Shown: positions 1-64,000 of the stretch, in pieces | How positions within the stretch are numbered: position 1 is the first letter of the stretch | Layout: each line of letters opens with the position of its first letter | Source of the DNA: Gemmatimonadales bacterium | Lineage (GTDB): Bacteria; Krumholzibacteriota; Krumholzibacteriia; LZORAL124-64-63 | Reading direction: 5' to 3' | Assembly: GCA_019038745.1 (NCBI GenBank) | Contig: JAHOYV010000046.1 | Span: forward strand, 32,431 to 96,430 | Length of the DNA: 64,000 nucleotides | Translations under genes and position numbers: made by a program | Notes under the pieces: model-generated | Seen by the model: only the letters and a program-made list of their open reading frames with translations | The model's database searches: none | What the model was told of the DNA's origin: nothing

Positions 1-314
1 ACCATCCTCCCCACATCACCATCGACCTGGACAAGACCGGCGACGACAAGTTGTACATGGTCCACAATTTCGAGGGCCAGCCCCTGGTTCAGGATTTTAT
101 CCACAACACCATGCTCGGCCTTGAATATCTGTGGGGCGACAAGGTGATGCTGGAGACAACCGAAGTGAAATCGATCAAAACCCCCGACAATCAACAGCCG
201 TCGCTGCCGGGAATGGGCCCCCAAGCCCTGGATGATGCCGCAAAACCCGAGATCGAATGGCAGAGGGTCCGTTACACCATGAAGGACAAAAAGCTGAGCA
301 AGGGAGTGATTTAG
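1..314 (+). CDS. spoVR: SpoVR family protein, C-terminal part (5'-truncated by window edge)
   Basis: Frame open from nt 3: HPPHITIDLDK...LYMVHNFEGQPLVQDFIHNTMLGLEYLWGDKVMLETT, resembling the SpoVR C-terminus; lies directly upstream of a PrkA gene, its usual partner. Confidence 0.75.
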   Translation, partial: HPPHITIDLDKTGDDKLYMVHNFEGQPLVQDFIHNTMLGLEYLWGDKVMLETTEVKSIKTPDNQQPSLPGMGPQALDDAAKPEIEWQRVRYTMKDKKLSKGVI

Positions 315-316
315 GC

Positions 317-2608
317 ATGGATCAGATCCGGAAAGCCATGCTGGACCTGGAGGAATCCCAGCGGGGAACAGGAACCGAAGGTACGATTACCTTCGAGGAA
401 TTCCTGGTCCTGGTCCGCGAAAATCCCCTGCAGCACGTGCGCAACGTGCACCAGGTCTTCCACGACATGGTTCACACTTTTTTGGGCACTGGCGAGGATG
501 AATACCCGGAGGATCCGGAATCCATCAACTTCATCTCCTACGACACGAATGCCTTGTTTGTGGAAGACGCCGACCAACCGTTTTTTGCCGACCGCCTATT
601 CACCAACCGCCTGATGAACATGGTTGACGGCATGCGGGGCAGCGCCCAGCAGAACAAGATCTACATCTTCGACGGACCCCCGGGGTGCGGCAAGTCGATC
701 TTCCTCAACAATCTGCTGCAGAAATTTCAGAAGTACGCCAATAGCCCGGCCGGCTGCCGTTACGAAACGGTTTGGCGTTTGGATCGCTCTCTGCTGGATC
801 AGTCACCCGAACGCGACGGCCCGCCGGTCCTGGATAAGCTGGCCGCATTGCTGGAAAACCGGGAAGTCCCCGAGGCGTTGAAGAATTCCCCGGACGAACC
901 GCTGCTCCGCTTCGGAAAAGGTTTTGTGGAGGTTCCCTGTCCAAGCCATGACAGTCCGTTCCTGATGATTCCCAAAAACCAGCGGCCCAAATTCCTGGAC
1001 GATCTGTTCCATAACGACGAGTTCAAGTGGAACCTGTCCTACGGCAAGGAATACGACTGGGTATTCCGAACCAACCCCTGCACGATATGCACTACCCTGT
1101 ACAAGGCACTCCTGCATCAACTGGGCGACCCGTCGGAAGTCTTCAAAATGATTCACGCCCGCCCTTACGTTTTCAACCGTCGGCTGGGCGAGGGAGTTAC
1201 CGTTTTCAATCCGGGGGACCGGGTCACCCGCCAGCCCGTGCTGACGAACCCCCAGCTCCAGAAGCGCATCAGCTCCCTGCTGCAGGACAGCAACAAGGTG
1301 CGTTACATCTTCTCGCGCTACGCCCGAACGAACAACGGCATCTTCGCCCTGATGGACATCAAGGGACACAACAAGGACCGCCTGCACGAGTTGCATAACA
1401 TCATCAGCGATGGCGTGCACAAGGTTGAGGAAATCGAGGAAAACATCAATTCATTGTTCCTGGGTGTCATGAACCCGGAGGACAACAAGACCATCCGCGG
1501 CATCCAGTCCCTCAGCGACCGCATCGAATTCATCAACATCAGCTACGTCCTGGATTCCAACACCGAGGTGGAAATTTACCGCAACATCTTCGGCCGCCAC
1601 ATCGGTGAACTCTTCCTGCCCCGGGTTCTTGAAAACTTCGCCCGAATTATCATCAGCAGCCGTTTAAGTGATAAATCCCCTGCCCTACTGAGTTGGATAG
1701 GTGATCCAGACAAGTATAAACTATACTGCGACAAGAAGTTACACCTATTGAAGATGTCCATTTACGCGGGACGAATCCCTACCTGGTTGGACCAGGAAGA
1801 CGAGAAAAACTTCACCGCCAAACGGCGACGGAAAGTAATTGCCGAAGCGGAATCAGAAGGGCACGAGGGTTTCAGTGGACGGGATGCATTGGACATTTTC
1901 CACGATCTGTATTCCAGCTTTGCCCGGGACGACTCCATGATCACCATGGATACCCTTTGCGCCTTCTTCACAAAAACCCGACCCGAGCTCGGCAAGCAGA
2001 TCCCCGAGGGCTTCCTTGATTCCCTACGCCGGATGTACAACTACCAGACCCTGCAGGAAGTGAAGGAATCCCTCTACTACTACAATGAGAGCCAGATCAG
2101 CCGGGACATCCAGAACTACCTCTTCGCCCTGAACTACGAGCCGGGCACGACCGCAATCTGCTCCTACACCGAGGACAAACTTGAAATTACCGAGGCTTTC
2201 CTATCAGGAATCGAAGATCACCTCCTTGGTCAGGACGTCCGCCAGGGGCGCCGCCGGGAATTCAGGGAGGAGACCCAACGGGAATACACCTCCCAAACCC
2301 TTACCCAGGAAATCATGGTCGAGGGAATCGACATCTCCGAAACCCAGCTCTTCACGGAATTGAACCAACGCTACGTTTACAGCCTCAAGGAAAAAGTCCT
2401 GGAACCGTTCCTGAAAAATGCCAATTTCAGCCGGGCCTTGAAGGAATTCGGAGGCGACGATTTCAAAACCTACGACAAGAAGATCCAGGATGATGTCTCC
2501 TTCCTGATCGCCAATCTCTGCGACCGCTTCGGCTACACTGAACAAGGTGCCCGTGAGATGTGCATCTACGTGGTAGACAACAACTTGACCGAGGAATTCG
2601 CTGATTAA
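317..2608 (+). CDS. prkA: PrkA/YeaG-family AAA+ serine protein kinase
   Basis: Walker A GPPGCGKS, VEVPCPSHDSP and GFSGRD motifs typical of PrkA; start moved to ATG 317 (GGGAG RBS, 2 nt after the spoVR stop). Confidence 0.85.
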   Translation: MDQIRKAMLDLEESQRGTGTEGTITFEEFLVLVRENPLQHVRNVHQVFHDMVHTFLGTGEDEYPEDPESINFISYDTNALFVEDADQPFFADRLFTNRLMNMVDGMRGSAQQNKIYIFDGPPGCGKSIFLNNLLQKFQKYANSPAGCRYETVWRLDRSLLDQSPERDGPPVLDKLAALLENREVPEALKNSPDEPLLRFGKGFVEVPCPSHDSPFLMIPKNQRPKFLDDLFHNDEFKWNLSYGKEYDWVFRTNPCTICTTLYKALLHQLGDPSEVFKMIHARPYVFNRRLGEGVTVFNPGDRVTRQPVLTNPQLQKRISSLLQDSNKVRYIFSRYARTNNGIFALMDIKGHNKDRLHELHNIISDGVHKVEEIEENINSLFLGVMNPEDNKTIRGIQSLSDRIEFINISYVLDSNTEVEIYRNIFGRHIGELFLPRVLENFARIIISSRLSDKSPALLSWIGDPDKYKLYCDKKLHLLKMSIYAGRIPTWLDQEDEKNFTAKRRRKVIAEAESEGHEGFSGRDALDIFHDLYSSFARDDSMITMDTLCAFFTKTRPELGKQIPEGFLDSLRRMYNYQTLQEVKESLYYYNESQISRDIQNYLFALNYEPGTTAICSYTEDKLEITEAFLSGIEDHLLGQDVRQGRRREFREETQREYTSQTLTQEIMVEGIDISETQLFTELNQRYVYSLKEKVLEPFLKNANFSRALKEFGGDDFKTYDKKIQDDVSFLIANLCDRFGYTEQGAREMCIYVVDNNLTEEFAD

Positions 2609-2681
2609 CCAGCCCCTCGGACCGCCCTGAAACAGACCTAGATCAAAATCAGGGCCGAATTACTTAACTTATTGTTTTTCG

Positions 2682-2710
2682 TTGATTTAGGAATGTTATT
2701 TGCTTATAAT
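2682..2710 (+). promoter_or_regulatory. sigma70-type promoter of the cytochrome operon
   Basis: TTGATT (2682-2687), 17 nt spacer, TATAAT (2705-2710) in an AT-rich intergenic region. Confidence 0.75.
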
Positions 2711-2713
2711 CTT

Positions 2714-2731
2714 TCGTGAAACAATTAACAA
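2714..2731. promoter_or_regulatory. Rex-like operator (NADH/NAD+ sensing repressor site)
   Basis: TCGTGAA-ACAA-TTAACAA versus Rex consensus TTGTGAA-N4-TTCACAA (2 mismatches); overlaps the predicted transcription start. Confidence 0.6.
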
Positions 2732-2762
2732 CACACCTTTTGTCCCTGAATAGGCAGGAATC

Positions 2763-3782
2763 ATGAAAAACATCATCCTAATCCTCGCCGTGGTCGCCCT
2801 GGCAGCCCCCAGCTTCGCGCAAATCTCCCCTGCTCCTCTTGGCCAGGAGGCTGAAATATTCTGGTCCCACGCACCCTATGAAATGGGCGAATGCTCCATC
2901 TGCCACCAGAACAGTGATCCGAACAACCCTGGTGAATTGATCTCCGGAGTGAATGAGCTCTGCTTTTCCTGTCACGATATCTTCCAGGAGATGTTGGGGG
3001 AATTCGAGAACGTCCACTCGCCGGTAGAGAACTCCTGCATCGATTGCCATAACCCTCACAACTCACTCTACGGCAAGCTGCTGAACCTTGATACGGCCAA
3101 CCTTTGCGGAACCTGCCACGATGATATTATGGACGGGGTTCGGAATCACAAGGTCCAGCACGATGCCATCACCCAGGGCGATGCCTGCCTGACCTGCCAC
3201 GATGCCCACGCCACGAACGTGCAGGCCATGCTGCGGGCCCTGCCCTACGACTTGTGCGTCGACTGCCACGGTAAGGACGGCATGACCGATGAGCAGGGAC
3301 GTCCAATGACCAACCTGAAGAGCCTGATTGAGGGAGCCCACATGAGCCACGGCCCGGTAGAAAACAAGGACTGCTCATCCTGTCACTTCACGCATAGCGG
3401 TGACAACTTCAGGATGTTGACCGAATCCTACCCTGCCAAGTTCTATGCTCCCTACGAGGAAGAGAACTATGCGCTCTGCTTCAACTGCCACGAGAGCAAT
3501 GTTTTCACTTCCGAGTTCACCAGTACCTTGACCGGCTTCCGGGACGGCGACAACAATCTGCATTATATTCACGTAAACAAGGCCCGCCGCGGACGCACCT
3601 GCCGCTCCTGCCACGAAGTACATGCCTCACCGCAGGAACATTTGGTCCGTGACGGAGTACCTTACGGTTCCAGTGGATGGGTCCTGAAGATCAACTTCGA
3701 GAAACTTGAAAATGGTGGATCCTGCGCGAAAACCTGTCACCCGACCAAGCCCTACGACCGGGAGATGAACGCCTCACAATGA
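2763..3782 (+). CDS. Periplasmic ~10-heme cytochrome c (doubled-CXXCH family)
   Basis: Sec signal MKNIILILAVVALAAPSFA; 9 CXXCH plus terminal CAKTCH; paired CxxCHxxH...LCxxCH units. Confidence 0.92.
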   Translation: MKNIILILAVVALAAPSFAQISPAPLGQEAEIFWSHAPYEMGECSICHQNSDPNNPGELISGVNELCFSCHDIFQEMLGEFENVHSPVENSCIDCHNPHNSLYGKLLNLDTANLCGTCHDDIMDGVRNHKVQHDAITQGDACLTCHDAHATNVQAMLRALPYDLCVDCHGKDGMTDEQGRPMTNLKSLIEGAHMSHGPVENKDCSSCHFTHSGDNFRMLTESYPAKFYAPYEEENYALCFNCHESNVFTSEFTSTLTGFRDGDNNLHYIHVNKARRGRTCRSCHEVHASPQEHLVRDGVPYGSSGWVLKINFEKLENGGSCAKTCHPTKPYDREMNASQ

Positions 3783-4666
3783 AAGCCGGCTGGGCAAAGC
3801 TCCATTGTGTGAAATCAAATATGAGGGTGCATTGGCGCACCCTCAATGGAAAATGGCTATGTCTGGCCTTTACGTTGGCCCTGCTGGGCGTGGTCTCTGC
3901 TCCCGCTTCTGATCTTGCTTTCACCTTCATCGCCGAAGGCGATCTTCTGCCTGATATGGAACTGGACAGCGCCCGCGGGGGATCCGCCGGTTATCTTGGC
4001 GGGGAAGATTCCCAGGCCCGAGTCTTCGCGTTTGTGAAGGACGGCCGCGTCAGTTCCAACGAATTTCTGGAAACGATGGCCGGATTGCATGAGGAATTTT
4101 TGGGACGCCCAGTGAGCTGGTCATTGGTTGTCTCCAAACGTTGCTCTCCTGCCTGGATTGATACCGTGTGCAACCGCTGCCCGGATGTTTCGGTCCTGAT
4201 AGACAAGGATGACAAACTGTACGGAACTCTGGGAGTCCCCCTGACTCCCGTGGTTGGGATCGGGGATGGGGATCGGATCCTGCGGGCCTATTTAACCTAT
4301 CGCAAAATCAACTACCAGGCCCTGATTTCCGCCCACGTGAAATTCATTCTGGGCGACATCGACCAGGCCGAATTGGATCTGCTCCTGAACCCCCATGGTC
4401 GGATGCGGGACACGGTAGCCGGCAGCTCCGCCCGTAAGCTGAAGCTGGCCCGCCTATTGTTTGACAAGCAGAAGTTCGATCTGGCCATCAAGCAAGTGGA
4501 AAGCGCACTCAGCGAGCAACCGAACCTCCCGGAGGCCTACGAGCTGCTGGTCGAGATCCGCCTCGCCGGCGGAGACGAGGCTGGAGCCGCCGAGGCCCGG
4601 GAAAAAGCAGATGCATTGGCTGACTCGACAGCCGGTTCCGCCGAATCAAATGGAGACGGCAACTGA
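3779..4666 (+). CDS. Exported redoxin/thioredoxin-fold + TPR protein lacking CXXC active site
   Basis: Hydrophobic signal-like segment; GDLLPDMEL...VLIDKDDKLYGTLGVPLTP redoxin-like pattern; C-terminal TPR-like helices; ATGA overlap with upstream gene; exact start uncertain. Confidence 0.6.
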   Translation: MKAGWAKLHCVKSNMRVHWRTLNGKWLCLAFTLALLGVVSAPASDLAFTFIAEGDLLPDMELDSARGGSAGYLGGEDSQARVFAFVKDGRVSSNEFLETMAGLHEEFLGRPVSWSLVVSKRCSPAWIDTVCNRCPDVSVLIDKDDKLYGTLGVPLTPVVGIGDGDRILRAYLTYRKINYQALISAHVKFILGDIDQAELDLLLNPHGRMRDTVAGSSARKLKLARLLFDKQKFDLAIKQVESALSEQPNLPEAYELLVEIRLAGGDEAGAAEAREKADALADSTAGSAESNGDGN

Positions 4667-4726
4667 CCCCGAGGACTCGCCCCCATCGTTGTCGGACCTT
4701 GATTTTCACCAACAAGAGGAGTCTGT

Positions 4727-5395
4727 ATGCCCTCCCGGACGACCTGTTTGAGGATAACCACCCTGGCGGCTCTTTGCCTGCTGTCGACCGCTACGGCATG
4801 GTCGGGTGTTGAGGATTCCGTCCACGATTTCCGTACTGAATTATCCATTAACGAGGTCTGCGTCGTTTGCCACACCCCGCACAACGCGGTCGACCCCGCA
4901 GCGGCCGGCCTGGACTACGCACCCCTGTGGGGCCACGAGTCCACAGCCGGAGTGTACACCTTGTACTCCAGTGCCTCCCTCGACCATACTCCGGGGCAAC
5001 CGGACGGCAGTACCAAGCTGTGCCTGAGCTGCCACGACGGTTCCATCGCCATCGATAACTACGGCGGCACAACCACCGGCACCGTTTTCGTGGATGATGC
5101 GACTTTCGACGGTTCACCGGGATCCGCCTCGGGCAGCGCCCTGGATTTCGGAACGAACCTGGACAACGACCACCCCGTCTCGTTCAGCTACGATGCGGTG
5201 GCCACTGCGGATCCGGAAATCCTGCCCTCGACCACGGCAACACCCATCGGGGGCACCATCGCCAGCCGATTGCTGGTCGACGGCAAGGTCCAGTGCTCAT
5301 CCTGCCACGATGTGCACGATGTGGACGGCAACCCCAGTCTGTTGGTGGTCACCAACGATGGCAGCGCCCTTTGCCTGGTCTGCCACGACAAATGA
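4727..5395 (+). CDS. omcE: OmcE-like tetraheme cytochrome c (candidate nanowire subunit)
   Basis: Signal peptide; 4 CXXCH; motif order HDF..VCVVCHTPHNA..PLW..TLYSS..CLSCHDG..GTNLDNDHPVSF..QCSSCHDVHD..GSALCLVCHDK matches my recollection of G. sulfurreducens OmcE; strong RBS GAGGAG. Confidence 0.8.
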   Translation: MPSRTTCLRITTLAALCLLSTATAWSGVEDSVHDFRTELSINEVCVVCHTPHNAVDPAAAGLDYAPLWGHESTAGVYTLYSSASLDHTPGQPDGSTKLCLSCHDGSIAIDNYGGTTTGTVFVDDATFDGSPGSASGSALDFGTNLDNDHPVSFSYDAVATADPEILPSTTATPIGGTIASRLLVDGKVQCSSCHDVHDVDGNPSLLVVTNDGSALCLVCHDK

Positions 5396-6480
5396 GATCC
5401 ACAGCGAACAAAGTTCTGCTGATCGTACTTCTGAGCCTATCACTGGGTCTTCTTTTGAGTGGCTGCACCACCGCGCCCGGGCCATCGCTGAAGGAGGCGG
5501 TTTTCTACCCCAGCCCGCCGACCTCTCCTCGTCTGCAGTACCTGACCCACTATTCCGGCGCCGAGCAGGTAACCATCCAACCGGGAACCGCTTCCCGCTT
5601 TCTGTTCGGTGACTCAGCCCCCACCGAAGCCCTGTCCAAGCCCTACGGGATGGCCCTGCACGGCGGCAAACTTTACGTTTGTGATACAAAGTTAAATTCA
5701 CTAGTGATCTTCGACATCGCACAACACAGGTTTGGTTATACCGGACTTCAGGGCAGCGAACGCCTGCGCAAGCCCCTGAACCTCTGCGTGGACAACCAGG
5801 GCAACAAATTCGTGGCCGACGCCCTGCGCGGGGAAATCGTGGTATTCGATGAGAACGATGCCTGGACCACCGTTTTCGGCGGCAACCTGCTTCAGCGCCC
5901 GGTGGATGTGGCCTGGCTCGACGGCAAACTGTACGTTTGCGATGCGGACGCCTGCACCATAGTCGTTTTCGACGCGACCACCCATGAAAGGGTCACCGTC
6001 TTCGGTGGCAAGGGAGACGACCCGGGACAATTCGCGCGGCCCACCAATCTGGCTTTGGATCCCGAGGGGAACATCTACGTCAGCGACACCATCAACGGCC
6101 GTATCCAAAAGCTGGGTCCCGATGGGAATCACGTGGCCACCTTCGGCTCCCGCGGTGACCGTCCCGGGACCTTCGCCCGACCCAAGGGTGTGGCGGTGGA
6201 TCCGGAAGGCCAACTCTATGTAGTCGATGCCGCCTTTGAAAACGTCCAGATCTTCGCTCCTGCCGGCAGGATGCTGATGGACTTCGGCGGACCCGGCGCA
6301 GACCCGGGCAATCTGGTCCTTCCCGCCCAGGTGATCATCGATACCGATCACTTGTCCCTTTTCCGCGAACTGATCGAACCCGGTTTCAAGGCCGAGCATC
6401 TGGTATTGGTATCCAGCCAGTACGGACCTCGCAAAATCAGCGTCTACGCGTACGGCCGCTCCGAGGGGAGCGGCCACTGA
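5392..6480 (+). CDS. NHL-repeat six-bladed beta-propeller lipoprotein
   Basis: Start ATG 5392 (ATGA overlap); lipobox LLLSGC; repeats such as FARPTNLALDPEGNIYVSD and FARPKGVAVDPEGQLYVVD. Confidence 0.9.
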   Translation: MRSTANKVLLIVLLSLSLGLLLSGCTTAPGPSLKEAVFYPSPPTSPRLQYLTHYSGAEQVTIQPGTASRFLFGDSAPTEALSKPYGMALHGGKLYVCDTKLNSLVIFDIAQHRFGYTGLQGSERLRKPLNLCVDNQGNKFVADALRGEIVVFDENDAWTTVFGGNLLQRPVDVAWLDGKLYVCDADACTIVVFDATTHERVTVFGGKGDDPGQFARPTNLALDPEGNIYVSDTINGRIQKLGPDGNHVATFGSRGDRPGTFARPKGVAVDPEGQLYVVDAAFENVQIFAPAGRMLMDFGGPGADPGNLVLPAQVIIDTDHLSLFRELIEPGFKAEHLVLVSSQYGPRKISVYAYGRSEGSGH

Positions 6481-7139
6481 TGGGATGGAAGGGCGCGGCA
6501 GCACTCATCCTGCTGGGAATCCTGGCGGCCGGCTGCAGTGGCCCAACCCGGGACAAGTGGCTGACTGTCTTCTTTGATGATCCTCCCGTCGAACAAATAT
6601 CCAATCCCGTGGATTCCGACTTCCAGGCTACATTCACCGCACCCCGCGTAGCCGCCGCTGCAGCGGGAACAGCACACGCCCCCTTCGAAGCAGGCGCCTG
6701 TCAGGTGTGCCACGATCTTTCCGGCAGCACTTCCTTCCCCGGAGGCGGCGGCTGGCCGGGACGCGAACCTGACGCAGGAAGGGCCGACCAGTCCAAGCAC
6801 CCGGAGACTGCGGGCTCTGCCCGACTCCGTCTGCCCGGAGACCGCCTCTGCGGCGGTTGCCACAACGATCTCGACGTTGAAACCCTGGCCCAAACCAACC
6901 TCGTTGTACACGCTCCACTAGCTACCGGGGACTGCTGCTTCTGCCACGATCCGCACCGCAGTCCGTATCCACATCTCTTGAAACAGGCTGACAGTTCGGT
7001 CCTTTGCGTGGCCTGTCACGATCAGGAAGCGGCCGCACGTCGCTGTCACCATCCGGGGGCCGGGATACAATCCTGTGTATCCTGCCACCAGCCCCACGCC
7101 TCGGCCCAACGTTTCCTTCTCCGCCGGGAGGAGCCATGA
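6480..7139 (+). CDS. Pentaheme lipoprotein cytochrome c (doubled CXXCH)
   Basis: Lipobox LAAGC; CQVCH, CGGCH, CCFCH, CVACH, CVSCH. Confidence 0.88.
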   Translation: MGWKGAAALILLGILAAGCSGPTRDKWLTVFFDDPPVEQISNPVDSDFQATFTAPRVAAAAAGTAHAPFEAGACQVCHDLSGSTSFPGGGGWPGREPDAGRADQSKHPETAGSARLRLPGDRLCGGCHNDLDVETLAQTNLVVHAPLATGDCCFCHDPHRSPYPHLLKQADSSVLCVACHDQEAAARRCHHPGAGIQSCVSCHQPHASAQRFLLRREEP

Positions 7140-9127
7140 GGTTCCGAAACTTCATCTCGGCCAACTTGTTTCAATGGTTGACGGGCTTACTGCTGAGCAT
7201 CGTGCTTGCGACGGGCGCCCTGGCCAACGGCCCCGTCTACCTGGACGAGAGCTCACCCCAAAGGAAAATCGTGGCCTTGGATAACCTGGGCGGTTGGAGT
7301 GAATTCTTCGTGCGTGGGTCCCGCACACGAACGGGGGATTTTTCCCTGGATGAGACCATCCTGGCCCCGGGGATCCACCTGGATACCGCCGGTGGTCTGT
7401 ACGAGCGACAGCTGTTGACCTTTCGGGCCGGGGGAACCCTCAGCTACCAGCATCGCAGCCTGGACGGCACCGTGGAAAATTCCGACGATCTGTCTTTCCA
7501 GGATTTCGCGGGGAACCTGGATCTGCTCCCCGAAAAGCCTCTCAAACTGCACCTGTTCGGGAATCGCACGCACGGCTGGCATTCCTCGCCTTACAAAAGC
7601 AGTACGCGAACCCGCTCCACGGCTTGGGGAATCGGTGCGGATCTCGGCTTGGCTGAATTGCCCTCGACTCTGACCTGGTCACGAGAAGAATATCTGGAGG
7701 AATACTATTCCGGAGACCGGATCACGACCCGGGACCGTCTCCGCTTCGGGGTAAAACGAAGCAACGGGCCCATTCGCGGCTCCTTGACGATGCGCCACGA
7801 AGCCTTCCGCAAAAACCTCCAGCCCCAGAACTACAGCACGGACGGAGCCGACGGGCGCATCTCCTATCGACCCGGAAAAACCCTTGGCTTGGCCGGTTCC
7901 ATGCACTGGCTCCACCGTTACGGTTCCCGGGAACATACCAACTTCAGCACCCGCGCTACCACCCGCTGGAATCCCCGTCCCGACTTCGGAGGCCAGGTCG
8001 AAGCCGAACATCGACGCCTGCGTCCCGGCGGAAAAGACGTGCCCGTTGTCGCCGCCAACTCGGGAGCCCTCTCGGTTCGGCATCTGTTGTACGGGAGCCT
8101 AGAAACCACCATGGGCATGAACCTGCAAGACGAAACCAGCCGTTTGGATGATCTCGAAGTCGGAACCTTGCGCAGAACCAGCGGCCATCTCCGCCTGGAC
8201 TACAGGAGACGCCTGGCTGTTGGCGCTTTACAGCTTTCCACCAGTCGAACCTTGCTGCGTCAGGATCGGACCGGCACGGAAACCGAGCGCCCGGTGTCCA
8301 ACGAGGGGCATGTCCTGCCCGATTTGGCCGAAGTACGTCTTGAAAATCCGGACGTGGTGCCCGGTTCGGTGGTAGTTACCGACGCAACCGGGTATGTCGT
8401 CTACACGGAGAACCTGGACTTCGCCCTGACCGAAGTGGGAGGCTTCACCCTCTTGAATCGGATCCCCACCGGGGCCATCGCCGAGGACGAGCGGATCCAG
8501 GTGGATTATCGGTACCTGCTTTCTCCCGACCTGGTTTTTGACGCGGCGACCTGGAGTTTGGCCGCCCGCTTCGACGGCAACCGGGTCTGGTCGGTTTGGA
8601 CCCGGCACCAGGACACCGACGAAACTCCGGTTTCCGGATCCTCCGAAACCGGGTTGCAGGACCGAACCCGGAATGTGGCGGGCGGACTCCTGCGCCGGGG
8701 ACGGGTCACCCTGAGACAGGAATACGAAACTCATCGCCTGGCAGAAACCCGGTTCAAAACAAATCGTCTGCAGTTGGATACCCGGTTCCGACCCGGCCGC
8801 CGCTGGCGGGCTTCCGTGGGGGCCAACCACACGTGGTCCCGAACGGTCGCCCCACGACGCACCCAACGATACCTGCAGCTGAACGCCCGGACCGCATACG
8901 CCGGCGCCGGCGGTTCGACAGCAAGTCTGGAATCCTGGTTTCGCTGGAACGAGCGGGAAGACGGAATCGCCGCCCCCGGCGACGGCCTGTACGGTGGCCG
9001 ATTGCGCTACACACGTCGCTGGCGAGCCCTTACCCTTGAAGCGGAAGTCACCCTGCAAAGCACCGACCGCAACGAGATCGACGACGACCGGCTTGTCTTC
9101 CGCACCGGATTACGGAGGGTCTTCTGA
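7136..9127 (+). CDS. Large outer-membrane beta-barrel protein (~663 aa)
   Basis: Start ATG 7136 (ATGA overlap, GGAGGAG RBS); signal peptide ending ALA; alternating amphipathic strands; C-terminal Phe (RRVF). Confidence 0.75.
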   Translation: MRFRNFISANLFQWLTGLLLSIVLATGALANGPVYLDESSPQRKIVALDNLGGWSEFFVRGSRTRTGDFSLDETILAPGIHLDTAGGLYERQLLTFRAGGTLSYQHRSLDGTVENSDDLSFQDFAGNLDLLPEKPLKLHLFGNRTHGWHSSPYKSSTRTRSTAWGIGADLGLAELPSTLTWSREEYLEEYYSGDRITTRDRLRFGVKRSNGPIRGSLTMRHEAFRKNLQPQNYSTDGADGRISYRPGKTLGLAGSMHWLHRYGSREHTNFSTRATTRWNPRPDFGGQVEAEHRRLRPGGKDVPVVAANSGALSVRHLLYGSLETTMGMNLQDETSRLDDLEVGTLRRTSGHLRLDYRRRLAVGALQLSTSRTLLRQDRTGTETERPVSNEGHVLPDLAEVRLENPDVVPGSVVVTDATGYVVYTENLDFALTEVGGFTLLNRIPTGAIAEDERIQVDYRYLLSPDLVFDAATWSLAARFDGNRVWSVWTRHQDTDETPVSGSSETGLQDRTRNVAGGLLRRGRVTLRQEYETHRLAETRFKTNRLQLDTRFRPGRRWRASVGANHTWSRTVAPRRTQRYLQLNARTAYAGAGGSTASLESWFRWNEREDGIAAPGDGLYGGRLRYTRRWRALTLEAEVTLQSTDRNEIDDDRLVFRTGLRRVF

Positions 9128-10176
9128 TGCTCCGGTGGAATACACACCGACACGCGGGGATAGGTTTCCTGCTGGTGGGTACCTGGTTGGCGGCAAATAG
9201 TTTCCCCTTTCCTGCACAAGCCCAGGACCTTGTCTTTCCTGCCCCACCGGCCGAGGCCCGACTGGCCTACCTCGGTGAGATTTCCGACCTGGAGGCGTTC
9301 AGCAAGCCCCGAAACCTCATCGGCAAACTGACGGATTGGATCGCCGGAGGCAGACAGAAGCCACAATTGATTCAGCCTCACGGAGTAGGCCTGGGCGATG
9401 ACGCTCTGCTGGTAGCGGACCCGGAAACGGGCTTCGTTCACTACTTTTCCCTGGCTGATTCCACCTGGAAACGGATCCCGGCGAAGAACAGGCTGCACTC
9501 GCCAGTGGATGCCGCATCGGGACCGGACGGGGTGATCTTCATCTCGGATTCCGGGGCAGCCCAGGTAGTGGCCTGTGACAAGAACGGCGAAATCCTCTTT
9601 GCCTGCGACGGCCCTTTTGTCCGTCCCACCGGTCTGGCCTTCGACCAAGGCAGCGGACGCCTGCTTGTCGCCGATGCCGCCGCCCACCACCTGGTTTGGG
9701 TTGATCCGGACGGTAGCCGGTTGGGAACAATCGGGTGCCGGGGCACGGAGCCCGGGGAGTTCAACTTCCCCATCGACATTGCACTGACCTCCACGGGAAA
9801 CATTCTGGTCCTGGATGCCCTTAACTTTCGAATCCAGGTTCTGGATGGAGACGGGAATTTCGTGCGGGAATTCGGAGTCCAGGGCGATTCACCCGGCCGT
9901 TTCTCCAGACCACGCGGCCTTTGTGCCGACGCGGCAGACAACATCCTGGTTACGGACGCCCTGCAGGACAATTTCCAGATCTTCGACGCCACCGGACGTT
10001 TGTTACTGGCTGTGGGCGGCACGGGCCGGGATCCTGGATCGTTCTGGATGCCCGCGGGAATCTGCGCCGGGACCGATGGTCGCATTTTCGTAGCCGACGC
10101 CTACAATCGCCGGGTCCAGGTCTTTGCCTACCTGGCATCGTCCGGGCAGGACGGGCCGGAAGAAGGATCAGAATAA
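9127..10176 (+). CDS. NHL-repeat beta-propeller protein
   Basis: Signal peptide; repeats EFNFPIDIALT, FSRPRGLCAD, FWMPAGICAG..IFVADAYNRRVQVF. Confidence 0.9.
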   Translation: MLRWNTHRHAGIGFLLVGTWLAANSFPFPAQAQDLVFPAPPAEARLAYLGEISDLEAFSKPRNLIGKLTDWIAGGRQKPQLIQPHGVGLGDDALLVADPETGFVHYFSLADSTWKRIPAKNRLHSPVDAASGPDGVIFISDSGAAQVVACDKNGEILFACDGPFVRPTGLAFDQGSGRLLVADAAAHHLVWVDPDGSRLGTIGCRGTEPGEFNFPIDIALTSTGNILVLDALNFRIQVLDGDGNFVREFGVQGDSPGRFSRPRGLCADAADNILVTDALQDNFQIFDATGRLLLAVGGTGRDPGSFWMPAGICAGTDGRIFVADAYNRRVQVFAYLASSGQDGPEEGSE

Positions 10177-11897
10177 TGATGAGCCGAATCTCTCGTGTTT
10201 GTCTCTTGCTGACAGGGCTGGCGTGTTTGGCCTGGTTGATCCCAGCCGTCCAGGTCGGAAGCGCCCGGGCGGATGTCGTGAACACCCGCCACAACCTCTC
10301 GGTCAGTGGTCCGGGTACGGTGAAGGCCCTTGAGGAGACCCGAGTCTGCGTTTTTTGTCACACGCCACACTCGGCTTCGACCGAGGCCCAGCTCTGGAAT
10401 CGCAACTCTTCGGCCGCCGGCTACACACCCTACACCTCCTCCACCCTGGACGCCCTTGCCGGCCAACCAACCGGATCCTCTCGATTGTGTCTGGGTTGCC
10501 ACGATGGAACCATCGCCCTGGGATCGGTGATCAGCGAATCGACGGTAATCACCATGGCCGGCGGAGTAACGGTGATGCCGGACGGTGACACCAATCTGAA
10601 CGTCGACCTGCACGACGACCATCCGTTTTCCTTCCTCTATGACGCCGCCTTGGCTGCCTCCGACGGCCAACTCATCGACCCGGCCGTCCTTCCGGCCGAA
10701 ACCGTCCTGGACCCCTCCGGCGAAATCCAGTGCACCACTTGTCACGATCCGCACGACGACGCAAACGGCTTCTTCCTGGTGTTGCCGGGGGACGACGCCG
10801 GCCTCTGCGAAGCCTGCCACAGTCCCGACCAGTGGGCTTCGGCATCCCACAACACTCCACTGCTCCGTAAAATCCATTCCCCAGCCGCCACCGCGACGGC
10901 AACCGACTCCGCACACGACAAGGGCATACCATCGACCAACAGCTGTCTGAACTGTCACGACGCTCACGGCGGCGACGGCGGTGCTCGTCTGTTGGCCTTC
11001 GCCCGGGAAGAAGAAGGGTGCATTGTCTGCCACGGAGTCACCGGGCCCGCTTCGGACATCGAATCGGAACTGGGAAAGTTCTCCGCCCACCCGGTGGCGC
11101 TGACCGACGGCGTGCACGACCCCAGAGAGGCCCTACCGATAGCTTCGGCCCACGTAGAATGCGTTGACTGCCACAATCCCCATGCCACCCGCGCCGAGGC
11201 AACCAATGCCCCCGACGTACCCGGTGCACTTTCCGGAGTGCGGGGCCTGAACGGGGACAACGTGACGGTCGAGGAAGCGGCCTACACCTACGAGGTCTGC
11301 TACAAATGCCATGCCGGATCCGCTTGGAGACCGGGCCCGGCCACACCGCGCCAGGTGGTGCAATCCAACTCGATGTTGGAATTCGATCCTGGCAACCCCT
11401 CCTTCCACCCGGTGGAGGGACCGGGAAACAACCCCAACGTGCCCAGCCTGTTGCACCCCTACACCGAAACCAGCATCATCACCTGTACCGACTGCCACAA
11501 CAGCAGCGGCGATTCCCCCGCGGGCCTCCACGGATCGGATTTCCCCCACCTGTTGGGCTGGAACTACGAAACCGCCCAGGGCACCATCGAAAGCTACGAA
11601 GCCTACGAACTTTGTTACCGCTGCCATGACCGGACAACGATATTATCCAACGCCAGCTGGCAATCCCACCGCAAGCATGTGGTCAACGAGGGCTTCTCCT
11701 GCAACTCCTGCCACGATCCACACGGTATCAGCGCCACCCAGGGCGACGAATCAAACCACTCCCGGCTGATCAATTTTGATCTGACCTACGTGGAACCCGA
11801 AGATGATACCGGTTTGCTGGAATTCGTGGACAACGGGGGATTCGGCACCTGTACCCTGAAGTGCCATGGGGATAATCATCGCGACAAGAACTGGTAG
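10176..11897 (+). CDS. ~12-heme cytochrome c with N-terminal OmcE-like tetraheme domain
   Basis: Start ATG 10176 or 10179 (TAATG overlap); signal peptide; 11 CXXCH plus terminal CTLKCH; first four hemes colinear with the 4727-5395 product. Confidence 0.9.
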   Translation: MMSRISRVCLLLTGLACLAWLIPAVQVGSARADVVNTRHNLSVSGPGTVKALEETRVCVFCHTPHSASTEAQLWNRNSSAAGYTPYTSSTLDALAGQPTGSSRLCLGCHDGTIALGSVISESTVITMAGGVTVMPDGDTNLNVDLHDDHPFSFLYDAALAASDGQLIDPAVLPAETVLDPSGEIQCTTCHDPHDDANGFFLVLPGDDAGLCEACHSPDQWASASHNTPLLRKIHSPAATATATDSAHDKGIPSTNSCLNCHDAHGGDGGARLLAFAREEEGCIVCHGVTGPASDIESELGKFSAHPVALTDGVHDPREALPIASAHVECVDCHNPHATRAEATNAPDVPGALSGVRGLNGDNVTVEEAAYTYEVCYKCHAGSAWRPGPATPRQVVQSNSMLEFDPGNPSFHPVEGPGNNPNVPSLLHPYTETSIITCTDCHNSSGDSPAGLHGSDFPHLLGWNYETAQGTIESYEAYELCYRCHDRTTILSNASWQSHRKHVVNEGFSCNSCHDPHGISATQGDESNHSRLINFDLTYVEPEDDTGLLEFVDNGGFGTCTLKCHGDNHRDKNW

Positions 11898-11918
11898 CCG
11901 CCGGGTCAGTCTTCAGGA

Positions 11919-12941
11919 TCAGTCTTCCGGATAACCATCCGGGTTTTCGGACTGCCAACGCCAGGCATCAACACACATCTCGGACAGCCCCTTCTCTGCA
12001 CGCCAGCCGAGCAAGGAAGCAGCCATGGCTGAATCGGCATAACAAGTAGCAATGTCTCCAGCTCGCCGATCGCCAATCCGGTAGGAAATTTCCCGGCCGG
12101 AGGCTTCCCTGCCTGCGGCAATCATCTCCAGGACCGAATACCCCTGGCCGGTGCCCAAATTCACGGCCGTGCAGCCCGGTAATCCAGGCAATTTTTCCAG
12201 GGCGACCAGATGTCCCAAGGCGAGATCAACAACGTGGATATAATCACGGACACCCGTTCCATCCGGCGTTTCGTAATCATCGCCGAAAACAACCACTTCC
12301 TCCCTCAAGCCTACGGCCACCTGCATGACGTAGGGCATCAGATTGTTGGGAATGCCATTGGGATCTTCCCCGATACGTCCACTGGAATGAGCCCCGATGG
12401 GGTTGAAATACCTCAGCAACAAACAGCGCCAGCGATCATCGGCAAGACACTGGTCGCGCAGGATCTCCTCGATGAAATACTTGGTCCGCCCATAGGGGTT
12501 TGTCGTCTGCAGAGGAAAATCCTCGGTGATCGGAACACTAGCCGGATCACCGTAAACAGTTGCCGATGAAGAAAAAACGATGTTCCGGCAATCGTGTTTG
12601 TCCATGGCCTTCATGAGTTCGAATGTACCGTGGAGATTATTCTCGTAGTAGCGCAGGGGTATTTCACAGGATTCGCCAACGGCTTTCAGGCCGGCGAAGT
12701 GGACCACGGCATCGAAAGTGTGTTCCTCGAACACCCTCTCCAAGGCAACCGCATCGCAAAGATCAACCTGACGGAACTCCAGGGATCGGCCGACCAACTC
12801 CTCGACCCGCCGCAGGCTCTCCTGGCTGGAATTGACCAAATTGTCCACAACGACCACATCGTGCCCGGCTTTGAGCAATTCCACGCAGGTATGGCTACCG
12901 ATATAGCCTGCCCCACCGGTTACCAAAATATTCTTTGCCAT
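11919..12941 (-). CDS. galE: UDP-glucose 4-epimerase
   Basis: [50 protein letters not shown]; start chosen 9 nt after AGGAGA. Confidence 0.96.
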
Positions 12942-13077
12942 AGCCTTCATTCTCCTGGATTGGGTTTTGGGCCCGTCCTGATATTTCCTCAACCACATGT
13001 TTGGAAGTTCGGCCGATAATATTATACCGAAAGAGTTGTTGCCTGCAAATCATGCCTTGATTTCCTATCATTCAATA

Positions 13078-13099
13078 TATTAACTTAGTTAAGTTAATA
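13078..13099. promoter_or_regulatory. Perfect inverted repeat, probable MarR operator
   Basis: TATTAACTTA-GT-TAAGTTAATA, 16 nt upstream of the MarR start, in the divergent galE/marR region. Confidence 0.7.
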
Positions 13100-13115
13100 A
13101 TAAATGAGGTTAACA

Positions 13116-13667
13116 ATGTCTGACGTTTCAGAGATCGACAAAGTTCTACGGGAAAACATCCGAATCATGGCGCAGGTCATCACGGAAGTTTGCCAGCGCA
13201 GCACGCGCAAGCAGGTCAGCCCCTCCACATTGTCCAGGAACCAGTTCTATATCCTGAACATCCTGGGCACCAGTGGGGAATTCCTGATCAGCGATCTGGC
13301 ACGGAGCCTGGACATCAGTCCTGCGGCTGCGAGCAAGAACATTGACCGTTTGGAGCAAATGGAATTCGTTGAACGCCGAGCCCGACCCGAGGACCGGCGC
13401 AGCCTTGAAGTGTGCCTGTTGCCCAAGGGCAAAGCCATCGTGGATGAGTTCAAACTCGTAACAATCGAAAAACAAGCCCCGCTCCTGGCCCAGTTCTCCG
13501 CCGAGGAGAAAGTGGTTCTGCTGGACCTACTGCGGAGAATCGTGAAGTACACCGTGAACGAGGAACACAACACCGAATTGATCTGTCTGCAATGCGGTGG
13601 AGCCTGTGGTGAAGAATGTGTCGTCAAAGACGGTATGGGGCCATGCGCCTTGCCGCCAAAACAATGA
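13116..13667 (+). CDS. MarR-family regulator with Cys-rich C-terminal tail
   Basis: wHTH ISDLARSLDISPAAASKNIDRLEQMEFVER..PEDRRS; tail CLQCGGACGEEC..C; GAGGT RBS before ATG 13116. Confidence 0.88.
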   Translation: MSDVSEIDKVLRENIRIMAQVITEVCQRSTRKQVSPSTLSRNQFYILNILGTSGEFLISDLARSLDISPAAASKNIDRLEQMEFVERRARPEDRRSLEVCLLPKGKAIVDEFKLVTIEKQAPLLAQFSAEEKVVLLDLLRRIVKYTVNEEHNTELICLQCGGACGEECVVKDGMGPCALPPKQ

Positions 13668-13725
13668 CCCTGCTCCAAATCCGGCGTGAATTCAGCCGGA
13701 CCAGGAGCGGAACAGGGAGTTGATC

Positions 13726-14655
13726 ATGGTCAGTCGTCGGGATTTCATGAAAATATCGGGAAGTGTGGCCGGAACTGCCGCCGCGTCCCTGGCCGGAGTA
13801 CAAACGGCCTGCGCGTCGGGGCATCACCTCGAACCGGACCGGATCGGGGTTTTGACCGACTACACCGAGTGTATCGGCTGCCGACGTTGTGAATGGGCCT
13901 GCGCCCAGGAAAACGGACTGCCCTTCGGAGACCTGGAATCCTGCGATGATCAGAGCGTCTTCCAGGAAATGCGACGTCCTGACGAGAGGCAGTATACGGT
14001 TGTGAATCGTTACCCGGCTCCCGAGGGTTCGGACAAGCCCCTGGATGTGAAGGTCAATTGCATGCACTGCGAGCATCCGACTTGCGTCTCGGCCTGCATT
14101 GTTGGAGCCCTCAAGAAGGACCCCATGGGGCCGGTGACCTACGATGCCTCGGCCTGCATCGGCTGCCGCTACTGCATGGTGGCTTGTCCCTTCCAGATCC
14201 CTGCCTACGAGTACCATGATCCTCTGACGCCCAAGGTTCTGAAGTGCACTCTCTGCACCGAACGCACGCTCGAGGAAAACAAAATGCCGGCCTGCGTTGA
14301 GATGTGTCCCAAGGAGGCCCTGACCTTCGGTCGCCGGGAGGATTTGCTGGACTTGGCTCGCGACCGCATCCGCCGCAATCCCGACCGCTACCTACCCCAC
14401 ATCTTCGGAGAATACGACGGTGGCGGCACTTCTTGGCTCATGATCGCCGACCGTGACTTTACCGAGGTGGATTTGCCTGAATTGTCTGACCGCAGCGCAG
14501 CGGAAATAACCGAGGGCATTCAACACGGTATTTTCAGGGGTTTTACAGGTCCCCTGATGGTCTTTGGACTCGTAAGCATCCTGGGCAAATCCATGGGTGA
14601 CCAGGAAGGTCGACTTGACCAGGAAGGTCAGCGTAAGGAGGGCGACAATGAATAA
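13726..14655 (+). CDS. hybA: Tat-exported 4Fe-4S electron-transfer subunit (HybA/HmcB/NrfC family)
   Basis: SRRDFMK Tat motif; CIGCRRCEWAC, CMHCEHPTCVSAC, CIGCRYCMVACP, KCTLC..PACVEMCP; C-terminal TM helix. Confidence 0.88.
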   Translation: MVSRRDFMKISGSVAGTAAASLAGVQTACASGHHLEPDRIGVLTDYTECIGCRRCEWACAQENGLPFGDLESCDDQSVFQEMRRPDERQYTVVNRYPAPEGSDKPLDVKVNCMHCEHPTCVSACIVGALKKDPMGPVTYDASACIGCRYCMVACPFQIPAYEYHDPLTPKVLKCTLCTERTLEENKMPACVEMCPKEALTFGRREDLLDLARDRIRRNPDRYLPHIFGEYDGGGTSWLMIADRDFTEVDLPELSDRSAAEITEGIQHGIFRGFTGPLMVFGLVSILGKSMGDQEGRLDQEGQRKEGDNE

Positions 14656-15943
14656 CCCAATCAACGGCAGCAGCGCAGGCGCCCTGCCCCTGAATGCCCC
14701 CGAGGCAACCGGCCATGGCGACCATGAGGTCTGCCTCCCCCTGGCCGAGCAGGGCCGGGTCCCCTTCATCACGCCGGGAGTCATGGTACTCATGGGCTTT
14801 GCGGCTATCGGGCTCCTCGTTTTGGCCGCCCGGTTCATCTTCGGCATCGGTGCGGTGACCAACCTGGACAACCAGTACCCCTGGGGACTGTGGATCGGCA
14901 TCGACGTGGCTACCGGAGTGGCCCTGGCCGCCGGTGGATTCACAACCGCCTTCATCGCCCACGTCCTGCACCAGAATCGTTACCACGAAATCGTCCGGCC
15001 CGCCTTGTTGACGGCGATGCTCGGCTACACTTTCGTGGCCCTGGGTGTGGTCGTGGATCTGGGCCGCTACTACAACATTTGGCACGTGCTGGTGCCGAAG
15101 TACTGGCAGGGTAATTCAGCCCTCTTCGAAGTGGGTATGTGCGTCTGCATCTACTTGACGGTGCTGTACATCGAGTTCCTGCCCATCGTGTGCGAGCGAT
15201 TCATCGGCCGGATCAACCTGCCGGGCCCCCTTGGAGCATTGAACGGCCCACTGGATAAGATCCTACGCCTGGCTGATGCAGCCTTGAACAAAACCATCAC
15301 GTTCTTCATCATCATGGGCGTCGTCCTGTCCTGTGCTCACCAGTCATCGCTGGGTACCCTGATGGTCATCGCCCCGACCAAGCTACACGCGCTTTGGTAC
15401 ACGCCGATCCTGCCGCTTCAGTTCCTGCTTTCAGCCTTCGCAGTGGGCCTGGCAATGGCCATTTTCGAGTCGCTGATCGCCTCAAGGTCGTTCAAACGGC
15501 CCTTCGAGATGAGCGTTCTGTCGCCGCTGGGACGGATGATTCCCTTCCTGCTGACGATCTATTTCGCAGCCAAGCTCATTGACCTGGTCAACCGCGGCGT
15601 CTTGCCGCTGGCCCTGGAGCCGACCCTCCAGGCAGCGACTTTCTGGATCGAGATCATCGGCGGAGTGCTCCTGCCCATTTTCATCTTCCTGATCCACGGC
15701 TTGCGCCGCCGGCCCGGTTGGCTATTCGCTGCCGCGGCCATGGTGGTCCTGGGCGTGGCCCTGAACAGGGTCAATGTATTCATCATCGGATATAAACCGT
15801 TGTTCGGTGACGGACCCTACGTTCCGGCCATTCCCGAGGTCCTCCTGACCATCGGCTTCATCTCCATCCTGACCCTGGTCTACCGGGCCTGGGTATTCAT
15901 CTTCCCGATTCTCCCGGTAGAAGGAGGTCACGACAATGCGTAG
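14648..15943 (+). CDS. hybB: NrfD/HybB-family quinone-interacting membrane subunit
   Basis: GAVTNLDNQYPWGLWIGIDVATGVALAAGG, VDLGRY, HQSSLG motifs; about 10 TM helices. Confidence 0.88.
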   Translation: MNNPINGSSAGALPLNAPEATGHGDHEVCLPLAEQGRVPFITPGVMVLMGFAAIGLLVLAARFIFGIGAVTNLDNQYPWGLWIGIDVATGVALAAGGFTTAFIAHVLHQNRYHEIVRPALLTAMLGYTFVALGVVVDLGRYYNIWHVLVPKYWQGNSALFEVGMCVCIYLTVLYIEFLPIVCERFIGRINLPGPLGALNGPLDKILRLADAALNKTITFFIIMGVVLSCAHQSSLGTLMVIAPTKLHALWYTPILPLQFLLSAFAVGLAMAIFESLIASRSFKRPFEMSVLSPLGRMIPFLLTIYFAAKLIDLVNRGVLPLALEPTLQAATFWIEIIGGVLLPIFIFLIHGLRRRPGWLFAAAAMVVLGVALNRVNVFIIGYKPLFGDGPYVPAIPEVLLTIGFISILTLVYRAWVFIFPILPVEGGHDNA

Positions 15944-17123
15944 CTTTTCTGCAACAAGACTCATTCTCCTGATGGTGATGTTGATAATCTTCCTGGTTCC
16001 ATTGGCCGCATTCGGAGCCGCATCCGGGACAGCGTCCGACCAAGTGGTAGATAAGGATCACCCCCAGGACAAGATGCATCAGGAAGAAACCGGTCGGAAA
16101 TTGCAGTCCTGCCTGGACTGCCACAAGTGCAAACGCCCCACTCGAAAAGACCCCTGTCTGGTGGCTTGCCCACGCTACGAGAGTCACTTCTTCAGCCAGC
16201 AGCAGGTAGAGGAAAGCCCGGAAATCATCATCATCGATCAGCTTTCCGAATTGTACGGGTCCGTTGTCTTCGCCCACCGCTTACACGCGGAAATGGCCGA
16301 GATGGCGGGCGGTTGCGAAACCTGCCACCACTATTCCGAGCAATCCGGGGTCATCCCACCTTGCCGTGAATGTCACGATGAAGAGCGTAACGTAGTGGAC
16401 CTGTCCAAGCCCGCCCTGAAGGGGGCCTACCACCGGCAGTGCATGAATTGCCACTTGGACTGGAGCCATGAAAACGCCTGCGGCTTCTGCCATGAGCAAG
16501 CCACCGACGAGTTGAGTGCAGTCACACCCGACACCACCGATATCGTGGGCATCCCGCATCCGATCATTGCGGCCACGCCTACCTACACCTACAACACGCC
16601 CCACGAGGACGGCCCCATCGTCACCTTCCACCACAATGACCACGTGGATATGTTTGGTCAGAAGTGTGTGGACTGCCACCGGGGAGACAGTTGCAGTCGC
16701 TGCCACGATGCCGATCGAGAAGAGGCGAAGCCGCTGAATCACATCACGAGCTGCTGCTCCTGCCACGGCAAGCGGGATTGTACGTTCTGCCACAAGGATG
16801 AGGCGATGCCCAACTTCGAGCATGGGTTGTCCACCGGGTGGTCGCTGGAGCCGTATCACACGGGCAAGGACTGCACCTTGTGCCACGGCAAGCCGGATTC
16901 CTTCCGTAAGCCGGAGACCACATGCACTTCCTGCCATATCCACTGGGAGGATGGAGCATTCAACCACGCCGTTACCGGTTTGACGCTGGACGACGACCAT
17001 ATCGACAGCGATTGCGTGGATTGTCACGTTAAGTTGGAGTTTACGATCACTCCCACTTGTGACAACTGCCACGACGAACCCATGCTGCCGGAAAAAATCC
17101 CCGGTCGATTGAAACTGCATTGA
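15936..17123 (+). CDS. 13-heme cytochrome c3-family (HmcA-like) protein
   Basis: Signal peptide; 13 CXXCH; c3-type motifs VVFAHRLH and LKGAYHRQCMNCH. Confidence 0.92.
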   Translation: MRSFSATRLILLMVMLIIFLVPLAAFGAASGTASDQVVDKDHPQDKMHQEETGRKLQSCLDCHKCKRPTRKDPCLVACPRYESHFFSQQQVEESPEIIIIDQLSELYGSVVFAHRLHAEMAEMAGGCETCHHYSEQSGVIPPCRECHDEERNVVDLSKPALKGAYHRQCMNCHLDWSHENACGFCHEQATDELSAVTPDTTDIVGIPHPIIAATPTYTYNTPHEDGPIVTFHHNDHVDMFGQKCVDCHRGDSCSRCHDADREEAKPLNHITSCCSCHGKRDCTFCHKDEAMPNFEHGLSTGWSLEPYHTGKDCTLCHGKPDSFRKPETTCTSCHIHWEDGAFNHAVTGLTLDDDHIDSDCVDCHVKLEFTITPTCDNCHDEPMLPEKIPGRLKLH

Positions 17124-17130
17124 TTTAAAC

Positions 17131-17162
17131 GAATGGGCGGGGTCATACGACCCCGCCCATTC
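17131..17162. terminator. Strong hairpin between convergent genes
   Basis: GAATGGGCGGGGTC-ATAC-GACCCCGCCCATTC, perfect 14-bp stem. Confidence 0.75.
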
Positions 17163-17181
17163 ACATCATAAATTGTAGTAC

Positions 17182-18156
17182 TTAAAAACCCACTACATAC
17201 TGAATGACGGCCAAGTCCTCTAGATTGTCCCCGAACTGGTACTCGCAACGAATCTCGGCCCCCTCGCGCAGAACCCAACCACCACCCAGGCACAGGCGAT
17301 TCGTTTCAGGGTAGACAGCAGCGGGCGAATAGTTGCCATAGCGGGCAAAGACACTGTACTGCTCGAAACGATACAAACCCTGTGCGTAGTATCCCTCGTT
17401 AGTCTCCGGGTGGTCGGTGTTCTGGCCGAGTTTATGCGAAATGAATTCTCCCTTGGCGGAGAAAGCCCCCAATTCGAGCTGTCCATCCACACCCAACAAT
17501 GACTGAAATTCATCGCCGGCTTCATTGGCAACCGAGGCGTATGAAACGCCTACCTCTACCCTCTCGGTGGGCAGAAATCCCAAGCGACTCCCGAAGGCCA
17601 GGTCGGCCGTTTCGGTCTCGGAATCGAGTCCGTTGGTCACATAGAAAACGGCATTGAACGGACCATTCTCCAGATAGCTCATCATGCCCAAATCATTCCA
17701 ACCGTCGTGAGTCCCGGCCACCGCGATTGGCCCGGTTACAAGCTGGCGGTCGATTGAGGGATAGACCAGCCAGTCAATACCAAACGGAACATCGAACTGG
17801 CCAATGATTATGCCGGCGTGCTCAATCGAGGCTTCATTGAAATGGGTCTCAGCGTCGCCGAAGAGACGGAAATCAATGGTCATGGCGCCGAGTACGAAAG
17901 ACTCGCCCGCGGGATCATAGCCCATGGCCACACCCAGATCGATGCAATCGTCAATACTCGCCGCGATATCCACCTCTACTTGTCCCCAAAAAAATCCGGT
18001 ATCTCCCTCTTCGGAATCATCAACGACAACCTGCTGAAAATCAGCAAATCCACAGACGACCAACTCCGGTGCATCCTGCGCGACGGCCGAAGCGGTACAA
18101 AAACACACAACAAATACAAAGGTCAGAATATCGGTACAGCCTTTGCGATTTCCCAT
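17182..18156 (-). CDS. Outer-membrane porin (OprO/P-like beta-barrel)
   Basis: Signal peptide; IIIGQFDVPFGIDW motif typical of this porin class; amphipathic strands; C-terminal YVVGF. Confidence 0.75.
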   Translation of the reverse strand: MGNRKGCTDILTFVFVVCFCTASAVAQDAPELVVCGFADFQQVVVDDSEEGDTGFFWGQVEVDIAASIDDCIDLGVAMGYDPAGESFVLGAMTIDFRLFGDAETHFNEASIEHAGIIIGQFDVPFGIDWLVYPSIDRQLVTGPIAVAGTHDGWNDLGMMSYLENGPFNAVFYVTNGLDSETETADLAFGSRLGFLPTERVEVGVSYASVANEAGDEFQSLLGVDGQLELGAFSAKGEFISHKLGQNTDHPETNEGYYAQGLYRFEQYSVFARYGNYSPAAVYPETNRLCLGGGWVLREGAEIRCEYQFGDNLEDLAVIQYVVGF

Positions 18157-18541
18157 GATTGGATCTCCTTGGGCGGATATTTCAACACGTACACATCATG
18201 TTGTTTTTCGCCAAAAAGTCACAGGACTTGAGATCATGTTGTTGTTATTGGAGTTTTTTGAGAGGGGTGGTCCATATTCTGCCTGAAAGGCCGCCCAAAA
18301 CACTATTCGCGTAATTTCCCTTCCTCCACCACCGCAAGCCGACGAGATGAAACAGCAGGAACTGTACTCTTGCTACAATACTACCTCTTTACCTAGCAAC
18401 TGGTTAGGGCGCCTCATGGGAAATTTAAATATTTTAGCCTTATTTTAAACCATTTATTGTGATATCATGCTATTAATCGAATCTACAACTACCGGGATAT
18501 TTCTTCAATCCCGGACAAAAAACAGCAAAAGGAAAACCTCC

Positions 18542-18949
18542 GTGAACAACAATTACAAAATCAAGGGTCTCCTTTTGGGGTTTACCCTGATTCTGTGCGG
18601 GGCTACGGCCAGCGCAGCAATTGAAGACCAGGCTGTAATCGACGGCGGGATCAATCTGGAGGCAATGGTAGCCAAACATGTCGTCGTTTCGGTTACGAAC
18701 ATCGAAGTTAATCCCGACGGCACCGTAATCAACGGCCAGGTCAAGCGGCACCGTTTCGGGCCTCGTGGCCCGCTTGATGGAACAGTGGCGTTGGATGTTG
18801 TTTCTGCGGACGGTGAAGTTCTACAGCGCGTTTCCGGCAATATTTCCCCGAAGTTCGTCCCCAAGGGAATCCGGACTTCGACCTTCAGCATCACAATTCC
18901 CAAGAACTATCCGTTGGACGCCGCGTTCAAGCTTAGTTTTGTCGAGTAA
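18542..18949 (+). CDS. Small exported hypothetical protein (Ig-like beta-sandwich?)
   Basis: Probable GTG start after AAGGA; signal peptide ending ASA; beta-rich mature part. Confidence 0.6.
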   Translation: MNNNYKIKGLLLGFTLILCGATASAAIEDQAVIDGGINLEAMVAKHVVVSVTNIEVNPDGTVINGQVKRHRFGPRGPLDGTVALDVVSADGEVLQRVSGNISPKFVPKGIRTSTFSITIPKNYPLDAAFKLSFVE

Positions 18950-18968
18950 AACGCTACGTTCCAGAATA

Positions 18969-19006
18969 AAAAATTGGCGGCCTCCTCATGGTGACCGCCA
19001 ATTTTT
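18969..19006. terminator. Bidirectional intrinsic terminator
   Basis: AAAAATTGGCGG...CCGCCAATTTTT between convergent genes. Confidence 0.75.
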
Positions 19007-19025
19007 CTAGAACTGAACCAGGGTC

Positions 19026-20195
19026 CTACTCGACACCCGGCCCAAAGCTGGCATGACGCTCCCACTTGCGGTCGTCGTCGTGACAGTTGTCACAGGTCGT
19101 ATGCTGTCCATACCCCTCGGAGTGGCAGTCCGAGCAATCTGAATCCAGATGCACCTCGTCCAGCACAACACCCGTCACATTGTGGTTGAAGTGTTTCTCG
19201 TCGAAACCATCGAAGTGACAGGTCTCGCAACGAGGATCATTGGCCTGGTACTTGCCCGGGTCATGGTGGCAGTCATTGCACTGCAGCACCTTGTGATAGG
19301 CCTCCAGTGGCCAACCGATATCCGCGTGATCAAACAGATCATTGGAATTCCGACCGTGGCACTCCTTGCACCCTTTTTCCTCGTCATGGCACTGATAACA
19401 AGTGTCATGCAAGTCGATGTCCTCGATCAGCCCCAGGGGATGAGAATCTGAGCCATGTACGTGGCAGCTGGCACAGGTCTCATTCTGGTGGCAGACACTG
19501 CAATCACGGTTGTACTGTTCAACGTGGTTATGGTGATGGAAAGGAACGACGCCTCCCTCTTCATAACTGGTTTCAAACAGGATCAGATCCTTAACTATCA
19601 GCGGGGCCTGGTGAATCAGATCGGGCAGAGCATCGATCTCGGCCTTTGACATGCCACCTTCCTTTTTACGGTGACACCACTCGCAATGAGTTTCGGTGTC
19701 CCACTCGGAGTGGCAGTTGAGACATTGGCGATGGTAAGCAGCCTTCAAACTGGGTTGAATCTTGCTTTTTACGCCTTCGGGGGCATGACATTCCTTGCAG
19801 GCGGGATGCCCTGCCGTAGCCGGTGCGAAGTGGTGGCAGTTCACGCAACCGCCCCCCATCTCGGACATCTGGGCATGCTTCTCGTGGCTGAAGTACACCG
19901 GGTCGTAGACCTTCTCCAGTTCATCCAGAACCATAACTTTTTCCTGGGGCAAGCCCGATTCACCCTTCTTCACCTTGCTTCTGATGCAGAAATTCTTGCT
20001 CAGACAAAGATCGGAATGGGTGGGAAACTCGCAGGTATGACAAAGCGAGCAGGCCAGATTTTCTCCTGCCTCCGGGACATAATCCTCGAAGGCCAAGAGA
20101 GGGGAGGCCGCAAAAATCAAGACCCCTCCCATAATCAGGGCCAAGGCCCTCCCGGCAGAGCGCCGGCCAAATCCGTGAATACTTCCAGTCCGCAT
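19026..20195 (-). CDS. 13-heme cytochrome c3-family protein (paralog of 15936-17123)
   Basis: Signal peptide; 13 CXXCH colinear with the other copy (FSHEKH, LKAAYHRQCLNCH, FNHNVTGVVLDEVH). Confidence 0.92.
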   Translation of the reverse strand: MRTGSIHGFGRRSAGRALALIMGGVLIFAASPLLAFEDYVPEAGENLACSLCHTCEFPTHSDLCLSKNFCIRSKVKKGESGLPQEKVMVLDELEKVYDPVYFSHEKHAQMSEMGGGCVNCHHFAPATAGHPACKECHAPEGVKSKIQPSLKAAYHRQCLNCHSEWDTETHCEWCHRKKEGGMSKAEIDALPDLIHQAPLIVKDLILFETSYEEGGVVPFHHHNHVEQYNRDCSVCHQNETCASCHVHGSDSHPLGLIEDIDLHDTCYQCHDEEKGCKECHGRNSNDLFDHADIGWPLEAYHKVLQCNDCHHDPGKYQANDPRCETCHFDGFDEKHFNHNVTGVVLDEVHLDSDCSDCHSEGYGQHTTCDNCHDDDRKWERHASFGPGVE

Positions 20196-20197
20196 GG

Positions 20198-20344
20198 TTA
20201 ATCCTTTCCGGCGGTTTTCTTACCGTTCTTCTTGGGAGCCCCGATAGCTTTCGAGAACACCACAAACGAAATGAAGTAGAGCAGGACTACTATGTATTCC
20301 AGGCCCTTCGTTGCGAAAATATCCAGGTACGTGTATTCAGCCAT
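20198..20344 (-). CDS. HmcD-like small membrane protein (48 aa), absent from ORF track
   Basis: Manual translation MAEYTYLDIFATKGLEYIVVLLYFISFVVFSKAIGAPKKNGKKTAGKD; TKGxEY plus single TM helix; AAAGGT RBS; stop 2 nt before the cytochrome start. Confidence 0.8.
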   Translation of the reverse strand: MAEYTYLDIFATKGLEYIVVLLYFISFVVFSKAIGAPKKNGKKTAGKD

Positions 20345-20400
20345 GATGGCACCTTTCCCGGGCACGGCCCCTTCGAACAGGGACCGGCCGATCTTCCGAT

Positions 20401-21639
20401 CTAGTTGTCGTCCATGTCTGCGGCCCAGGCCGGCGGATCACTCAGTACAGGCATCCGCATGACGACCCAACGCACAGCCCACAGTTCCAGCAAAACAACG
20501 GTCACGGTCACCCAAATCTCTGCCCAGTGGGGAATGTAAGGAGTCGGATCAAACCAGTTGAAGGCGATTACGGAAATATTCAACCGGTTCAAAAGAATTC
20601 CGATCAGGGTCAATCCCGCAGCCACCTTGATCAACTGGACGTTACCCTCCCGAACAGCCTTGAAGTACAAGACCAAGGGGACGAGAACGAATCCTACCAC
20701 CTCAAGCAGGAACCATAAGCCCCACTTGGTACCCAGCAGACTGAACTGCTGACCGTGAATAACCACCAGAACCTTCAGGAACAGATAAACGAACATCGCC
20801 CCGGCGCAGATCCGGCCCAAGCCGATTACAATGTCGTCCTGATTGGCATGTTGTTCGTGACCCAGACGAGCCGCGAAAACCTTATGACTGATCGATCCCT
20901 CGAAGATCACCATGGAGAGGCCCGAGAAAATACTGGAGACGAAGAACAGGACCGGAATAAACTCCGTGTACCACAGCGGATGAATCTTGCTCTCGGCCAT
21001 CAGGAAAAGAGCACCCAAACCCGACTGGTGCAGGGTCGACAGGGTAATACCGAAGATCACTGAAGCGATGGTCAGACCGCCTACAATCTTCCGCAGCCTC
21101 TTCATCCCCAACCACTCGGCAATTGCAGGCGAGAACTCAATGAACTCGGCAGCCATGTAGAGCAGGAAGTGCCAGGCCACCAGGAAAAGCACCGAACTGA
21201 CCCCGAAGTTGTTGCCGATGATCGGGTTGATGATTTTCCAGGGACGACCAAGATCCAGCATCAAGGCTCCGGCATAGAACATGTAGGCCAGGAACCCGTT
21301 GAGAACCACGGCCCGAACGATGGCGTGATAACGATGCCGTCCCATGATGTAGACGATGAAAGTCAGCGTGTAGGCTCCGCCTGCAAACGCTACCCCGCAC
21401 ACCACGTCAAAACCGATCCAGATACCCCACGGCGTCTGCTGATCAAGATTCGTGATGGCCCCGATCCCATTGACGAAGCGCAGGACGATCAGCCCCATGC
21501 CCACCAGGATTACGGGAATGGATATCATGTTGAAGGGAGTAAGAATTTTCCCCTTCGGCTTCATCTCGCTTAGGAGGAAGCGAACGAAATCCCCGATGCT
21601 CCCGATATTGGGCTTCGCGGTTTCCTGAATTTTGTTCAT
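20401..21639 (-). CDS. NrfD/HmcC-family membrane subunit
   Basis: LTPFN..GAITNLDQQTPWGIWIGFDVVCGVAFAGG, LDLGRPW, LHQSGLG; multiple TM helices. Confidence 0.9.
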   Translation of the reverse strand: MNKIQETAKPNIGSIGDFVRFLLSEMKPKGKILTPFNMISIPVILVGMGLIVLRFVNGIGAITNLDQQTPWGIWIGFDVVCGVAFAGGAYTLTFIVYIMGRHRYHAIVRAVVLNGFLAYMFYAGALMLDLGRPWKIINPIIGNNFGVSSVLFLVAWHFLLYMAAEFIEFSPAIAEWLGMKRLRKIVGGLTIASVIFGITLSTLHQSGLGALFLMAESKIHPLWYTEFIPVLFFVSSIFSGLSMVIFEGSISHKVFAARLGHEQHANQDDIVIGLGRICAGAMFVYLFLKVLVVIHGQQFSLLGTKWGLWFLLEVVGFVLVPLVLYFKAVREGNVQLIKVAAGLTLIGILLNRLNISVIAFNWFDPTPYIPHWAEIWVTVTVVLLELWAVRWVVMRMPVLSDPPAWAADMDDN

Positions 21640-22547
21640 GATTCCTCCCCGGGACCACGGCCCGTTTCAACCGACGCCACATCATTATGAGTCTTGTCGG
21701 TATGCTCATCGTCCTCGTTGGTCTTGATGTACCGCATCCCGTTCAAAAAGGCCGGCCAGAGCAGAAACACGACTGGAACCGAGTAAAGAAAATTCTGCGT
21801 CAAGGCGGGAACCGATTCACGTCCCAGGTCGGTGCGGAAACCGAGCTGATCGAAAGGGACCCCAGAGAGGTACATCCAACCCGTTCCTCCGACTTCTTCC
21901 TGCCCGTAGATATGATCGATGTACTGGCCGGGATATTCGAAGGTCCGGTTTTGGGCGACCCGCTCCATATCCCGACGGAAACCGAATTCCAAAGCATCCA
22001 CCGGACAAGCATCGACACAAGCGGGCTTTTCTCCCTCGATCACCCGGTCGTAGCAGAGGATACACTTCTGGATTTTTGGATTCGCGCTGTAGTATTCAAA
22101 ACGTGGGACGACAAAGGGGCAGGACACCATACAGAAACGGCACCCCATGCACTTGCCCTCACGCCAGATAACCGGTCCCTCTTCGGTCTTGTACATGGCC
22201 TGGGTCAAACACGCAGTGGAACAGGCGGCCTGATTACAGTGCATACACTGTTTCTTGACGAAGACCTCTCCGGCGTCGGTATCGTACTTGTTGACGACCG
22301 TCCATTGGTCGGTCGTCATGTCCCGCTCCTCTTTGAACACATCGCGGGTAGTTTTCGGAATCGGCAAATCGTTCTGCGTGGCGCAGGCCACTTCGCAGTT
22401 CCGACAACCGATACACCGGGTCGTGTCCACCAACACCGACATGAACTCAGTCTCTGCCGGCTTACCTGACGCCTCCGCCAAAGATGGCAATGCAGCCGAA
22501 GTGACTCCGGCCACACACAGGTTCTTTATGAAATTCCGTCTGTCCAT
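21636..22547 (-). CDS. Tat-exported 4Fe-4S subunit (HybA/HmcB family)
   Basis: MDRRNFIK Tat motif; CIGCRNCEVAC, CMHCNQAACSTAC, CMGCRFCMVSCP, KCILC..PACVDACP; C-terminal TM. Confidence 0.9.
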   Translation of the reverse strand: MDRRNFIKNLCVAGVTSAALPSLAEASGKPAETEFMSVLVDTTRCIGCRNCEVACATQNDLPIPKTTRDVFKEERDMTTDQWTVVNKYDTDAGEVFVKKQCMHCNQAACSTACLTQAMYKTEEGPVIWREGKCMGCRFCMVSCPFVVPRFEYYSANPKIQKCILCYDRVIEGEKPACVDACPVDALEFGFRRDMERVAQNRTFEYPGQYIDHIYGQEEVGGTGWMYLSGVPFDQLGFRTDLGRESVPALTQNFLYSVPVVFLLWPAFLNGMRYIKTNEDDEHTDKTHNDVASVETGRGPGEES

Positions 22548-22588
22548 CCTCAAACCTTTCCGATCAAGGGGAATCGACTGAAACCACC

Positions 22589-22942
22589 CTAGTCATCGGT
22601 GATGATCTCCAGGGGATTGATCTCCAGAGCGAGCTCTCCCCTCCTCTTCATACCGTCAATCAGAACCGTGCGGATCAATTGGCAAGCTTCGACAATTCTC
22701 TTGTCGGCGGGCTTGTAAAACACCTTAGTTCCCTCCTGGCGGGAAGTCACTAAGTGTTTGTTCTTCATCACACTCAAGTGCCTGCTTACCGTGGAAAGCG
22801 GAACTTCGAGGCACTCCGAAAGCTCGGTAACGCTCATTTCACGCCGGTCCAAACACGCCATAATGGCCAGTCGTTTGGAACTGGCCAAGGCGCGACAATA
22901 TGACGCGTGAATTTCAAATATTTCATAGTTCTGAACTTTCAT
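22589..22942 (-). CDS. ArsR/SmtB-family transcriptional regulator
   Basis: RALASSKRLAIM..EMSVTEL..STVSRHL..LVTSRQEGTKVFY; start set at ATG 22942 from promoter position. Confidence 0.9.
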   Translation of the reverse strand: MKVQNYEIFEIHASYCRALASSKRLAIMACLDRREMSVTELSECLEVPLSTVSRHLSVMKNKHLVTSRQEGTKVFYKPADKRIVEACQLIRTVLIDGMKRRGELALEINPLEIITDD

Positions 22943-22978
22943 GTTTTCGAAAGTAGGTAACTTCCAAGGAGCTGTCAA
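22935..22978 (-). promoter_or_regulatory. sigma70 promoter of arsR operon with overlapping inverted repeat (leaderless)
   Basis: Minus strand TTGACA (22978-22973), 17 nt, TACTTT (22955-22950), 7 nt, ATG; ACTTTC-N8-GAAAGT at 22935-22954. Confidence 0.7.
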
Positions 22979-23138
22979 AAAATAATCCCTGCCACCTATT
23001 TGGCGTAAATCAGAGTAAATTTGTGGAATTTCAGGTGGAAAAACCGCCATGTAATTGGGATTGGTAGCGGCACCGGATCAGTGAGTTAACGCATGTTAAC
23101 TTTTTCAACATTACTTATTTCAACAGGTTACACCAATA

Positions 23139-25871
23139 TTAAAACTCCATTACTTCGACCTTGCCTAAATTCAGGCCAACCAAATCCTGCTTCATTTCCT
23201 CCCAATCCCCAACAATAATCCAGACCACTTTATTGACATCAAGTCCACTCTTGGCCAATTTCTCCATTTTTGCGGAATCGCTGGAAGAAATCAGGTCTCG
23301 GGCGGTCTGCCAGTCATCCAACGGCATCCCGCAGGCCAATATCCGATCCAGGCTGGTCGCTATCCTTTCCAGAGTTTCGAACTGCCGGGGAAAGCCATCA
23401 ATCATGGCGGTCCGGGTATTCTCCAATTCCTCTCCCCCCAGAAGCCGGGTGGATCCAATTTCCTCCATCTCCCGCCATAATTCAGCCAGTGATTCGGCCG
23501 TGTGTTCCAGCTGAACGGAAGCTTCAACCAGAAAAATTCCCGCCTCCCGGAAACTCACCAACCGGGATTTGGCACCATAGGAATAGCCCTTTTCCGAGCG
23601 GAGATTACGATTGATCCTGCTGGAAAAATTCCCGCCAAAAGCCTGATTCAAAAGCTGAAAAGCCCTCCGATCAGGATGGGCGCGGTGCAACCCCGTGAAA
23701 CCACCGACGATCAGACTTTGGGGAGAACCCGGGCGATCCAAGACCACGATCCTGCAGTCTGCTGTCGGCAAAATTTCCGGAAGGGGGAGTACGATCGAGG
23801 CACTACCGCGCCAGGATCCGAAAGTCTTTTGAAGGGCGGATCTGGCCTCTTCCAGGGTGATATCTCCAACGAAAACCACGGCCGCGTTGTCCGGTCGATA
23901 CCAGAGGTCGTGGAATTCCAGCAAATCCTCGACCCCCAATCTGGCCAAGGCATCCTCGGTGCCGCTTCCAGTGAAAGGCTGGGCATACGGATGTCCGGAC
24001 CCGAAAATACGGGTCTGCAATTCCTTGACGGCACGGTCGCGGGGCCGGACGGCTTCCATTTTCAGTCGCCCCTGGTAATCCTGCCGGATCCGCTGAAATT
24101 CCTCCCGGCGAAAATCAGCCTTCATGACGAGGTCTCCCACCAGGTCGATCCCCTTCGCCAGATTCCCCTTCGGTATGTTCAGACGGAGCAGCGACGCATC
24201 GAAATTGCTGCTGCTCTTCAAGCGGGCCCCCATTCGATCCAGTTCTGTCGTAATTTGCCCGGCACTCCGCTTTAGCATTCCCTCGGTTAGCATCTCGGCA
24301 GTCATCGAACAGGTGCCGGGCTTATCCGGGGTGTCCGCCGACCAACCGCTCAAAATATTAAAATGTACCTCCACCAAGGGCAGATTATGCCGCTCCACTA
24401 CGAAGAGTCTTAAACCGTTTTCCAGGGTTGCTGTCTGGATCTGTGGGGGGAAGAACGGGTCCTGCCCCGATGAGGTCGGTTGAACAGAACGATCGGGAGC
24501 GGAATCGCCGGCAACCAGTGACCCCCTGGGCACGATGTGCAGAACCGCTCTTTGATCAAAGCCCAGATAATCCCGGGCCACTTCATGCGCGGATTTGGCC
24601 GTGACTTCTCGAAAACGCCGAAAATCCGAGGCCAGAAATCCAGGATCCCCCAGAAACACGTTGTAATGGTTCAGGAGACTGGCCCGCCCCCCGAATCCAC
24701 CGATCCGCTCCAGTCGGCGCAGTAAATCAGCCTCCAGCATGTTGGCGGCGATCTTCACTTCATCATCCGAAACACCGTCATCCATAAGACGACGAAGTTC
24801 GCCATCCAGAATTCCTTCAACCTCGGCCAAATTCCGGCCGGGCGCCACGGTGACCTCGATCTCAAAGGTGCTGCCCAATTCACGGGACCGTTGCCGCACG
24901 CGCACATCCTGGGCGAATCCCTCGTCGTTGATCAAAACCTGCCGCAACCGCGAGGACTTCCGCCCACCGAGGATATTGGCCAATACGTCGAACTCGGCGT
25001 CCAGCGGACGAAACCGGGCGGGAGTGTGCCAGGACATTATCAGACGCGGCAGCTCCACCGCATCCTCAGCCATGGCCCGGCGTTCGGACGAAAGGACCGG
25101 CACCCAGGAAGTCAATTTCTCCCGGGGTGGCCCCGGCGGCAAACCTCCGAAGTATTCCTCTATCCAACCCCGAGCCTGCTCAAGGTCGAAATTTCCCGCT
25201 ACACAGAGCGAAGCATTGTTGGGCACGTAGAATTTTTCGAAAAAATCCGCTACATCCTTCCGCGTAGCGAGGATCAATTCGGAAGGCACGCCGCCAACGA
25301 CCCAGGAATAGGGGTGCTCGGGAGGAAACAAAAGTTTCAATAGAAGTTCATCCTGGCGGGCGTAGGGCTTGTTCGCCTTCTGAAGCAGTTCGTTCTGCAC
25401 GACCGCGAGTTGGTTGTCCAGTTTCTCCTGGGTCATGGCCTCCAGCAGGAACCCCATGCGGTCGGCTTCCAGCCAAAGCGCCAATTCGAGTTGGTCCGGT
25501 GGAAGCAATTCCCAATAAACGGTTCGGTCCTTGTCCGTCATTCCGTTGGCGTGAGCCCCGATGCCCTGCAACGTCAGGAGGGTATCCTTGTCGTGATGCG
25601 CGGACCCCTTGAACATCATGTGTTCGAAAAGATGGGCAAGACCCCGCAGGCCCGGCCGCTCGTTCCTGGACCCGACATGGTACCAGATGTTGACCGCCAC
25701 GTTGGGCAGGGATTCATCCCGATGCAGGATGACCTGCAACCCGTTGGTCAGTTCGTATTTCTCGAACGACAATTCAGGAAGATCCGTCTTTTCGTCAGCC
25801 CCGAAGGATCCGGAAAATGCCAATAGGCTGACGACCAGCATCATTGGAACAACTCGGACAATACTATTCAC
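23139..25871 (-). CDS. M16 (pitrilysin/insulinase) family zinc peptidase, exported
   Basis: Signal peptide; inverted zinc motif HLFEH; two-half architecture (LTNGLQV / LENGLRL; RSEKGYSYG). Confidence 0.93.
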   Translation of the reverse strand: MNSIVRVVPMMLVVSLLAFSGSFGADEKTDLPELSFEKYELTNGLQVILHRDESLPNVAVNIWYHVGSRNERPGLRGLAHLFEHMMFKGSAHHDKDTLLTLQGIGAHANGMTDKDRTVYWELLPPDQLELALWLEADRMGFLLEAMTQEKLDNQLAVVQNELLQKANKPYARQDELLLKLLFPPEHPYSWVVGGVPSELILATRKDVADFFEKFYVPNNASLCVAGNFDLEQARGWIEEYFGGLPPGPPREKLTSWVPVLSSERRAMAEDAVELPRLIMSWHTPARFRPLDAEFDVLANILGGRKSSRLRQVLINDEGFAQDVRVRQRSRELGSTFEIEVTVAPGRNLAEVEGILDGELRRLMDDGVSDDEVKIAANMLEADLLRRLERIGGFGGRASLLNHYNVFLGDPGFLASDFRRFREVTAKSAHEVARDYLGFDQRAVLHIVPRGSLVAGDSAPDRSVQPTSSGQDPFFPPQIQTATLENGLRLFVVERHNLPLVEVHFNILSGWSADTPDKPGTCSMTAEMLTEGMLKRSAGQITTELDRMGARLKSSSNFDASLLRLNIPKGNLAKGIDLVGDLVMKADFRREEFQRIRQDYQGRLKMEAVRPRDRAVKELQTRIFGSGHPYAQPFTGSGTEDALARLGVEDLLEFHDLWYRPDNAAVVFVGDITLEEARSALQKTFGSWRGSASIVLPLPEILPTADCRIVVLDRPGSPQSLIVGGFTGLHRAHPDRRAFQLLNQAFGGNFSSRINRNLRSEKGYSYGAKSRLVSFREAGIFLVEASVQLEHTAESLAELWREMEEIGSTRLLGGEELENTRTAMIDGFPRQFETLERIATSLDRILACGMPLDDWQTARDLISSSDSAKMEKLAKSGLDVNKVVWIIVGDWEEMKQDLVGLNLGKVEVMEF

Positions 25872-26057
25872 GGTTTTCCTCCAAGAGGCGCAGAGTCGAC
25901 AAGGCGTACATGGCCCGGTCGATGGTTATCCGACAGTCTCCTAGGCAATAAGGCATTTCGATCCCGCAGTCAATGACGCTGGATAATTACACCCTGTTTC
26001 TGGTATGATACCCGATATTGGGCTTTTGCTACCCTGAATTTCATCGGAGGTTTCCCG

Positions 26058-26618
26058 GTGATACGTTACGCTTTGTTAAGAACGGTCTTGGACCCATTGC
26101 TGGCCGTCGCCGGCCCCGAGGGCTTGGTCCGTCTGGATTTCCTGCCCCGAGCCTGGGAATACCACACCCTCGCCCATGCCATCGCCCGTGACTCCTTCCC
26201 ACCCCCCGCGGCCGGTCCCCTGGAAATCAATGAACACCCGGACGCCTTTGCCGGCTTGTTGGATCAACTGGCCGAGTACTTCACCGGCCGCCGAGACCAA
26301 TTCGACATCCCCCTGGATCTGCGGGGCACTCCTTTCCAAATGCGTGTCTGGAAACAGCTGCGGAAAATTCCCTACGGAAAGCTTCGCACCTACGGTCAGA
26401 TCGCCAAAACCCTGCGCAAACCCCAGGCAACGCGGGCGGTGGGCCAAGCAGCCGGACGCAACCCCCTGCCCATTCTTATCCCCTGTCACCGGGTAGTCGG
26501 CAAGGGAGGATCATTGGTCGGTTTCGCGGGAGGAATCACCACCAAGGCCCGGCTCCTGAGATTGGAAGGCCACATGCTCGGCGACAAGGCCAAGATCGAG
26601 GAGCCGCGACTGTTCTAA
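26058..26618 (+). CDS. ogt: Methylated-DNA--protein-cysteine methyltransferase
   Basis: GTPFQMRVW, IPYG, RAVG, PCHRV active-site motif. Confidence 0.93.
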   Translation: MIRYALLRTVLDPLLAVAGPEGLVRLDFLPRAWEYHTLAHAIARDSFPPPAAGPLEINEHPDAFAGLLDQLAEYFTGRRDQFDIPLDLRGTPFQMRVWKQLRKIPYGKLRTYGQIAKTLRKPQATRAVGQAAGRNPLPILIPCHRVVGKGGSLVGFAGGITTKARLLRLEGHMLGDKAKIEEPRLF

Positions 26619-28678
26619 TGAAGTTCCTGGACTGGACAATCGTCTTGGCCATGTACGCCGGCATCGTTCTCACGGTGGTGCTGACCAAACGATACATGCG
26701 CGGGGTAACCGACTACCTGGCTGCCGGGCGATCCGCAGGACGTTATCTGCTGACCATCTCGGCCGGGATCGCCGGGCTGGGCGCGATCACCGTAGTGGCC
26801 AACCTGGAAATGGGATACGAAGCCGGCTTCGCCCTGGGCTGGTGGGGCTTGACCATGGCCCTGTTCCAGGTCTTCGTTACCGTCAGCGGCTGGGTCAATT
26901 ACCGCTTCCGCCGAACCCGCTCACTGACCCTTGCCGAATTCTTCGAGCGCCGCTACAGCCGACGATTCAGGATCTTCGCCGGTTCCGTCGCCTTCGTGGC
27001 CGGCCTGATCAACTTCGGCATCTTTCCCTCGGTGGGCGCCCGTTTTTTCATTCACTTTCTCGGCCTGCCCGAAACCTGGGCCCTGGGCCCCCTCGTATTG
27101 CCAGTCTTCCCCACCCTGATGGCGGGTCTGTTGATTACCGCCGTCTACTTCGTCTTCGCCGGCGGCCAGGTGGCGGTCATGATCACCGACTTCATCCAGG
27201 GGGCCTTTGCCAATATCGTCTTCCTGGTCCTGGCGGTGTACCTCCTGCTGTACGTGGGTTGGGGCGATGTGGGAGAAGTGCTTTCCCAAACTCCGGCCGG
27301 GCACTCGAAAATCAATCCGTTCGACACCGGGTTCGTCGAGGATTTCAATTTCAAATATTTTTTAATCGGCGTCCTAGGATTGTTTTACGGTGCCATGTCC
27401 TGGCAGGGCACACAAGCCTACAACAGCTCCGCGAAAACAGCCCACGAGGGCAAGATGGGCGGCGTCCTGGGCCTGTGGCGCGGCCGCTCCCAGGATGTGT
27501 TCATGACCCTGGTTCCCATCCTTGTCTTCACAGTGATGCATCATTCCAACTGGGCCGGTTTCGCTTCGGGCATCAGTGATCAATTGGCCGGAATCGACAA
27601 CGAGGCTGTGCGCAACCAGATGCGCGCCCCTCTGGTTTTGGCCGCCCTGTTGCCGGTGGGTCTGTTGGGAGCCTTCGCCGCCCTGATGCTCGGCGCCTTC
27701 ATCAGCACACACAATACCTACCTGCATTCATGGAGCAGCATCTTCATCCAGGATGTGGTGATCCCCTTCCGCAAGACACCCCTCTCTCCCGGGGCCCACC
27801 TGATGTTACTGCGCGGCGGAGTGATCGGCGTGGCAATATTCATATTCATCTTCAGCCTGTTCTACAAACAGACCCAAGCGATCATGCTGTTCTTCGCCCT
27901 TACCGCGGCCATTTTTGCCGGTTGGTCGGGGGCCGTCATCATCGGCGGTTTGTACACACGCTGGGGTACGACGGCAGGTGCCTGGGCAGCAACCCTCTCC
28001 GGAGTCACCTTGGCCGTCACGGGATTCATCCTGGAACAGGCCCAACGCTCGTGGGATGAATCGGCCGTCGCCTTCTGGGGAATCCTTGATTTTCTGGGCA
28101 CTGCCCGTGCCGAGAACGGGGCAATCTGGGTCGATGCGAATCTCCCCAACGGCCAGGAATTGTGGGGCTGGGCCATGTGGATGTGCGCCGTGATCTACGT
28201 GGCCGTTTCCTGGGGGGAGCAGGCCTTGCGTCGCCGGATGTTCGACCTGGACCGGCTACTGCACCGCGGCGAGTATGAAATCGTCGGCGAAACCGAGGGG
28301 AACACCAAAATCGTCAACCGCGGCTGGAGGGCCCTCGGCATAACCAGCGAATTCGGTCGTCGAGATCGCTTCCTGTATCTGCTGACCTGGGGCTGGAATA
28401 TCACCTGGGTGCTCATCTTCATCGCCGGCACGGTTTTCTTCCTTACCCGGCATATCGAAGGCGGCGACTGGTCCCGCTGGGATTTTCTCTGGCTCGATTT
28501 CTGGCACACCAAGATCTGGATCGAACTGGCCGTGGCCGTGGTTGTGATCGTATGGTTCACTTGGGGTGGAGTCCGCGATGTGAAACGATTATTACGGGAC
28601 CTGTCCTCGCGACCCGTCGATGAGAGTGACGATGGGTTTGTGGATGCACGTGCCGAGGAAGATTCTGCAGATTCGTAA
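26618..28678 (+). CDS. Sodium:solute symporter family transporter
   Basis: DYLAAGRS, TLAEFFERRYS, AVMITDFIQG; more than 12 TM helices. Confidence 0.88.
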   Translation: MKFLDWTIVLAMYAGIVLTVVLTKRYMRGVTDYLAAGRSAGRYLLTISAGIAGLGAITVVANLEMGYEAGFALGWWGLTMALFQVFVTVSGWVNYRFRRTRSLTLAEFFERRYSRRFRIFAGSVAFVAGLINFGIFPSVGARFFIHFLGLPETWALGPLVLPVFPTLMAGLLITAVYFVFAGGQVAVMITDFIQGAFANIVFLVLAVYLLLYVGWGDVGEVLSQTPAGHSKINPFDTGFVEDFNFKYFLIGVLGLFYGAMSWQGTQAYNSSAKTAHEGKMGGVLGLWRGRSQDVFMTLVPILVFTVMHHSNWAGFASGISDQLAGIDNEAVRNQMRAPLVLAALLPVGLLGAFAALMLGAFISTHNTYLHSWSSIFIQDVVIPFRKTPLSPGAHLMLLRGGVIGVAIFIFIFSLFYKQTQAIMLFFALTAAIFAGWSGAVIIGGLYTRWGTTAGAWAATLSGVTLAVTGFILEQAQRSWDESAVAFWGILDFLGTARAENGAIWVDANLPNGQELWGWAMWMCAVIYVAVSWGEQALRRRMFDLDRLLHRGEYEIVGETEGNTKIVNRGWRALGITSEFGRRDRFLYLLTWGWNITWVLIFIAGTVFFLTRHIEGGDWSRWDFLWLDFWHTKIWIELAVAVVVIVWFTWGGVRDVKRLLRDLSSRPVDESDDGFVDARAEEDSADS

Positions 28679-28907
28679 AGAGGGTTGCGGGGATTTTGGC
28701 TGTAATTTCTTCCCCCCAGGGAAGCATTCCTGCACAAAATTCAGATCGGGCCAACCCTGAAACCCAGAACACCCTCTATATATTTGGTACAGATGTCGTG
28801 GTATTTTTTGTTGGTTGTTTTTGTTTCCAAAAATAGAAAAAATCCTATCATCCTTAGAATAACAGAACAAGGCAAAAGGCTCTAAATCACTTTATGCCTG
28901 GAGAAAC

Positions 28908-31115
28908 ATGTTAGAATCCAATCTCTCCCAAAACGATTCCTCCTTTGACCCCAGTCGGCTGATCAGGCGCCGAATGCGTTTGATTTTCTCTCTCGTGATT
29001 ACAGTTGGACTGGTCATTGGGCTGGCCATGACCTTCGTCATGAGGATGAGCAACAACCTGGCCAAGGTTCACTCCAGACACTTGGCCGCCGTTCACGGAA
29101 TCCAGCTCGACGTGACCCTGGCCCACCTTTGGTTCGAGGAGATCCTGAACGGGGATGAAAATGTGGACATCGAAGAGGTTTGGCGATACTTCGAACAGAC
29201 TCGGGGCCATGTTCTCGCCATGCTCAATGGAGCGGAAATGCCCTATGGAACCGTCACCCCCGTGGAGGACCCGCTGTTTCGAAAACAACTCGGGGATGTC
29301 CTGAATCAATTGATTAACTACGAGGAAACAGCCTTAAAGCGATTCGAAGCCGGAACCTCGGCATCGTCCGGTTCTGAACTCGACCAGGCTTTCGACCTTT
29401 TTTTCGAGAACTTTCTGACCCAGACCCACCTTTTGAATGATGAACTGAATTCCCAAATCAAACGGGAAATACGGAATTTCAGAATTGTGCAGTTAGCCAT
29501 GCTGGTCTTTTTCATCGCTTTGGCCGTCGGACTCCTGACCGCCGCCTTTCGATATGAAAAAGGCAGAGTAGAGGCCACCCGGCTTCTCGCAGCCAGCGAA
29601 AAACGATACCGCTCCTTCTTCGAAGCCGCCATCGAGGGCATTATCATTGCCGACCTGAAGGACTTCACCTTCAAATACGCCAATCCCGCCATTTGTGAAA
29701 TGCTGGGCTACACTTCCGAGGAATTGATGCGGACTCGGGTCATGGACATTCACCCGAAATCCGAATGGGAGGAAATCGCAGACCTTTTCCAGAAGAACGC
29801 CCAGAATAAAAAAACTGCCGCCATGGATCTCCCCTGCCTACGCAAGGACGGCTCTGTTTTTCATGCCGAAATCAGGTCCGGTCTGGTGGAGATCGAAGGC
29901 CGGGCACATAGCATCGGTTTCTTCACCGACCTGACCGAACGCCGGCAGGTCCAGGAGGAAAAGGAAAAGCTGGAAACCCAGCTGCGGCAGGCCCAGAAGA
30001 TGCAAGCGGTGGGGAATCTGGCCGGTGGCATCGCCCACGATTTCAACAACCTGTTGCAGGCTATTCTCGGCTATTCGGAGCTCATGCTGGAAAATGAAAA
30101 CCTGCCTGCGGAGTGCAATCAGGATCTGCAAAAAATCCAACAAGCCGCCGAAAGAGCCGCTGACCTGACGAGGCAATTGCTGACTTTCAGCCGCCGCCAG
30201 CTCATTTCGCCCAAGGACATCAATCTAAATCAGGTTATCACTGAAGCCCTGCAAATGCTGGAGCGACTGATCGGCGCGGGAATCGAATTGCAGAGGATTG
30301 CCGGCCACAACCTGGGAACCGTCTGTGTCGACCGCAGCCAGTTGGAACAAATCTTCATGAACCTTTGTCTGAACGCCCGTGACGCCATGAACGGCAAGGG
30401 GACCCTGACCATCGAGACCGAAAACGTGGTTTTGGATTCGGCATACTGCCAGGATCACCCCTGGGCCCAACCCGGTCGGTTCGTATTACTCAGTATAACG
30501 GACACCGGTATGGGCATGGACAAGGAAACCCTCAAGCAGATTTTCGAACCGTTCTTCACGACCAAGGAAATTGGCAAGGGAACCGGGCTGGGATTGGCCA
30601 CCGTCTACGGCATCGTCAAACAGAATTCCGGAATGGTCCACGTGTACAGCGAGGCAGGACACGGGACCACCTTCAAGATATACTTTCCCCTGGTCGAGCG
30701 GCCCGCCCTGGAAGTGGGCAATAAGATCAACGCCCCGGTCCGTGGCGGGGACGAAACCATCCTCCTGGCCGAAGACGATCCCGGTGTTTTGGGTCTTGCC
30801 ACCCGGATCCTGCAGGATGCCGGTTACCGGGTCTTGTCGGCCCAAGATGGGGAAAAGGCCTTGGAAATATTCCGCGCCAACCCCGATGCCATGGATCTGG
30901 CCCTGCTGGATGTGGTGATGCCTAAACTCGGCGGGCGTGAGGTCCAGAAGGAAATCCAAAGGACCAAGCCCGACTTCAAGGTGGTCTTTGCCAGCGGTTA
31001 CAGCGAGAATGCCATCCACACCGATTTTATTCTGGATAAAGGCAATATCCTGGTCCAGAAACCCTACCGCAGAAATGATCTGCTGAACAAGATCAGACAG
31101 ATGCTGGATTCCTGA
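28908..31115 (+). CDS. Hybrid sensor histidine kinase (2 TM, PAS, HisKA, HATPase, REC)
   Basis: [12 protein letters not shown]-box, NARDAM, EPFFTTK, GTGLGL, C-terminal receiver LLDVVMP. Confidence 0.95.
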
Positions 31116-31133
31116 TTGTAGCCGGCGCCCGAT

Positions 31134-31772
31134 TCATTTCCTGCGCTTCTCAGCGAATTTCTGGCGGAACTTCTTCAATTTCGGATCAATGACCGTCCGG
31201 CAGTACCCTTGCGCCCGATTGCGTTGGTAATAATCCTGATGATACTCCTCGGCCTTGTAGAACTTTAAAAACGGCGCAACCTCGGTCACCACCGGGCTGG
31301 AATAAACATGCTCCTTCTCCAAGGCCGTGATGACTTCCCGCGCTTCCTGCTCCTGGGCAGAGGAATGGGTAAAGATAGCCGACCGGTACTGGCTCCCCAC
31401 ATCCGCACCCTGTCGGTTCAATGTGGTCGGATCATGGATCGTGAAGAAGGCAGCCAGCAATTCACGGTAAGTGGTGATTGTTGGATCGAAGGTAACCTGG
31501 ATTACCTCGGCGTGCCCGGTTGAACCGGAACAGACCTCTTGATAAGTAGGATCTGGGTTATCCCCGCCGGCGTACCCCGAAGCCACTGAATGGACCCCTT
31601 CCATCTCCATGAAAATCGCCTCCAGGCACCAGAAACAACCGCCGCCCAGGGTGGCGGTCTCCCTGTTGACTGATTCAGTGGACTGCTTGGTTTCGGGCAT
31701 CGCGAAAACACCTCCGACGATTATCGATACCCCGAGTAGGGTAATCGCCATGATGAATATCCTGTTGTTCAT
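31134..31772 (-). CDS. msrA: Peptide-methionine (S)-S-oxide reductase with signal-like N-terminus
   Basis: GGGCFWC, TGHAEV, AEEYHQDYY motifs. Confidence 0.95.
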   Translation of the reverse strand: MNNRIFIMAITLLGVSIIVGGVFAMPETKQSTESVNRETATLGGGCFWCLEAIFMEMEGVHSVASGYAGGDNPDPTYQEVCSGSTGHAEVIQVTFDPTITTYRELLAAFFTIHDPTTLNRQGADVGSQYRSAIFTHSSAQEQEAREVITALEKEHVYSSPVVTEVAPFLKFYKAEEYHQDYYQRNRAQGYCRTVIDPKLKKFRQKFAEKRRK

Positions 31773-31878
31773 GGTTTTTTTCCGCCCTATGGTGCTGGCT
31801 GATTGTGTAAAGCATATTGCGTTCCGGTTGCGAACCCAACCACTTTTCGATTACTATCGATAGAGGGGGTAGGTAGTC

Positions 31879-32649
31879 ATGCGACCTTTTATACTGCCAT
31901 TCAAGCAGACCATCCCGGGTCACCAAGTTCTGGCGGGGCTAATCATGCTCGGAGTCATTCTCTTTCCATTCGACTCTTGCGGCGGGGATTACTCCGGCCC
32001 CCATCAACGTATGATGCTGGCCATCCATCGTGATGTGGCCCGTAACAGTCAGGTGCTCGGCCGAGACAATCTGTCGGACGAGGTGGCCCGAGCAATGGCC
32101 CGAGTCGAACGTCATCTCTTTGTCCCTCTCGAGTTGCGGAGCAATGCTTACGCCAACAGTCCCTTGCCCATCGGGCACGGTCAGACGATCAGCCAACCCA
32201 CCATCGTGGCCATGATGACCGATCTACTGGCCCTCAGTCCTGCCGACACGGTGCTGGAGATCGGAACGGGTTCCGGCTACCAGGCTGCCGTGTTGGCCGA
32301 GATTGTACCCGGGGGAATCGTCCACACCATCGAGATCGTCCCGGAGCTGGCGCGGTCTGCACGTAACCGCCTGGCCACCCTGGGTTACGACAACATAGAG
32401 GTACATGAGGGTGACGGCTACCTGGGGCTGCCCGATCAAGCCCCCTTCACCGGTATCATGGTCACCGCCGCGGCATCGGAAATTCCCGAGCCGCTTATCC
32501 AGCAATTGGCCCCCGGCGGCCGTCTGGTCATGCCGGTCGGCCCTCACGGAGAAACACAGTATCTGACTCTCCTGAGCAAGAACAATGAAGGTCAGGTCAC
32601 TGAAAAAGTGGTCCTCGCCGTACGTTTCGTACCGCTTGTGCGACGCTGA
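31879..32649 (+). CDS. pcm: Protein-L-isoaspartate O-methyltransferase
   Basis: LPIGHGQTISQP, VLEIGTGSGYQAA, VRFVPL; start uncertain. Confidence 0.93.
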   Translation: MRPFILPFKQTIPGHQVLAGLIMLGVILFPFDSCGGDYSGPHQRMMLAIHRDVARNSQVLGRDNLSDEVARAMARVERHLFVPLELRSNAYANSPLPIGHGQTISQPTIVAMMTDLLALSPADTVLEIGTGSGYQAAVLAEIVPGGIVHTIEIVPELARSARNRLATLGYDNIEVHEGDGYLGLPDQAPFTGIMVTAAASEIPEPLIQQLAPGGRLVMPVGPHGETQYLTLLSKNNEGQVTEKVVLAVRFVPLVRR

Positions 32650-32816
32650 TCCAACCCATGTCCCCTTCACCGGAGCCGGGTGGATCGCCCAAAAAAATCG
32701 CCGTAAAAATGCTTCCGGGTTGAGGAAATCCCTCCCGTTTGTTACTTATTGGCCGACCCTCAAGCGGCCGGCGATCTCGCCGGTTGCACTCCCCTCCTCA
32801 ACCCGGGAAGGGCCCA

Positions 32817-34682
32817 ATGCAGCACGATGCCATCGCCGTCATCGATTTCGGCGGCCAGTACGCCCATCTGATCGCCACCAAAGTTCGCCGTGCCAACGTG
32901 TTGGCCGAGATCCGCCAGCCGGAGGACCCCATCGAGGCCTTCGCCGATTACCGTGGGATCATTCTCAGCGGCAGCCCCTCCCTGGCCTCTTTCGGCGAGG
33001 ATTCCGGTTACAACAAGGCAATCTACGACCTGGATGTGCCCATCCTGGGCTTTTGCTTTGGTCACCAGGAGATCGCAAAACACTACGGCGGACAAGTTGT
33101 CCATGGCAAGCAGGAGTGGGGACACGCAAACCTTCACATCGCCCGCGAACACGAACTCTTTGCCGGCTTGGAAAAAGTTGAGCAGGTCTGGATGAGCCAC
33201 TTTGATTCGGTGACTGGAATCGGGCCTGATTTCGAGGAACTGGGTTACAGTGTGCTGGGTGGGAACGACAGTCAAACCGAAGGCGCCGCCCCCCACCGCT
33301 ACGCCGCCATCGGATCAGACAAATTGCGCCGCTACGGATTCCAGTTTCACCCCGAGGTCGACGACACCCTGCACGGCGATGAAATGATCGCCAACTTCGT
33401 GTTGAGGATCTGCGGCTGCGAACCAACCTGGACCATGGACAGCTACGTGCAGGAGCAAGTGGAGAAAATCCGCACCCAGGTCGGTGACGGCTCGGTCTTT
33501 CTGCTGGCCAGCGGCGGCGTGGATTCCACGGTGGCCGCCAAGCTTTTCGGCGAGGCCCTGGGCCCCGATCGCATGCACTTACTGCACGTGGACAACGGCC
33601 TGATGCGCAAGGATGAATCGGCTGCGGTCATAGAGATGTTCAACGAACTGGGCCTCGGCGAAAACTTCCACTTCATCAACGCCACCGATTCCTTCCTGAC
33701 CGCCATGGAGGGAAAGATCGACCCGGAGGACAAGCGCCGCGCCATCGGCGACACCTTCATCAGTGTCTTCGAGAGCGAGGCCCGACGACTGGGCATTGAG
33801 GACCACTTGCTGGGCCAGGGCACCATCTATCCCGACACTATCGAGAGCGGGGCAACGAAACGCGCCGACACGATCAAGACCCACCACAACCGCGTGCCGA
33901 TCATCGAGGAGATGATCGCCGCCGGGAAGGTGATCGAACCACTGGCCGACTTGTACAAGGTCGAGGTCCGTGAACTGGGAGAATTGCTGGGTATCCCCCA
34001 CGATATGATCTGGCGGCATCCCTTCCCCGGGCCCGGCTTGGGCATCCGGCTTCTGTGCTCCGATGGCCGGATAGAGGGCAAGGAACAACTCGCGGACATC
34101 AATACCGCTGTTGCTGCCGCCGCGGCGGAGTATGGGTTGAAAGCCACTGCCCTTCCCATCAAATCGGTGGGCGTGAAGGCGGATCTGCGGAGCTACGAAC
34201 ACCCGGTGCTGCTCCAGGGAGGATTCGACGCCGAAGCCGGCGGCGAACCCGATTGGGACAAACTTCAAGAGGCTGCCGGCACCATCTTCAAAACCGTTGG
34301 CGGAATCAACCGCGCGCTGTGGAACCTGGGCGACCGCCTGCCGCAGAACTTCATTCTCCAGTCGGCCGCCATGACTAGCGAACGGCTGGGCCTGTTGCGC
34401 GAATGCGACCACCTGATGATGGAGGGTCTGCGGCGACATGATTTGTATGGCCGTATTTGGCAATGTCCGACCGTATTGGTGCCCCTGGAAATCGACGGCG
34501 TCGGCAGGGAGCTTTGCATCCTGCGTCCCATCCACAGCGAACGGGCCATGACCGCCACGGCGGCCCGTTTGCCCGCCGGGTTACTGCATGAGTTGAGTGC
34601 GTCGATCACTGCCCTGCCCGGCATCAGCGGCCTGGCCTACGATCTAACCAGCAAACCGCCCGGAACCATCGAATGGGAGTGA
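32817..34682 (+). CDS. guaA: GMP synthase (glutamine-hydrolysing)
   Basis: IDFGGQY, FQFHPEV, SGGVDST, QGTIYPD, IKTHHN, RHPFPGPGLG, KPPGTIEWE. Confidence 0.96.
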   Translation: MQHDAIAVIDFGGQYAHLIATKVRRANVLAEIRQPEDPIEAFADYRGIILSGSPSLASFGEDSGYNKAIYDLDVPILGFCFGHQEIAKHYGGQVVHGKQEWGHANLHIAREHELFAGLEKVEQVWMSHFDSVTGIGPDFEELGYSVLGGNDSQTEGAAPHRYAAIGSDKLRRYGFQFHPEVDDTLHGDEMIANFVLRICGCEPTWTMDSYVQEQVEKIRTQVGDGSVFLLASGGVDSTVAAKLFGEALGPDRMHLLHVDNGLMRKDESAAVIEMFNELGLGENFHFINATDSFLTAMEGKIDPEDKRRAIGDTFISVFESEARRLGIEDHLLGQGTIYPDTIESGATKRADTIKTHHNRVPIIEEMIAAGKVIEPLADLYKVEVRELGELLGIPHDMIWRHPFPGPGLGIRLLCSDGRIEGKEQLADINTAVAAAAAEYGLKATALPIKSVGVKADLRSYEHPVLLQGGFDAEAGGEPDWDKLQEAAGTIFKTVGGINRALWNLGDRLPQNFILQSAAMTSERLGLLRECDHLMMEGLRRHDLYGRIWQCPTVLVPLEIDGVGRELCILRPIHSERAMTATAARLPAGLLHELSASITALPGISGLAYDLTSKPPGTIEWE

Positions 34683-34689
34683 TCCGTAA

Positions 34690-35709
34690 ATGAAGAATCC
34701 TTGGCATAACCACACCCTGGCCCGAGAACTGGACCTGGGCATCGCCGCCGTCGCCGAGGCCGGATTATTGTGCCGCGCCGTCCAGGACCGAATCGATCCC
34801 GGGGCCCTGCAGAAAAAGGACCGCAGCCCCGTCACCGTAGCCGACTTCGGCAGTCAGGCCCTGATCTGCCGTACTCTGGGCGAGGTGTTTCCCGACGACC
34901 CGGTGATCGGGGAAGAGGACTCGGCCGCCTTGCGCGAGGCCGGCAACGAGACCCTGGCCGGATGGGTGGTAAAACACGTGACCCAGCACTTGCCCGGACA
35001 CATGGCCCCCGACCTGGACCAGGTCTGCGCCTGGATCGACCGCGGCAACGCCAAGGACTACTCCCCTCGTTTCTGGACCCTCGACCCGATCGACGGTACC
35101 AAAGGGTTCCTGCGCAAGCAGCAGTACGCCATCTCCCTGGCCTTGATCATTGAGGGGGAAATCGAAGCCGCCATTGTGGGCTGCCCCAACCTGGGCGAAA
35201 GCCTGACCGGGGACCGAGGCACGGGCACACTCTACGCAGCCATTCGGGGCCAGGGCGCCTGGCAGCTGCCCCTTTCCGGTGAAGGAGAACCGGTTCGCGT
35301 GCACGTAAGCAAACAGGTTGATCCGACCCTGATCCGCTTCTGTGAATCGGTGGAAGCCGCCCACTCATCCCACGGGGATGCCGCCCGCATAGCCGAACAT
35401 CTGGCCATCGCCGCCGAGCCCGCCCGGCTGGACAGCCAGGCCAAGTATGCCGTCGTGGCCCGCGGCGAGGCCGAGGCCTATCTGCGCCTACCGCGTGACG
35501 CGGAGTACAAGGAGAAAATCTGGGATCACGCCGGCGGTTTGTTGATCGTCACCGAAGCCGGCGGCAAGGTGACCGACATCAAGGGACGCGAACTCGAATT
35601 CAACCACGGCCATCTGCTGGGAAAAAGCATGGGCGTCATCGTGACCAACGGTCTGGTCCACGATGCGGTGATTGAGGCGATCCGGGAATTGGGAATCGGG
35701 GAGTTCTAA
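34690..35709 (+). CDS. 3'(2'),5'-bisphosphate nucleotidase, HAL2/SAL1-type
   Basis: KKDRSPVTVADFGSQA, WTLDPIDGTKGFLR, DSQAKY, EKIWDHAGG. Confidence 0.92.
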   Translation: MKNPWHNHTLARELDLGIAAVAEAGLLCRAVQDRIDPGALQKKDRSPVTVADFGSQALICRTLGEVFPDDPVIGEEDSAALREAGNETLAGWVVKHVTQHLPGHMAPDLDQVCAWIDRGNAKDYSPRFWTLDPIDGTKGFLRKQQYAISLALIIEGEIEAAIVGCPNLGESLTGDRGTGTLYAAIRGQGAWQLPLSGEGEPVRVHVSKQVDPTLIRFCESVEAAHSSHGDAARIAEHLAIAAEPARLDSQAKYAVVARGEAEAYLRLPRDAEYKEKIWDHAGGLLIVTEAGGKVTDIKGRELEFNHGHLLGKSMGVIVTNGLVHDAVIEAIRELGIGEF

Positions 35710-35732
35710 CCCCCTTCCGGCTAAAGACCGGA

Positions 35733-36593
35733 TCAATGAGACCACTCCGGCCATGAGCACACCGTGACCTCGAGCCCTACGCCCAACCGGGAAACGTGGG
35801 GTGCGACCGTCGTCTGCCTGCCTTCATGGAGTCGCAGTACTCCCTTGGCCACCGACCACCCGTAGAATGACGAAAAAAACACATCGCTGGGCCAGTGCAT
35901 ATTCGAGCGCACCCGCTGAATCCCCACGCTGGCAGCCACCGAATAGGCCAAGACGGTGAAAGCAGGGTGGTCCACGTGATGGCTGAGAATCACCGGTAGT
36001 TGGAAGATGTTGTTGGAGTGTCCGGAAGGAAAAGAAGTCGCGTTATCGACCCCGAATTCCCGGGGACCCAGATCTCCATAAGGACGCTGCCTGCCCACGA
36101 TGTGCTGGATCAGGTTCTTGCCCATGCCCCCGATGTAGTGGCTCTCCAGAATCTGGGCGCATACCAGCGAAAATTTTTCCTGCCGCGTTGCATAGCCCAG
36201 CACCACCCCGCCCATGTACCAGATATTCGTGTTGCCCATGTGTCCGAGGGGTTCGAAGAAATCTCCCGTCTCCCACAGGGGTTTCCACAGATCGGATTCC
36301 TCGTTGCGTTGAACGGCGTCCAGAATTTCCTGATCGTAAGCGTAAATCAATCCCGTTACGGCCAGCACTCCTGACAGCACCGCCGCATCCCTGCCGGACA
36401 TGTGCAGAGGGAAGGTGTAAATGTGGAACGCATCGCCGGCGAAGGTGCGGGTCATGTGTATCAGGTCATTGGGAACTGAATCGGCAGCTTGGGATACGGC
36501 GGGAAGCATGGCCGGAATACTGGCCAGGCTCAGCAACAGTACCCCCAGGGTTTCAAGTCGGAATATTCTTTGTCTTCTGCGCCCGAACACCAA
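35733..36593 (-). CDS. PAP2-family phosphatase-like protein
   Basis: K..VGRQRP, SFPSGH, QRV...HWPSDV motifs; start uncertain. Confidence 0.85.
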   Translation of the reverse strand: MVFGRRRQRIFRLETLGVLLLSLASIPAMLPAVSQAADSVPNDLIHMTRTFAGDAFHIYTFPLHMSGRDAAVLSGVLAVTGLIYAYDQEILDAVQRNEESDLWKPLWETGDFFEPLGHMGNTNIWYMGGVVLGYATRQEKFSLVCAQILESHYIGGMGKNLIQHIVGRQRPYGDLGPREFGVDNATSFPSGHSNNIFQLPVILSHHVDHPAFTVLAYSVAASVGIQRVRSNMHWPSDVFFSSFYGWSVAKGVLRLHEGRQTTVAPHVSRLGVGLEVTVCSWPEWSH

Positions 36594-36802
36594 ATTCCTA
36601 CTTCCGCCAATTCCCCAGGAAGCCCTCTCGCTGTAGAGGTTTGCCCAATATTCTAACTCTTGGAACGACCTGTTTCAACGGGGTATTCTCGTTTTTGGAG
36701 AGGCCAAACGACAACAATTCCCGAGTTGGCAACCCGCCGAACAACTGGCATTATCCAACCCAATGGTGAACTTCGGCTTGAGAACTGGCAGAAAGAAGGC
36801 TC

Positions 36803-38089
36803 ATGATTATCGTCATCGGAGGCGGCCCGGCCGGCTTCTTCGCAGCCACCGCCGCACGCGAGGCCAATCCCGACAAACCGGTGGTCATCCTGGAAAAACA
36901 GGATCGTGTCCTGCGCAAGGTGGCCATCAGCGGAGGCGGCCGTTGCAACCTCACTCATTACTGTGAAAATGCCCGCGAGCTGGCAACCCACTATCCCCGC
37001 GGGGGTCGTGAGCTGATCGGGCCGTTCACGCACTGGGGCGTAGCCGACACCATCGACTGGTTTGCCGGACGCGGTGTCCGCCTGAAAACAGAACCGGACG
37101 GACGGATGTTTCCGGAGTCCAATTCCTCCGCCACCATCGTTGATTGCCTGGGAAGCACCGCCCGCGTTGCTGGAATCGATGTGTTGACCCGGCACCCGGT
37201 AGCCGGAATCGTCCGCCGTAAGAGCGGTGGATTTCTGGTCGAGCTGGCCGACGGAACATCGCTGGAGTGCGACCAGGTTCTAATCGCAACCGGGGGCCGC
37301 ACCGAAAGCCCCGTGGAAAACCGCTCCGTGGATGGGTACACCCTTGCCCGCTCCCTGGGCCACGACCTGATCCAACCGGTGCCGTCCCTGTTCACCTTCA
37401 AGGTGGAGGATTCCCGCTGGACGGAAATGGCCGGTCTGGCTGTTGAAAATGCAAAGATCCGTGCTGTCGGCCCGGATTTGCCCGCCAAGGGGTTTTCCGC
37501 CGAGGGACCCCTGTTGCTTACGCATTGGGGATTGAGTGGCCCGGCTGTGCTGAAGCTGTCGGCAATCGGCGCGCGACGCTTCCATGAAATCGGCTACCGG
37601 TTCGAACTTGGCATCGACTGGCTGCCCGACCGTAAGCAGCCAGCCATTGAAGCCGACCTGCAGGATTGGGCCCATCGGAACGGCAAGAAATCCATGATCT
37701 CCGGCGGGCCGGAAAATCTGCCCCGACGCCTGTGGCAAGCCCTTCTTCAGGTTGCGGGAATTCCCGAAAATTCCAAATGGGCCGAGTTGAGCCGGAAGCA
37801 CCGCAACCTACTCGGGGGGCTGCTCAAAAACACCACGATGCCCATTACGGGAAAAGCCACGAACAAGGAAGAGTTCGTAACCTGCGGGGGCGTACCCCTT
37901 AGCGAAGTTGATCTGCGAACCATGGCCAGCCGGGTCTGCCCGGGACTATTCCTGGCCGGCGAAGTATTGGACATCGACGGGCTCACCGGAGGGTTCAACT
38001 TCCAGGCCGCCTGGACTACAGGTAGGCTGGCTGGCATCGCAATGGCCGGTCTGGGGATTCCAGCCGACGATGAAGGAGACCCATCTTGA
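36803..38089 (+). CDS. HI0933/YhiN-family flavoprotein
   Basis: IGGGPAG, ISGGGRCNLT, THWGLSGP, VTCGGV, GLTGGFNFQAAW. Confidence 0.93.
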   Translation: MIIVIGGGPAGFFAATAAREANPDKPVVILEKQDRVLRKVAISGGGRCNLTHYCENARELATHYPRGGRELIGPFTHWGVADTIDWFAGRGVRLKTEPDGRMFPESNSSATIVDCLGSTARVAGIDVLTRHPVAGIVRRKSGGFLVELADGTSLECDQVLIATGGRTESPVENRSVDGYTLARSLGHDLIQPVPSLFTFKVEDSRWTEMAGLAVENAKIRAVGPDLPAKGFSAEGPLLLTHWGLSGPAVLKLSAIGARRFHEIGYRFELGIDWLPDRKQPAIEADLQDWAHRNGKKSMISGGPENLPRRLWQALLQVAGIPENSKWAELSRKHRNLLGGLLKNTTMPITGKATNKEEFVTCGGVPLSEVDLRTMASRVCPGLFLAGEVLDIDGLTGGFNFQAAWTTGRLAGIAMAGLGIPADDEGDPS

Positions 38090-38919
38090 AGATCGCGCTC
38101 ATCCAACAACACGCCACCGCCAACAGGCAGGAAAACCTCAACCGAGGTTTGGCAGCCGCCCGAGCCGCCGCTGAACAGGGTGCCCAAATTCTGTGTTTCG
38201 CCGAGTTGGCGTTCGACCTGTTCTACCCCCAAAATCCGGCCACTGCCAAGGACCTGGCCCAGGCCGAGCCGGTACCCGGACCCACAACCGAGGCTTTCTG
38301 CGCCCTGGCCGCCGAATTGGGCGTTGTGGTGGTGCTGAACGTATTCGAACAGGCCGACGATGGCGGCCTACCCTACGATTCCTCCCCCGTGATCGATGCG
38401 GACGGTTCCTTGTTGGGCGTTTGCCGGATGGTCCACATCACTGAATATCCGTTCTTCCACGAGCAGGGTTATTACCGTCCTGGTGACCGAGGAGTACCCG
38501 TTTTCCAAACCCGCCACGGTCGAATCGGCGTAGCGATTTGCTACGACCGCCATTATCCGGAATACATGCGAGCCCTGGCCCTGAACGGCGCGGAGTTGGT
38601 TGTGGTCCCCCAGGCCGGCTCGGTGGGAGAATGGCCCCCGGGACTCTACGAAGCCGAGATGCAGGTGGCTGCCTTCCAAAATGGCTACTTTACTGCCTTG
38701 TGCAACCGGGTGGGATCCGAAGAGCACCTTGATTTCGCCGGTGAATCCTTCGTGTGCGATCCAGCCGGCCGCGTACTCAAGAGGGCCGGAGCGGATGTAG
38801 ATGAAATACTATGCTGCGACATCGACCTCGATCAGGTTGAAAAGTCACATGCGCGGCAACTCTTTCTGCGCGACCGGCGGCCAAAGCTGTATGCCAACTG
38901 GCTTGGCCAGGAGATATGA
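38086..38919 (+). CDS. Carbon-nitrogen hydrolase (N-carbamoylputrescine amidase/beta-ureidopropionase-like)
   Basis: FAEL, VAICYDRHYPE, NRVG, FAGESF, RDRRP. Confidence 0.88.
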   Translation: MKIALIQQHATANRQENLNRGLAAARAAAEQGAQILCFAELAFDLFYPQNPATAKDLAQAEPVPGPTTEAFCALAAELGVVVVLNVFEQADDGGLPYDSSPVIDADGSLLGVCRMVHITEYPFFHEQGYYRPGDRGVPVFQTRHGRIGVAICYDRHYPEYMRALALNGAELVVVPQAGSVGEWPPGLYEAEMQVAAFQNGYFTALCNRVGSEEHLDFAGESFVCDPAGRVLKRAGADVDEILCCDIDLDQVEKSHARQLFLRDRRPKLYANWLGQEI

Positions 38920-39080
38920 CAAGTTTTTTCAGTGCTCAAAATTGGCAAAACGTCCGTATTTTCTGCTAGAATGGTCATAATTCTTTTGGGATCAATGTAA
39001 GATTTCCTTCTCTTGGGAAACAGTACAGGAGGAAGCCAGATTTTTTGTCTAACCAGAATGCCCCGCAAAAGGAGAATACG

Positions 39081-40652
39081 ATGCGCCCCCTGAAGTTTCT
39101 GTTACTGCCCCTCCTTCTGTCCCTGTTCTACTTGCCGGCCTTGGCCGATCCCTGCGAGCTATCCGACAATGGCACCGGGACAATTAACCTTCCGCCCGAT
39201 TGTCCCAATGGCTACATCGGCATCCTGACCATAATCGACGGCTTGCCACCAGGCTCCACTCTCACCGGCGAAGCTGTTCTGACCGACTTTTTCGGCCAGA
39301 GCACCATTCCGGGCGGATCGCTCGGCGGTGAAGGCCACGCTTTCGGCGCCACACTGCACTGGAGCATGGTGGGGACCGGCATGATGGCCGGATACGAACG
39401 CCAAATTGCCATCCCGGTCAACTGCGAGATGCACACCGCCCCGCGCATTCCGGGTGATCCTGTCCAGACCTTCGCCAATGACATGTTCTTCATGCATGGT
39501 CAACTTTTCGGCGATCCTGATTTCTGCGCCCTGGACATCACCGCCGGCACTGCCAACGGTCTACCCTGTCCCGGCTCGACGACCCTGACCGAATTGCCCG
39601 ACGGCGACTTCGCCGTCGACAGCTTCTTCGACATCACCTACCAAATCGACTTCGAGGGCTGCCCCGGGTCCCTCTTCGAGGGTCTTATGGGCAGCACCTT
39701 GGGCACCGAGCGCTACCAGGCGGGCCAGGAATATTTCCCGCCCCTGGACCATAATTGCCAACTGCCGGACAACCGCACCGGCACCATCGATCTGCCCCCG
39801 GAATGCCCGGACGGGTACGTGGGCGAACTTACTATAGTCGATGGACTGCCGCCCGGTACGACTATCACCGGCGAAGCAGTCCTAAAGGATATCTTCGTCA
39901 CCTCCCGCGGAATTGGCGGCAGCCTCGGCGGCGAGTTCCAGACCTTCGACGCCATGGTCTACTGGCAAGCCACCGGCACCGGTGATTTGACCGGATTCCA
40001 GCGCCAAATCCTCATCGGCGTCACCTGCGAAGTCCACACGGGCCCTCGCAATCCGGGCGATCCGGTTCAGACATTCGCCAACGAGATGATCGCAATGCAG
40101 GGTAGTCTATATGGCGACCCCGACTTCTGCGACCTGATCCTCTCCGCCGGTTCAAATTTCGGAATGCCCAGTCCCGGCTCGACGACGTTGACCAAGCTGC
40201 CCAGTGACGATTTCGCCGTCGACAGCTTCTTCGACATCTTTTTCCAGATCGACTTCGAGGGTTGCCCCGGCTCAATCATCGAGGGCCTTTCCGGTAGCAC
40301 TCTCGGTACGAATGTTTTTCAGGCAGGTGAGAGCTATTCTATCACCGCGGTTGGCGATCTGATGGGCGCGCAACTCAGCGTACTCCACCAGAATGCACCG
40401 AATCCCTTCAACCCTATGACTGTGATCCGCTACGAACTGCCGCCGAGCGGTGGACGCGTGGTCCTGGACGTTTTCGACATTCGCGGAAAGCACGTCTGTA
40501 ATCTGGTCGATGCAATTCAGATCGGTGGCCAGAAATCGGTGACCTGGTACGGCGAGGATGCCAAGGGCCGGCGCACGGCCTCAGGAGTGTATCTTTACAC
40601 ACTGAAAACAGGCGGCGAAACGCTGATCCGCAAGATGGCCATTTTGAAATAA
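39081..40652 (+). CDS. Secreted protein with two tandem ~201-aa domains and C-terminal FlgD-Ig/T9SS-like sorting domain
   Basis: AGGAG RBS, signal peptide; two colinear repeats; tail QNAPNPFNPMTVIRYEL..ASGVYLY. Confidence 0.85.
   Translation: MRPLKFLLLPLLLSLFYLPALADPCELSDNGTGTINLPPDCPNGYIGILTIIDGLPPGSTLTGEAVLTDFFGQSTIPGGSLGGEGHAFGATLHWSMVGTGMMAGYERQIAIPVNCEMHTAPRIPGDPVQTFANDMFFMHGQLFGDPDFCALDITAGTANGLPCPGSTTLTELPDGDFAVDSFFDITYQIDFEGCPGSLFEGLMGSTLGTERYQAGQEYFPPLDHNCQLPDNRTGTIDLPPECPDGYVGELTIVDGLPPGTTITGEAVLKDIFVTSRGIGGSLGGEFQTFDAMVYWQATGTGDLTGFQRQILIGVTCEVHTGPRNPGDPVQTFANEMIAMQGSLYGDPDFCDLILSAGSNFGMPSPGSTTLTKLPSDDFAVDSFFDIFFQIDFEGCPGSIIEGLSGSTLGTNVFQAGESYSITAVGDLMGAQLSVLHQNAPNPFNPMTVIRYELPPSGGRVVLDVFDIRGKHVCNLVDAIQIGGQKSVTWYGEDAKGRRTASGVYLYTLKTGGETLIRKMAILK
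39153..40335 (+). repeat. Intragenic tandem duplication, 603-nt period
   Basis: CELSDNGTGTINLPPDCPNGY (39153) versus CQLPDNRTGTIDLPPECPDGY (39756); both units contain DFAVDSFFDI..QIDFEGCPGS. Confidence 0.9.
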
Positions 40653-40749
40653 AGTTGCCCCGCAAGCGGCCTTGCTGCCGAGGGGTGGAGAGGAACTGGT
40701 CGGGCCCAAACAGGTCCGGCCGACCTATTTCTCAAATCATGGGGGCCAA

Positions 40750-41928
40750 GTGCTGAAATCAACCAGCTTGTTCCTTCGTTCGTTGGGTATTACCCGGCCA
40801 ACCGTTATTGTGGACGAGCAACGTGCCCGAAACAACATCGCCAGGATGGCCGCCAAGGCCCGCAACGCGAAAGTCGATTTCCGGCCCCACTTCAAGACCC
40901 ATCAAAGCGCGGAAATCGGACGATGGTTCGCAGACGAGAGTGTCACCAGGATTACCGTTTCCTCCCTGGCGATGGCCGAGTACTTCGCTTCGGCCGGATG
41001 GGACGATATCACCCTGGCCTTCCTGCTCAATCCCCTGGAGATGCCCCGGCTGCTGGAGTTGGCCCATGAATTACAGGACCGCGGCGGATCTCTCGGCGTG
41101 ACCATTGACTCCGTTGAAGCAGCCAGCGTTTTGGCAAAAAGCGGAGAATCACCTTTAAAGGTGTGGATCAAGATAGACACCGGTTACGGCCGAACCGGCG
41201 TTGCCTGGAACCAGACCAGCCAACTCGTCACCATCTCCAGGAAATTGGGCCCGCAACAATCACCAACGGGGCTTTTGACCCATTCCGGAACCACTTACGG
41301 AGCCGAAAGCGTGGTGCAGATTGCCGCCATCCATGAAAAATCGGTGCAACGAATGAATGCGGCCCGGGATGCCATGACCAGCAACAATGCTGTCGGCAAT
41401 CTGCTCCTGTCTATCGGTGACACCCCTTCCTGCAACGTCGTGGACCGCTTCGAAAATGTTGACGAAATCAGGCCCGGCAATTTTGTTTTCCATGACTTGA
41501 TGCAATTGCAGATCGGCTCATGTTCACCGGGTGATCTGGCAGTTGCCGTAGCCTGTCCCGTAGTGGGGATTTATCCCGGCGTGGGTTCCGGAGTCCATCC
41601 GGACCGAACCAAAATCGTAATCCACGGGGGAGCAGTACACTTCTCCAAGGAGAGCCTGAAAGCTCCCGACGGCAACCGATTCTTCGGCCGGTTGGGGACC
41701 ATTTCCCCAAGCAACCCACCGACCATGAAACGAATTCTGGACCAGACTCCCGTTGTTGCCCTTTCGCAGGAGCACGGTGAAATCGAGATCGAAAGTGGAG
41801 AATTCAGCCGGCTTGCAGGTAATCTGGAGATTGGCGATCTTGTTCTTATCTGGCCGATTCATTCCTGTTTGACTTGCGATTTGAACTCTGAATTCACTAC
41901 CCTTTCCGGTAAACTGAGCCGGCGATAG
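40750..41928 (+). CDS. Fold-type III PLP enzyme (DSD1/D-threonine aldolase/alanine racemase family)
   Basis: FRPHFKTH (PLP Lys), KIDTGYGRTG, EIRPGNFVF, PIHSC. Confidence 0.87.
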   Translation: MLKSTSLFLRSLGITRPTVIVDEQRARNNIARMAAKARNAKVDFRPHFKTHQSAEIGRWFADESVTRITVSSLAMAEYFASAGWDDITLAFLLNPLEMPRLLELAHELQDRGGSLGVTIDSVEAASVLAKSGESPLKVWIKIDTGYGRTGVAWNQTSQLVTISRKLGPQQSPTGLLTHSGTTYGAESVVQIAAIHEKSVQRMNAARDAMTSNNAVGNLLLSIGDTPSCNVVDRFENVDEIRPGNFVFHDLMQLQIGSCSPGDLAVAVACPVVGIYPGVGSGVHPDRTKIVIHGGAVHFSKESLKAPDGNRFFGRLGTISPSNPPTMKRILDQTPVVALSQEHGEIEIESGEFSRLAGNLEIGDLVLIWPIHSCLTCDLNSEFTTLSGKLSRR

Positions 41929-42312
41929 GGACCCCATTTCTGGGGAAAGGATAACGATTGTTGGCCTCGATTTGGATAAAGAGAACGAACCCATTGTTGA
42001 ACAGAAGAGTTACTCAAGCTGACCTGCAAAGTTTCGAATACTTGTACTTTCAATAATATTCTTGAAAGCTCGGAGTTTTTCGGTCAAATTATTGATACTA
42101 ATTCGATGGGGTTGGGCATTGGCCGCCAGGCCATCCAAATTTCCACCGATTAGCTTCCGGCCATTCGGCTGGAGAATCAAATCTTCCGATTGTCGGGGGA
42201 TTGGGCTCGGAGTTCTGCCGAGCTGTTTCTGAGCACGAGGGGGTTCCCGGATTTGGCCGGTACTTTGAGTGCTTGTGTTTGCCGGAAAACCGGCACCAGG
42301 AGATGAGGGACA

Positions 42313-42621
42313 TTGAAGAAGCTTTACGTGGGTAACCTGCCCTTCAGCGCGACCGAAGACGAAATCAGTGAACTGTTCGGCCAGCACGGAACCGTCCACT
42401 CGGTAGCCCTGATCAACGATCGTGAGACCGGACGTCCCCGCGGATTTGGATTCGTGGAGATGGATGACGAAGCTGTTGCCGGTGCCATCCAGGCCCTCGA
42501 CGGGAATGAGATGGGTGGCCGTCAACTGCGCGTCAACGAAGCTCACGACCGTCCGCAGCGTGGTGGCGGCGGCGGCGGCGGCGGTGGTGGTGGCGGCGGC
42601 GGCGGCGGCGGTCGCTGGTAG
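42313..42621 (+). CDS. RRM RNA-binding protein with Gly-rich tail
   Basis: RNP2 LYVGNL, RNP1 RGFGFVEM; TTG start after GAGGGA; poly-Gly (GGC/GGT) tail. Confidence 0.95.
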   Translation: MKKLYVGNLPFSATEDEISELFGQHGTVHSVALINDRETGRPRGFGFVEMDDEAVAGAIQALDGNEMGGRQLRVNEAHDRPQRGGGGGGGGGGGGGGGGGRW

Positions 42622-42645
42622 TTCGCTAAACCCACAAATGGGGGT

Positions 42646-42684
42646 GATGGCCCTGTTTCCAAGCGGAAGCAGGGTCGTCTTTTT
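42646..42684 (+). terminator. Intrinsic terminator after RRM gene
   Basis: GATGGCCCTGTTTCC-AAGC-GGAAGCAGGGTCGTC followed by TTTTT. Confidence 0.7.
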
Positions 42685-42740
42685 GGTCTCTGGACCGTTC
42701 GTCCTTGTAATTTATTCCCCACTCCGTTTCATTTCCCGAC

Positions 42741-44540
42741 ATGGCACTTCTAGAACTTAAAGACCTGACCCTGGCCTTGGGCGGACCGCCCCTGTTGAAA
42801 GACGCGACCTTGCGTGTGGAAAAGGGCGAACGAATCTGCTTGCTGGGACGCAACGGAGAGGGGAAGACTACCCTGCTCCGCCTGCTGTCAGGTGAGTTGG
42901 AACCCGATTCCGGGGCCATCCATCGGCAAGCCGGCTTGCGCATCGGCGTCCTGCCCCAGGAAGTGCCCCCGCATCTTGCCGGAACAATTCGCGAAATAGT
43001 AAGTGAAGGACTGGCCGGAGAAGAATCCTGGGAAGCAGATCATGCCGTAGACAACACCCTGAGCCGGGCCGGATTGGACCCCGAAGCCGATTTTGCCACC
43101 CTCTCGATGGGCAACAAGCGACGCACGCTCCTGGCCCGGGCCCTGGTCGCCGAACCGGATCTCCTTCTCCTGGACGAGCCGACCAACCACCTGGACATCG
43201 ATGCCATCAAGTGGTTGGAGGGACAACTGCTGCGGTTTGCCGGCACACTGTTCTTCGTCACCCATGATCGAGCATTTTTGCGCACCCTGGCCCGCCGCAT
43301 CCTGGAACTTGATCGGGGCCGGCTGAGGGACTGGACCTGCGACTACGACACCTTCCTGCACCGTCGCGACCAGTTTTTGGAAGATGAACGCGCCCAGCAA
43401 AGGGAATTCGACAAGAAGCTGGCCCGGGAAGAAATTTGGATCCGAAAGGGCGTCCGCGAGCGCCGCACGCGCAACGAGGGCCGGGTTCGCGCCCTGAAGC
43501 AAATGCGCCAGGATCGCCAGGATCGACGATCCATGACGGGCGAGGCACGAATCCGTTTCCAGGATGCCGAGCGCAGCGGCCGTCTGGTAATCAGAGCCAA
43601 GGGAGCGGGCTTCTCCTGGGGCGACTTGCCCATTGTGCGGGATTTCCACACCATGATTCTACGCGGGGACAAAGTGGGAATCCTCGGGCCCAACGGGGCA
43701 GGCAAGACCACCCTCCTGCGCCTGCTTCTGGACGATTTGGAATGCAGCAGCGGGACGATTACACGGGGCACCAACCTGAATATTGCCTACTTCGACCAAC
43801 AACGCGCCCAGCTGGATGAATCGTCAACCGTGCAGGAGAACATCAGCGATTCCGGGGATCAAGTCCTCTTCAATGGACGATCCCTCCACGTGATCACCTA
43901 TCTGCAGAACTTTCTCTTCGCGCCTGACCAGGCCCGATCCCCCATATCCCACCTTTCAGGCGGGGAGCGAAATCGTCTTTTATTGGCCAAGCTTTTCACC
44001 CAGCCGGCCAATCTGTTCGTCCTGGATGAACCAACCAACGACCTGGACCTGGAAACGCTTGAGTTGCTTGAGGAACTACTGGTCGAATTCGACGGCACTC
44101 TTTTGCTGGTCAGCCATGACCGCGAATTCCTGGACAACGTGGCGACCAGTACTTTGGTCCTCGAGGGTGAAGGCCGAATCGCCGAAACAGTGGGCGGGTA
44201 CTCGGACTGGGCCCGGGTTTCGTCGGCAGGACCCTCCGGTGAAAGGGCCGGTCTAAAAAAGGACAGGAAGAAATCAATCCAGCCCGACCCGGCGGCAAGT
44301 ACAGAGCCGAACAAGCCCCAGCGCCTGACCTACAAGGAACGGCAGGAACTGTTGACCCTGCCCCAACTAATCGAAACGAGTGAAACCGAACAGGCCATGA
44401 TCCAAACCCAGTTGAGCGACCCAAAACTGTACCAGGAGGCCTCCGAAAAGGTGGGCGGCCTGAATGCCCGGCTCCAGGCGCTGGAGACTGAGCTGGCAAA
44501 TCTGTACTCACGCTGGGAAGATCTGGAGAGTCGTGGCTGA
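42741..44540 (+). CDS. uup: ABC-F ATPase Uup
   Basis: Two ABC domains (GRNGEGKT, GPNGAGKT, LDEPTN), RRTRNEGRVRAL linker, C-terminal coiled coil ..RWEDLE. Confidence 0.92.
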   Translation: MALLELKDLTLALGGPPLLKDATLRVEKGERICLLGRNGEGKTTLLRLLSGELEPDSGAIHRQAGLRIGVLPQEVPPHLAGTIREIVSEGLAGEESWEADHAVDNTLSRAGLDPEADFATLSMGNKRRTLLARALVAEPDLLLLDEPTNHLDIDAIKWLEGQLLRFAGTLFFVTHDRAFLRTLARRILELDRGRLRDWTCDYDTFLHRRDQFLEDERAQQREFDKKLAREEIWIRKGVRERRTRNEGRVRALKQMRQDRQDRRSMTGEARIRFQDAERSGRLVIRAKGAGFSWGDLPIVRDFHTMILRGDKVGILGPNGAGKTTLLRLLLDDLECSSGTITRGTNLNIAYFDQQRAQLDESSTVQENISDSGDQVLFNGRSLHVITYLQNFLFAPDQARSPISHLSGGERNRLLLAKLFTQPANLFVLDEPTNDLDLETLELLEELLVEFDGTLLLVSHDREFLDNVATSTLVLEGEGRIAETVGGYSDWARVSSAGPSGERAGLKKDRKKSIQPDPAASTEPNKPQRLTYKERQELLTLPQLIETSETEQAMIQTQLSDPKLYQEASEKVGGLNARLQALETELANLYSRWEDLESRG

Positions 44541-44587
44541 GAGGTGGGGAAGTTCGACCAAAGGTTGATCAAGTCTGAGGAGAACAC

Positions 44588-45130
44588 ATGGATCCAAAAA
44601 ATATTCAATGGTTGGAGACACCCGATCCAGGCTGCACCCCGGCCGAGTTGCCGTTCCTGGCTCTGGAAGACACTTTCGTTTCGGGCGACCGCTCGGACCA
44701 CCGCCTGAGCATTCGCTACTACCGGAGAAATGAAGACGGCGCCCTGATCGGGAAGGTCTTCTTCGGACCCGGCACCCAGGGCCCCCCGGATCACGCCCAC
44801 GGCGGAAGCATGGCAGCCTTACTGGACGAAGCCATGGGCGGTGCTGCCTGGCTAGCCGGCCACCCCGTTGTGGCCGCCCAGTTGAACATCAAATTCAGCA
44901 CTATGCTTCCCCTGGAGACTCCTTGCCTGGTAGAGGCCGAAGTAGTTGGCGTTGAGGGCCGCAAAATCCGCACCCGCGGCGTGCTACGCGATATGTCCGG
45001 CCAAAATACATTTTGCGAAGGCGAAGCGTTGTTCATCACCCTGGACAAGGGCAAAATCGGACAACTTTCAGCCAAAGCCCAGATCATCGTGGACAGGATG
45101 AGACAAAAAAACTCCGACCCCAAACCCTGA
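44588..45130 (+). CDS. PaaI/hotdog-fold thioesterase
   Basis: QGPPDHAHGGSMAALLDEAMG motif. Confidence 0.9.
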   Translation: MDPKNIQWLETPDPGCTPAELPFLALEDTFVSGDRSDHRLSIRYYRRNEDGALIGKVFFGPGTQGPPDHAHGGSMAALLDEAMGGAAWLAGHPVVAAQLNIKFSTMLPLETPCLVEAEVVGVEGRKIRTRGVLRDMSGQNTFCEGEALFITLDKGKIGQLSAKAQIIVDRMRQKNSDPKP

Positions 45131-45144
45131 GTCGATCTCTATTT

Positions 45145-45732
45145 TCATTTTTTCAATTCACCCTCGTCCCTAGCCCCAATCACATTCAGACTGGCCCGGG
45201 TACTCCAGTACCAGACGGCCTCTGCAAATTGAACCGCGGAATATTCACAGAATGTCCCACCCGTTTTTTCCAGCATGTTGCGCGCCATGCTCAAGGGATC
45301 CATGGGTTCTTCGGCTTCGGGACCGGCGATCAGGCAGACAACCTCCCAATCGAAATCACCGCTGCGCGTTCCCCCGTTCTGCAACAGGGTCGCAGACGAA
45401 TACAAAACTACCGAGGCGTGCAAGGCCTCTTCACGTGGGCCCTCAGCCAAAACCCTGATGTACCCTTCCTCGTGAGACTGGCGGCGCTCGAATGAGGCGG
45501 ACAACCGGGTCGATTCGTTCACCCGCACGGTATTGGACATAAATCCGGTCGGATCCACCGATACGATCACCACTTGGTTGAGATCACTTCGGCCCGCCCC
45601 GGGGCCTCGCTGCGGCCAACCCGCACGCACCCGTTCCAGCAGTTCGATTTCACTTCCCTCGAACCACGTATGCTTCCCACCGGGAATATGCCTCCCCAAG
45701 GCAAACTCACTCCAACCAATGGTTGGATCCAT
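45145..45732 (-). CDS. DUF3228-family protein
   Basis: VVLYS, EPMDPLSMARNML..GG, EAVWYWS motifs; start set at MDPTIG. Confidence 0.7.
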   Translation of the reverse strand: MDPTIGWSEFALGRHIPGGKHTWFEGSEIELLERVRAGWPQRGPGAGRSDLNQVVIVSVDPTGFMSNTVRVNESTRLSASFERRQSHEEGYIRVLAEGPREEALHASVVLYSSATLLQNGGTRSGDFDWEVVCLIAGPEAEEPMDPLSMARNMLEKTGGTFCEYSAVQFAEAVWYWSTRASLNVIGARDEGELKK

Positions 45733-45841
45733 AGGTGGGATGCCGCCGCTCTCTTCTGCATCATTTTTCAAGACGTTTCCTTTCGCGTGTACTATTTTTC
45801 GGGGACATCGCCCACTGCCCAACAGGAACCAAGGAGCCATT

Positions 45842-46318
45842 ATGGATTACGAAGCCAACGACAAGCAACTGATTCGCGATTGTGATATCGGCGAAGGTAC
45901 CAAAATTTGGAACTTCGTGAACATGTACTGCTGCAAACTGGGCAAGGATTGCATGGTGGGCCACTTCGTGGAGATCCAGGAAGGCGTTACCATCGGCGAT
46001 CGCACCCGGGTCCAGAGCCATACTTTCATTTGCGACATGGTCAACATCGGCAGCGACGTTTTCGTAGGCCATGGAGTGATGTTCATCAACGACACCATGC
46101 CGCCCCAGCCCGAGAAGGAAAAATGGAAACCCACCTTCATTGAGGACCGGGCCAGCATCGGATCGAACGCCACGATACTTCCCGTTACCGTGGGCCACGA
46201 CGCCGTCGTCGGCGCCGGCGCGGTTGTGACCAGGGACGTGCCTCCGGGAGCCATCGTCGCCGGGTCTCCGGCCAAGCTCCTGCGGTTCAAAAAAGGTTTT
46301 GGGCCGGACGCAAAATAA
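45842..46318 (+). CDS. Hexapeptide-repeat sugar N-acetyltransferase (WbpD/QdtC-like)
   Basis: IGEGTKIWNF, GVMFIND, ASIGSNATILP, VGAGAVVTRDV; AGGAG RBS. Confidence 0.88.
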   Translation: MDYEANDKQLIRDCDIGEGTKIWNFVNMYCCKLGKDCMVGHFVEIQEGVTIGDRTRVQSHTFICDMVNIGSDVFVGHGVMFINDTMPPQPEKEKWKPTFIEDRASIGSNATILPVTVGHDAVVGAGAVVTRDVPPGAIVAGSPAKLLRFKKGFGPDAK

Positions 46319-48417
46319 TGATCCTGTCCAACTACCTCCCCCGTATCGGCCTTTTGACTGGGTTCATCCTGGCCGGTACAATTCAAGCCGCTTTTCTTCA
46401 GCCCGTGCCCATGGTGCGGGCTGAGGTGTTGACTGGGCAATCGCTTGAAAAGCCCGTGCTTGCCGACTCCACCGTAGTCGAGTTGCCCGAATTGACGGTC
46501 AGCGGGGAGGCCGCCGCTCCTCCGGTCCCCGGGCGCTCGGTGATTAATACGGCCAGCGTAACCGTCCGAGATCCCGGCTCTCTTGCCGATCTCGGTAACC
46601 TGTTGCCTTCATCCCGCGTGGCTGTCAACTCGCGGGGGGAGAGCACGCTCATGATCCGGGGCGCTCCAGAGCGTCACGTCCAGACTTTCCTGGACGGGAT
46701 CCCCCTAAACTTGCCTTGGGATGAACGTACGGATCTGGGGACAATCCCCATCATCGGCGGGGCCGGACTGGAAGGCCGCCGTGGACTGCCCACACTGTTG
46801 GCTGGACCCGGTGTGTTGGCCGGTAGCGTGCGCATCCTGCCCCCCCGTCTGGCCGGAGCCCAACAGCAGACACGACTGAACACAACCTTGGGTGACGGCG
46901 GAATGAAGCGAGTCGGGCTGATGCACCAACGTACGGCAGGGCAGTGGACCCTCCTGGGCGCTGGTTCATGGCAGGATCGGGAGGCCTGGATCCTGCCGAC
47001 CGATGGATCGGATGGCTCTGTGCCGAAACCGGCCAGGACCGAGCGTTTCAACAGCGACCTGAGCCAGACATCCCTGCTGCTGCGGGCAAGCCGCCCGGTA
47101 GCGGAAACAGGCCGGGTGAATTTCCTGGCCACGGCCTGGAGTGCCGAAAAAGGTGTCCCGCCGGAATTGCACCTCGGAAATGATGCCCGATTCTGGCGCT
47201 ATCCGGTCCGACGGCGAGCCCTGTTGGGCGCCTCACTGACCCTTCCCCTGGGGCAGGATCATAATTGGGATTTATCCGGCATGGCGGCCCTGGATTTTTT
47301 CGAACAGGAGATTGATCCCCGCGGACCCGATGACTGGAATGCCCCCCTGGCGGTGGGCGACGAATATGAGAAGGACCTGGATCGGTCCGGTCATCTCCAG
47401 GGAGGATTGACCCGCTGGCTGGGCGAAACCGCACGCCTTTCTCTGCAGGGAAACGCCCGATACAGCCACCACCGGGAAAGCCTGATCGTGGGCGGACCCC
47501 GGGAATCCTACGCTCAATGGTTGACCGGCTTGGTCATCGAAGGGGAATTTCGCCCCCGATCGAGCTGGAGACTTCGCACCGGAGCAGGCTGGGACCACAG
47601 CGGAACGCCCGAATCGGGAAACAAATCCAAAGCCGCCACTTTTCACGAACCGGCCCTGAGCCTACGCCTCAGCCGGGAAATTTCCAGCCGGAGCGAAATC
47701 TACACCTCTTTCAGTCGCCGCAGTCGTTTTCCTTCCATGCGCGAACTCTACTCAGGAGCCCTCGATAAATTCGTTCCCAACCCGAACCTGATTCCCGAAC
47801 GACAGGATTTGTTGGAAACGGGTTTGACCGCTCGCGGCACCGGCTGGAACCTCGCTGCGGCGTGCTTCCTACAGAATCTGACCGATGGCATCGAAAAAAC
47901 GAAATTGCCCGAGGAGGATCCACTCCACCCGCTCAACCAGTTCATGCGCGTAAACCGGACCAGCATCAGGGTGCCGGGCGTGGAATTCAGTGGCCGCCTA
48001 CACTCGAACAACAACCTCGAAATCGCCCTTCAGCACACGATTCTCTCGGCCCGTGTGCAGGAAAACGGCTCCTACTCGCGACCGGCCGAGGATCGTCCCG
48101 ATTACCTCTCCCTGGCAGAAGCCGGCTGGAATCCCTTCGCCGGTCCCGGAGCTCATCTGGAGGCTGTAGTAACCGGACCACGCTGGAGTTCCGACGCAAC
48201 CGACCCGATCGACGGTCTACGACGCCTGCCGGCCGGTTTGATCTGGAACCTTCGCCTAAGCTACCCCTGGAATCTATCTCACTTCCTTGTGGGCCAGGAA
48301 ACGAAAATTGAACTCCATGTACGATTGAACAACATCTTCGATCAGCAGGTAAACTATCAAACAGGCCTACCCGGGCCGGGCCGGATGGTTTCCTTTGGTG
48401 CGAGCGCTGGTTTCTGA
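46318..48417 (+). CDS. TonB-dependent receptor
   Basis: TonB-box-like ELTVSG, plug IRG..FLDGIP, NPNLIPE, NNIFD, terminal aromatic F. Confidence 0.88.
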   Translation: MILSNYLPRIGLLTGFILAGTIQAAFLQPVPMVRAEVLTGQSLEKPVLADSTVVELPELTVSGEAAAPPVPGRSVINTASVTVRDPGSLADLGNLLPSSRVAVNSRGESTLMIRGAPERHVQTFLDGIPLNLPWDERTDLGTIPIIGGAGLEGRRGLPTLLAGPGVLAGSVRILPPRLAGAQQQTRLNTTLGDGGMKRVGLMHQRTAGQWTLLGAGSWQDREAWILPTDGSDGSVPKPARTERFNSDLSQTSLLLRASRPVAETGRVNFLATAWSAEKGVPPELHLGNDARFWRYPVRRRALLGASLTLPLGQDHNWDLSGMAALDFFEQEIDPRGPDDWNAPLAVGDEYEKDLDRSGHLQGGLTRWLGETARLSLQGNARYSHHRESLIVGGPRESYAQWLTGLVIEGEFRPRSSWRLRTGAGWDHSGTPESGNKSKAATFHEPALSLRLSREISSRSEIYTSFSRRSRFPSMRELYSGALDKFVPNPNLIPERQDLLETGLTARGTGWNLAAACFLQNLTDGIEKTKLPEEDPLHPLNQFMRVNRTSIRVPGVEFSGRLHSNNNLEIALQHTILSARVQENGSYSRPAEDRPDYLSLAEAGWNPFAGPGAHLEAVVTGPRWSSDATDPIDGLRRLPAGLIWNLRLSYPWNLSHFLVGQETKIELHVRLNNIFDQQVNYQTGLPGPGRMVSFGASAGF

Positions 48418-48781
48418 GCCGCGTGGGAGATCCTTTTTGGGTTGCGCCACCCCGGTCACTCATATTTTGTTGAATATCCAAAGGAAAATCATATAAAGAG
48501 TTCTTCCCCCGGGGGAACATCGGCGGGGGAAATGGTGCCGGCCTCGAAGGACATTGAAAAATGGGACCAGGCCCACGTTCAAAAACAACTTGGAACAATA
48601 ACTTTTCAAAAACCATGAATAACTCCACCTGTACCTTGGACAAAGATCCTACGCGGGCTATCTTCAGACCTGATGGTCATCGCCTGTTTCTGTTTTCGCG
48701 ATGATTCTGAAACGACTCCGACAGGACGGATCGACACGCGATTTCCCTGGCGGGCCGCAATCTATGAGTAAGGAGGTTGTC

Positions 48782-49981
48782 ATGAAAACCGAGAAGCTGG
48801 TTCAGATCGAGGATCATTACGGAGCGAACAATTACCACCCATTGGACATCGTCATCAAGAAGGCCGAGGGGGTTTGGGTCGAAGATGTCGAAGGCAACCG
48901 CTTCATGGATTTCCTGGCCGCGTACAGCGCCGTAAACCAGGGCCATTGTCATCCCCGGCTGTTGAAAGCACTTCGTAGCCAGGCAGGTAAGGTAACCCTG
49001 ACCAGCCGCGCCTTTCGCAACGACCAACTCCCGCTTTTCTGTCAGGAAGTATGCGAGCTCACGGACTTTGAAAAAGTCCTGCCCATGAATTCGGGGGCCG
49101 AGGCCGTTGAGACCGCCATCAAGGCCGCCCGCAAGTGGGGCGAGAAGGTCAAGGGAATCGCCAAGAACAAGGCCGAAATCATTGTCTGCGCCGATAATTT
49201 CCACGGCCGCACCACGACCATCGTCGGCTTCTCGACCGAGGATCAGTACAAGGACGGCTTCGGCCCCTTCACTCCCGGCTTCAAGGTCATTCCCTTCGGC
49301 GACTACAAGGCGCTGGAAAAGACCATCAACAAGAACACGGCCGCCTTCATGGTCGAGCCCGTGCAGGGCGAAGCCGGCATCAATATTCCGCCCAAGGGTT
49401 TCCTGAAGAAGGCAGCGGCACTGTGCAAGAAAAACAACGTACTGCTGATCGCCGATGAGATCCAATCCGGCTTGGGACGAACCGGCAAGATGTTCGCTTT
49501 CGAGCATGAGGACATCAAACCCGACGCGGTGATCATCGGTAAGGCCCTCAGTGGCGGGTTCTATCCCGTTTCGGCCTTCCTGAGCAATGCAGAGGTAATG
49601 GCTGTTTTCAACCCCGGCGACCATGGCTCGACTTTCGGGGGCAACCCGCTGGGCATGGCCGTCGCTCGCGAGGCATTGAAAGTCCTTGTCGAGGAAAAAC
49701 TGGTTCAGAACAGCGCCAAGCTCGGCCCCTGGTTCATGGAGCAGTTGGGAAACATGAAGTTCAAGAGCATCAAGAAAGTGCGGGGCCGTGGCCTGTTCAT
49801 AGGCTTGGTGCTGAACCGTCCCGCTCGGCCCTACTGTGAGGCCCTGATGGCTGAAGGAATGTTGTGTAAGGAAACGCACGAGAACGTCATCCGTTTTGCC
49901 CCGCCGCTGGTCGTAACCAAACGGGAACTGAACATGGCTCTGCGCCGGGTGGAGAAAGTGTTCAAAAAGCTGGATGGTTGA
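48782..49981 (+). CDS. rocD: Ornithine--oxo-acid transaminase
   Basis: ANNYHPL, AYSAVNQGHCHP, LTSRAF, ADEIQSGLGRTG, GKALSGG, HGSTFGGNPL; AGGAGG RBS. Confidence 0.95.
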   Translation: MKTEKLVQIEDHYGANNYHPLDIVIKKAEGVWVEDVEGNRFMDFLAAYSAVNQGHCHPRLLKALRSQAGKVTLTSRAFRNDQLPLFCQEVCELTDFEKVLPMNSGAEAVETAIKAARKWGEKVKGIAKNKAEIIVCADNFHGRTTTIVGFSTEDQYKDGFGPFTPGFKVIPFGDYKALEKTINKNTAAFMVEPVQGEAGINIPPKGFLKKAAALCKKNNVLLIADEIQSGLGRTGKMFAFEHEDIKPDAVIIGKALSGGFYPVSAFLSNAEVMAVFNPGDHGSTFGGNPLGMAVAREALKVLVEEKLVQNSAKLGPWFMEQLGNMKFKSIKKVRGRGLFIGLVLNRPARPYCEALMAEGMLCKETHENVIRFAPPLVVTKRELNMALRRVEKVFKKLDG

Positions 49982-50014
49982 TCGGGGGTTTCCCGAATAT
50001 TATTTTGCGAAGCG

Positions 50015-50042
50015 GGCCCGGGGCAAACGCCTCGGGCCTTTT
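50015..50042 (+). terminator. Intrinsic terminator after rocD
   Basis: GGCCCGGGGC-AAAC-GCCTCGGGCC-TTTT. Confidence 0.65.
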
Positions 50043-50099
50043 AGGTTTTGGCAACTCAATAGAATCCTGAAGGGCCGAAGCAAATTATGCGGGGGGACA

Positions 50100-51911
50100 T
50101 TATTTCCTGCGCCGGTTGCGACGACCGGTAGTTCCACTCCGGGTGGGAGCGGCGGCTTTGGCACGAGGCGAAATTCGGCGCTTACCCTCCCTCGAACCCT
50201 TGCGGATTCGTTCCTGGTTGATGAGCCCTTTCTCGACCAGAATGTCCTTCTGGGCCTGCTTCCTGCCGGGATCGCGCTCGACGAAAATCTCCTCGCCCGT
50301 GAACGGATCCTTGCCCGTCAGATACATAACCGCCGACCATGACGAAGGCAGGGGCGTAAAGATCTGAACCTGCTCGGGGTTCAACTTCAGCCGCTCGGAA
50401 ACGAAATCCTTGGCTTGGCGCATGTCGTTTTCCCGGCAACCAGGATGGGCGGCGATCATGTAGTAGGTAAGGAACTGTTTACGGCCCGCAACCCGACTTG
50501 CCTCCAGAAACCGGCGACGGAACTCCACCAGGCTGCCGACCCCCGGCTTACCCATCCTCTTCAACACATGATCCACGCTGTGCTCGGGAGCCAGCTTCAA
50601 TTGCCCCGAGACGTGGTGCCCAGCCAGTTGTTTCAGGTAACGACCTCCGTTCTTCCGATCCGCCAAAACCATGTCGTGGCGAATGCCCGAGGCTACGAAG
50701 ACTTTCTTGACTCCTTTCACCTTCCTCATTTTTTCCAGAAGGCGGATCTGCCGGGAATGGTCCGGCTTCAGGGTGGGGCAAACGGTTGGATCAACACAGC
50801 GCTTATCCAGACAGGGCCCCTTGGCCAATTTCTTGGCGCATTCGAAACCGTACATATTGGCCGTGGGTCCACCCACGTCCATGATATTTCCCTTGAAGTC
50901 AGCAAGGGCTGCAATCTCCCCGGTCTCCTTGATCAGGGATTCCTCGCTACGCCAACGCACCGTTTGTCCCTGATGCACGGCGATGGAGCAGAAATTGCAC
51001 TCACCGTAGCAACCGCGCAAAGCGGGCAGGGAAAAGCGGATCGTATCCAGAGCCCGCACCTCGCTGTTTTTCCCGTGGAAGGGATGCAAGGATCGCTCGA
51101 ACGGCAACTCGTGTACATGGTCCAACTCGGCTTGCGTCAGAAAATCAGCAGGGCGATTCTGCACCAGCCAGCGATCGCCGTGCTGCTGACAGAGGGGTCG
51201 CGCCGAGATGGGTTCATTGTTGTTGTAGAAGGTTCGGAACATCTCGGTAAAAGCCGTGTGGTCGGAGGCGCAATCCTCGTGTGAAGGAAGTTGCAAACAT
51301 TCAAGCGGTGGTTGTTTGGCTATGTGACATAGGCCGGAGATCGTAGTCGGGTCACCGCCGGCGGCAAGGGTTCGGGTCAACTCCAGGGTGGCGTTCTCCC
51401 CCATCCCGTAGACCAGGATATCGGCCTTGGCATCGAAGAGAACCGAACGCCGCACCTTGTTGGACCAGAAGTCGTAGTGCGAAATACGGCGCAGGCTGGC
51501 CTCGACCCCGCCCAGAACTATGGGAGCCGTTTGAGAAAAGTAACGCCGGACCAGGTTGGTATAGACGATCACTGCCCTGTCGGGCCGTTGGTCGTTGACT
51601 CCGCCGGGGGTGTAGTCGTCTTTGCGCCGACGCTTTTTAAGAGCCGTGTAATTGGCCACCATCGAATCTACGCCCCCGCCGCTAACACCCCAGAACAGGC
51701 GGGGTTCGCCCAGGCGGCCGATGTCCTTGTCGGAGGAAATATCAGGCTGACCGATTACCCCTACCCGGAAGCCGGCATCAACCAGCAGATGCCCGATAAT
51801 GGACACTCCGATGTAAGGGCTGTCGATATAGGCGTCACCGTTGACCAGGATTACATCCAGTTCATCCCAGCCCAGGATCTGCATTTCCTTGCGGGTTGTT
51901 GGTAGGAACAT
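50100..51911 (-). CDS. ygiQ: YgiQ-family radical SAM protein
   Basis: MFLPTT, GDAYID, GGVEASLRR, CYGECNFC, GGPTANMY, QVQIFTP. Confidence 0.93.
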   Translation of the reverse strand: MFLPTTRKEMQILGWDELDVILVNGDAYIDSPYIGVSIIGHLLVDAGFRVGVIGQPDISSDKDIGRLGEPRLFWGVSGGGVDSMVANYTALKKRRRKDDYTPGGVNDQRPDRAVIVYTNLVRRYFSQTAPIVLGGVEASLRRISHYDFWSNKVRRSVLFDAKADILVYGMGENATLELTRTLAAGGDPTTISGLCHIAKQPPLECLQLPSHEDCASDHTAFTEMFRTFYNNNEPISARPLCQQHGDRWLVQNRPADFLTQAELDHVHELPFERSLHPFHGKNSEVRALDTIRFSLPALRGCYGECNFCSIAVHQGQTVRWRSEESLIKETGEIAALADFKGNIMDVGGPTANMYGFECAKKLAKGPCLDKRCVDPTVCPTLKPDHSRQIRLLEKMRKVKGVKKVFVASGIRHDMVLADRKNGGRYLKQLAGHHVSGQLKLAPEHSVDHVLKRMGKPGVGSLVEFRRRFLEASRVAGRKQFLTYYMIAAHPGCRENDMRQAKDFVSERLKLNPEQVQIFTPLPSSWSAVMYLTGKDPFTGEEIFVERDPGRKQAQKDILVEKGLINQERIRKGSREGKRRISPRAKAAAPTRSGTTGRRNRRRK

Positions 51912-51912
51912 T

Positions 51913-53256
51913 TCAGCTTTCCAGGGTTGTCAGAACGGATCGGGCCGCAGCTTCGCCACCGACCCAACCGGTGGAAAAGGCAGCCATCAGGTTGAACCCG
52001 CCTGTATCGGCATCCACATCCAGCAATTCCCCCATGATATACAGCCCGGGCACAAGACGCGACTCCATACTGTGGGGATCCACCTCCTTCGTGTCCACGC
52101 CGCCGGCAGTAACAATGGCCTCTGGAAAACCGCCGAATCCCGTGATGGGAAATCTCCAATCCTTCAACCAATCCCTTAAAACACGCCGCTCGGGACCGGT
52201 GATCTGATGACAGGGCTTGCCCAAAGGTAAGCTGCAGATCCTCTCCGCCGTCGGCAGGAGCTCCCGGGGCAAAAGGCCTGCCAGCAGATCGCCCCAGGTA
52301 GCATTGTCCCGGCTGTCAAGATCCCGGATCAGGCGGGCATCCAGCTTCTTCACATCCAGGGCCGGTTTCAGATCCACGGCTAATTCCAGGTCGGGTTGCG
52401 GTGACTTCTTTCCGTCCAGGGCCGCCACAACCACTCGGCTGATCTCCAGAACCACCGGGCCGCCCAGGCCAGTTTTTGTGAAATGAAGTTCTCCAAAATG
52501 ACGGCTGTGAGTTTTTCCATTTATGCGTAGGGTTGTCCCCACGTTGCGCAGTTTCAGATCGGAAACACCGCTCGGTGGCGCACCCTCGGCCTTAAGCGGC
52601 ACCAGGGACGGCCTGGTCCGGATAATTTTGTGGCCCAGGTTTTCGGCTTCGAAGTGACCGTCTCCGGTAGAACCTGTTGTGGGATAGGATTTCCCCCCGG
52701 TGGCCAAAAGAATCGCCGTGGCTGCCAGCTTGGTCGCACCGCAGTCACCCCCGCTGCCCGCCTTGCCGTGTTCACTGAAAAGATCGTAATGCAGACCTCT
52801 GACCCTGCCGTGGCTGCAGTCCAACCCGCGGACATGGGCGCCGGTGATCACGCGAACACCCAACCCTCGTGCCCAGGCCTCGAGAATCTCAGCCACCGCG
52901 ACGGCGCTGCCGTCCGCCGGAAAGATCCGGCCGCCGCGTTCGACTACCGTGGGCAGATCCAGGTTGTTCAGCAATTCCAGAAGGTCTTCGGTGAAGAAGC
53001 GGCTGAAGGTCTGGTGGAGGAAGCGGCCGCTTCGATTGAAATGTTTGATGAATTCATTGGCAGGCAGAGTATTGGATAGGTTGCAGCGTCCCTTGCCGCT
53101 GATCCGGATCTTGCGGCCGACCTGGCGCATCCGCTCCAGCAGGACAACTTCGACTTCCCGTTCGCGACCCGCCTCGCGAACCAACTCGGCGGCCCGGCCG
53201 GCAGCCAAAAGCCCCGCGGCTCCGGCTCCGACAATGATGATGCGAGGGGAATCCAC
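51913..53256 (-). CDS. HI0933/YhiN-family flavoprotein (second paralog)
   Basis: VGAGAAG, ISGKGRCN, ATGGKSYPTTGSTGDG, VTAGGV, TGGFNL. Confidence 0.93.
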   Translation of the reverse strand: MDSPRIIIVGAGAAGLLAAGRAAELVREAGREREVEVVLLERMRQVGRKIRISGKGRCNLSNTLPANEFIKHFNRSGRFLHQTFSRFFTEDLLELLNNLDLPTVVERGGRIFPADGSAVAVAEILEAWARGLGVRVITGAHVRGLDCSHGRVRGLHYDLFSEHGKAGSGGDCGATKLAATAILLATGGKSYPTTGSTGDGHFEAENLGHKIIRTRPSLVPLKAEGAPPSGVSDLKLRNVGTTLRINGKTHSRHFGELHFTKTGLGGPVVLEISRVVVAALDGKKSPQPDLELAVDLKPALDVKKLDARLIRDLDSRDNATWGDLLAGLLPRELLPTAERICSLPLGKPCHQITGPERRVLRDWLKDWRFPITGFGGFPEAIVTAGGVDTKEVDPHSMESRLVPGLYIMGELLDVDADTGGFNLMAAFSTGWVGGEAAARSVLTTLES

Positions 53257-53468
53257 GGGGAGGACCTCTATCCAAGTTAAGGGCCGGATTGAGTGCCGAG
53301 ACGAGTTTTAGCACAGGTGCGAGCCCATTCTGCCAATTCGAGGGTTTGGAGTCAACTCGGCTTCCAATACTCAGCTTCCAATATTACCAAAGTGAAATCA
53401 AAAGACTATATTCATATCATTGCAACACTAACGGTCTAATGACAATACTCCCCCTCCAAGGAGCCACA

Positions 53469-54935
53469 ATGAAGCTGCGATCCTTCCTTGGCCTGCTCAT
53501 TCTTCCCAGCCTGCTGTTCCTTGCCTCCTGCGCCACAACATTCACTGTGGAGAAAACAATGTCCCACGAAGCGCTGTCCCCCGATCCCGGACCCCAAGCA
53601 GAACCTGCGCCCGTGAAAGCGGATCCGGTCCTTGAGGCCCTTCTGGACTCAGCCCTGGCCGATGGCTACACCTACGACAAGTTGGGCGAGCTGTGCGATG
53701 TGATCGGGCATCGACTGGTGGGATCACCGGGCATGAAGCGGGCCATCGAGTGGTCGGTACGTTCGATGGAGGAAGCCGGATTCGACAGTGTCTGGACCGA
53801 GCCCGTCACCGTACCCTACTGGACCCGCGGCAATGAATGGGCCCGCTGCACCGCGCCGACCGAGTTCGACCTGGATATCTCCGGCATGGGATTGAGCGAT
53901 GGAACCGGTTCGGAAAATCCCAATGGGATCGAGGCCGAGATCCTGGCCGTGCGCGACTTCGACGAGTTGGAGGCGCGGGCCGATGAGGCCGTCGGGAAAA
54001 TCGTTTTGTTCAACCCACCCTGGGAGGGCTATGGGAAAACCGTTCAGTATCGAGTGCACGGCGCCAGCAGGGCGGCCAAACACGGAGCCGTGGCCGCGCT
54101 GATCCGCTCGGTAACCGGGGTCAGCCTGGGCGCTCCACATACCGGGATGATGCACTACGCCGAAGATGTCCCCCGGATCCCGATCGCGGCCCTGACCGTT
54201 GAGGACGCCGGTCGTCTGTTCCGCCTGGCTCGCCGCGGCCTGAAACCACGGGTCAGACTCTACATGGAGGCCGAAAACCATGACGATACAATCAGTTACA
54301 ATGTAATCGGTGATATCCGCGGCCGGGAAAAGCCCGAGGAGATTGTCCTGTTGGGAGGCCATCTAGATTCCTGGGACGTGGGCACCTGCGCCCACGACGA
54401 TGGAGCCGGCGTGGCCCTGGCCATGGGTGCGGCACGACATATTCTGCAACAAGGCCTGCGCCCGCGCCGTACAGTGCGGGTTGTTCATTTCACATGCGAA
54501 GAAATGGGTGGGGTCGGTGGACAGGCTTATCTGGAAGCCCACCGCGCCGAGTTGGACGATCACATCCTGGCCCTTGAAAGCGATTCGGGTGCTTTTGCCC
54601 CTCGCGGCTTCAGCGTTCAGGCCGACAGTATCGTGATCCGCACCATAGCCAACCTGGCTGCACCCCTGGCCCGAGTCGCCCCTGATGACTGGATTGTCTC
54701 CAAAGGCGGCTCCGGAGTCGACGTCGGCCCGATAGTGCGCGAGGGAGTTCCGGGCGTCGGCCACCGGGTCGAGCATTCCCGTTACTTTGATGTCCACCAC
54801 AGCCTGGCCGACACCTTCGAGAAGATCGACCCTGATCTCCTGGCCAGAAACGTCGCCGTCATCGCCGGCCTGGTCTACACCGTTGCCGAGAACCCTGCTT
54901 CCCTGGGAAGCGATCCCTCTGTTGGAGGTCCTTGA
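53469..54935 (+). CDS. M28 metallopeptidase (carboxypeptidase Q-like) lipoprotein
   Basis: Lipobox LASC; GGHLDSWD, AHDDGAG, CEE, ESDSG, HHSLADT. Confidence 0.9.
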   Translation: MKLRSFLGLLILPSLLFLASCATTFTVEKTMSHEALSPDPGPQAEPAPVKADPVLEALLDSALADGYTYDKLGELCDVIGHRLVGSPGMKRAIEWSVRSMEEAGFDSVWTEPVTVPYWTRGNEWARCTAPTEFDLDISGMGLSDGTGSENPNGIEAEILAVRDFDELEARADEAVGKIVLFNPPWEGYGKTVQYRVHGASRAAKHGAVAALIRSVTGVSLGAPHTGMMHYAEDVPRIPIAALTVEDAGRLFRLARRGLKPRVRLYMEAENHDDTISYNVIGDIRGREKPEEIVLLGGHLDSWDVGTCAHDDGAGVALAMGAARHILQQGLRPRRTVRVVHFTCEEMGGVGGQAYLEAHRAELDDHILALESDSGAFAPRGFSVQADSIVIRTIANLAAPLARVAPDDWIVSKGGSGVDVGPIVREGVPGVGHRVEHSRYFDVHHSLADTFEKIDPDLLARNVAVIAGLVYTVAENPASLGSDPSVGGP

Positions 54936-57900
54936 TGCTGACCCTACCCTTCCGTCATTTTACATCCCTTGCCGTGCTGCTCCTTCTCCTGGTGTCGATT
55001 GCCTGCCTGGCCGACGATTTGGCCCAGGGTGAGCCCGATAACCAGGATATGCGCCTTTTGCGCTTCCCCGATATCCACGGGGACAACGTGATCTTCACCT
55101 ACGCGGGTGATTTGTGGACCGTCTCGGCCCAGGGCGGCACCGCCCATAGGCTGACAGCATCGATCGGCTACCAAAGTCAACCCAAGTTCAGCCCGGACGG
55201 GCAAGCCATCGCCTTCTCCGGCAACTACGACGGCAATGATGATGTATACGTCATCGACGCCCAGGGCGGGGAACCCGTTCGCCTGACCTGGCATCCGGGC
55301 TGGGATCGCGTGATCGACTGGCAACCCGACGGGAAGAGCGTGCGTTTTCAATCCCCCCGCCGGAGCATGACCGGTCGTGATCTCCAGCTTTACAGCGTAG
55401 CCGTCGGTGGCGGCCTGCCGGAAAAAATCATCCTGCCCACGGCCGGCCTTTCCAGCTACTCGCCCGACGGGAACCGGATCGCCTACAACCGCATCACCCG
55501 AGAGGATCGCACCTGGAAGCGGTACAAAGGGGGTATGGCCCAGGATATCTGGATCTACGACTTCAACAAAAACGACACGCAGAAGATGACCGACTGGATC
55601 GGCAGCGACAATTTCCCCATGTGGCACGGCGAAACCCTCTACTACAACAGCGATCAGACGGGCCGCCTGCAGATATGGGCCCTGGACCTGGCGTCGTCGG
55701 AAAACCCACAGCCCCGACAAGTCACTTTCCATGACGAATACGACGTCAAGCGCCCCAGCATGGGACCGGACGCCATTGTGTATGAGAACGGCGGTTGGCT
55801 GTACGTGTTGAATCTGGCCACCGAGCAGACACGCAGGCTGAAGATCGCCCTGCACAGCGACAACATCCACACGCGGCCCTTGATCAAGAAGGTGGGCCAG
55901 ATGGTCCGCTCGGCCGCCATTTCGCCGGATGCAAAGCGTGTGATCGTCTCGGCGCGGGGCGATGTTTTCACCGTCCCCGCTGAAAAAGGCAACATCCGCA
56001 ATCTGACGACCACTACGGGCATCCTTGAGCGGGACCCGGTCTGGTCACCGGACGGAAAGCAGGTAGCCTACCTAAGCGACCGCACCGGCGAGTACGAAAT
56101 CTGGCTCCGGTCATCCGACGGCAAGGGCGAGGAAAAACAGCTAACCAAGGGTACCGAATCCTGGAAATTCTCCCTTTCCTGGTCACCTGACAGCAAACAC
56201 CTGTTGATGAACGACGCCCGCATGAACCTGTGGATCGTGGACGCCCAGAGCGGCAAAATGAAACGCATCGCCCGGAGTGTCAGCGGTGAAATCCATGGCT
56301 TCGACTGGAGTCCGCACAGTGGCTGGGTGGCCTACTCTATGGGCGAGGAAAACGGGTTCCATTCAATTTTCCTGTACAACGTGGCCGACGATAAGTCACA
56401 TCGCGTGACCAGCGATTTCACAAGCGACACCGCGCCCTGCTTCGACGACGAAGGCAATTACCTTTTCTTCGCCTCAGGCCGCCACTTCAACCCCACCATC
56501 GGCGGCTTCGACCTGAAGCCCGTTTGGGCCAACATGGACGGACTTTACGTCCTTACCCTGCGCGAGGATGTGGAAAACCCGTTCCCCCCGGAAAGTGACG
56601 AAGTGGGAACCGCCGAAGACGATGAAAAAGACGAGGAAGAGAACGGCGACGAGGGCGACAATGACAACGAAGAGGAAAAAGAGGACGAAAAACCCATCGA
56701 GATCGACCTGAAAGGCCTGGCCGACCGCATGGTCGAGCTGAACGTCGGTCCGGGCAACTACTCAAGCCTGGCCTTTAGCGGAGGCAAGCTTTTCTACATG
56801 AGCCGCCCCTTCACTCCCGGTGGCGGCCGCGGCAACAACCAGGCCGTCAGTTCCATCAAACTTTTCGACATGGAAGAGCGCGAGGAAAAGACTGTTCTTG
56901 AAAAAGCCAACGGTTTCGACCTCGCGGCCGATGGAAAAAAGCTGCTGTACGCGGACGGTAACTCCTTCGGCATCATCGATGCGGAGGAGGACCAGAAACC
57001 GGCGGAGGATCTCCTGCGGATCGGCGAAATCCAGATCCGGGTCGACCCGCGCAGGGAATGGGCCCAGATGTTCCGTGACGGTTGGCAGCAGGAACGCGAT
57101 TTCTTCTACGATCCGGGAATGCACGGTGTGGACTGGAAACACATGTACCAGCGATACGCACAGTTGATTCCCTACGTGGCCCACAGTCTGGATTTCAGCT
57201 ATGTAATAGGAGAATTGCTCGGTGAATTGAACTGTTCCCACAGCTACGTACGAACCGGAGATGTGCCCCGGCCAGAGAATATCGGCACCGGCCTGCTCGG
57301 CTGTGATTTTTCCCTGGACGCCAAAACCGGGCGCTATCGCTTCGATCGTATCTTTAGTGATCGCGACTGGAATTCCGGCACCGAGACACCCCTGCACGTC
57401 CCGGGAAACGAGGTAGCCGAAGGCGACTACCTCCTGTCTGTCGATGGGGTCGAACTTCAGGCCGGCATGAATCCTTTCAGCCTTTTTGAGAACAAGGTCG
57501 GCAAGCAGGTTGTGTTGAAGATCGCAGCCAAGGCCGGCGGCAAGGACAGCCGGGAAATCACCGTTGAACCGGTGGCCCATGAGTTCAATTTGCGCTACGA
57601 AGCCTGGGTCCAGGACAACCGTCGCAAGGTGGATGAATGGTCCAACGGAAAAATCGGCTACCTGCACATGCCCAACACGGCGGTCGGCGGGCAACAGGGC
57701 TTCGCCAAGGGGTACTACCCCAACCTGCGCAAGGAAGGCTTGATCATCGATGAACGCTACAACGGCGGCGGTTTCATCCCCACCTTCTTCTTCAATATCC
57801 TGAACCAGAAACTGGTCAACCTGTGGAAACCCCGTCACGGTCAGGATTGGCGCGCGCCGGGATCCACCTTCGCCGGTCACCTGGCCATGGTCAGCAACGG

Positions 57901-58252
57901 CTATGCTGGCAGCGGCGGCGATGCCCTTCCCTACTACTTCAAGTACTACGAATTGGGTCCGGTGATAGGGATGCGCACCTGGGGAGGTCTGGTCGGCTAC
58001 ACCCGCAACATCCGCCTGATGGATGGCGGCAACCTCACCTTCCCCGAATTCGGCCTGTTCGATATGAACGGCGAGTGGGATGTGGAAAACTACGGAGTGG
58101 ATCCCACTATCGAGGTGGACAACCTGCCACACGAGGTCATCCTGGGGAAGGATCCACAGTTGAAGAAAACCGTGGAGTATCTCCTGCAGAAGATCGCCGA
58201 CGAGCCCGTGGAGGTTCCGACGATCCAAAAATTCCCCACAGATCGAAACTAG
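54935..58252 (+). CDS. Tricorn protease (S41 family)
   Basis: LLRFPDI, PD40 propeller repeats, PDZ, DERYNGGG, catalytic GSGGD, RTWGG; acidic insertion loop. Confidence 0.95.
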   Translation: MLTLPFRHFTSLAVLLLLLVSIACLADDLAQGEPDNQDMRLLRFPDIHGDNVIFTYAGDLWTVSAQGGTAHRLTASIGYQSQPKFSPDGQAIAFSGNYDGNDDVYVIDAQGGEPVRLTWHPGWDRVIDWQPDGKSVRFQSPRRSMTGRDLQLYSVAVGGGLPEKIILPTAGLSSYSPDGNRIAYNRITREDRTWKRYKGGMAQDIWIYDFNKNDTQKMTDWIGSDNFPMWHGETLYYNSDQTGRLQIWALDLASSENPQPRQVTFHDEYDVKRPSMGPDAIVYENGGWLYVLNLATEQTRRLKIALHSDNIHTRPLIKKVGQMVRSAAISPDAKRVIVSARGDVFTVPAEKGNIRNLTTTTGILERDPVWSPDGKQVAYLSDRTGEYEIWLRSSDGKGEEKQLTKGTESWKFSLSWSPDSKHLLMNDARMNLWIVDAQSGKMKRIARSVSGEIHGFDWSPHSGWVAYSMGEENGFHSIFLYNVADDKSHRVTSDFTSDTAPCFDDEGNYLFFASGRHFNPTIGGFDLKPVWANMDGLYVLTLREDVENPFPPESDEVGTAEDDEKDEEENGDEGDNDNEEEKEDEKPIEIDLKGLADRMVELNVGPGNYSSLAFSGGKLFYMSRPFTPGGGRGNNQAVSSIKLFDMEEREEKTVLEKANGFDLAADGKKLLYADGNSFGIIDAEEDQKPAEDLLRIGEIQIRVDPRREWAQMFRDGWQQERDFFYDPGMHGVDWKHMYQRYAQLIPYVAHSLDFSYVIGELLGELNCSHSYVRTGDVPRPENIGTGLLGCDFSLDAKTGRYRFDRIFSDRDWNSGTETPLHVPGNEVAEGDYLLSVDGVELQAGMNPFSLFENKVGKQVVLKIAAKAGGKDSREITVEPVAHEFNLRYEAWVQDNRRKVDEWSNGKIGYLHMPNTAVGGQQGFAKGYYPNLRKEGLIIDERYNGGGFIPTFFFNILNQKLVNLWKPRHGQDWRAPGSTFAGHLAMVSNGYAGSGGDALPYYFKYYELGPVIGMRTWGGLVGYTRNIRLMDGGNLTFPEFGLFDMNGEWDVENYGVDPTIEVDNLPHEVILGKDPQLKKTVEYLLQKIADEPVEVPTIQKFPTDRN

Positions 58253-58286
58253 TTTTCCGCCCTCGGGCAATGGAACTGGTCTCGAC

Positions 58287-58322
58287 CCAAAAGCGCCGCT
58301 CCCCGGGGGGCGGCGCTTTTGG
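58287..58322. terminator. Bidirectional intrinsic terminator
   Basis: CCAAAAGCGCCGCTCC...GGGGCGGCGCTTTTGG between convergent genes. Confidence 0.8.
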
Positions 58323-58355
58323 CCAACATCAACTTGGGGCTGACGTTGCCGGGCG

Positions 58356-59171
58356 TTAGAAGTGGCAAGCTACCGCCACACCGGTCGCCATGGGAATCAG
58401 GCGCCAGGTCGTGAACGGAGCAATTTTATTATCCACCTCATTCACCCCATTGACCCTGCTATTGCTCCTGCCGTCGGGATTCCCAACAGCCCAACCAATC
58501 GCCCAACCGACCGTCGCTCCAAATACCACATCGGAAGCGTAATGTTCGCGATCCGCCATCCTGCCCATCCCGGTCCAGACGCCTGCGGCCACCGCGGCTA
58601 TCCCGGCGTACGACCCACAATGCCGCCACACTACCGCAGCAGTAGCGAAAGCCCCCGAAGTGTGGCCCGAAGGAAAAGAATAATCCTCCCCGCTGGGCCG
58701 GGTGCGATTGGCGGCAATCTTGATCGCCCCTGTTGTCCCGTAATTCCATACCAGTGCATGGAAAGCATCATGGCCCATGGAAGCGAATCGATTCTGCCCG
58801 TTCCGAGAACCCAACCCTCGAGAGGCCAGACCCCAGGTGACCAACGCCAAAGGAGCCTGAACCCTTGGGTCCCCCCAAATATTGCCGGCGTCGGAAAGAG
58901 TGCGGGTCCAGCCGCCATCAAGGGCTCGTTCGATGCCATCGGGATCCTCGAATTCATGGATGATCAGCGCCAAGCCTCCTCCACCAGCCAACCACACGAA
59001 ACTTTCCCTGTTGACCAGACTATTCAGATCTTCATACCAGGCGGACCGCCACCCATCCCCCGCCGCCCCGGCAGGGCTTGCCACAAGAGTCACCGTACAC
59101 CAGGAAACAAGAATGAGAATAAACAGCATTCCCTCAAAACGTTGATTGATTCGGTAAACAAAGGCTTTCAT
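58356..59171 (-). CDS. PAP2-family phosphatase-like protein
   Basis: K..ANRTRP, SFPSGH, GRM...HYASDV; start uncertain. Confidence 0.85.
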   Translation of the reverse strand: MKAFVYRINQRFEGMLFILILVSWCTVTLVASPAGAAGDGWRSAWYEDLNSLVNRESFVWLAGGGGLALIIHEFEDPDGIERALDGGWTRTLSDAGNIWGDPRVQAPLALVTWGLASRGLGSRNGQNRFASMGHDAFHALVWNYGTTGAIKIAANRTRPSGEDYSFPSGHTSGAFATAAVVWRHCGSYAGIAAVAAGVWTGMGRMADREHYASDVVFGATVGWAIGWAVGNPDGRSNSRVNGVNEVDNKIAPFTTWRLIPMATGVAVACHF

Positions 59172-59266
59172 AAAATTTCTTTCGCAGGTTGAGGCGGTTT
59201 CACCGGTTGAAGCTTCCATCGGTGAGAGGGTCCCGGTATTCTCCGTCCATACTGAAAGGAAATCGT

Positions 59267-59785
59267 ATGCCCCGCAACGTTGAAATCAAAGCCCGCCTCG
59301 TTGATCCTGACCGGACCTTGAAACTGGCACAAATGTTGGCCAACACACCGCCTGAACTTATCCTGCAGACGGACATTTTTTTTACCTGTCCTGAAGGCCG
59401 CCTTAAGCTCAGGGATTTCCAGAACGGCTCCGGTGAACTGATCGCCTACTCCCGGCCCAACGCGGCGGGCCCAAAGATCTCCAGTTACAATATCTCTCCC
59501 ACCGCCGACCCAGCGGGCCTGCTGACTCTGCTGACCGCCGCCCTGGGCAAGGCTGGCACTGTTCGTAAAACCCGAAAGTTGCTCCTGGCCGGTCGCACTC
59601 GAATTCACCTGGACGAGGTTGAGGACCTGGGGCACTTCCTTGAATTGGAAGTCGTCCTGGCTGAAGGGGAAAGTGTTGCCGACGGTGAGGCAGAGGCCCG
59701 CCGCCTGATGGCCGAACTTGAAATCGACAAGGCCGACCTGATCGAGAAAGCCTACATCGACCTTTTGAGTGAATCTACCCCATGA
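59267..59785 (+). CDS. CYTH / class IV adenylate cyclase family protein
   Basis: NVEIKAR, GRLKLR, RIHLDEVEDLGHFLELEV, AYIDLL. Confidence 0.9.
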   Translation: MPRNVEIKARLVDPDRTLKLAQMLANTPPELILQTDIFFTCPEGRLKLRDFQNGSGELIAYSRPNAAGPKISSYNISPTADPAGLLTLLTAALGKAGTVRKTRKLLLAGRTRIHLDEVEDLGHFLELEVVLAEGESVADGEAEARRLMAELEIDKADLIEKAYIDLLSESTP

Positions 59786-59848
59786 TCGGCTGGTCAGGGA
59801 AAAACAACTGGAAAGCTCCGACAGCACGGCAAGCGGAACAAGGCTGGG

Positions 59849-61135
59849 TTACATGTATCGCCGCAACACCTTCTTGATTGTCAGGCCCTGCACCACGATG
59901 GAAAACAGGACCACGAGGTAGGTGCAGGTCAGGATCAGATTCTTCTCGGGGATGGGCGGCATGGACAGTGCCAGTGCCACCGAGATTCCGCCGCGTAGAC
60001 CCGCCCAGGTCAGTATGCGTACCACGCCCCGGGGAAACTGCGTCCGCAGCCCGATCACCGAAATCGGCAACCAAACACTGATGAAACGGGACAGCAACAC
60101 GATTACGATTACGATTAGCCCCGCCAGCAGACCCTTGCCGCTGAAAGCCACCATCAATACTTCTACCCCGATCAGCATGAAGAGCATTGCGTTCAGAATC
60201 TCGTCGATCAACTCCCAGAATTTTTCCAGGTAGTCGACCACCTCCGCGCTCATGGCGAAGGCGCGTCCGCGGTTGCCGATCAGCAGGCCGGCCACCACAA
60301 CAGCGATGGGGCCTGAAACGTGAATAGCCCAGGCCAGGCTGTAGCTGCCCATGACCAGGGCCAGAGTGAGCATGACCTCGACCTTGTAGTCGTCGATGCT
60401 GAGCATCAGACGATAGGCAGCGTAACCAAAAACCAAACCCAGCGCTCCCCCGCCGCCTGCTTCGCGCACAAAGAGCACAGCAAGATCCCAGGCTCCGATT
60501 TCACCTCCGTGGCCACCGGCCACTGCGACCTCGTGCCCTCCTGCTCCCACACCCGTCTTGGCGACCAACATGGCCACCAGACCAGTGAAGACCACTACCG
60601 CCACTCCGTCGTTGAAGAGTGATTCTCCGGCGATGTTCGCCTCCAATTCCTTGGGAGCGTTCAAGGTTTTCAACGTACCCATCACGGCGATGGGGTCAGT
60701 CGGCGATATCAGGGATCCGAAGACAAGGCACACCAAAAATGAAACATCCAAACCCAGCAATCCGAAGACAAGCCAGCTCAGATAGGCGACCAGAAAAGTG
60801 GAAATGAGCAGTCCGATGGTGGCCAGCGAAGCGATCGTACCCTTGCGCTTGATAAAGTATTCCAGATCCACATGCAGGGCCCCGGCGAAAAGCAGGAAAC
60901 CCAACATGCCGTGCATCAGGGCCTCGTTGAAGTCGATCTCCGCCACCCAGGCTTGCAGAGAATTCACGATTTCAAGACCGGGGAAAAGCCAGTGCAACCC
61001 CATTATACCGAGGGAACTGACCAGGCTGATCATCAATAACCCAACCGATGGCTCCAACTTCAACCAACGGTGGTTGAGATACCCGAGCACTGCAGCAAGA
61101 GTCATCAGAACTGCAATAATATCGAAAAGAGTCAC
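59849..61135 (-). CDS. nhaP: CPA1 Na+/H+ antiporter (NhaP-like)
   Basis: FLLFAGAL, ISPTDPIAV, GESLFNDG, GLRGGISVALAL. Confidence 0.9.
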   Translation of the reverse strand: MTLFDIIAVLMTLAAVLGYLNHRWLKLEPSVGLLMISLVSSLGIMGLHWLFPGLEIVNSLQAWVAEIDFNEALMHGMLGFLLFAGALHVDLEYFIKRKGTIASLATIGLLISTFLVAYLSWLVFGLLGLDVSFLVCLVFGSLISPTDPIAVMGTLKTLNAPKELEANIAGESLFNDGVAVVVFTGLVAMLVAKTGVGAGGHEVAVAGGHGGEIGAWDLAVLFVREAGGGGALGLVFGYAAYRLMLSIDDYKVEVMLTLALVMGSYSLAWAIHVSGPIAVVVAGLLIGNRGRAFAMSAEVVDYLEKFWELIDEILNAMLFMLIGVEVLMVAFSGKGLLAGLIVIVIVLLSRFISVWLPISVIGLRTQFPRGVVRILTWAGLRGGISVALALSMPPIPEKNLILTCTYLVVLFSIVVQGLTIKKVLRRYM

Positions 61136-61195
61136 TGGGGATCTCCTGATCCCCGATCGGCTAGAGCCAACCGGGGATCCGGCAGCGGAATAGTT

Positions 61196-61849
61196 TTAGA
61201 AAGAAAACAGGTCGTAGCCGACCATGAACGAAACCGTCCGGTTTTTCGAATCACCCAGGACACTTGTCCCTGTGTTCTCTTTGTTCAGCTCGGTCAAGCC
61301 CATTAGGTACCGCACATCAATATGAAACTTCAGGATGTTCACCCCGCCACCGATGGCCAGGCTCCATTCAGTGGACGCCATGTCGTCCTTGGTATCCACC
61401 CATTCCATGCTTGTTGATTCGTCAAGCTCCTCCGACTTGAGCAGGATGGCCATTGATGGCCCAGCATAGAGATAAGGGGACAAAGCCGGCAGGGGCAGCT
61501 CGAGCTTCAGCAAAAAGGGAATTTCGAAATAGGTGAGCTTGCTCTCCCAATTCTCCGTCCCGCCCAGGACCGTACCTTGGTTGCCCTTGACGGAATAGAG
61601 TCCCTCGATCTGCGCGTTCAAAGGACCCAGGGAGGCCTTGAAGAAAGCCCCGCCGATTAAGCCCATCTTGACGTCATTGGATAATTCATCACCGGAAGCG
61701 AGGGCCTCCAACTCGGACATCTTGGCGAGGTTCACCCCGGCCTTGAGACCGAATCCAGCCGAGGGACCGATCGGCAGGGCCGCAGCCTGGCCAACCAAAC
61801 CGACTGCCATCATCAGGGTCATAACAATCAGAATTGTACTCTTTCGCAT
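61196..61849 (-). CDS. Outer-membrane beta-barrel (PorT/OMP_b-brl_2-like)
   Basis: Signal peptide, FGLKAGVN, YFEIPFLLK, YAGPS, DVRY, terminal F. Confidence 0.8.
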   Translation of the reverse strand: MRKSTILIVMTLMMAVGLVGQAAALPIGPSAGFGLKAGVNLAKMSELEALASGDELSNDVKMGLIGGAFFKASLGPLNAQIEGLYSVKGNQGTVLGGTENWESKLTYFEIPFLLKLELPLPALSPYLYAGPSMAILLKSEELDESTSMEWVDTKDDMASTEWSLAIGGGVNILKFHIDVRYLMGLTELNKENTGTSVLGDSKNRTVSFMVGYDLFSF

Positions 61850-61993
61850 GAAACATAACCTCCGTGCTACTAACCCGCATTGCCATGCCCGTAATGGGAT
61901 GACAGGGACAATCCGAGTTATTATTGTTCCATTCAGGGTCCAAATCAGGGCCCAATAAGGGTCAAATCAACGCGTTTCAGAACGATTTTCGGT

Positions 61994-63559
61994 CTACTGT
62001 TTGATCCCCTTCCTTTGTAGAGTGTGCGCCCTTTGCAGCAATTTCATAACTTCCTGATTGCCTGGAGCCAGGCGTATTGCCTCGGCCAAATCTGTCTCCG
62101 CCTTGGCAAACTCCCCGGCCCGCAGATACAGCAGGCCCCGGTTGTACCAAGCGGTGGCGGAAGTCTGATCCAACTGGATGGATCTGTCCAACGCATTTTT
62201 AGCCCCTTCCTGGTCCTCACTCAGAACCAGGGACAGACCCAGATCAGCCCAGGCTTGCGCATTCCCCGGGTCCAAGGCCACCGCCCTGCGCAGATATGGT
62301 CTGGCTGCGTGATAGCGCTCCTTATGCAATAGGATTCTTCCCAGGCCAGCTTCCACCAGTGGATCCTCCAACCCTTTTTCCTTTAATTGGCTAGAGCATT
62401 TTCTGAGGTCCTCCAGGCTCTGTTCGAACTGACCCGTCTCCAGGAATACCAGCCCTCGAATCCGCAGGGACCAAGCCTGATCCATTCCCTTGCGTAATAG
62501 GATTCCAGCCCCGTTGACAGCCTGGCCGGCCCAGAATTCCCGCTCCGACTTACCCTCACCGACCAGGAACCGAGCCCAGGCGTAACCCGTGTAGGCAGAT
62601 AGGGAACCCGTCACGTAGTAGCGATCGAAGGCCAGCCAGAATTCGATTTCCCGGCGGTGTGGATCGCGACCCAACCGGGGAAATAATATCCTTTCAATGG
62701 GAGCAGTATCCGGGAAAGGCAGAGAGTGAAAGGACTCTCGATAATATTGCCGGGCGTTGGAAAACTTCTCTTCCTGTTCCGCTACCTCCCCCATTTCCCG
62801 CCAACATTCGGCGGCACGATCACCGTCCGGGCGCAGCCCTATCAGATGATTCAGGGATTCACGGTGAAATCCCCTGGCTCGATCCAGGGTGGCCTTGATC
62901 CAGGGAGCATCCGAGTCGAATACATCGTTTCTCTCGATGTCCTCGGCCATCTTCATGGCTAGTGAATGATTGGCCGCGCCCCCGGCAAGCAAACCGCGTA
63001 ATAACATGACCTGAGCATCTCCCGAACCACGCCGAGCCAGGGGATTGACCCAGGAAAGTCCTTCATGCCACTCGGCGCGGTCGTAATGCAGCCAGCCCCG
63101 CAACAGGGCAGTTTCCCGGGCCAGTGCCCAATGAGGCGATTCCCGATTCTCCGGCAATGTTTCCAATCCCTCGCCCAGATATCTCACGGCGGCAGCCGCG
63201 TTGTCCAACCAAGCCACAGTATGAACGTAACCGCCCACCCATCGTCCGAGCCTGGCCTGGGCCAGCCAGGTTTCCGGATCGTCCGGGGCCAAGCCCCCCG
63301 CATTGTTCAAAGCGTGGATTATTATGTCAAGATGACGGGACTTCCGGGCACGCAACCGCCAGGCTGTAGCCAATTCACGGCGCCGAGCCTGTTCGGTGTC
63401 TGGAAGATCCAGGAAAGCCTCCAAACCCAGGGAATCACCGGCGGCGTTGTAGCTCCAACTACTCGGTCCCTTGAAAACAGATCTGCCGCTGGATCCACAC
63501 CCCCCCAGAAAAACCAGAATCACCAGCATTAGAAAAAGAAGAATCGCTCCCGGTTTCAT
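61994..63559 (-). CDS. TPR-repeat lipoprotein
   Basis: Lipobox LGGC; C-terminal TPRs (LDPGNAQAWADLG, AWYNRGLLY). Confidence 0.8.
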   Translation of the reverse strand: MKPGAILLFLMLVILVFLGGCGSSGRSVFKGPSSWSYNAAGDSLGLEAFLDLPDTEQARRRELATAWRLRARKSRHLDIIIHALNNAGGLAPDDPETWLAQARLGRWVGGYVHTVAWLDNAAAAVRYLGEGLETLPENRESPHWALARETALLRGWLHYDRAEWHEGLSWVNPLARRGSGDAQVMLLRGLLAGGAANHSLAMKMAEDIERNDVFDSDAPWIKATLDRARGFHRESLNHLIGLRPDGDRAAECWREMGEVAEQEEKFSNARQYYRESFHSLPFPDTAPIERILFPRLGRDPHRREIEFWLAFDRYYVTGSLSAYTGYAWARFLVGEGKSEREFWAGQAVNGAGILLRKGMDQAWSLRIRGLVFLETGQFEQSLEDLRKCSSQLKEKGLEDPLVEAGLGRILLHKERYHAARPYLRRAVALDPGNAQAWADLGLSLVLSEDQEGAKNALDRSIQLDQTSATAWYNRGLLYLRAGEFAKAETDLAEAIRLAPGNQEVMKLLQRAHTLQRKGIKQ

Positions 63560-63590
63560 CCAGCTCACCCCTTCCACGACTGGATCCTGC

Positions 63591-64000
63591 TCAATTCATG
63601 AGACGGTCAAACCAGTTGCCTTTGGGATAATCCTCCAAAACGACGAGAGGAACACTTCCCAGTTCCAGTCCATCCAGGATAACGACCGCCCGTCCAACCT
63701 CCTGGTGTGCAACCAAGGGAGCCTGGATACTATCCGGCAAACGGTTATGTACGACCAGATCGCCCTCCCGGTTGCGGGGAACGCTGACGGTCAGGGATTC
63801 GCCGAATCCCACTATAGCCTGCTTTTTCTTGCCACCCTTCAGTAGCACCGGATCAGGCAGAGCGACTCCCGCCTCCGGAATGATCGCCACCTGCCGGTAC
63901 GCGTTGAAACCGTAGGTCAGCAGGCGGGTAGTCTCGGTGGCGCGGGATCGGTCGCTGGGACAGCCCATTACCACCGAGATCAGGCGCTTTCCCTTCTGCA
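63591..64000 (-). CDS. D-alanyl-D-alanine carboxypeptidase (S11/PBP5), C-terminal part, truncated by window edge
   Basis: RLISVVMG..R..ETTRLLTYGF followed by PBP5_C-like LKGGKK..APLVAHQEVG and amphipathic tail GNWFDRL. Confidence 0.8.
   Translation of the reverse strand, partial: QKGKRLISVVMGCPSDRSRATETTRLLTYGFNAYRQVAIIPEAGVALPDPVLLKGGKKKQAIVGFGESLTVSVPRNREGDLVVHNRLPDSIQAPLVAHQEVGRAVVILDGLELGSVPLVVLEDYPKGNWFDRLMN

Follow-up and report, generated by a model that had tools for sequence, protein, structure and literature searches.

The omcE gene cluster was described for Desulfuromonadia in 2026, and a preprint from 2025 also exists (Petersen et al. 2026, mBio, PMC13712944). In its minimal form, it encodes OmcE, two propeller lipoproteins, two multiheme cytochromes and a large barrel, and the idea that the barrel is a secretion pore or an anchor was published with it. 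The OmcE proteins of Geobacter sulfurreducens (7TFS) and Desulfuromonas soudanensis (9YUQ) have both been solved as filaments (PMC13712944), and in OmcE one heme-ligating His is used across subunits (PMC12307469). It is disputed whether OmcE and OmcS filaments are a requirement for extracellular electron transfer in Geobacter (PMC13194489, PMC11077965), while the start of the filament, its end and its connection to the cell are called 'unanswered' or 'speculative' (PMC13712944, PMC12307469).

A related system is the osc (omcS companion) cluster of G. sulfurreducens (Shen et al. 2025, as cited in PMC13194489 and PMC13712944), which also consists of a subunit gene with companions, here proposed to act in folding, porin-like secretion and morphology. 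It holds the subunit paralogues OmcT and OscC, which parallel the OmcE-like module on a larger cytochrome that we describe below. OmcS, however, binds six hemes and has hardly any sequence similarity to OmcE (PMC12307469), and the osc companions are compared with our genes by description only.

An omcE-type cluster in an FCB-group bacterium

The window, i.e., the whole stretch of 64,000 nucleotides that was analysed, contains the following genes at positions 2763 to 11897, with the two modules of the last gene listed separately:

2763..3782, + strand: c10, secreted decaheme cytochrome, MtrA/DmsE-like (9 CXXCH and 1 CX3CH)
3779..4666 (possible start 3821), + strand: redoxin-fold and TPR protein without active-site cysteines
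4727..5395, + strand: OmcE-like tetraheme cytochrome, presumed filament subunit (4 CXXCH)
5392..6480, + strand: NHL1, NHL-repeat beta-propeller lipoprotein (lipobox LLSGC)
6480..7139, + strand: c5, pentaheme lipoprotein (5 CXXCH, lipobox LAAGC)
7136..9127, + strand: outer-membrane beta-barrel candidate of 663 aa
9127..10176, + strand: NHL2, second NHL beta-propeller (signal peptide, without lipobox)
10176..11897, + strand: c12, 12-heme cytochrome (11 CXXCH and 1 CX3CH)
10176..10850, + strand: N-terminal module of c12, OmcE-like tetraheme, followed by the invariant His225
10851..11897, + strand: C-terminal octaheme module of c12 (7 CXXCH and 1 CX3CH)

Start and stop codons overlap at most of the gene borders (ATGA at 3779, 5392 and 7136; TGATG at 6480 and 9127; TAATG at 10176), and the single real intergenic gap spans 4667-4726. 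Export signals are present at the N-termini of all eight products, as judged by eye. The initial annotation had described eight co-oriented, mostly overlapping genes with exported products, and our direct reading of coordinates, overlaps and motif counts agrees with it. Its assignment of the tetraheme protein as OmcE-like also holds: a phmmer search of the PDB matched both solved OmcE filaments (9yuq_N at 1.2e-21 and 7tfs_A at 3.2e-18), a likeness given here as E of 1e-18 to 1e-21 and not as percent identity. Like the OmcE of Desulfuromonadia, the protein has four CXXCH motifs plus four additional His as heme ligands, and none of its 8 heme Cys and 8 His (H33, 49, 52, 103, 149, 194, 197, 220) varies among 64 free homologues. 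Judged by its sequence, it is a true OmcE homologue.

The window shares with the Desulfuromonadia omcE cluster an OmcE homologue, two NHL propellers, two multiheme cytochromes (c5 and c12, to which c10 is added) and a large barrel, and homologues of the cytochromes occur in the same order in Geobacter sp. L075 and elsewhere. It has no glycosyltransferase island, which is the 'smallest cluster' pattern of marine, alkaliphilic and thermophilic genera (PMC13712944). Unlike the published clusters, this one has a host in the FCB group, which is none of the five phyla of that paper. Its operon is led by an MtrA-like decaheme gene and a cysteine-less redoxin-fold/TPR gene, and NHL2 appears not to be a lipoprotein: by eye, the lipobox is found in NHL1 and is absent from NHL2. 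Positions 2763 to 11897 hold a complete omcE-type cluster. As the minimal omcE cluster has already been published, this is a new member and not a new system.

In an RpoB tree, the host falls inside the FCB group and outside the four named FCB phyla sampled, in line with the non-Geobacter, FCB-like host that had been proposed. The DNA is recorded as coming from a marine sediment metagenome (one listed holder). Within the host's phylum, an OmcE-like gene was present in only 15 of 201 sampled genomes, and none was found in a genome of the same genus that is about 96% complete.

Our synteny survey covered 94 fetched loci. All six gene kinds occurred together in 39 of them, under 11 NCBI phylum labels in addition to the window's own phylum, compared with the five phyla named in the paper that defined the cluster (PMC13712944). 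The labels include Ignavibacteriota, Calditrichota, Bacteroidota, Chlorobiota, Planctomycetota, Acidobacteriota, Verrucomicrobiota, Nitrospirota, Thermodesulfobacteriota, Pseudomonadota and others; most of the remaining 55 loci are short, lie at a contig end or have no c5. Elsewhere in the window's phylum, the genes again stand in the order omcE-nhl1-c5-barrel-nhl2-c12, as they do in named loci such as Geobacter sp. L075. The survey thus confirms the initial expectation that the gene set is conserved together, and the published cluster (PMC13712944) bears out that omcE loci carry propeller genes and additional multiheme cytochromes. As a kind, the system is neither new nor peculiar to this host: the architecture and the barrel idea were published in 2026, and the cluster is found across 11 phylum labels. 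An uncultured FCB-group lineage joins the organisms that may build OmcE-type nanowires, and this distribution favours the view of cytochrome filaments as a trait common in sediments and not special to Geobacter.

The barrel and its neighbouring cytochromes

The ESM Atlas holds a model of the exact 663-aa sequence (pTM 0.64), which supports the barrel that the initial annotation had placed at 7136-9127. The closest structural neighbours of this model belong to its own family (TM 0.86-0.87), followed by MtrB/PioB clusters (TM 0.54-0.57 over 445-466 residues, a moderate likeness only) and then by a Porin_4-bearing cluster. The protein contains no Cys, and has 10 alternating 10-mers compared with 4.1 ± 1.9 in shuffles. 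The fetched loci contain 73 ORFs of its family, of which 63 reach 560 aa or more, and the family is present in 68 of the 94 loci, including Geobacter sp. L075; residues 381-470 are the most conserved (0.43 versus 0.30). None of 59 family members matched any family in a Pfam search, including MtrB_PioB (PF11854) at E 0.01 or better, and no PDB chain matched the family profile. As only 2 of the 59 members end in Phe, the classical C-terminal signal is not conserved. For the predicted MtrB/PioB-like fold, a role as electron conduit or anchor would be no less plausible than one in export as an usher.

Two of the cytochromes also have matches among conduit proteins. The 339-aa c10 matched Pfam Paired_CXXCH_1 (4e-48), and its score against the NCBIfam DmsE-family decaheme model (TIGR03508; 9e-22, 77.7 bits) is below the cut-off of 192.2 bits. 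Its top PDB match is 6r2q_A (333 aa, 9.9e-11), which we take to be MtrA of the MtrCAB complex. Homologues of c10 are found in or next to many clusters, often immediately 3' of the barrel gene. The smaller c5 matched Paired_CXXCH_1 (1.4e-22) and, weakly, 6r2q_A (1.1e-4); it is encoded directly upstream of the barrel gene, an order that is conserved across loci.

The gene between c10 and the OmcE-like subunit encodes the redoxin-fold/TPR protein. The order c10-tpr-omcE is also found in L070 and L094. TPRs are the only Pfam matches of this protein, without any Pfam redoxin match, and three of its four syntenic homologues pass the AhpC-TSA cut-off (L070, L094 and L045, with L083 below it). Its Atlas model, the record of which begins at residue 15, aligns with Redoxin-fold clusters. 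Thiol-disulfide oxidoreductases of the thioredoxin fold (AhpC-TSA/Redoxin) carry an active-site CXXC, or a peroxidatic Cys, where helix 1 begins; at this position, no CXXC is found in any of the five aligned proteins (the window protein and four syntenic homologues). In the original name, 'redoxin/TPR protein', the word redoxin applies to the fold alone.

Shewanella MtrA-MtrB-MtrC (MtrCAB, presumably the complex in PDB 6R2Q) shares with this cluster a large barrel, here predicted to fold like MtrB/PioB, a decaheme of roughly 340 aa for which 6r2q_A is the closest solved relative, and a lipoprotein cytochrome and larger outer cytochrome within one operon. It differs in that the window barrel has no sequence match to MtrB_PioB, c10 is under the DmsE/MtrA cut-off and no MtrC/OmcA-type cytochrome as such is found in the cluster. 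The OmcE-like subunit, the pair of NHL propellers and the OmcE-like module of the large cytochrome are additions of this cluster. We did not find in print the likeness, in omcE clusters, of the barrel model to MtrB/PioB or of the decaheme to MtrA.

These similarities could mean that the locus makes no filament but encodes a porin-cytochrome conduit like MtrCAB/Pcc. In that case, the barrel would sheathe c10 or c5, and the terminal reductases at the surface would be c12 and the tetraheme protein, as monomers or small oligomers. The closest named neighbours of the barrel model and the PDB matches of c10 and c5 are as this would predict. Moreover, mtrA precedes mtrB, which the position of c5 immediately 5' of the barrel gene resembles. 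NHL-containing multiheme clusters of Desulfovibrio ferrophilus have also been interpreted as encoding a cytochrome complex of the outer membrane (Deng et al. 2018, PMC5815863). However, filament structures (7TFS, 9YUQ) exist for two homologues of the tetraheme protein whose clusters have the published make-up (PMC13712944), and all eight heme-ligating His are kept, one of which bridges subunits in OmcE (PMC12307469). We therefore regard a conduit on its own as improbable. Conduit and filament are nevertheless compatible, and both may hold together.

NHL propellers and the second OmcE-like module

Both propellers matched Pfam NHL (NHL1 at 1.6e-21, NHL2 at 3.1e-30), and each has a specific neighbour. 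Where there is room downstream, an NHL gene lies directly 3' of the free OmcE-like gene in 55 of 89 cases (nhl1-type in 52); where there is room upstream, one lies directly 5' of c12 in 58 of 62 (nhl2-type in 56). NHL1 is thus paired with the free OmcE-like gene and NHL2 with c12.

The first ~215 residues of c12 form an OmcE-like module, of which residues 13-216 matched 7tfs_A at 1.7e-25. Its 8 Cys, its 8 OmcE-type His and H225 are invariant in 66 sequences (frequency 1.0 in 67). The c12 N-modules form one clade apart from the free subunits (SH-like support 99), and the phylogeny indicates that this is a second, separately evolving OmcE-like module. In all 69 loci that have c12 it is single-copy, whereas free OmcE-like genes number 1-4. 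In the octaheme module, 16 of 16 Cys are conserved at 0.99 or more in 67 sequences, and a search of the PDB gave no sequence match. This module is a separate secreted protein in split forms, which have an invariant His near its mature N-terminus; fused and split forms are both found in Geobacteraceae. As 16 conserved non-motif His serve the 12 hemes of c12, counting His cannot show that H225 caps the OmcE-like module.

A second OmcE-like module on a 12-heme protein, its pairing with NHL2 and the invariant extra His were not found in print, and Petersen et al. (PMC13712944) report no such end-subunit protein within the omcE gene cluster. We tentatively suggest that c12 could be the sought end subunit of the filament, a reading that we hold to be well short of probable. 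Its N-module would be linked to the filament by a His-heme bond, H225, where the octaheme module begins, would close the open heme of the N-module, and the octaheme part would connect this end of the filament either to the MtrB-like barrel, making it a base anchor, or to minerals, making it a tip. As fused and split forms both occur in Geobacteraceae, this role, if true, would apply there too. Being conserved, single-copy and in the cluster, with an octaheme wire either fused to its OmcE-like module or next to it, c12 is a candidate for the end or connection of the filament. Together with the MtrB-like barrel and the MtrA-like decaheme, it offers concrete candidates for Geobacter and Desulfuromonas, for which genetics and cryo-EM already exist.

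The pairing of propellers and OmcE-like genes also bears on the explanation given in the initial annotation, in which the barrel is an usher-like export channel, with the NHL proteins as scaffolds or chaperones and the remaining cytochromes as mere relays, which would make the locus a self-contained export and assembly system. That each propeller gene adjoins an OmcE-like gene fits such a system, as do the export signals seen by eye on all products. However, the barrel model is like conduit porins and unlike ushers, and family searches with the eight products gave no match to ATPases, ushers or chaperones. A complete OmcE-like module on one of the supposed relay cytochromes in 69 loci would also be left unexplained. 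We consider this explanation rather unlikely.

Proposed working and flanking genes

Positions 2763 to 11897 are likely to be an omcE-type nanowire cluster in minimal form, without a glycosylation island, that would work as follows; homologies excepted, we infer every step. All eight products would be exported. The decaheme c10 and the lipoprotein c5 would carry electrons from the periplasm to the MtrB/PioB-like outer-membrane barrel. There, c12 would join the barrel conduit to the filament, with its octaheme part as a wire and its OmcE-like N-module as one end subunit. The free OmcE-like subunit would polymerise onto this N-module through the bond between a His and the heme of its neighbour that is known from the solved OmcE filaments. 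Each NHL propeller would serve the adjacent OmcE-like client, NHL1 the free subunit and NHL2 c12.

The sequence does not decide whether electrons would flow outward, to minerals or partners, or inward. An inward system would draw electrons out of the sediment, with minerals, metallic iron or partner cells as their source. In principle, multiheme wires can run in both directions, the DNA is labelled as marine sediment metagenome, and NHL-containing cytochrome clusters have been tied to electron uptake (Deng et al. 2018, PMC5815863). However, these Desulfovibrio clusters are likened to ours by description and not by sequence, and the OmcE organisms characterised so far reduce iron and electrodes (PMC13712944). 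We consider uptake a very unlikely function.

The following genes are found 3' of the cluster:

13104..13667, + strand: MarR-family regulator (Pfam MarR, 1.1e-15), between the cluster and quinol-oxidoreductase-like modules
13720..17123, + strand: module 1, comprising a Tat-signal 4Fe-4S protein, an NrfD-like membrane protein and a 13-heme cytochrome
19026..22553, - strand: module 2, a paralogue of module 1 (30-39% identity)

The regulator is probably associated with the cluster. Module 1 has matches to Fer4_11, NrfD and Cytochrom_CIII, 13 CXXCH motifs and the N-terminal motif RRDFMK, and is a possible inner-membrane quinol:cytochrome link; its linkage to omcE clusters was not seen in the other 94 loci. 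The purHDE...ffh frame of the published cluster is not seen here, where PrkA and an epimerase flank the cluster instead. Downstream of the cluster, there is a single epimerase gene.

An OmcE-type gene cluster and its host

Eight plus-strand ORFs were found where the initial annotation had placed them (window coordinates):

Genes of the cluster
2763–3782, +, c10, decaheme cytochrome with nine CXXCH and one CX3CH
3779–4666, +, redoxin-fold/TPR protein; the Atlas record starts at the ATG at 3821
4727–5395, +, OmcE-like subunit with four CXXCH
5392–6480, +, NHL1 propeller with lipobox LLSGC
6480–7139, +, c5, pentaheme cytochrome with five CXXCH and lipobox LAAGC
7136–9127, +, barrel candidate of 663 aa
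9127–10176, +, NHL2 propeller with a signal peptide and no lipobox
10176–11897, +, c12, 12-heme cytochrome with 11 CXXCH and one CX3CH

Neighbouring genes are joined by ATGA, TGATG or TAATG overlaps, except at 4727, which is preceded by a gap of 60 bases. Pfam and NCBIfam bear out the cytochrome, NHL and TPR assignments, and export signals of the products were called by eye. A promoter-like site lies at 2682–2710, in the AT-rich spacer 5' of c10. Such sites are, however, no commoner than in shuffled sequence: the scan stayed at chance level for both promoter-like (4 versus 3.5 in shuffles) and terminator-like sites (11 versus 11.3). A search of sequencing runs listed no RNA run for the window, and the only real DNA run it listed may be the source sample. 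GC content is 0.60–0.62 over 4–12 kb and 0.54 on either side, a mild difference inside the window's range of 0.51–0.63.

In a PDB search, the tetraheme subunit matched solved OmcE chains over nearly its full length (9yuq_N, 1.2e-21; 7tfs_A, 3.2e-18). When 64 free homologues are aligned, its eight heme cysteines and eight histidines (H33, 49, 52, 103, 149, 194, 197 and 220) are invariant. The same set, four CXXCH and four further histidines, is given as conserved in OmcE by Petersen et al. 2026 (mBio, PMC13712944; a 2025 preprint exists), who solved the D. soudanensis OmcE bundle. They also report homologues with these neighbours (two propeller lipoproteins, two multiheme cytochromes and a large barrel) in five phyla, namely Thermodesulfobacteriota, Pseudomonadota, Aquificota, Campylobacterota and Nitrospirota. 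The cluster described here agrees with their definition and with the 'minimal' pattern, having just one sugar epimerase gene 3' of it. This kind of cluster is already published and widespread, and the window adds another member.

To place the host, we used an RpoB tree of 16 rows. The window's genome and two genomes of its phylum fall inside a clade with SH-aLRT support of 99 that also contains Gemmatimonadota, Calditrichota, Bacteroidota and Chlorobiota rows, and the window's genome lies outside each of these. Geobacter, Myxococcota, Acidobacteriota, Planctomycetota, Verrucomicrobiota, Nitrospirota and Sumerlaeota rows lie outside the clade. This position, from a single marker and few taxa, supports an FCB-group lineage, and not Geobacter, as the host. 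RpoB of the host is 58% identical to that of a Calditrichales genome. In this tree the row of locus L078 is a wrong ORF on a long branch, the right ORF being compared by BLAST only. Genomes G205 (rpoB frame with 12 stops), G209 (fragments), G194 and G215 (no match) were left out, as were the second fragments L117, L124, L131 and L132. The 12 in-frame stops of G205, an Ignavibacteriaceae MAG, interrupt the rpoB match at C24:121695–125325 (loci L114 and L118); these are 3 TGA, 1 TAG and 8 TAA, and the stretch is probably an assembly or long-read error.

The initial reading holds: this is a locus of the OmcE nanowire type, of predicted function, in an FCB-group host other than Geobacter. The value of the cluster is a range extension of OmcE-type loci, along with three leads on how a filament might be connected to its cell, namely the OmcE-like module in c12, a predicted MtrB-like barrel and a putative MtrA-like decaheme.

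The MAG that contains the window spans 3.58 Mb over 112 contigs and is 91% complete. Just two OmcE-like sequences occur in it, one being the free subunit and the other the c12 N-terminus. In the OmcE-like domain tree these group with those of their own phylum. An OmcE-like gene was present in 15 of 201 sampled genomes of the phylum, the window's own included. By family, with that genome excluded, the counts were 6/86 (f1), 0/12 (f2), 1/7 (f3), 0/42 (f4), 2/23 (f5), 1/9 (f6), 0/8 (f7), 4/12 (f8) and 0/1 (f9); among the 201, a genome of the host's own genus had none. The order omcE–nhl1–c5–barrel–nhl2–c12 is kept, where contigs allow, in the host-phylum loci L014, L015, L017, L019 and L026; L016, L018, L020 and L021 have variant orders, and L022–L025 a different layout.

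Scanning GTDB with a single genome for each species gave at least 320 confirmed relatives among at least 597 pattern matches. We surveyed 94 loci, 79 from the best 80 of these relatives and 15 from the window's phylum. In this sample, a c12-type gene occurred in 69 loci, a barrel-family gene in 68, and free and c12-type OmcE-like genes together in 52. Conservation of the gene set had been set beforehand as a test, and all six kinds of gene (omcE, nhl1, c5, barrel, nhl2 and c12) were present in 39 of the 94. The 55 incomplete loci are mostly short or at a contig end, and several from Pseudomonadota have no c5. Among the matches listed, loci with all six kinds carried the NCBI labels Bacteroidota (6/10), Ignavibacteriota (6/6), Calditrichota (3/5), Chlorobiota (1/1), Planctomycetota (3/13), Thermodesulfobacteriota (3/6), Pseudomonadota (2/16), 'Myxococcota' (2/6, a label mapped from records titled Deltaproteobacteria), Acidobacteriota (1/3), Verrucomicrobiota (1/3) and Nitrospirota (1/4); two were unclassified, and 8 of 15 came from the window's phylum.

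Two to four free OmcE-like genes, tandem or nearby, were seen in each of L031, L039, L050, L061 and L021. Seven free OmcE-like domains across all loci have five CXXCH motifs; five-CXXCH domains are noted in PMC13712944 for a possible 'leaky' OmcE-like family.

A second OmcE-like module in c12

Residues 13–216 of c12 match 7tfs_A at 1.7e-25, which is better than the match of the free subunit. Across 66 full-length homologues and the window's protein, all 24 heme cysteines and 28 histidines of c12 are kept at 0.9 or above, and the eight OmcE-type histidines all lie within the first 215 residues. By eye, the first conserved histidine sits seven residues past the predicted cleavage site in both the free subunit (GVEDSVH) and the c12 N-module (DVVNTRH). 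The octaheme part had no sequence match in the PDB.

In a FastTree phylogeny of 163 OmcE-like domains, the c12-type modules grouped as a single 74-row clade with SH-like support of 99, a local measure; the tree also has one flagged long-branch pair, outside this clade. The clade comprises 70 fused modules and four classed as 'free' by a length rule, namely the split forms of L022–L024 and the c12 of L080, which is truncated by the end of its contig. Among the matches listed, each of the 69 loci with c12 has just one copy of it, and free subunits numbered one to four per locus. An NHL gene lay directly 5' of c12 in 58 of 62 cases (56 nhl2-type) and directly 3' of the free OmcE-like gene in 55 of 89 (52 nhl1-type), again among the matches listed. 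By these results the cluster contains two paralogous pairs of an OmcE-like module and a propeller. We did not find the c12 module described in the literature searched: the part consulted of a Desulfuromonadia cytochrome survey (PMC11492766) held no description of it. The domains of the cluster's cytochromes may, however, already appear in PMC13712944, in Fig. 4D or the supplement.

In OmcE and OmcS, one heme is ligated by a histidine of the neighbouring subunit, according to a review (PMC12307469). H225 of c12, ten residues after the fourth CXXCH at the start of the octaheme part, is invariant. Because the N-module with H225 fits the published description and is encoded in the cluster, Geobacteraceae included, we propose that c12 could be the filament's end subunit, with the octaheme part as the wire between that end and either the barrel conduit or the substrate. 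Alternatively, H225 may simply ligate a heme of the octaheme module, as c12 has 16 conserved non-motif histidines for 12 hemes.

Separate genes for the OmcE-like tetraheme and an adjoining octaheme were seen in L022, L023, L024 and L025, of the window's phylum, and in L133–L142, of the family to which the Geobacter sp. genome belongs. The c12-type module of L022–L024 is encoded alone, as a tetraheme protein of roughly 220 aa whose last residue is the second one past the fourth CXXCH. The next ORF encodes an octaheme protein that has a separate signal peptide and, at the predicted mature N-terminus, a histidine (AHVDSPLL, GHIESPLL); this motif aligns by eye with H225-NTPLL of fused c12. L022–L025 are laid out as nhl–omcE–gap–nhl–omcE-like–octaheme, and their retrieved DNA gave no barrel-family match. 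Of 61 genomes sampled from the Geobacter sp. family, 28 had c12-type matches, about 17 in one frame and about 11 as two adjacent ORFs. In all ten split loci fetched from this family, the octaheme ORF begins like a signal peptide and keeps an H-L-D motif 11 residues ahead of the first CXXCH.

The barrel candidate, c10, c5 and the TPR protein

The barrel of the omcE cluster is putatively a secretion pore or anchor, as stated in PMC13712944. The ESM Atlas model of the exact 663-aa sequence has a pTM of 0.64 and a pLDDT of 0.73. Three unnamed clusters from its own family come first among its structural neighbours (TM 0.86–0.87), followed by two MtrB/PioB outer-membrane barrel clusters (TM 0.54–0.57 over 445–466 residues) and a cluster with Porin_4 in 14% of members. 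The beta-barrel first assigned to this protein is backed by this MtrB/PioB-like model, but by sequence the family is unnamed: none of 59 family members matched a porin Pfam family, and a PDB profile search with the family found no chain. Pfam and NCBIfam gave the window's protein no assignment.

The protein has no cysteine. Its alternating 10-mers number 10, only modestly above shuffled sequence (4.1 ± 1.9; the best of 200 shuffles also reached 10). The classical C-terminal Phe is not conserved, occurring in just 2 of 59 family members, and 20 of 59 end in R or K. Residues 381–470 (window 8276–8545) are the best conserved stretch (column conservation 0.43 versus 0.30), within which D428, Y429, G446 and Y458 are nearly invariant. 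This stretch, which has a sub-threshold NCBIfam phage tail tube match (5.7e-5, 22.7 bits versus a cut-off of 60), may be a soluble insert or plug domain. The barrel-family proteins of L075 (11651–14386, Geobacter sp.) and L058 (11740–14634, Desulfobulbaceae) are about 910–965 aa, some 250–300 aa longer than the ~660-aa form elsewhere.

The closest PDB match of c10 (339 aa, ten hemes) is 6r2q_A (333 aa, 9.9e-11), and c5 matches the same chain weakly (1.1e-4). We take 6R2Q to be the MtrCAB complex, with MtrA as chain A. The c10 score is below the DmsE/MtrA family cut-off. Among the matches listed, c10 homologues often lie directly 3' of the barrel gene in Bacteroidota, Ignavibacteriota and Calditrichota loci.

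The earlier 'redoxin/TPR' assignment stands as to the fold. The N-terminal half of the protein has a thioredoxin-like fold in the Atlas model (TM by row 0.72–0.81 to Redoxin clusters), and three of four syntenic homologues match AhpC-TSA at 1e-7 to 2e-10. A CXXC at the active-site position was found in none of the five aligned proteins (the window's and the four homologues), and a catalytic redoxin was rejected for want of active-site cysteines. A binding or chaperone protein is more likely than an oxidoreductase.

Surroundings of the cluster

Features flanking the cluster
257–2608, PrkA-type kinase gene, upstream
11919–12998, −, NAD-dependent epimerase gene, downstream
13104–13667, MarR gene, downstream
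13720–17123, +, module 1: Tat-signal 4Fe-4S protein, NrfD-like membrane protein and 13-heme cytochrome
19026–22553, −, module 2: paralogue of module 1 with the same three kinds of gene

The two modules, 30–39% identical pairwise, resemble quinol:cytochrome c oxidoreductases of the inner membrane and might feed the omcE cluster. A general link between such NrfC/NrfD/13-heme modules and omcE clusters was rejected, with a homologue in 0 of 94 other loci and one weak Fe-S match. Between the modules lies a gene for a secreted-looking protein of 324 aa (17182–18156, −) whose only match, to an S-layer SlpA beta-barrel domain, stays below threshold (1.5e-5, 24 bits versus a cut-off of 35); next to it are about 870 bases (18157–19025) in which no ORF reaches 180 aa. 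The remainder of the window carries housekeeping genes, with guaA, an ABC-F protein, a class-III aminotransferase and peptidases.

Follow-up and report, generated by a model that had tools for sequence, protein, structure and literature searches.

The 64,000-nucleotide stretch of DNA analysed here (the window) comes from an uncultured bacterium from marine sediment, and a 20-kb part of it, positions 2763–22942, holds all of the redox parts described below between flanking housekeeping genes. Counted on the gene models, this part contains 55 CXXCH and 2 CX3CH haem motifs distributed over six cytochromes, which reproduces the totals of an earlier interpretation made from the letters alone (the sequence-only reading), and it accounts for 6 of the 23 open reading frames with at least three CXXCH motifs in the genome. 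The earlier interpretation named galE and one small exported gene as the only interruptions, to which a TPR protein (3821–4666) and two NHL propellers have to be added.

Six forward-strand genes, neighbours overlapping by 1–4 nt, form a cassette at positions 4727–11897. The first is OmcE4 (4727–5395, four CXXCH), a tetrahaem homologue of OmcE that could be a filament subunit. It is followed by NHL1 (5392–6480), a six-bladed NHL β-propeller lipoprotein (NHL 75.7 bits, lipobox LLSGC), by the pentahaem lipoprotein c5 (6480–7139, five CXXCH), by a giant outer-membrane β-barrel (7136–9127), by NHL2 (9127–10176), a second NHL β-propeller (103 bits) with an ordinary signal peptide and no lipobox cysteine, and by the 12-haem cytochrome c12 (10176–11897, 11 CXXCH and one CX3CH). 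Both the invariant lipobox Cys19 and a VLSFFFDGVP-type motif of c5 are conserved among 19 homologues (alignment A3). The order tetrahaem–NHL–[cytochrome]–[barrel]–NHL–c12 was found in 34 of 80 related loci and in permuted form in another 8. An NHL1 match (at least 60 bits over at least 40% of the query) is present in 77 of the 80, an NHL2 gene lies immediately 5' of c12 in most of them, and 42 of the 49 related loci of at least 15 kb have a standalone tetrahaem gene. The six genes are a predicted single operon and, judged by homology and gene order, a member of a widespread OmcE-type (uet-like) family of outer-membrane/extracellular cytochrome cassettes.

The cassette is an already known type of cytochrome "nanowire" gene cassette. 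OmcE4 matches the solved OmcE filaments of G. sulfurreducens (PDB 7TFS, E = 3e-18) and D. soudanensis (PDB 9YUQ, E = 1e-21; structures as reported in the available text of PMC13712944) over its full length, with four CXXCH motifs and four distal histidines shared, and a profile of the OmcE4 family matches them at 7.5e-43 and 3.9e-40, respectively. In Desulfuromonadia, the minimal omcE cluster is described as two multihaem cytochromes, two propellers, a large barrel and an OmcE subunit (Petersen et al. 2026, PMC13712944, available text). The cassette matches this part list by description, not by alignment of the cluster proteins. The OmcE likeness proposed in the sequence-only reading is borne out by homology and by the genes around OmcE4, which encode the giant barrel, the propellers and two further multihaem cytochromes. 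Relative to the cluster as described there, the host is Krumholzibacteriota-like and outside the five phyla named, the glycosylation gene block is absent apart from a lone galE, and the second propeller lacks a lipobox. A likeness by description also extends to the uetABCDEFGHIJ genes of 'Ca. Tenderia electrophaga'/Tenderiales and Gallionella (available text of bioRxiv 10.1101/2022.05.06.490989 and PMC10734462), which share an extracellular tetrahaem cytochrome in first place, an outer-membrane barrel, two NHL proteins and, as the last gene, an 11–12-motif "doubled CXXCH / cytochrome c3 family" cytochrome; c12 bears the same Pfam and NCBI labels. According to the same descriptions, uet additionally has a PPIase, three trihaem c7 proteins, a cupredoxin and downstream ccsAB, none with a counterpart in the cassette, and its two NHL genes adjoin each other whereas those of the cassette are apart. 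The two papers make no reference to each other's system: a count of the term "OmcE" in the Tenderiales preprint gives 0, as do counts of "Uet" and "Tenderia" in Petersen et al. Multihaem cytochromes and NHL β-propellers also form a proposed outer-membrane complex in D. ferrophilus IS5 (DFE_448–451 and DFE_461–465; Deng et al. 2018, PMC5815863), but the haem counts and make-up differ (12, 12, 6, NHL and 14, 16, NHL, 7, 7; table S4 there) and there is no tetrahaem OmcE-like member, which makes these clusters an analogue and a different cassette.

The AF2 model of the barrel has approximately 29–30 strands (pLDDT 84.3, pTM 0.67). It has no match in Pfam, and Foldseek returned only generic large barrels (TM ≤ 0.38), among them at rank 3 and a TM of only 0.35 MtrB, which is a barrel of 26 strands. 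A conserved inserted domain at approximately residues 395–462 has D428, R442, G446, I448 and Y458 as invariant positions (alignment A2). A large barrel adjoining multihaem cytochromes that include a lipoprotein is shared with MtrCAB and with the Geobacter Pcc/Ext systems, but the cassette contains no MtrC/OmcA-type protein and its barrel has no sequence family match. Within the cassette, conservation is highest for c12, which has 6137 relatives at E ≤ 1e-10 among 8000 scored and split forms in four genomes (G168, G171, G058 and G169). Its N-terminal ~216 residues constitute a second OmcE-like tetrahaem module (7tfs, E = 1.7e-25 over 7–231 of 232), which retains the canonical eight-ligand pattern and is followed by an octahaem extension, and in a quick tree the c12 N-domains cluster as one group. 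According to PMC13712944, OmcE operons encode no candidate for an anchor or tip, whereas c12 bears an OmcE-like N-domain, a feature that appears to be a new detail of such cassettes.

Upstream of the cassette lie c10 (2763–3782, forward strand; nine CXXCH and one CX3CH), an exported decahaem cytochrome with a Paired_CXXCH_1 match of 161 bits that is partly MtrA/DmsE-like (MtrA chain 6r2q_A, E = 1e-10 over residues 90–214), and its partner (3821–4666, forward), which is exported and has a TPR region in its C-terminal part, with weak TPR matches only. The pair recurs in a genome of the same family (G169:C35, identities 60% and 47%), the TPR protein also adjoins c10 at locus L068 (25% identity), and several Phycisphaerae loci have c10-like genes upstream of the tetrahaem gene. 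We take c10–TPR for a periplasmic accessory that recurs with the cassette.

On the other side, galE (11919–12941, reverse strand; a UDP-glucose 4-epimerase, TIGR01179 441.5 bits against a cut-off of 262.3) is convergent with the cassette, and beyond it lie two modules of similar make-up. The first, on the forward strand, comprises a MarR-family regulator (13116–13667) with a C-terminal cysteine cluster (C157, C160 and C168) conserved in its homologues in genomes G018 and G009 (alignment A4); FeS_B (13726–14655), a Tat-exported HmcB/HybA-like 4x[4Fe-4S] protein with a C-terminal helix; NrfD_B (14648–15943), a HybB/HmcC-like integral membrane quinone-site subunit; and c13_B (15936–17123), an exported 13-haem cytochrome (13 CXXCH plus one CXXCK) with a cytochrome c3/HmcA-C-terminal-like domain (2e84_A, E = 2.8e-13). 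The second, on the reverse strand, is headed by an ArsR/SmtB-family regulator (22589–23050; NF033788 74 bits, cut-off 55), followed by FeS_C (21636–22547), a Tat-exported HmcB-like FeS subunit (TIGR01409 19.7 bits, cut-off 16.7), by the HmcC-like membrane subunit NrfD_C (20401–21639) and by c13_C (19026–20195, 13 CXXCH), a paralogue of c13_B with 37% identity. Pfam NrfD (77.7 bits for NrfD_B and 57.5 for NrfD_C, cut-off 25.8) and Fer4_11 (58.6 and 70.9 bits on the two FeS subunits, cut-off 26.2) both score above their cut-offs, so the two quinone modules proposed earlier are found as FeS–NrfD pairs at 13726–15943 (forward) and 20401–22547 (reverse). The HmcB, HmcC and HybB scores all fall under the NCBIfam equivalog cut-offs (HmcB 328 bits for FeS_B and 317.9 for FeS_C against 420; HmcC 418.5 for NrfD_C against 550; HybB-type 361.5 for NrfD_B against 450), and HybA gives 251 bits against 263 for FeS_B. 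The combination of a Tat-exported FeS protein, an NrfD-family subunit and a c3-like multihaem cytochrome is shared with Hmc, Nhc and Qrc of sulfate reducers, with HybAB of hydrogenase 2 and, by general background and not by sequence, with NetBCD of Aeromonas. The cytochromes have 13 haems here, compared with 16, 9 or 6 in the known systems, and HmcDEF, QrcB-type subunits and an adjacent hydrogenase are lacking. A role of the modules as quinone-pool interfaces is plausible.

Between the modules are a small exported protein of unknown function (18467–18949, forward; no family match) and a gene at 17182–18156 (reverse; no CXXCH) whose product is not a cytochrome conduit but a general porin of the OprO/P type (features 0.98; Atlas structure TM 0.82 to PF07396, Porin_O_P, clusters). 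The two outer-membrane barrels of the sequence-only reading are thus both predicted β-barrels of different kinds, the latter an ordinary diffusion porin, and its three candidate redox-linked regulatory elements come down to the MarR and ArsR/SmtB regulators, with no third one found. An Rfam scan of positions 1–26000 gave 0 matches at the gathering score, and promoter-like sites (5 compared with 7.5 expected) and terminator-like sites (19 compared with 18.9 expected) occur at chance level.

The cassette and the modules differ in their distribution among genomes. The 13-haem cytochrome c13_B is present in 19 of 24 genomes of the same family, the 12-haem cytochrome and barrel in 1 of 24, and c12 is absent from a genome of the same genus that is 96% complete. 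In the phylum sample c12 occurs in 13 of 200 other genomes; the cassette is patchy within its own phylum and recurs across many phyla. Conversely, the MarR–FeS–NrfD–c13 unit stands alone in G018 and G009, and of the 531 relatives of c13_B at E ≤ 1e-10 (among 1371 candidates) the nearest named belong to Candidatus Krumholzibacteria. No NrfD or 13-haem gene lies within reach of the cassette in any of the 80 loci from other phyla, where FeS matches near it are weak (~30% identity) and limited to 5 loci; galE, the porin and the small exported protein are each found beside it in 0 of the 80. None of the 14 within-phylum loci has NrfD, c13 or FeS genes near the cassette, although many of these contigs end close to c12, so that the absence there is weak evidence. 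No full 13-haem homologue was found in any of five cassette-bearing relatives, and their NrfD genes sit on contigs other than that of the cassette. Composition also sets the cassette apart: when the genome is cut into 882 seven-kb windows (mean GC 56.2%, sd 2.1), none reaches the 61.7% of the cassette. The GC3 of its genes is not unusual, and composition by itself therefore does not prove transfer. The cassette was probably acquired by lateral transfer, and the FeS/NrfD/13-haem modules appear to be typical of the lineage.

These results lead us to conclude, with a probability of about 0.7, that the 20 kb form a mosaic, in which redox units of separate inheritance lie side by side, and not one inherited island. 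The sequence-only reading had taken them for one unit and named independent distribution in relatives as an outcome that would refute it. In the relatives the units are indeed distributed independently, with no NrfD or 13-haem gene beside the cassette in 94 of 94 cases, and the one-unit claim is not supported. In the cassette, the barrel would be seated in the outer membrane, with c5 and c12 passing electrons through or at it (either of the two could occupy the barrel), and the tetrahaem protein would continue the chain of haems on the outside of the cell, most likely polymerised through inter-subunit His–haem ligation. The two NHL propellers could have an assembly or scaffolding role. The two modules would be paralogous, lineage-typical quinone-pool units of the Hmc/Nhc/HybAB/NetBCD kind. 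Each combines a regulator of its own with an FeS protein exported by the Tat route, a membrane subunit of the NrfD family and a periplasmic cytochrome with 13 haems. Their proximity to the cassette suggests that they may exchange electrons with it in either direction via periplasmic multihaem proteins. Since relatives inherit the cassette and its neighbours separately, one electron path built into the whole stretch is a plausible but unproven idea.

It is possible, though we do not favour it, that the modules link the quinone pool to soluble donors or reductases of the periplasm (cf. Hmc/Nhc/Qrc) and have no dedicated tie to the cassette, which CbcL-like or NapC/NirT-like proteins encoded elsewhere would serve. 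Most family members have the modules without the cassette. Candidates for electron entry at the inner membrane are encoded on contig C2 (a CbcL-like protein that joins an 11-haem domain to a cytochrome b561 domain) and on C42 (a NapC/NirT-like cytochrome), and octahaem proteins of the Multi-haem_cyto family, encoded on C10 and C57, could be clients. No client enzyme adjoins the modules in the window, however, or in G009 and G018 as surveyed with the island proteins as queries, and module–cassette proximity is left unexplained, though chance may suffice.

Somewhat less probable is a reversed flow, in which Fe(II) minerals, cathodes or partner cells feed electrons into the cassette and the HmcBC-like modules act as quinone reductases, as Hmc/Qrc-type complexes do in sulfate reducers. 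The genome has one haem-copper oxidase gene, and uet, of similar make-up with an 11-haem cytochrome, is assigned to electron uptake and highly expressed on cathodes (available text of bioRxiv 10.1101/2022.05.06.490989). The likeness to uet is taken from descriptions, and the OmcE of Geobacter and Desulfuromonas works outward according to the available text of PMC13712944. As multihaem chains are reversible, sequence cannot decide the direction of flow.

The tetrahaem protein has five conserved histidines outside the CXXCH motifs among 52 standalone homologues (H33, H52, H70, H149 and H197). H70, an extra (ninth) conserved histidine relative to the minimal omcE cluster and seemingly a new detail of this clade, is kept in 94% of the 52, whereas both solved OmcE proteins have arginine at this site, so that haem ligation and therefore polymerisation may differ. 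In the available text of Petersen et al. (PMC13712944), a nine-His, four-haem OmcE-like protein is argued to be a terminator or anchor. One could accordingly envisage a discrete porin–cytochrome complex without a long filament, the nine-His protein capping the OmcE-like domain of c12 with its canonical ligand pattern. We consider this unlikely: OmcE4 too retains all eight canonical ligands, the N-terminal His33 included (alignment A6), and loci L037 and L081 contain tandem pairs of tetrahaem genes, as expected of major subunits.

Least probable is a single co-evolved island for outward respiration, running from quinol through NrfD/FeS, the 13-haem and the 10/5/12-haem cytochromes and the barrel to an OmcE filament, for although every part lies within the same 20 kb and each step has a precedent in known systems, such as the NetBCD-type quinol dehydrogenases and the MtrA-like c10, the units are distributed independently by locus and by genome, the cassette differs from its flanks in composition, the three units differ in regulators and orientations, and the second barrel is an ordinary porin. 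Under the mosaic reading, coupling of the units in this host could still occur, since the only two NrfD-family genes of its genome (91% complete) are those in the stretch. A second assembly, made from what is probably the source sample, contains the c12/galE/MarR junction in full (share of words 1.00).

The haem-rich 20 kb of the window contain, at 4727–11897, a cassette of six genes that adds a new member, from a phylum about which little is known, to a class of extracellular cytochrome cassettes described only recently. All six are on the forward strand: a tetraheme cytochrome (4727–5395, four CXXCH motifs), an NHL lipoprotein (NHL1, 5392–6480), a pentahaem lipoprotein (c5, 6480–7139, five CXXCH), a 663-aa protein without family assignment whose AF2 model is a barrel (7136–9127), a second NHL protein (NHL2, 9127–10176) and a 12-haem cytochrome (c12, 10176–11897, 11 CXXCH and one CX3CH). 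The genes overlap by 1–4 nt and thus form one operon. Judged from its predicted proteins, the cassette appears to be the same set of parts as the minimal omcE cluster, described as OmcE, a large barrel, two beta-propeller lipoproteins and two multihaem cytochromes (Petersen et al. 2026, PMC13712944). The two multihaem cytochromes are c5 and c12, and both NHL proteins are NHL propellers, NHL1 with a lipobox cysteine and NHL2 with a signal peptide lacking one. By description only, the cassette also resembles the uet cluster, known from Tenderiales and Gallionella, in which parts it has and how many of each; uet comprises UetA (a tetraheme outside the cell), UetC (a barrel), the NHL proteins UetH and UetI, and the undecahaem UetJ, with 11–12 motifs and termed "doubled CXXCH" (bioRxiv 10.1101/2022.05.06.490989). 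The uet cluster differs in having a PPIase (UetB), trihaem c7 cytochromes (UetD/E/G), a cupredoxin (UetF) and ccsAB downstream; Pfam and NCBIfam searches of 2763–12941 found none of these domains. The omcE-cluster paper and the uet preprint make no reference to each other's system (PMC13712944; bioRxiv 10.1101/2022.05.06.490989).

Upstream of the cassette, also on the forward strand, lie a decahaem cytochrome (c10, 2763–3782, 9+1 haem motifs) and a TPR protein (3821–4666). Downstream are galE (11919–12941, reverse strand), a forward set of MarR, Tat-FeS, NrfD and 13-haem cytochrome genes (13116–17123), a 324-aa porin-like protein (17182–18156, reverse), a small exported protein (18467–18949, forward) and a second set of 13-haem cytochrome, NrfD, FeS and ArsR genes on the reverse strand (19026–23050). 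This gene order was obtained with Pfam and NCBIfam. PrkA and an M16 peptidase flank the stretch, and the remainder of the window consists of housekeeping genes. Six of the genome's 23 ORFs with at least three CXXCH motifs are located here, and the 55 CXXCH and 2 CX3CH motifs counted by the sequence-only reading in six cytochromes were recovered exactly, in six exported proteins (9+1, 4, 5, 11+1, 13 and 13). That reading also listed three candidate regulatory elements; two regulators were found, MarR and ArsR, and no third; Rfam gave no matches in window positions 1–26000, and promoter and terminator scans returned signal at chance level. The MarR protein (13116–13667) ends in a cysteine cluster (C157-x2-C160-GG...C168) that is kept in the homologues of two relatives, G018 and G009, and suggests a metal, FeS or redox-sensing tail.

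The cassette is widely distributed. We found 6137 relatives of c12 at E ≤ 1e-10 among 8000 scored, with full-length identity of about 50% across phyla, and a scan of species-representative genomes yielded 638 confirmed cassette loci. Cultured bacteria with c12 homologues include Azoarcus sp. DN11, Thiohalobacter sp. IOR34 and Desulforhopalus sp. IMCC35007 (L072); the check for the other cassette genes covered the last of these. The best 80 of the 638 belong to Planctomycetota, Verrucomicrobiota, Bacteroidota, Ignavibacteriota, Calditrichota, Zixibacteria, Myxococcota, Nitrospirota, Pseudomonadota and Thermodesulfobacteriota, a far wider spread than the five phyla from which the omcE cluster is reported in PMC13712944. 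Among these best 80 loci, the order tetraheme-NHL-[cytochrome]-[barrel]-NHL-c12 is kept in 34 and permuted in 8, and the tetraheme is encoded by a gene of its own in 52 (42 of the 49 loci of at least 15 kb). At 19–32% identity the barrel is detected by tblastn in only 44 of the 80, and 18 loci with no barrel match have a gap of 2.0–3.9 kb between the two NHL genes. A c10-like gene lies nearby in 39 of the 80 at the threshold used, a count made with a query that cross-matches other cytochromes, and the c10-TPR pair recurs in the same-family genome G169.

The sequence-only reading proposed that the whole 20 kb may be one unit, a continuous electron path from the inner membrane to the exterior. 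The parts do allow a full path; the comparative evidence, however, is against a single unit, as the cassette and the 13-haem modules are distributed independently among relatives, an outcome that the sequence-only reading had itself named as refuting it. In a search of 40 relatives, c12 and the barrel occurred in 1 of 24 same-family genomes compared with 19 of 24 for the 13-haem cytochrome, and a same-genus genome that is 96% complete lacked all three. In a 200-genome sample of the phylum, c12 was present in 13 genomes. None of the best 80 cassette loci, 48 of which extend at least 8 kb downstream of c12, has an NrfD or 13-haem match, and none has MarR, ArsR, galE, the porin or the small exported gene; FeS matches were weak and limited to 5 of the 80. 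Likewise, FeS, NrfD and 13-haem genes were found in none of 14 within-phylum loci, although several of these contigs stop at c12. In five relatives that carry the cassette, no full 13-haem homologue is present and the NrfD genes lie on other contigs; conversely, in G018 and G009 MarR, FeS, NrfD and the 13-haem cytochrome make up a free-standing four-gene unit. At 61.7%, the cassette is richer in GC than any of the 882 seven-kb windows into which the genome was divided, although its GC3 is unremarkable. Taken together, distribution and GC content favour a cassette that was gained by lateral transfer and came to lie beside native, lineage-typical modules, putatively linked to quinone. For annotation, haem-rich operons standing side by side are no evidence of one pathway; the neighbours here were inherited independently.

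Independent inheritance leaves room for the modules to serve the cassette, and the best argument for this is that they hold the only two NrfD-family genes of the genome (91% complete). A counterargument is that a CbcL-like fusion is encoded on contig C2 and a NapC/NirT-like cytochrome on contig C42. With their NrfD and Fer4_11 domains, both modules are members of the NrfCD/HybAB/Hmc superfamily, but they score below every NCBIfam equivalog cut-off: HmcB (328 and 318 bits against an equivalog cut-off of 420), HmcC (267 and 418 against an equivalog cut-off of 550), HybB (361 against 450), HybA (251 against 263) and HmcA (53 against 400). The two 13-haem proteins are 37% identical, and the c3-like domain that they contain recurs at the C-terminus of HmcA. 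The 13-haem protein has its closest named relatives in Candidatus Krumholzibacteria, and on the strength of these names, rather than of marker-gene placement, the host lineage is probably Krumholzibacteriota. Iron cycling in this group has so far been deduced only from FeGenie matches to OmcS and Cyc2, according to the available text of PMC7914226; through the cassette, an uncultured FCB-group lineage of marine sediment can now be credited with an OmcE-type system of extracellular cytochromes.

Two outer-membrane barrels had been proposed. The translation of the one at 7136–9127 carries a signal peptide, and AF2 modelling (pLDDT 84.3) gives a barrel of about 29–30 strands with a small inserted domain, in agreement with the large outer-membrane barrel of the omcE cluster. 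The protein at 17182–18156 is probably an OprO/P-type diffusion porin and not a conduit; it has no match at E ≤ 0.01 to PF07396, the family with the 16-strand fold of phosphate/anion-selective porins, and resembles PF07396 clusters in Atlas features (0.98) and structure (TM 0.82). Foldseek matched the large barrel to generic large barrels only, all with TM ≤ 0.38 and with MtrB at rank 3. The cytochrome c10 is partly MtrA-like. The tests for an MtrCAB-type conduit were negative: decahem_SO scored 77.7 bits (cut-off 192.2), and the barrel has no family match and a TM of 0.35 to MtrB. The clusters of D. ferrophilus IS5, considered as the closest match, are ruled out by their haem counts.

The inserted beta domain (residues ~395–462) is the best conserved part of this very divergent barrel, with D428, R442, G446, I448 and Y458 invariant; an NCBIfam model of a phage tail tube matches it weakly, its 22.7 bits falling short of the cut-off. 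In all 19 aligned c5 homologues an invariant lipobox cysteine is followed by a "VL(S/T)FFFDGVP"-type motif, which might form a strand that docks onto the barrel or a propeller. A complex prediction for the barrel (44–663) and c5 (19–219) with 4 haems, run without controls, scored 0.00 and counts neither way.

The tetraheme matches the solved OmcE filaments of G. sulfurreducens (7TFS, E = 3.2e-18) and D. soudanensis (9YUQ, E = 1.2e-21) over the full length, and a profile built on 24 tetraheme homologues improves these matches to 7.5e-43 and 3.9e-40. The four CXXCH motifs and four further haem-ligand histidines characteristic of OmcE (H33, H52, H149 and H197) are invariant among the aligned homologues. 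The AF2 model, made from 24 homologues without haems, reached a pLDDT of 52.5, too poor for a fold search. By analogy, the tetraheme is a candidate subunit for an extracellular filament that polymerises by inter-subunit His-haem ligation.

Beyond homology, operon structure, barrel fold and distribution, the protein families allow roles to be proposed. The barrel would act as the outer-membrane passage or anchor, c12 and the lipid-anchored c5 would bridge it, the tetraheme would carry the haem chain outward, and the NHL proteins could aid assembly, with c10 and the 13-haem proteins possibly shuttling periplasmic electrons. Electrons flow outward through OmcE in Geobacter (PMC13712944) and are proposed to flow inward in uet (bioRxiv 10.1101/2022.05.06.490989).

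Residues 1–216 of c12 constitute a second OmcE-like module, matching 7TFS across the whole of OmcE (E = 1.7e-25). In an alignment of 18 of the 120 listed c12 matches, picked to cover named phyla, all eight haem ligands of this module are invariant, as is H225 directly after the fourth haem motif. In four genomes the OmcE-like module and the octahaem remainder are encoded by separate adjacent genes. In a quick IQ-TREE search of 52 standalone tetrahaems and the first 45 of 77 c12 N-domains, the 45 formed one group apart from the standalone proteins (SH-aLRT 94). A ninth conserved histidine, H70, is present in 94% of the 52 standalone tetrahaems; the position is His in 11% of the 45 c12 N-domains and Arg in the c12 of the window and in both solved OmcE proteins. 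The H70 and H225 patterns would fit c12 as an adaptor or the tetraheme as a cap. OmcE operons encode no anchor or tip candidate according to Petersen et al. (PMC13712944), and neither the OmcE-like module of c12 nor the ninth histidine was found in the accessible papers. We speculate, at a probability of roughly 0.3, that the omcE clusters of metal reducers and the uet clusters of bacteria that take up electrons are one ancient, laterally mobile cassette present in well over a dozen phyla, with c12, its best-conserved gene and UetJ-like, as the base or adaptor of the nanowire. The tetrahaem module of c12 would then dock onto the standalone tetraheme by the same His-haem swap, and the octahaem rod would reach the barrel. 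The split forms with adjacent modules, the invariant H225 and the ninth histidine of the standalone subunits are consistent with c12 as adaptor, and its N-domain is a concrete candidate for anchoring or terminating such wires.

The split form of c12 occurs at L114 (G168:C195), L116 (G171:C143), L117 (G058:C7) and L118 (G169:C35), where additional NHL and tetraheme genes precede the tetraheme/octahaem gene pair. The source genome (G000) itself has a second nanowire-type cluster at C29:12900-27900 (L119:4922-19925), where a pair of hexahaem cytochromes homologous to OmcS (6ef8, E = 4.7e-47) is accompanied by an NHL protein, a 7-haem cytochrome, a 1077-aa cytochrome with 42 CXXCH motifs and three unannotated proteins, one of 767 aa and possibly a barrel. 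The fusion protein on C2 (149317-151239; L122:6315-8237, reverse strand) is 640 aa long and joins an 11-CXXCH periplasmic domain to a C-terminal cytochrome b561/Ni_hydr_CYTB domain, a CbcL-like architecture with which it would oxidise quinol as an alternative entry into extracellular electron transfer. At C28:725-3907 (L128), a 9-CXXCH cytochrome adjoins a protein of 652 aa that contains four rhodanese domains, an arrangement evocative of the Geobacter ExtHIJKL cluster with its rhodanese lipoprotein. Two paralogues of a tricorn-type protease, each about 1100 aa long and with PD40 propeller, PDZ and S41 domains, are encoded at 54932–58252 of the window and on C68 (L126:1311-4637), where the protease adjoins an 11-haem cytochrome.

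Follow-up and report, generated by a model that had tools for sequence, protein, structure and literature searches.

An OmcE-type gene cluster in a Krumholzibacteriota genome and a tetrahaem cytochrome proposed as its filament subunit

Organization of the gene cluster

Through in silico analysis of 64,000 nucleotides of contig JAHOYV010000046.1 (assembly GCA_019038745.1), referred to here as the window, a co-directional block of genes encoding multihaem cytochromes, beta-propeller proteins and an outer-membrane beta-barrel has been identified in a genome of the phylum Krumholzibacteriota (Table 1). The assignment to this phylum was made from the relatives of its GuaA protein. One reading frame of this block, open throughout, encodes a 222-residue tetrahaem cytochrome, here called P0001. 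The genes follow in the order: OmcE-like cytochrome, NHL lipoprotein, pentahaem lipoprotein, MtrB/PioB-like barrel, NHL protein and 12-haem cytochrome. This order, from the OmcE-like gene to the 12-haem cytochrome gene, is repeated in all five related loci with sufficient downstream sequence, and the NHL lipoprotein gene is syntenic in these five and also in a sixth locus (L003).

Table 1. Features of the cluster and of the neighbouring electron-transfer modules in the window
Feature	Coordinates	Strand	Basis
339-aa exported multihaem cytochrome, MtrA/DmsE-like, opening the co-directional block	2763..3782	+	9 CXXCH + 1 CX3-4CH
295-aa exported protein with C-terminal TPR region	3779..4666	+	TPR_16/TPR_14 matches, both under Pfam cut-offs
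Shine-Dalgarno-like aaGAGGAG, 5 nt upstream of the P0001 ATG	4714..4721	+	inside gap 4667-4726
P0001, OmcE-family tetrahaem cytochrome, 222 aa, proposed filament subunit	4727..5395	+	homology, motifs, alignment
362-aa NHL-repeat beta-propeller lipoprotein	5392..6480	+	lipobox LLSGC
219-aa pentahaem lipoprotein cytochrome	6480..7139	+	lipobox LAAGC, 5 CXXCH
663-aa outer-membrane beta-barrel, ends ...RRVF, syntenic in related loci	7136..9127	+	Atlas structure model
349-aa NHL-repeat beta-propeller, signal peptide, no lipobox Cys	9127..10176	+	domain matches, synteny
573-aa 12-haem cytochrome, UetJ-like	10176..11897	+	11 CXXCH + 1 CX3CH
MarR-family regulator and NrfC-like FeS (Tat signal) / NrfD-like membrane / multihaem cytochrome module	13104..17123	+	domain matches
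Second FeS / NrfD / multihaem cytochrome module copy	19026..22553	-	domain matches

Two genes precede that of P0001. The first encodes a cytochrome matching Paired_CXXCH_1 (E 4e-48) and the DmsE-family decahaem model with 77.7 bits, under the cut-off of 192 bits of that model. Its counterpart is found upstream of the omcE-like gene in the related locus L003, and no match was found upstream of that gene in the related loci L001, L002, L004 and L007. The gene of the TPR protein overlaps it by 4 nt, and its product is 49% identical to the L003 counterpart. With starts placed at the ATG preceding each signal peptide, all cluster junctions apart from the gap ahead of P0001 overlap (-4, -4, -1, -4, -1 and -1 nt), which bears out the initial annotation, where the remaining internal junctions were described as overlapping.

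A Pfam search with the barrel sequence at E <= 0.01 gave no match, neither to PF11854 (MtrB_PioB) nor to any other family. Its Atlas model (pTM 0.64) aligns with MtrB/PioB clusters at TM 0.54-0.57 and with hypothetical proteins of about 650 residues from other phyla at TM 0.86-0.87, and thus the modelled structure suggests a likeness to MtrB/PioB at the level of the fold. The cluster is followed by a convergent galE gene (11919-12998); no glycosyltransferase gene block lies behind it. The FeS/NrfD/multihaem module located next on the forward strand is, judging from its proximity, likely to be the quinol-side entry of the pathway.

P0001 is a member of the OmcE family

The amino acid sequence of P0001 contains four CXXCH motifs (C45/C48/H49, C99/C102/H103, C190/C193/H194 and C216/C219/H220) and four further histidines: H33 (SVHDF), H52 (TPHNA), H149 (NDHPV) and H197 (DVHDV). 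The protein terminates with ...LCLVCHDK, two residues past the last CXXCH. At the N-terminus a basic and hydrophobic stretch is followed by ATA/AWS at residues 22-26; inspected by eye, this arrangement is signal-peptide-like, suggesting an exported protein with a putative Sec signal, and cleavage at that site would leave a mature chain of about 196-198 residues. The translation thereby agrees with the initial annotation, which had described a mature chain of about 197 residues with four CXXCH motifs and four distal histidines, ending right after the last haem. An assignment as a lipoprotein was rejected, the sequence LAALC carrying leucine at position -1 and no lipobox.

To our knowledge, structures of OmcE-type filaments are available for only two organisms, both of them Desulfuromonadia. 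Both subunits are recovered by P0001 in a phmmer search: 9yuq_N with E 1.2e-21 (query 9-222, chain 3-218) and 7tfs_A with E 3.2e-18 and 69.5 bits (query 14-222, chain 12-232). A profile of 62 homologues raises these matches to E 6.4e-41 for 9YUQ and E 7.7e-40 for 7TFS (140 bits for Geobacter sulfurreducens OmcE), and the two entries are the sole PDB matches of the family profile at E <= 0.01. The best of them, OmcE of Desulfuromonas soudanensis WTL (DSOUD_2954), forms anti-parallel nanowire bundles according to the part of Petersen et al. (mBio 2026, PMC13712944) on which we draw throughout.

Both solved chains align with P0001 up to their final residue, and H33, H52, H149 and H197 align with histidines of 7tfs and 9yuq. 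All eight presumed ligands (H33, H49, H52, H103, H149, H194, H197 and H220) and all eight cysteines are invariant in 62 of 62 aligned sequences, in line with the four additional conserved histidines completing bis-His ligation that are stated for OmcE homologues in the consulted part of PMC13712944. Exactly four CXXCH motifs occur in each of the 121 family members examined; every one of them stops exactly two residues past the last motif, and 120 end in lysine. The use of this C-terminal stop after haem 4 as a defining trait is our own reading of the family and not a published criterion.

The same motifs follow in the same order in OmcE of G. sulfurreducens (GSU0618, 7TFS), namely tkhdl, cvfchtphna, ftlysss, cmschdg, gtdlsndhpvnf, cgschkvhd and gsklclgchkk in the 7tfs_A row, so that the OmcE motifs listed in the initial annotation are confirmed, and the alignment shows full-length homology (7tfs_A 12-232) extending beyond the CXXCH motifs. 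In both proteins four CXXCH motifs are joined by four extra histidines, the N-terminal one soon after the signal peptide, and the chain ends two residues past haem 4. The two differ in the loop lengths between the haem motifs and in their origin, GSU0618 belonging to the Thermodesulfobacteriota. The full-length homology, the invariant ligands, the shared C-terminus and the canonical cluster strongly support the identification of P0001 as a stand-alone OmcE-family tetrahaem subunit. The hexahaem filament protein OmcS of G. sulfurreducens would be expected to share the working principle of an insulated haem chain in which a histidine of the next subunit ligates the interfacial haem; it is absent from the PDB matches of the P0001 and 12-haem-protein profiles at E <= 0.01, and no sequence relation was detected there.

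Sequence signals ahead of P0001

A gap of 60 nt (4667-4726) precedes the ATG of P0001. The gap and the GAGGAG motif in it had been noted previously and are present, yet the ribosome-binding site is not of exceptional strength. Among 47 gene starts surveyed in the window, 19 have a Shine-Dalgarno match of at least 5 bases and 6 a match of at least 6, and within the same cluster the barrel and the second NHL gene have sites as good as that of P0001. A scan of positions 2400-13200 gave 4 promoter-like sites against 3.5 expected from shuffles and 11 terminator-like sites against 11.3 expected; at these chance-level counts, no promoter-like site lies inside the 60-nt gap. Since the ribosome-binding site is ordinary for the window and the gap holds no promoter-like site, the proposal of the initial annotation that gap and site mark a high-copy subunit is weak. 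One promoter-like site (2682-2710) is located ahead of the first cytochrome gene, the total of such sites being at chance level.

Comparison with known electron-transfer clusters

The smallest omcE cluster described by Petersen et al. consists of two multihaem cytochromes, two beta-propeller lipoproteins, OmcE and a large beta-barrel (PMC13712944, consulted in part). As judged from the encoded sequences, the content of the present cluster matches this minimal omcE/uet-type cluster, with two differences: an MtrA-like decahaem and a TPR gene are added upstream, and the second propeller carries no lipobox. A barrel and beta-propeller context was used by the same authors to choose OmcE homologues likely to form nanowires; the barrel, a propeller lipoprotein and two multihaem cytochromes are all present at the P0001 locus. 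The cluster of GSU0618 likewise encodes a large barrel, multihaem cytochromes and a lipoprotein with an NHL propeller. The absence of a glycosyltransferase block corresponds to the pattern tied in that paper to marine, non-glycosylated OmcEs, and its discussion describes NHL, TPR and barrel accessory genes for both the omcE clusters and the osc assembly clusters of OmcS.

A large MtrB/PioB-like barrel and a periplasmic MtrA/DmsE-like decahaem cytochrome in one block are also features of the MtrCAB/PioAB conduits. In contrast to these, the extracellular cytochromes encoded here are OmcE-type and not MtrC-type, two NHL propellers are integral to the cluster, and the barrel belongs to no Pfam family. 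The PCC3 type (He et al. 2017) was rejected as a description of the cluster; in that type the cytochromes carry 21 and 34 haems (median) and are accompanied by a dedicated inner-membrane protein, and NHL proteins are not mentioned in the part of that source available.

A closer likeness of parts is seen with the uet cluster of 'Ca. Tenderia electrophaga' and some Gallionella, the shared core being the tetrahaem UetA, the barrel UetC, the NHL proteins UetH/UetI and the 11-12-haem UetJ. The uet parts list is taken from its description (10.1101/2022.05.06.490989), and orthology to UetA and UetJ is argued from such descriptions and from the taxonomy of the named matches. Among the nine proteins of 2763-11897 no PPIase and no cupredoxin was matched, and Cytochrome_C7 matches occur only within the larger multihaem proteins. 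The PPIase UetB, the trihaem c7 proteins UetD/E/G and the cupredoxin UetF are therefore missing here, with a pentahaem lipoprotein present instead.

Proposed head-to-tail polymerization

We propose, with a probability of roughly 0.6, that P0001 is an OmcE/UetA-type subunit of an omcE/uet-type outer-membrane electron-transfer cluster and polymerizes head to tail. The initial annotation had called it the polymerizing subunit; its place in the OmcE family is upheld by the full-length homology, while the polymerizing step is argued by homology to the solved filaments. Following export by the Sec pathway and haem attachment, P0001 would cross the barrel or mount on it. The subunits would then join head to tail, each donating one axial histidine to the interfacial haem of its neighbour, as published for OmcE (PMC9473688, PMC12954529 and the discussion of PMC13712944); our guess for the donated residue is the N-terminal His33, about 7-9 residues into the mature protein. 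Such a polymer would constitute a continuous insulated haem chain. Electrons from the quinol pool might pass through the adjacent NrfCD-type/multihaem modules and the periplasmic cytochromes to the barrel and into the filament, and from there to partner cells or to solid acceptors, Fe(III)/Mn(IV) oxides for example, the 12-haem cytochrome with its N-terminal OmcE module being the likely junction between barrel and filament.

Both family members examined experimentally, the OmcEs of G. sulfurreducens and D. soudanensis, form filaments (PMC13712944, in part). The same source describes tetrahaem OmcE-like genes as "widely distributed" and notes that not all need form wires, and in the uet clusters the polymerization of UetA is a proposal, made for a pathway with inward electron flow (10.1101/2022.05.06.490989). 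P0001 may alternatively be a single tetrahaem cap at the cell surface, seated on the barrel/12-haem complex much as MtrC sits on MtrAB, or as has been proposed for UetA with UetJ, extending the conduit by four haems and forming no polymer. A fixed 1:1 heterocomplex would fit the presence of a long OmcE-like form after the short one in all five related loci with downstream sequence, and most genomes of the phylum with a match show one frame of about 220-260 residues and one of about 550-730. An interaction of UetA with UetJ, one of them being a trans-membrane conduit, is proposed in the Tenderiales preprint (10.1101/2022.05.06.490989), and the polymer is for P0001 an argument from homology. Against a cap stand the filaments of both examined OmcEs, and also the strict C-terminus (121 of 121) combined with the invariant N-terminal histidine, which are what a self-complementary head-to-tail interface needs. 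Moreover, an interface docking P0001 on the OmcE module of the long form would equally dock P0001 on P0001. On this balance we regard the cap as rather unlikely.

The structure predictions obtained are of low confidence. AlphaFold2 with 62 sequences and no haems gave for P0001 a pLDDT of 51.3 and a pTM of 0.33, too poor for a fold comparison with the haem core of OmcE, in which parallel and T-shaped haem pairs alternate. A complex prediction of two mature chains (27-222) with four haems in total, out of the eight of the dimer, gave ipSAE values of 0.03 and 0.02, the mark being 0.42, and speaks neither for nor against binding. The two solved OmcEs themselves differ by 5.2 A RMSD over about 180 pairs, the fold outside the haem core being variable (PMC13712944, in part), and for this reason the interface residues of P0001 cannot be judged from its sequence.

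The 12-haem cytochrome

A second complete OmcE-like module, left unweighed in the initial annotation, is located at residues ~30-218 of the 573-aa cytochrome (about 10263-10829). It comprises an N-terminal His39 and all eight ligands within about 190 mature residues, and an invariant ninth histidine, His225, is placed ten residues past haem 4; eight more haems follow it. The protein matches G. sulfurreducens OmcE with 92.9 bits (E 1.7e-25), against 69.5 bits for P0001, and the family profiles score 156.8 and 140 bits for the long form and the P0001 family, respectively. At E <= 1e-5 the long family counts 3577 proteins, with 55-60% identity across phyla within the OmcE module. It is largely gammaproteobacterial by its named members and has 11 CXXCH motifs, as described for UetJ; the closest named relatives belong to Thiohalobacter, Azoarcus, Rhodocyclaceae, Thiotrichales and other Gammaproteobacteria. 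A quick tree of 102 rows separates short from long OmcE-like forms with an SH-aLRT of 100, and by this phylogeny they appear as separate, old paralogue groups.

The higher scores of its OmcE module, together with the size and conservation of its family and the report of UetJ as highly expressed and predicted to be extracellular (10.1101/2022.05.06.490989), could be read as making the 12-haem cytochrome the main extracellular wire element and P0001 an accessory or spare paralogue. However, about 355 residues follow haem 4 in the long form, whereas the chains of both solved subunits and of the 121 short homologues all end two residues past it, and because of this extension the long form cannot repeat the OmcE head-to-tail contact at its C-terminal end. 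The old short/long split (SH-aLRT 100) also speaks against this assignment, which we consider very improbable.

As a tentative alternative role, the 12-haem cytochrome may be the end-piece of OmcE-type wires formed by P0001. Using the normal OmcE interface, it would attach to the P0001 polymer at one end, while His225 would close its own open haem in cis, and the protein would either wire the filament to the barrel or form the filament tip. The anchor predicted by Petersen et al. is an OmcE-like protein with nine histidines; according to the same source (PMC13712944, in part), omcE operons encode no anchor or tip candidate, the sole anchor candidate being located outside the cluster. AlphaFold2 prediction of the 573-aa protein (40 sequences, no haems) reached a pLDDT of 53.3, with just residues ~345-573 reasonable, and a Foldseek search with this poor model gave no PDB match at E <= 0.001. 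The first-ranked entry, 7tfs (E 5.8e-3, rmsd 19.7 A, TM 0.11/0.26, 33% identity over 202 columns), reflects the sequence and not the fold.

Direction of electron flow

The proposed flow is outward, towards an extracellular acceptor. In the opposite case the cluster would take up electrons from Fe(II), reduced minerals or partner cells, and P0001, polymer or not, would be the collecting end. Several observations are compatible with uptake. The closest named 12-haem relatives come from Thiohalobacter, Azoarcus and the other groups listed above, and the tetrahaem, barrel, two-NHL and 11-12-haem core is common to the uet clusters of cathode-oxidizing Tenderiales, for which inward flow is proposed and possible polymers of UetA or UetJ are raised (10.1101/2022.05.06.490989), and of some Gallionella. 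Iron oxidation or reduction has been discussed as a possibility for a Krumholzibacteria MAG that carries Cyc2 and an FeGenie match of the OmcS type (PMC7914226, in part). The present genome carries a haem-copper oxidase family member and cytochrome bd, on account of which inward electron flow to oxygen is possible. On the other hand, no RuBisCO large subunit was found in this 91%-complete genome, the organisms whose OmcE filaments have been solved are metal reducers, and the uet-specific UetB, the three trihaem c7 proteins and UetF are missing from the cluster. The lack of a RuBisCO match fits a heterotroph discharging electrons, and two FeS/NrfD/multihaem modules and a MarR gene lie next to the cluster. 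Multihaem conduits are often reversible, and sequence cannot settle the direction; we nevertheless rate uptake as the less probable course, to be viewed with some doubt.

Distribution and significance

Krumholzibacteriota are an uncultured FCB-group phylum of sediments. A P0001-like gene is present at E <= 1e-10 in 15 of 201 sampled genomes of the phylum, the present one included, and the closest relatives outside it are found in MAGs named Bacteroidota, Ignavibacteria/Chlorobi-type, Calditrichota and Hydrogenedentota. With 15 of 201 genomes, this patchy occurrence marks a particular lifestyle and not a trait of the whole phylum. OmcE homologues are listed by Petersen et al. in five phyla (Thermodesulfobacteriota, Pseudomonadota, Aquificota, Campylobacterota and Nitrospirota), and neither Krumholzibacteriota nor other FCB-group phyla are among the five named in the main text (PMC13712944, in part). 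Our literature search found no paper pairing Krumholzibacteriota with OmcE. The family itself is known; by its gene content and sequences, the locus is a complete, well-conserved OmcE-type cluster in a phylum for which the literature searched gave no earlier report of OmcE.

The short subunit and its 12-haem partner with an extra invariant histidine constitute a testable candidate for the anchoring or capping of the filament, a named open question, and, if the end-piece role is true, the short and long forms would together make up a two-part system conserved across many phyla. The cluster suggests long-range or outer-membrane electron transfer in common heterotrophic sediment bacteria that are not thought of as metal respirers.

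The tetrahaem protein and its gene

Translation of the P0001 gene gives an OmcE-family cytochrome whose N-terminus resembles a signal peptide. The protein possesses (i) four CXXCH motifs, with the histidines at positions 49, 103, 194 and 220; (ii) four additional histidines (H33, H52, H149 and H197), located in the motifs quoted by the initial annotation; (iii) a C-terminus, ...LCLVCHDK, ending two residues past the last haem motif. The gene is preceded by a 60-nt gap containing aaGAGGAG (4714-4721), and the remaining junctions of the gene block are overlaps of 1 or 4 nt. The initial description of the protein, the gap and the junctions is therefore accurate by translation and junction coordinates; the high copy number that it had argued from the ribosome site does not follow.

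Features of the cytochrome cluster and its surroundings
Feature	Position	Strand	Remarks
PrkA-type serine kinase gene	257-2608		same strand as first cytochrome gene
Sigma-70-like site	2682-2710
MtrA/DmsE-like decahaem	2763-3782		upstream of P0001
TPR protein	3779-4666		upstream of P0001; weak TPR matches only
P0001	4727-5395	+	222 residues
NHL propeller lipoprotein	5392-6480		downstream of P0001, overlapping junction
Pentahaem lipoprotein	6480-7139		downstream of P0001, overlapping junction
663-aa protein, putative barrel	7136-9127		overlapping junction; without Pfam family
Second NHL protein	9127-10176		overlapping junction
573-aa cytochrome	10176-11897		11 CXXCH and one CX3CH
GalE	11919-12998	-	convergent with cluster end
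MarR-family gene	13104-13667	+	adjoins cluster
FeS/NrfD-like/multihaem module, copy 1	13104-17123	+	Tat-signal FeS, NrfD-like membrane protein, ~390-aa cytochrome; with MarR gene
Tat-signal FeS/NrfD-like/multihaem module, copy 2	19026-22553	-	~390-aa cytochrome
GuaA	32739-34682		longest frame 647 aa

Similarity to solved OmcE filaments

A phmmer comparison of P0001 with all PDB chains revealed just two real matches, 9yuq_N (E 1.2e-21, query 9-222, chain 3-218) and 7tfs_A (E 3.2e-18, query 14-222, chain 12-232). Both are whole-chain, so the likeness to OmcE exceeds the motifs, and each OmcE motif named in the initial annotation is present, in the same order, in the 7tfs alignment. 7TFS is the OmcE filament of G. 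sulfurreducens; 9YUQ, to judge by its molecule name and its 16 chains, is presumably the OmcE bundle from D. soudanensis WTL that Petersen et al. describe (mBio 2026, PMC13712944). A family profile built from 62 homologues, out of 121 sequences, matched these entries at 6.4e-41 (9yuq) and 7.7e-40 (7tfs), with no further PDB match at E <= 0.01. The eight cysteines and eight histidines required for four bis-His haems are invariant in the 62-homologue alignment. Exactly four CXXCH occur in all 121 family members examined; each chain ends exactly two residues past the last one, as do both solved OmcEs, and lysine is terminal in 120.

The interfacial haem of OmcE is liganded by one histidine from each of two adjacent subunits (PMC9473688, PMC12954529). 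Because of its homology to OmcE, P0001 would be expected to polymerise likewise; a guess at the donated ligand would be His33. That P0001 forms such a polymer and carries electrons outward from the barrel complex is given a probability of about 0.6.

Gene cluster and electron flow

The order OmcE-NHL-pentahaem-barrel-NHL-12-haem is kept in all five related loci extending far enough downstream (L001, L002, L004, L005 and L007). The upstream decahaem-TPR pair recurs in L003 alone among related loci, no match being found upstream in L001, L002, L004 and L007. The Atlas model of the 663-aa protein resembles MtrB/PioB barrels at TM 0.54-0.57 and ~650-aa hypothetical proteins from several phyla at TM 0.86-0.87. 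The TPR protein carries CNRC (a CXXC motif) in the N-terminal half, before the TPR region, and may assist in thiol redox chemistry or in the handling of apocytochromes. A 154-nt spacer separates the PrkA-type gene from the first cytochrome gene downstream, and nothing ties the two together; the sigma-70-like site between them is of a kind found at chance frequency in the region.

The core represents the smallest form of the omcE cluster of Petersen et al., who select homologues likely to form nanowires by such gene context; their main-text homologue list covers five phyla and lacks the FCB group (PMC13712944). A common parts list is found in the uet cluster of Tenderiales, described with tetrahaem UetA, barrel UetC, NHL proteins UetH/I and undecahaem UetJ (10.1101/2022.05.06.490989), and uet parts are also reported in Gallionella (PMC10734462). 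In contrast to uet, PPIase, trihaem and cupredoxin genes are missing here. No glycosyltransferase block comes after the cluster, which ends at the convergent GalE, and a cluster end of this type fits the “minimal, non-glycosylated” omcE pattern of marine genera. The kind of cluster is already known from the 2022-2026 literature, and the novelty is its occurrence in Krumholzibacteriota.

The two FeS/NrfD/multihaem modules are plausible quinol-side partners, as candidate quinol:cytochrome oxidoreductases feeding the cluster. A giant multihaem cytochrome is located elsewhere in the genome, as a 1099-aa frame with >20 separate doubled-CXXCH domain matches (contig C29, about 17089-20022, minus strand). 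An inward direction, of the kind proposed for uet, is an unlikely alternative to outward flow; it would agree with the haem-copper oxidase homologue and cytochrome bd encoded in the genome, but the RuBisCO large subunit was not found in this 91%-complete genome. Together these features lean toward a heterotroph discharging electrons, although gene content does not settle the direction.

Distribution

With P0001 as query, a near-length search of 4041 candidates retained 1613 at E <= 1e-5. Relatives of 64-89% identity are MAG proteins; names in the 45-55% band include Lutibacter profundi, Bacteroidales, Bacteroidota, Chlorobi, Calditrichaeota and Hydrogenedentes. Distribution within the phylum is patchy: a match at E <= 1e-10 occurs in 15 of 201 sampled genomes (the present one counted) and in 10 of 125 in the high-quality subset, and two of the 40 nearest relatives have one at E <= 1e-5. 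A same-class relative (G029, contig C110, about 41533-43027; L011/L013) carries two tandem short OmcE-like genes, each 37% identical to P0001, followed by an NHL gene; this genome has five OmcE-like matches overall, one a ~595-aa frame.

The closest taxon-named relatives of the window GuaA are three “Candidatus Krumholzibacteria/-iia” entries (81, 79 and 76% identity), which places the genome in Krumholzibacteriota; the other named entries mostly read just “bacterium”. GuaA typically has ~510-525 aa; the present one is unusually long (database form and relatives 605-635 aa), a form conserved among Krumholzibacteria-type relatives. Among the papers searched, none names both OmcE and Krumholzibacter; a Krumholzibacteria MAG with Cyc2 and an OmcS-type FeGenie match was described in 2021 (PMC7914226).

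A second OmcE module in the 12-haem cytochrome

Apart from the self-match, P0001 has exactly one match in the genome, the N-terminus of the 12-haem protein of 573 aa (41% identity). As a single protein, this N-terminus fits 7tfs better than P0001 does (E 1.7e-25, 92.9 bits), and a long-form profile from 40 of the 120 listed homologues matches 7tfs at 5.9e-45. Nevertheless, it is very improbable that the long form, not P0001, is the main wire. The short- and long-family profiles align over 186 columns (39% identity, E 2e-61). A quick rather than careful tree search over 102 rows, chosen as the best matches to each query and with Geobacter sequences absent, splits the two forms cleanly (SH-aLRT 100).

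The long family is very large: of 5581 candidates between 315 and 1003 aa in length, 3577 match at E <= 1e-5, with names including Thiohalobacter, Azoarcus, Rhodocyclaceae, Verrucomicrobiales, Kiritimatiellia and Nitrospirae. Eleven CXXCH and one CX3-4CH are present in 118 of the 120 members listed. All eight OmcE-type histidines are invariant, as is H225, ten residues past haem 4. Judged by sequence, the N-terminal four-haem module, within residues 1-230 of the 573-aa protein, is a complete OmcE unit. P0001 might instead cap the 12-haem protein without polymerising; this is considered doubtful next to the OmcE-like polymer.

The discussion of Petersen et al. predicts an anchor with “nine histidines, four haems”, and according to that source omcE operons contain no anchor or tip candidate (PMC13712944). 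The OmcE module with H225 matches the predicted anchor. The pairing of short and long forms with an invariant ninth histidine is seen here in a further independent instance, and bears on the anchor/tip question raised by these authors.
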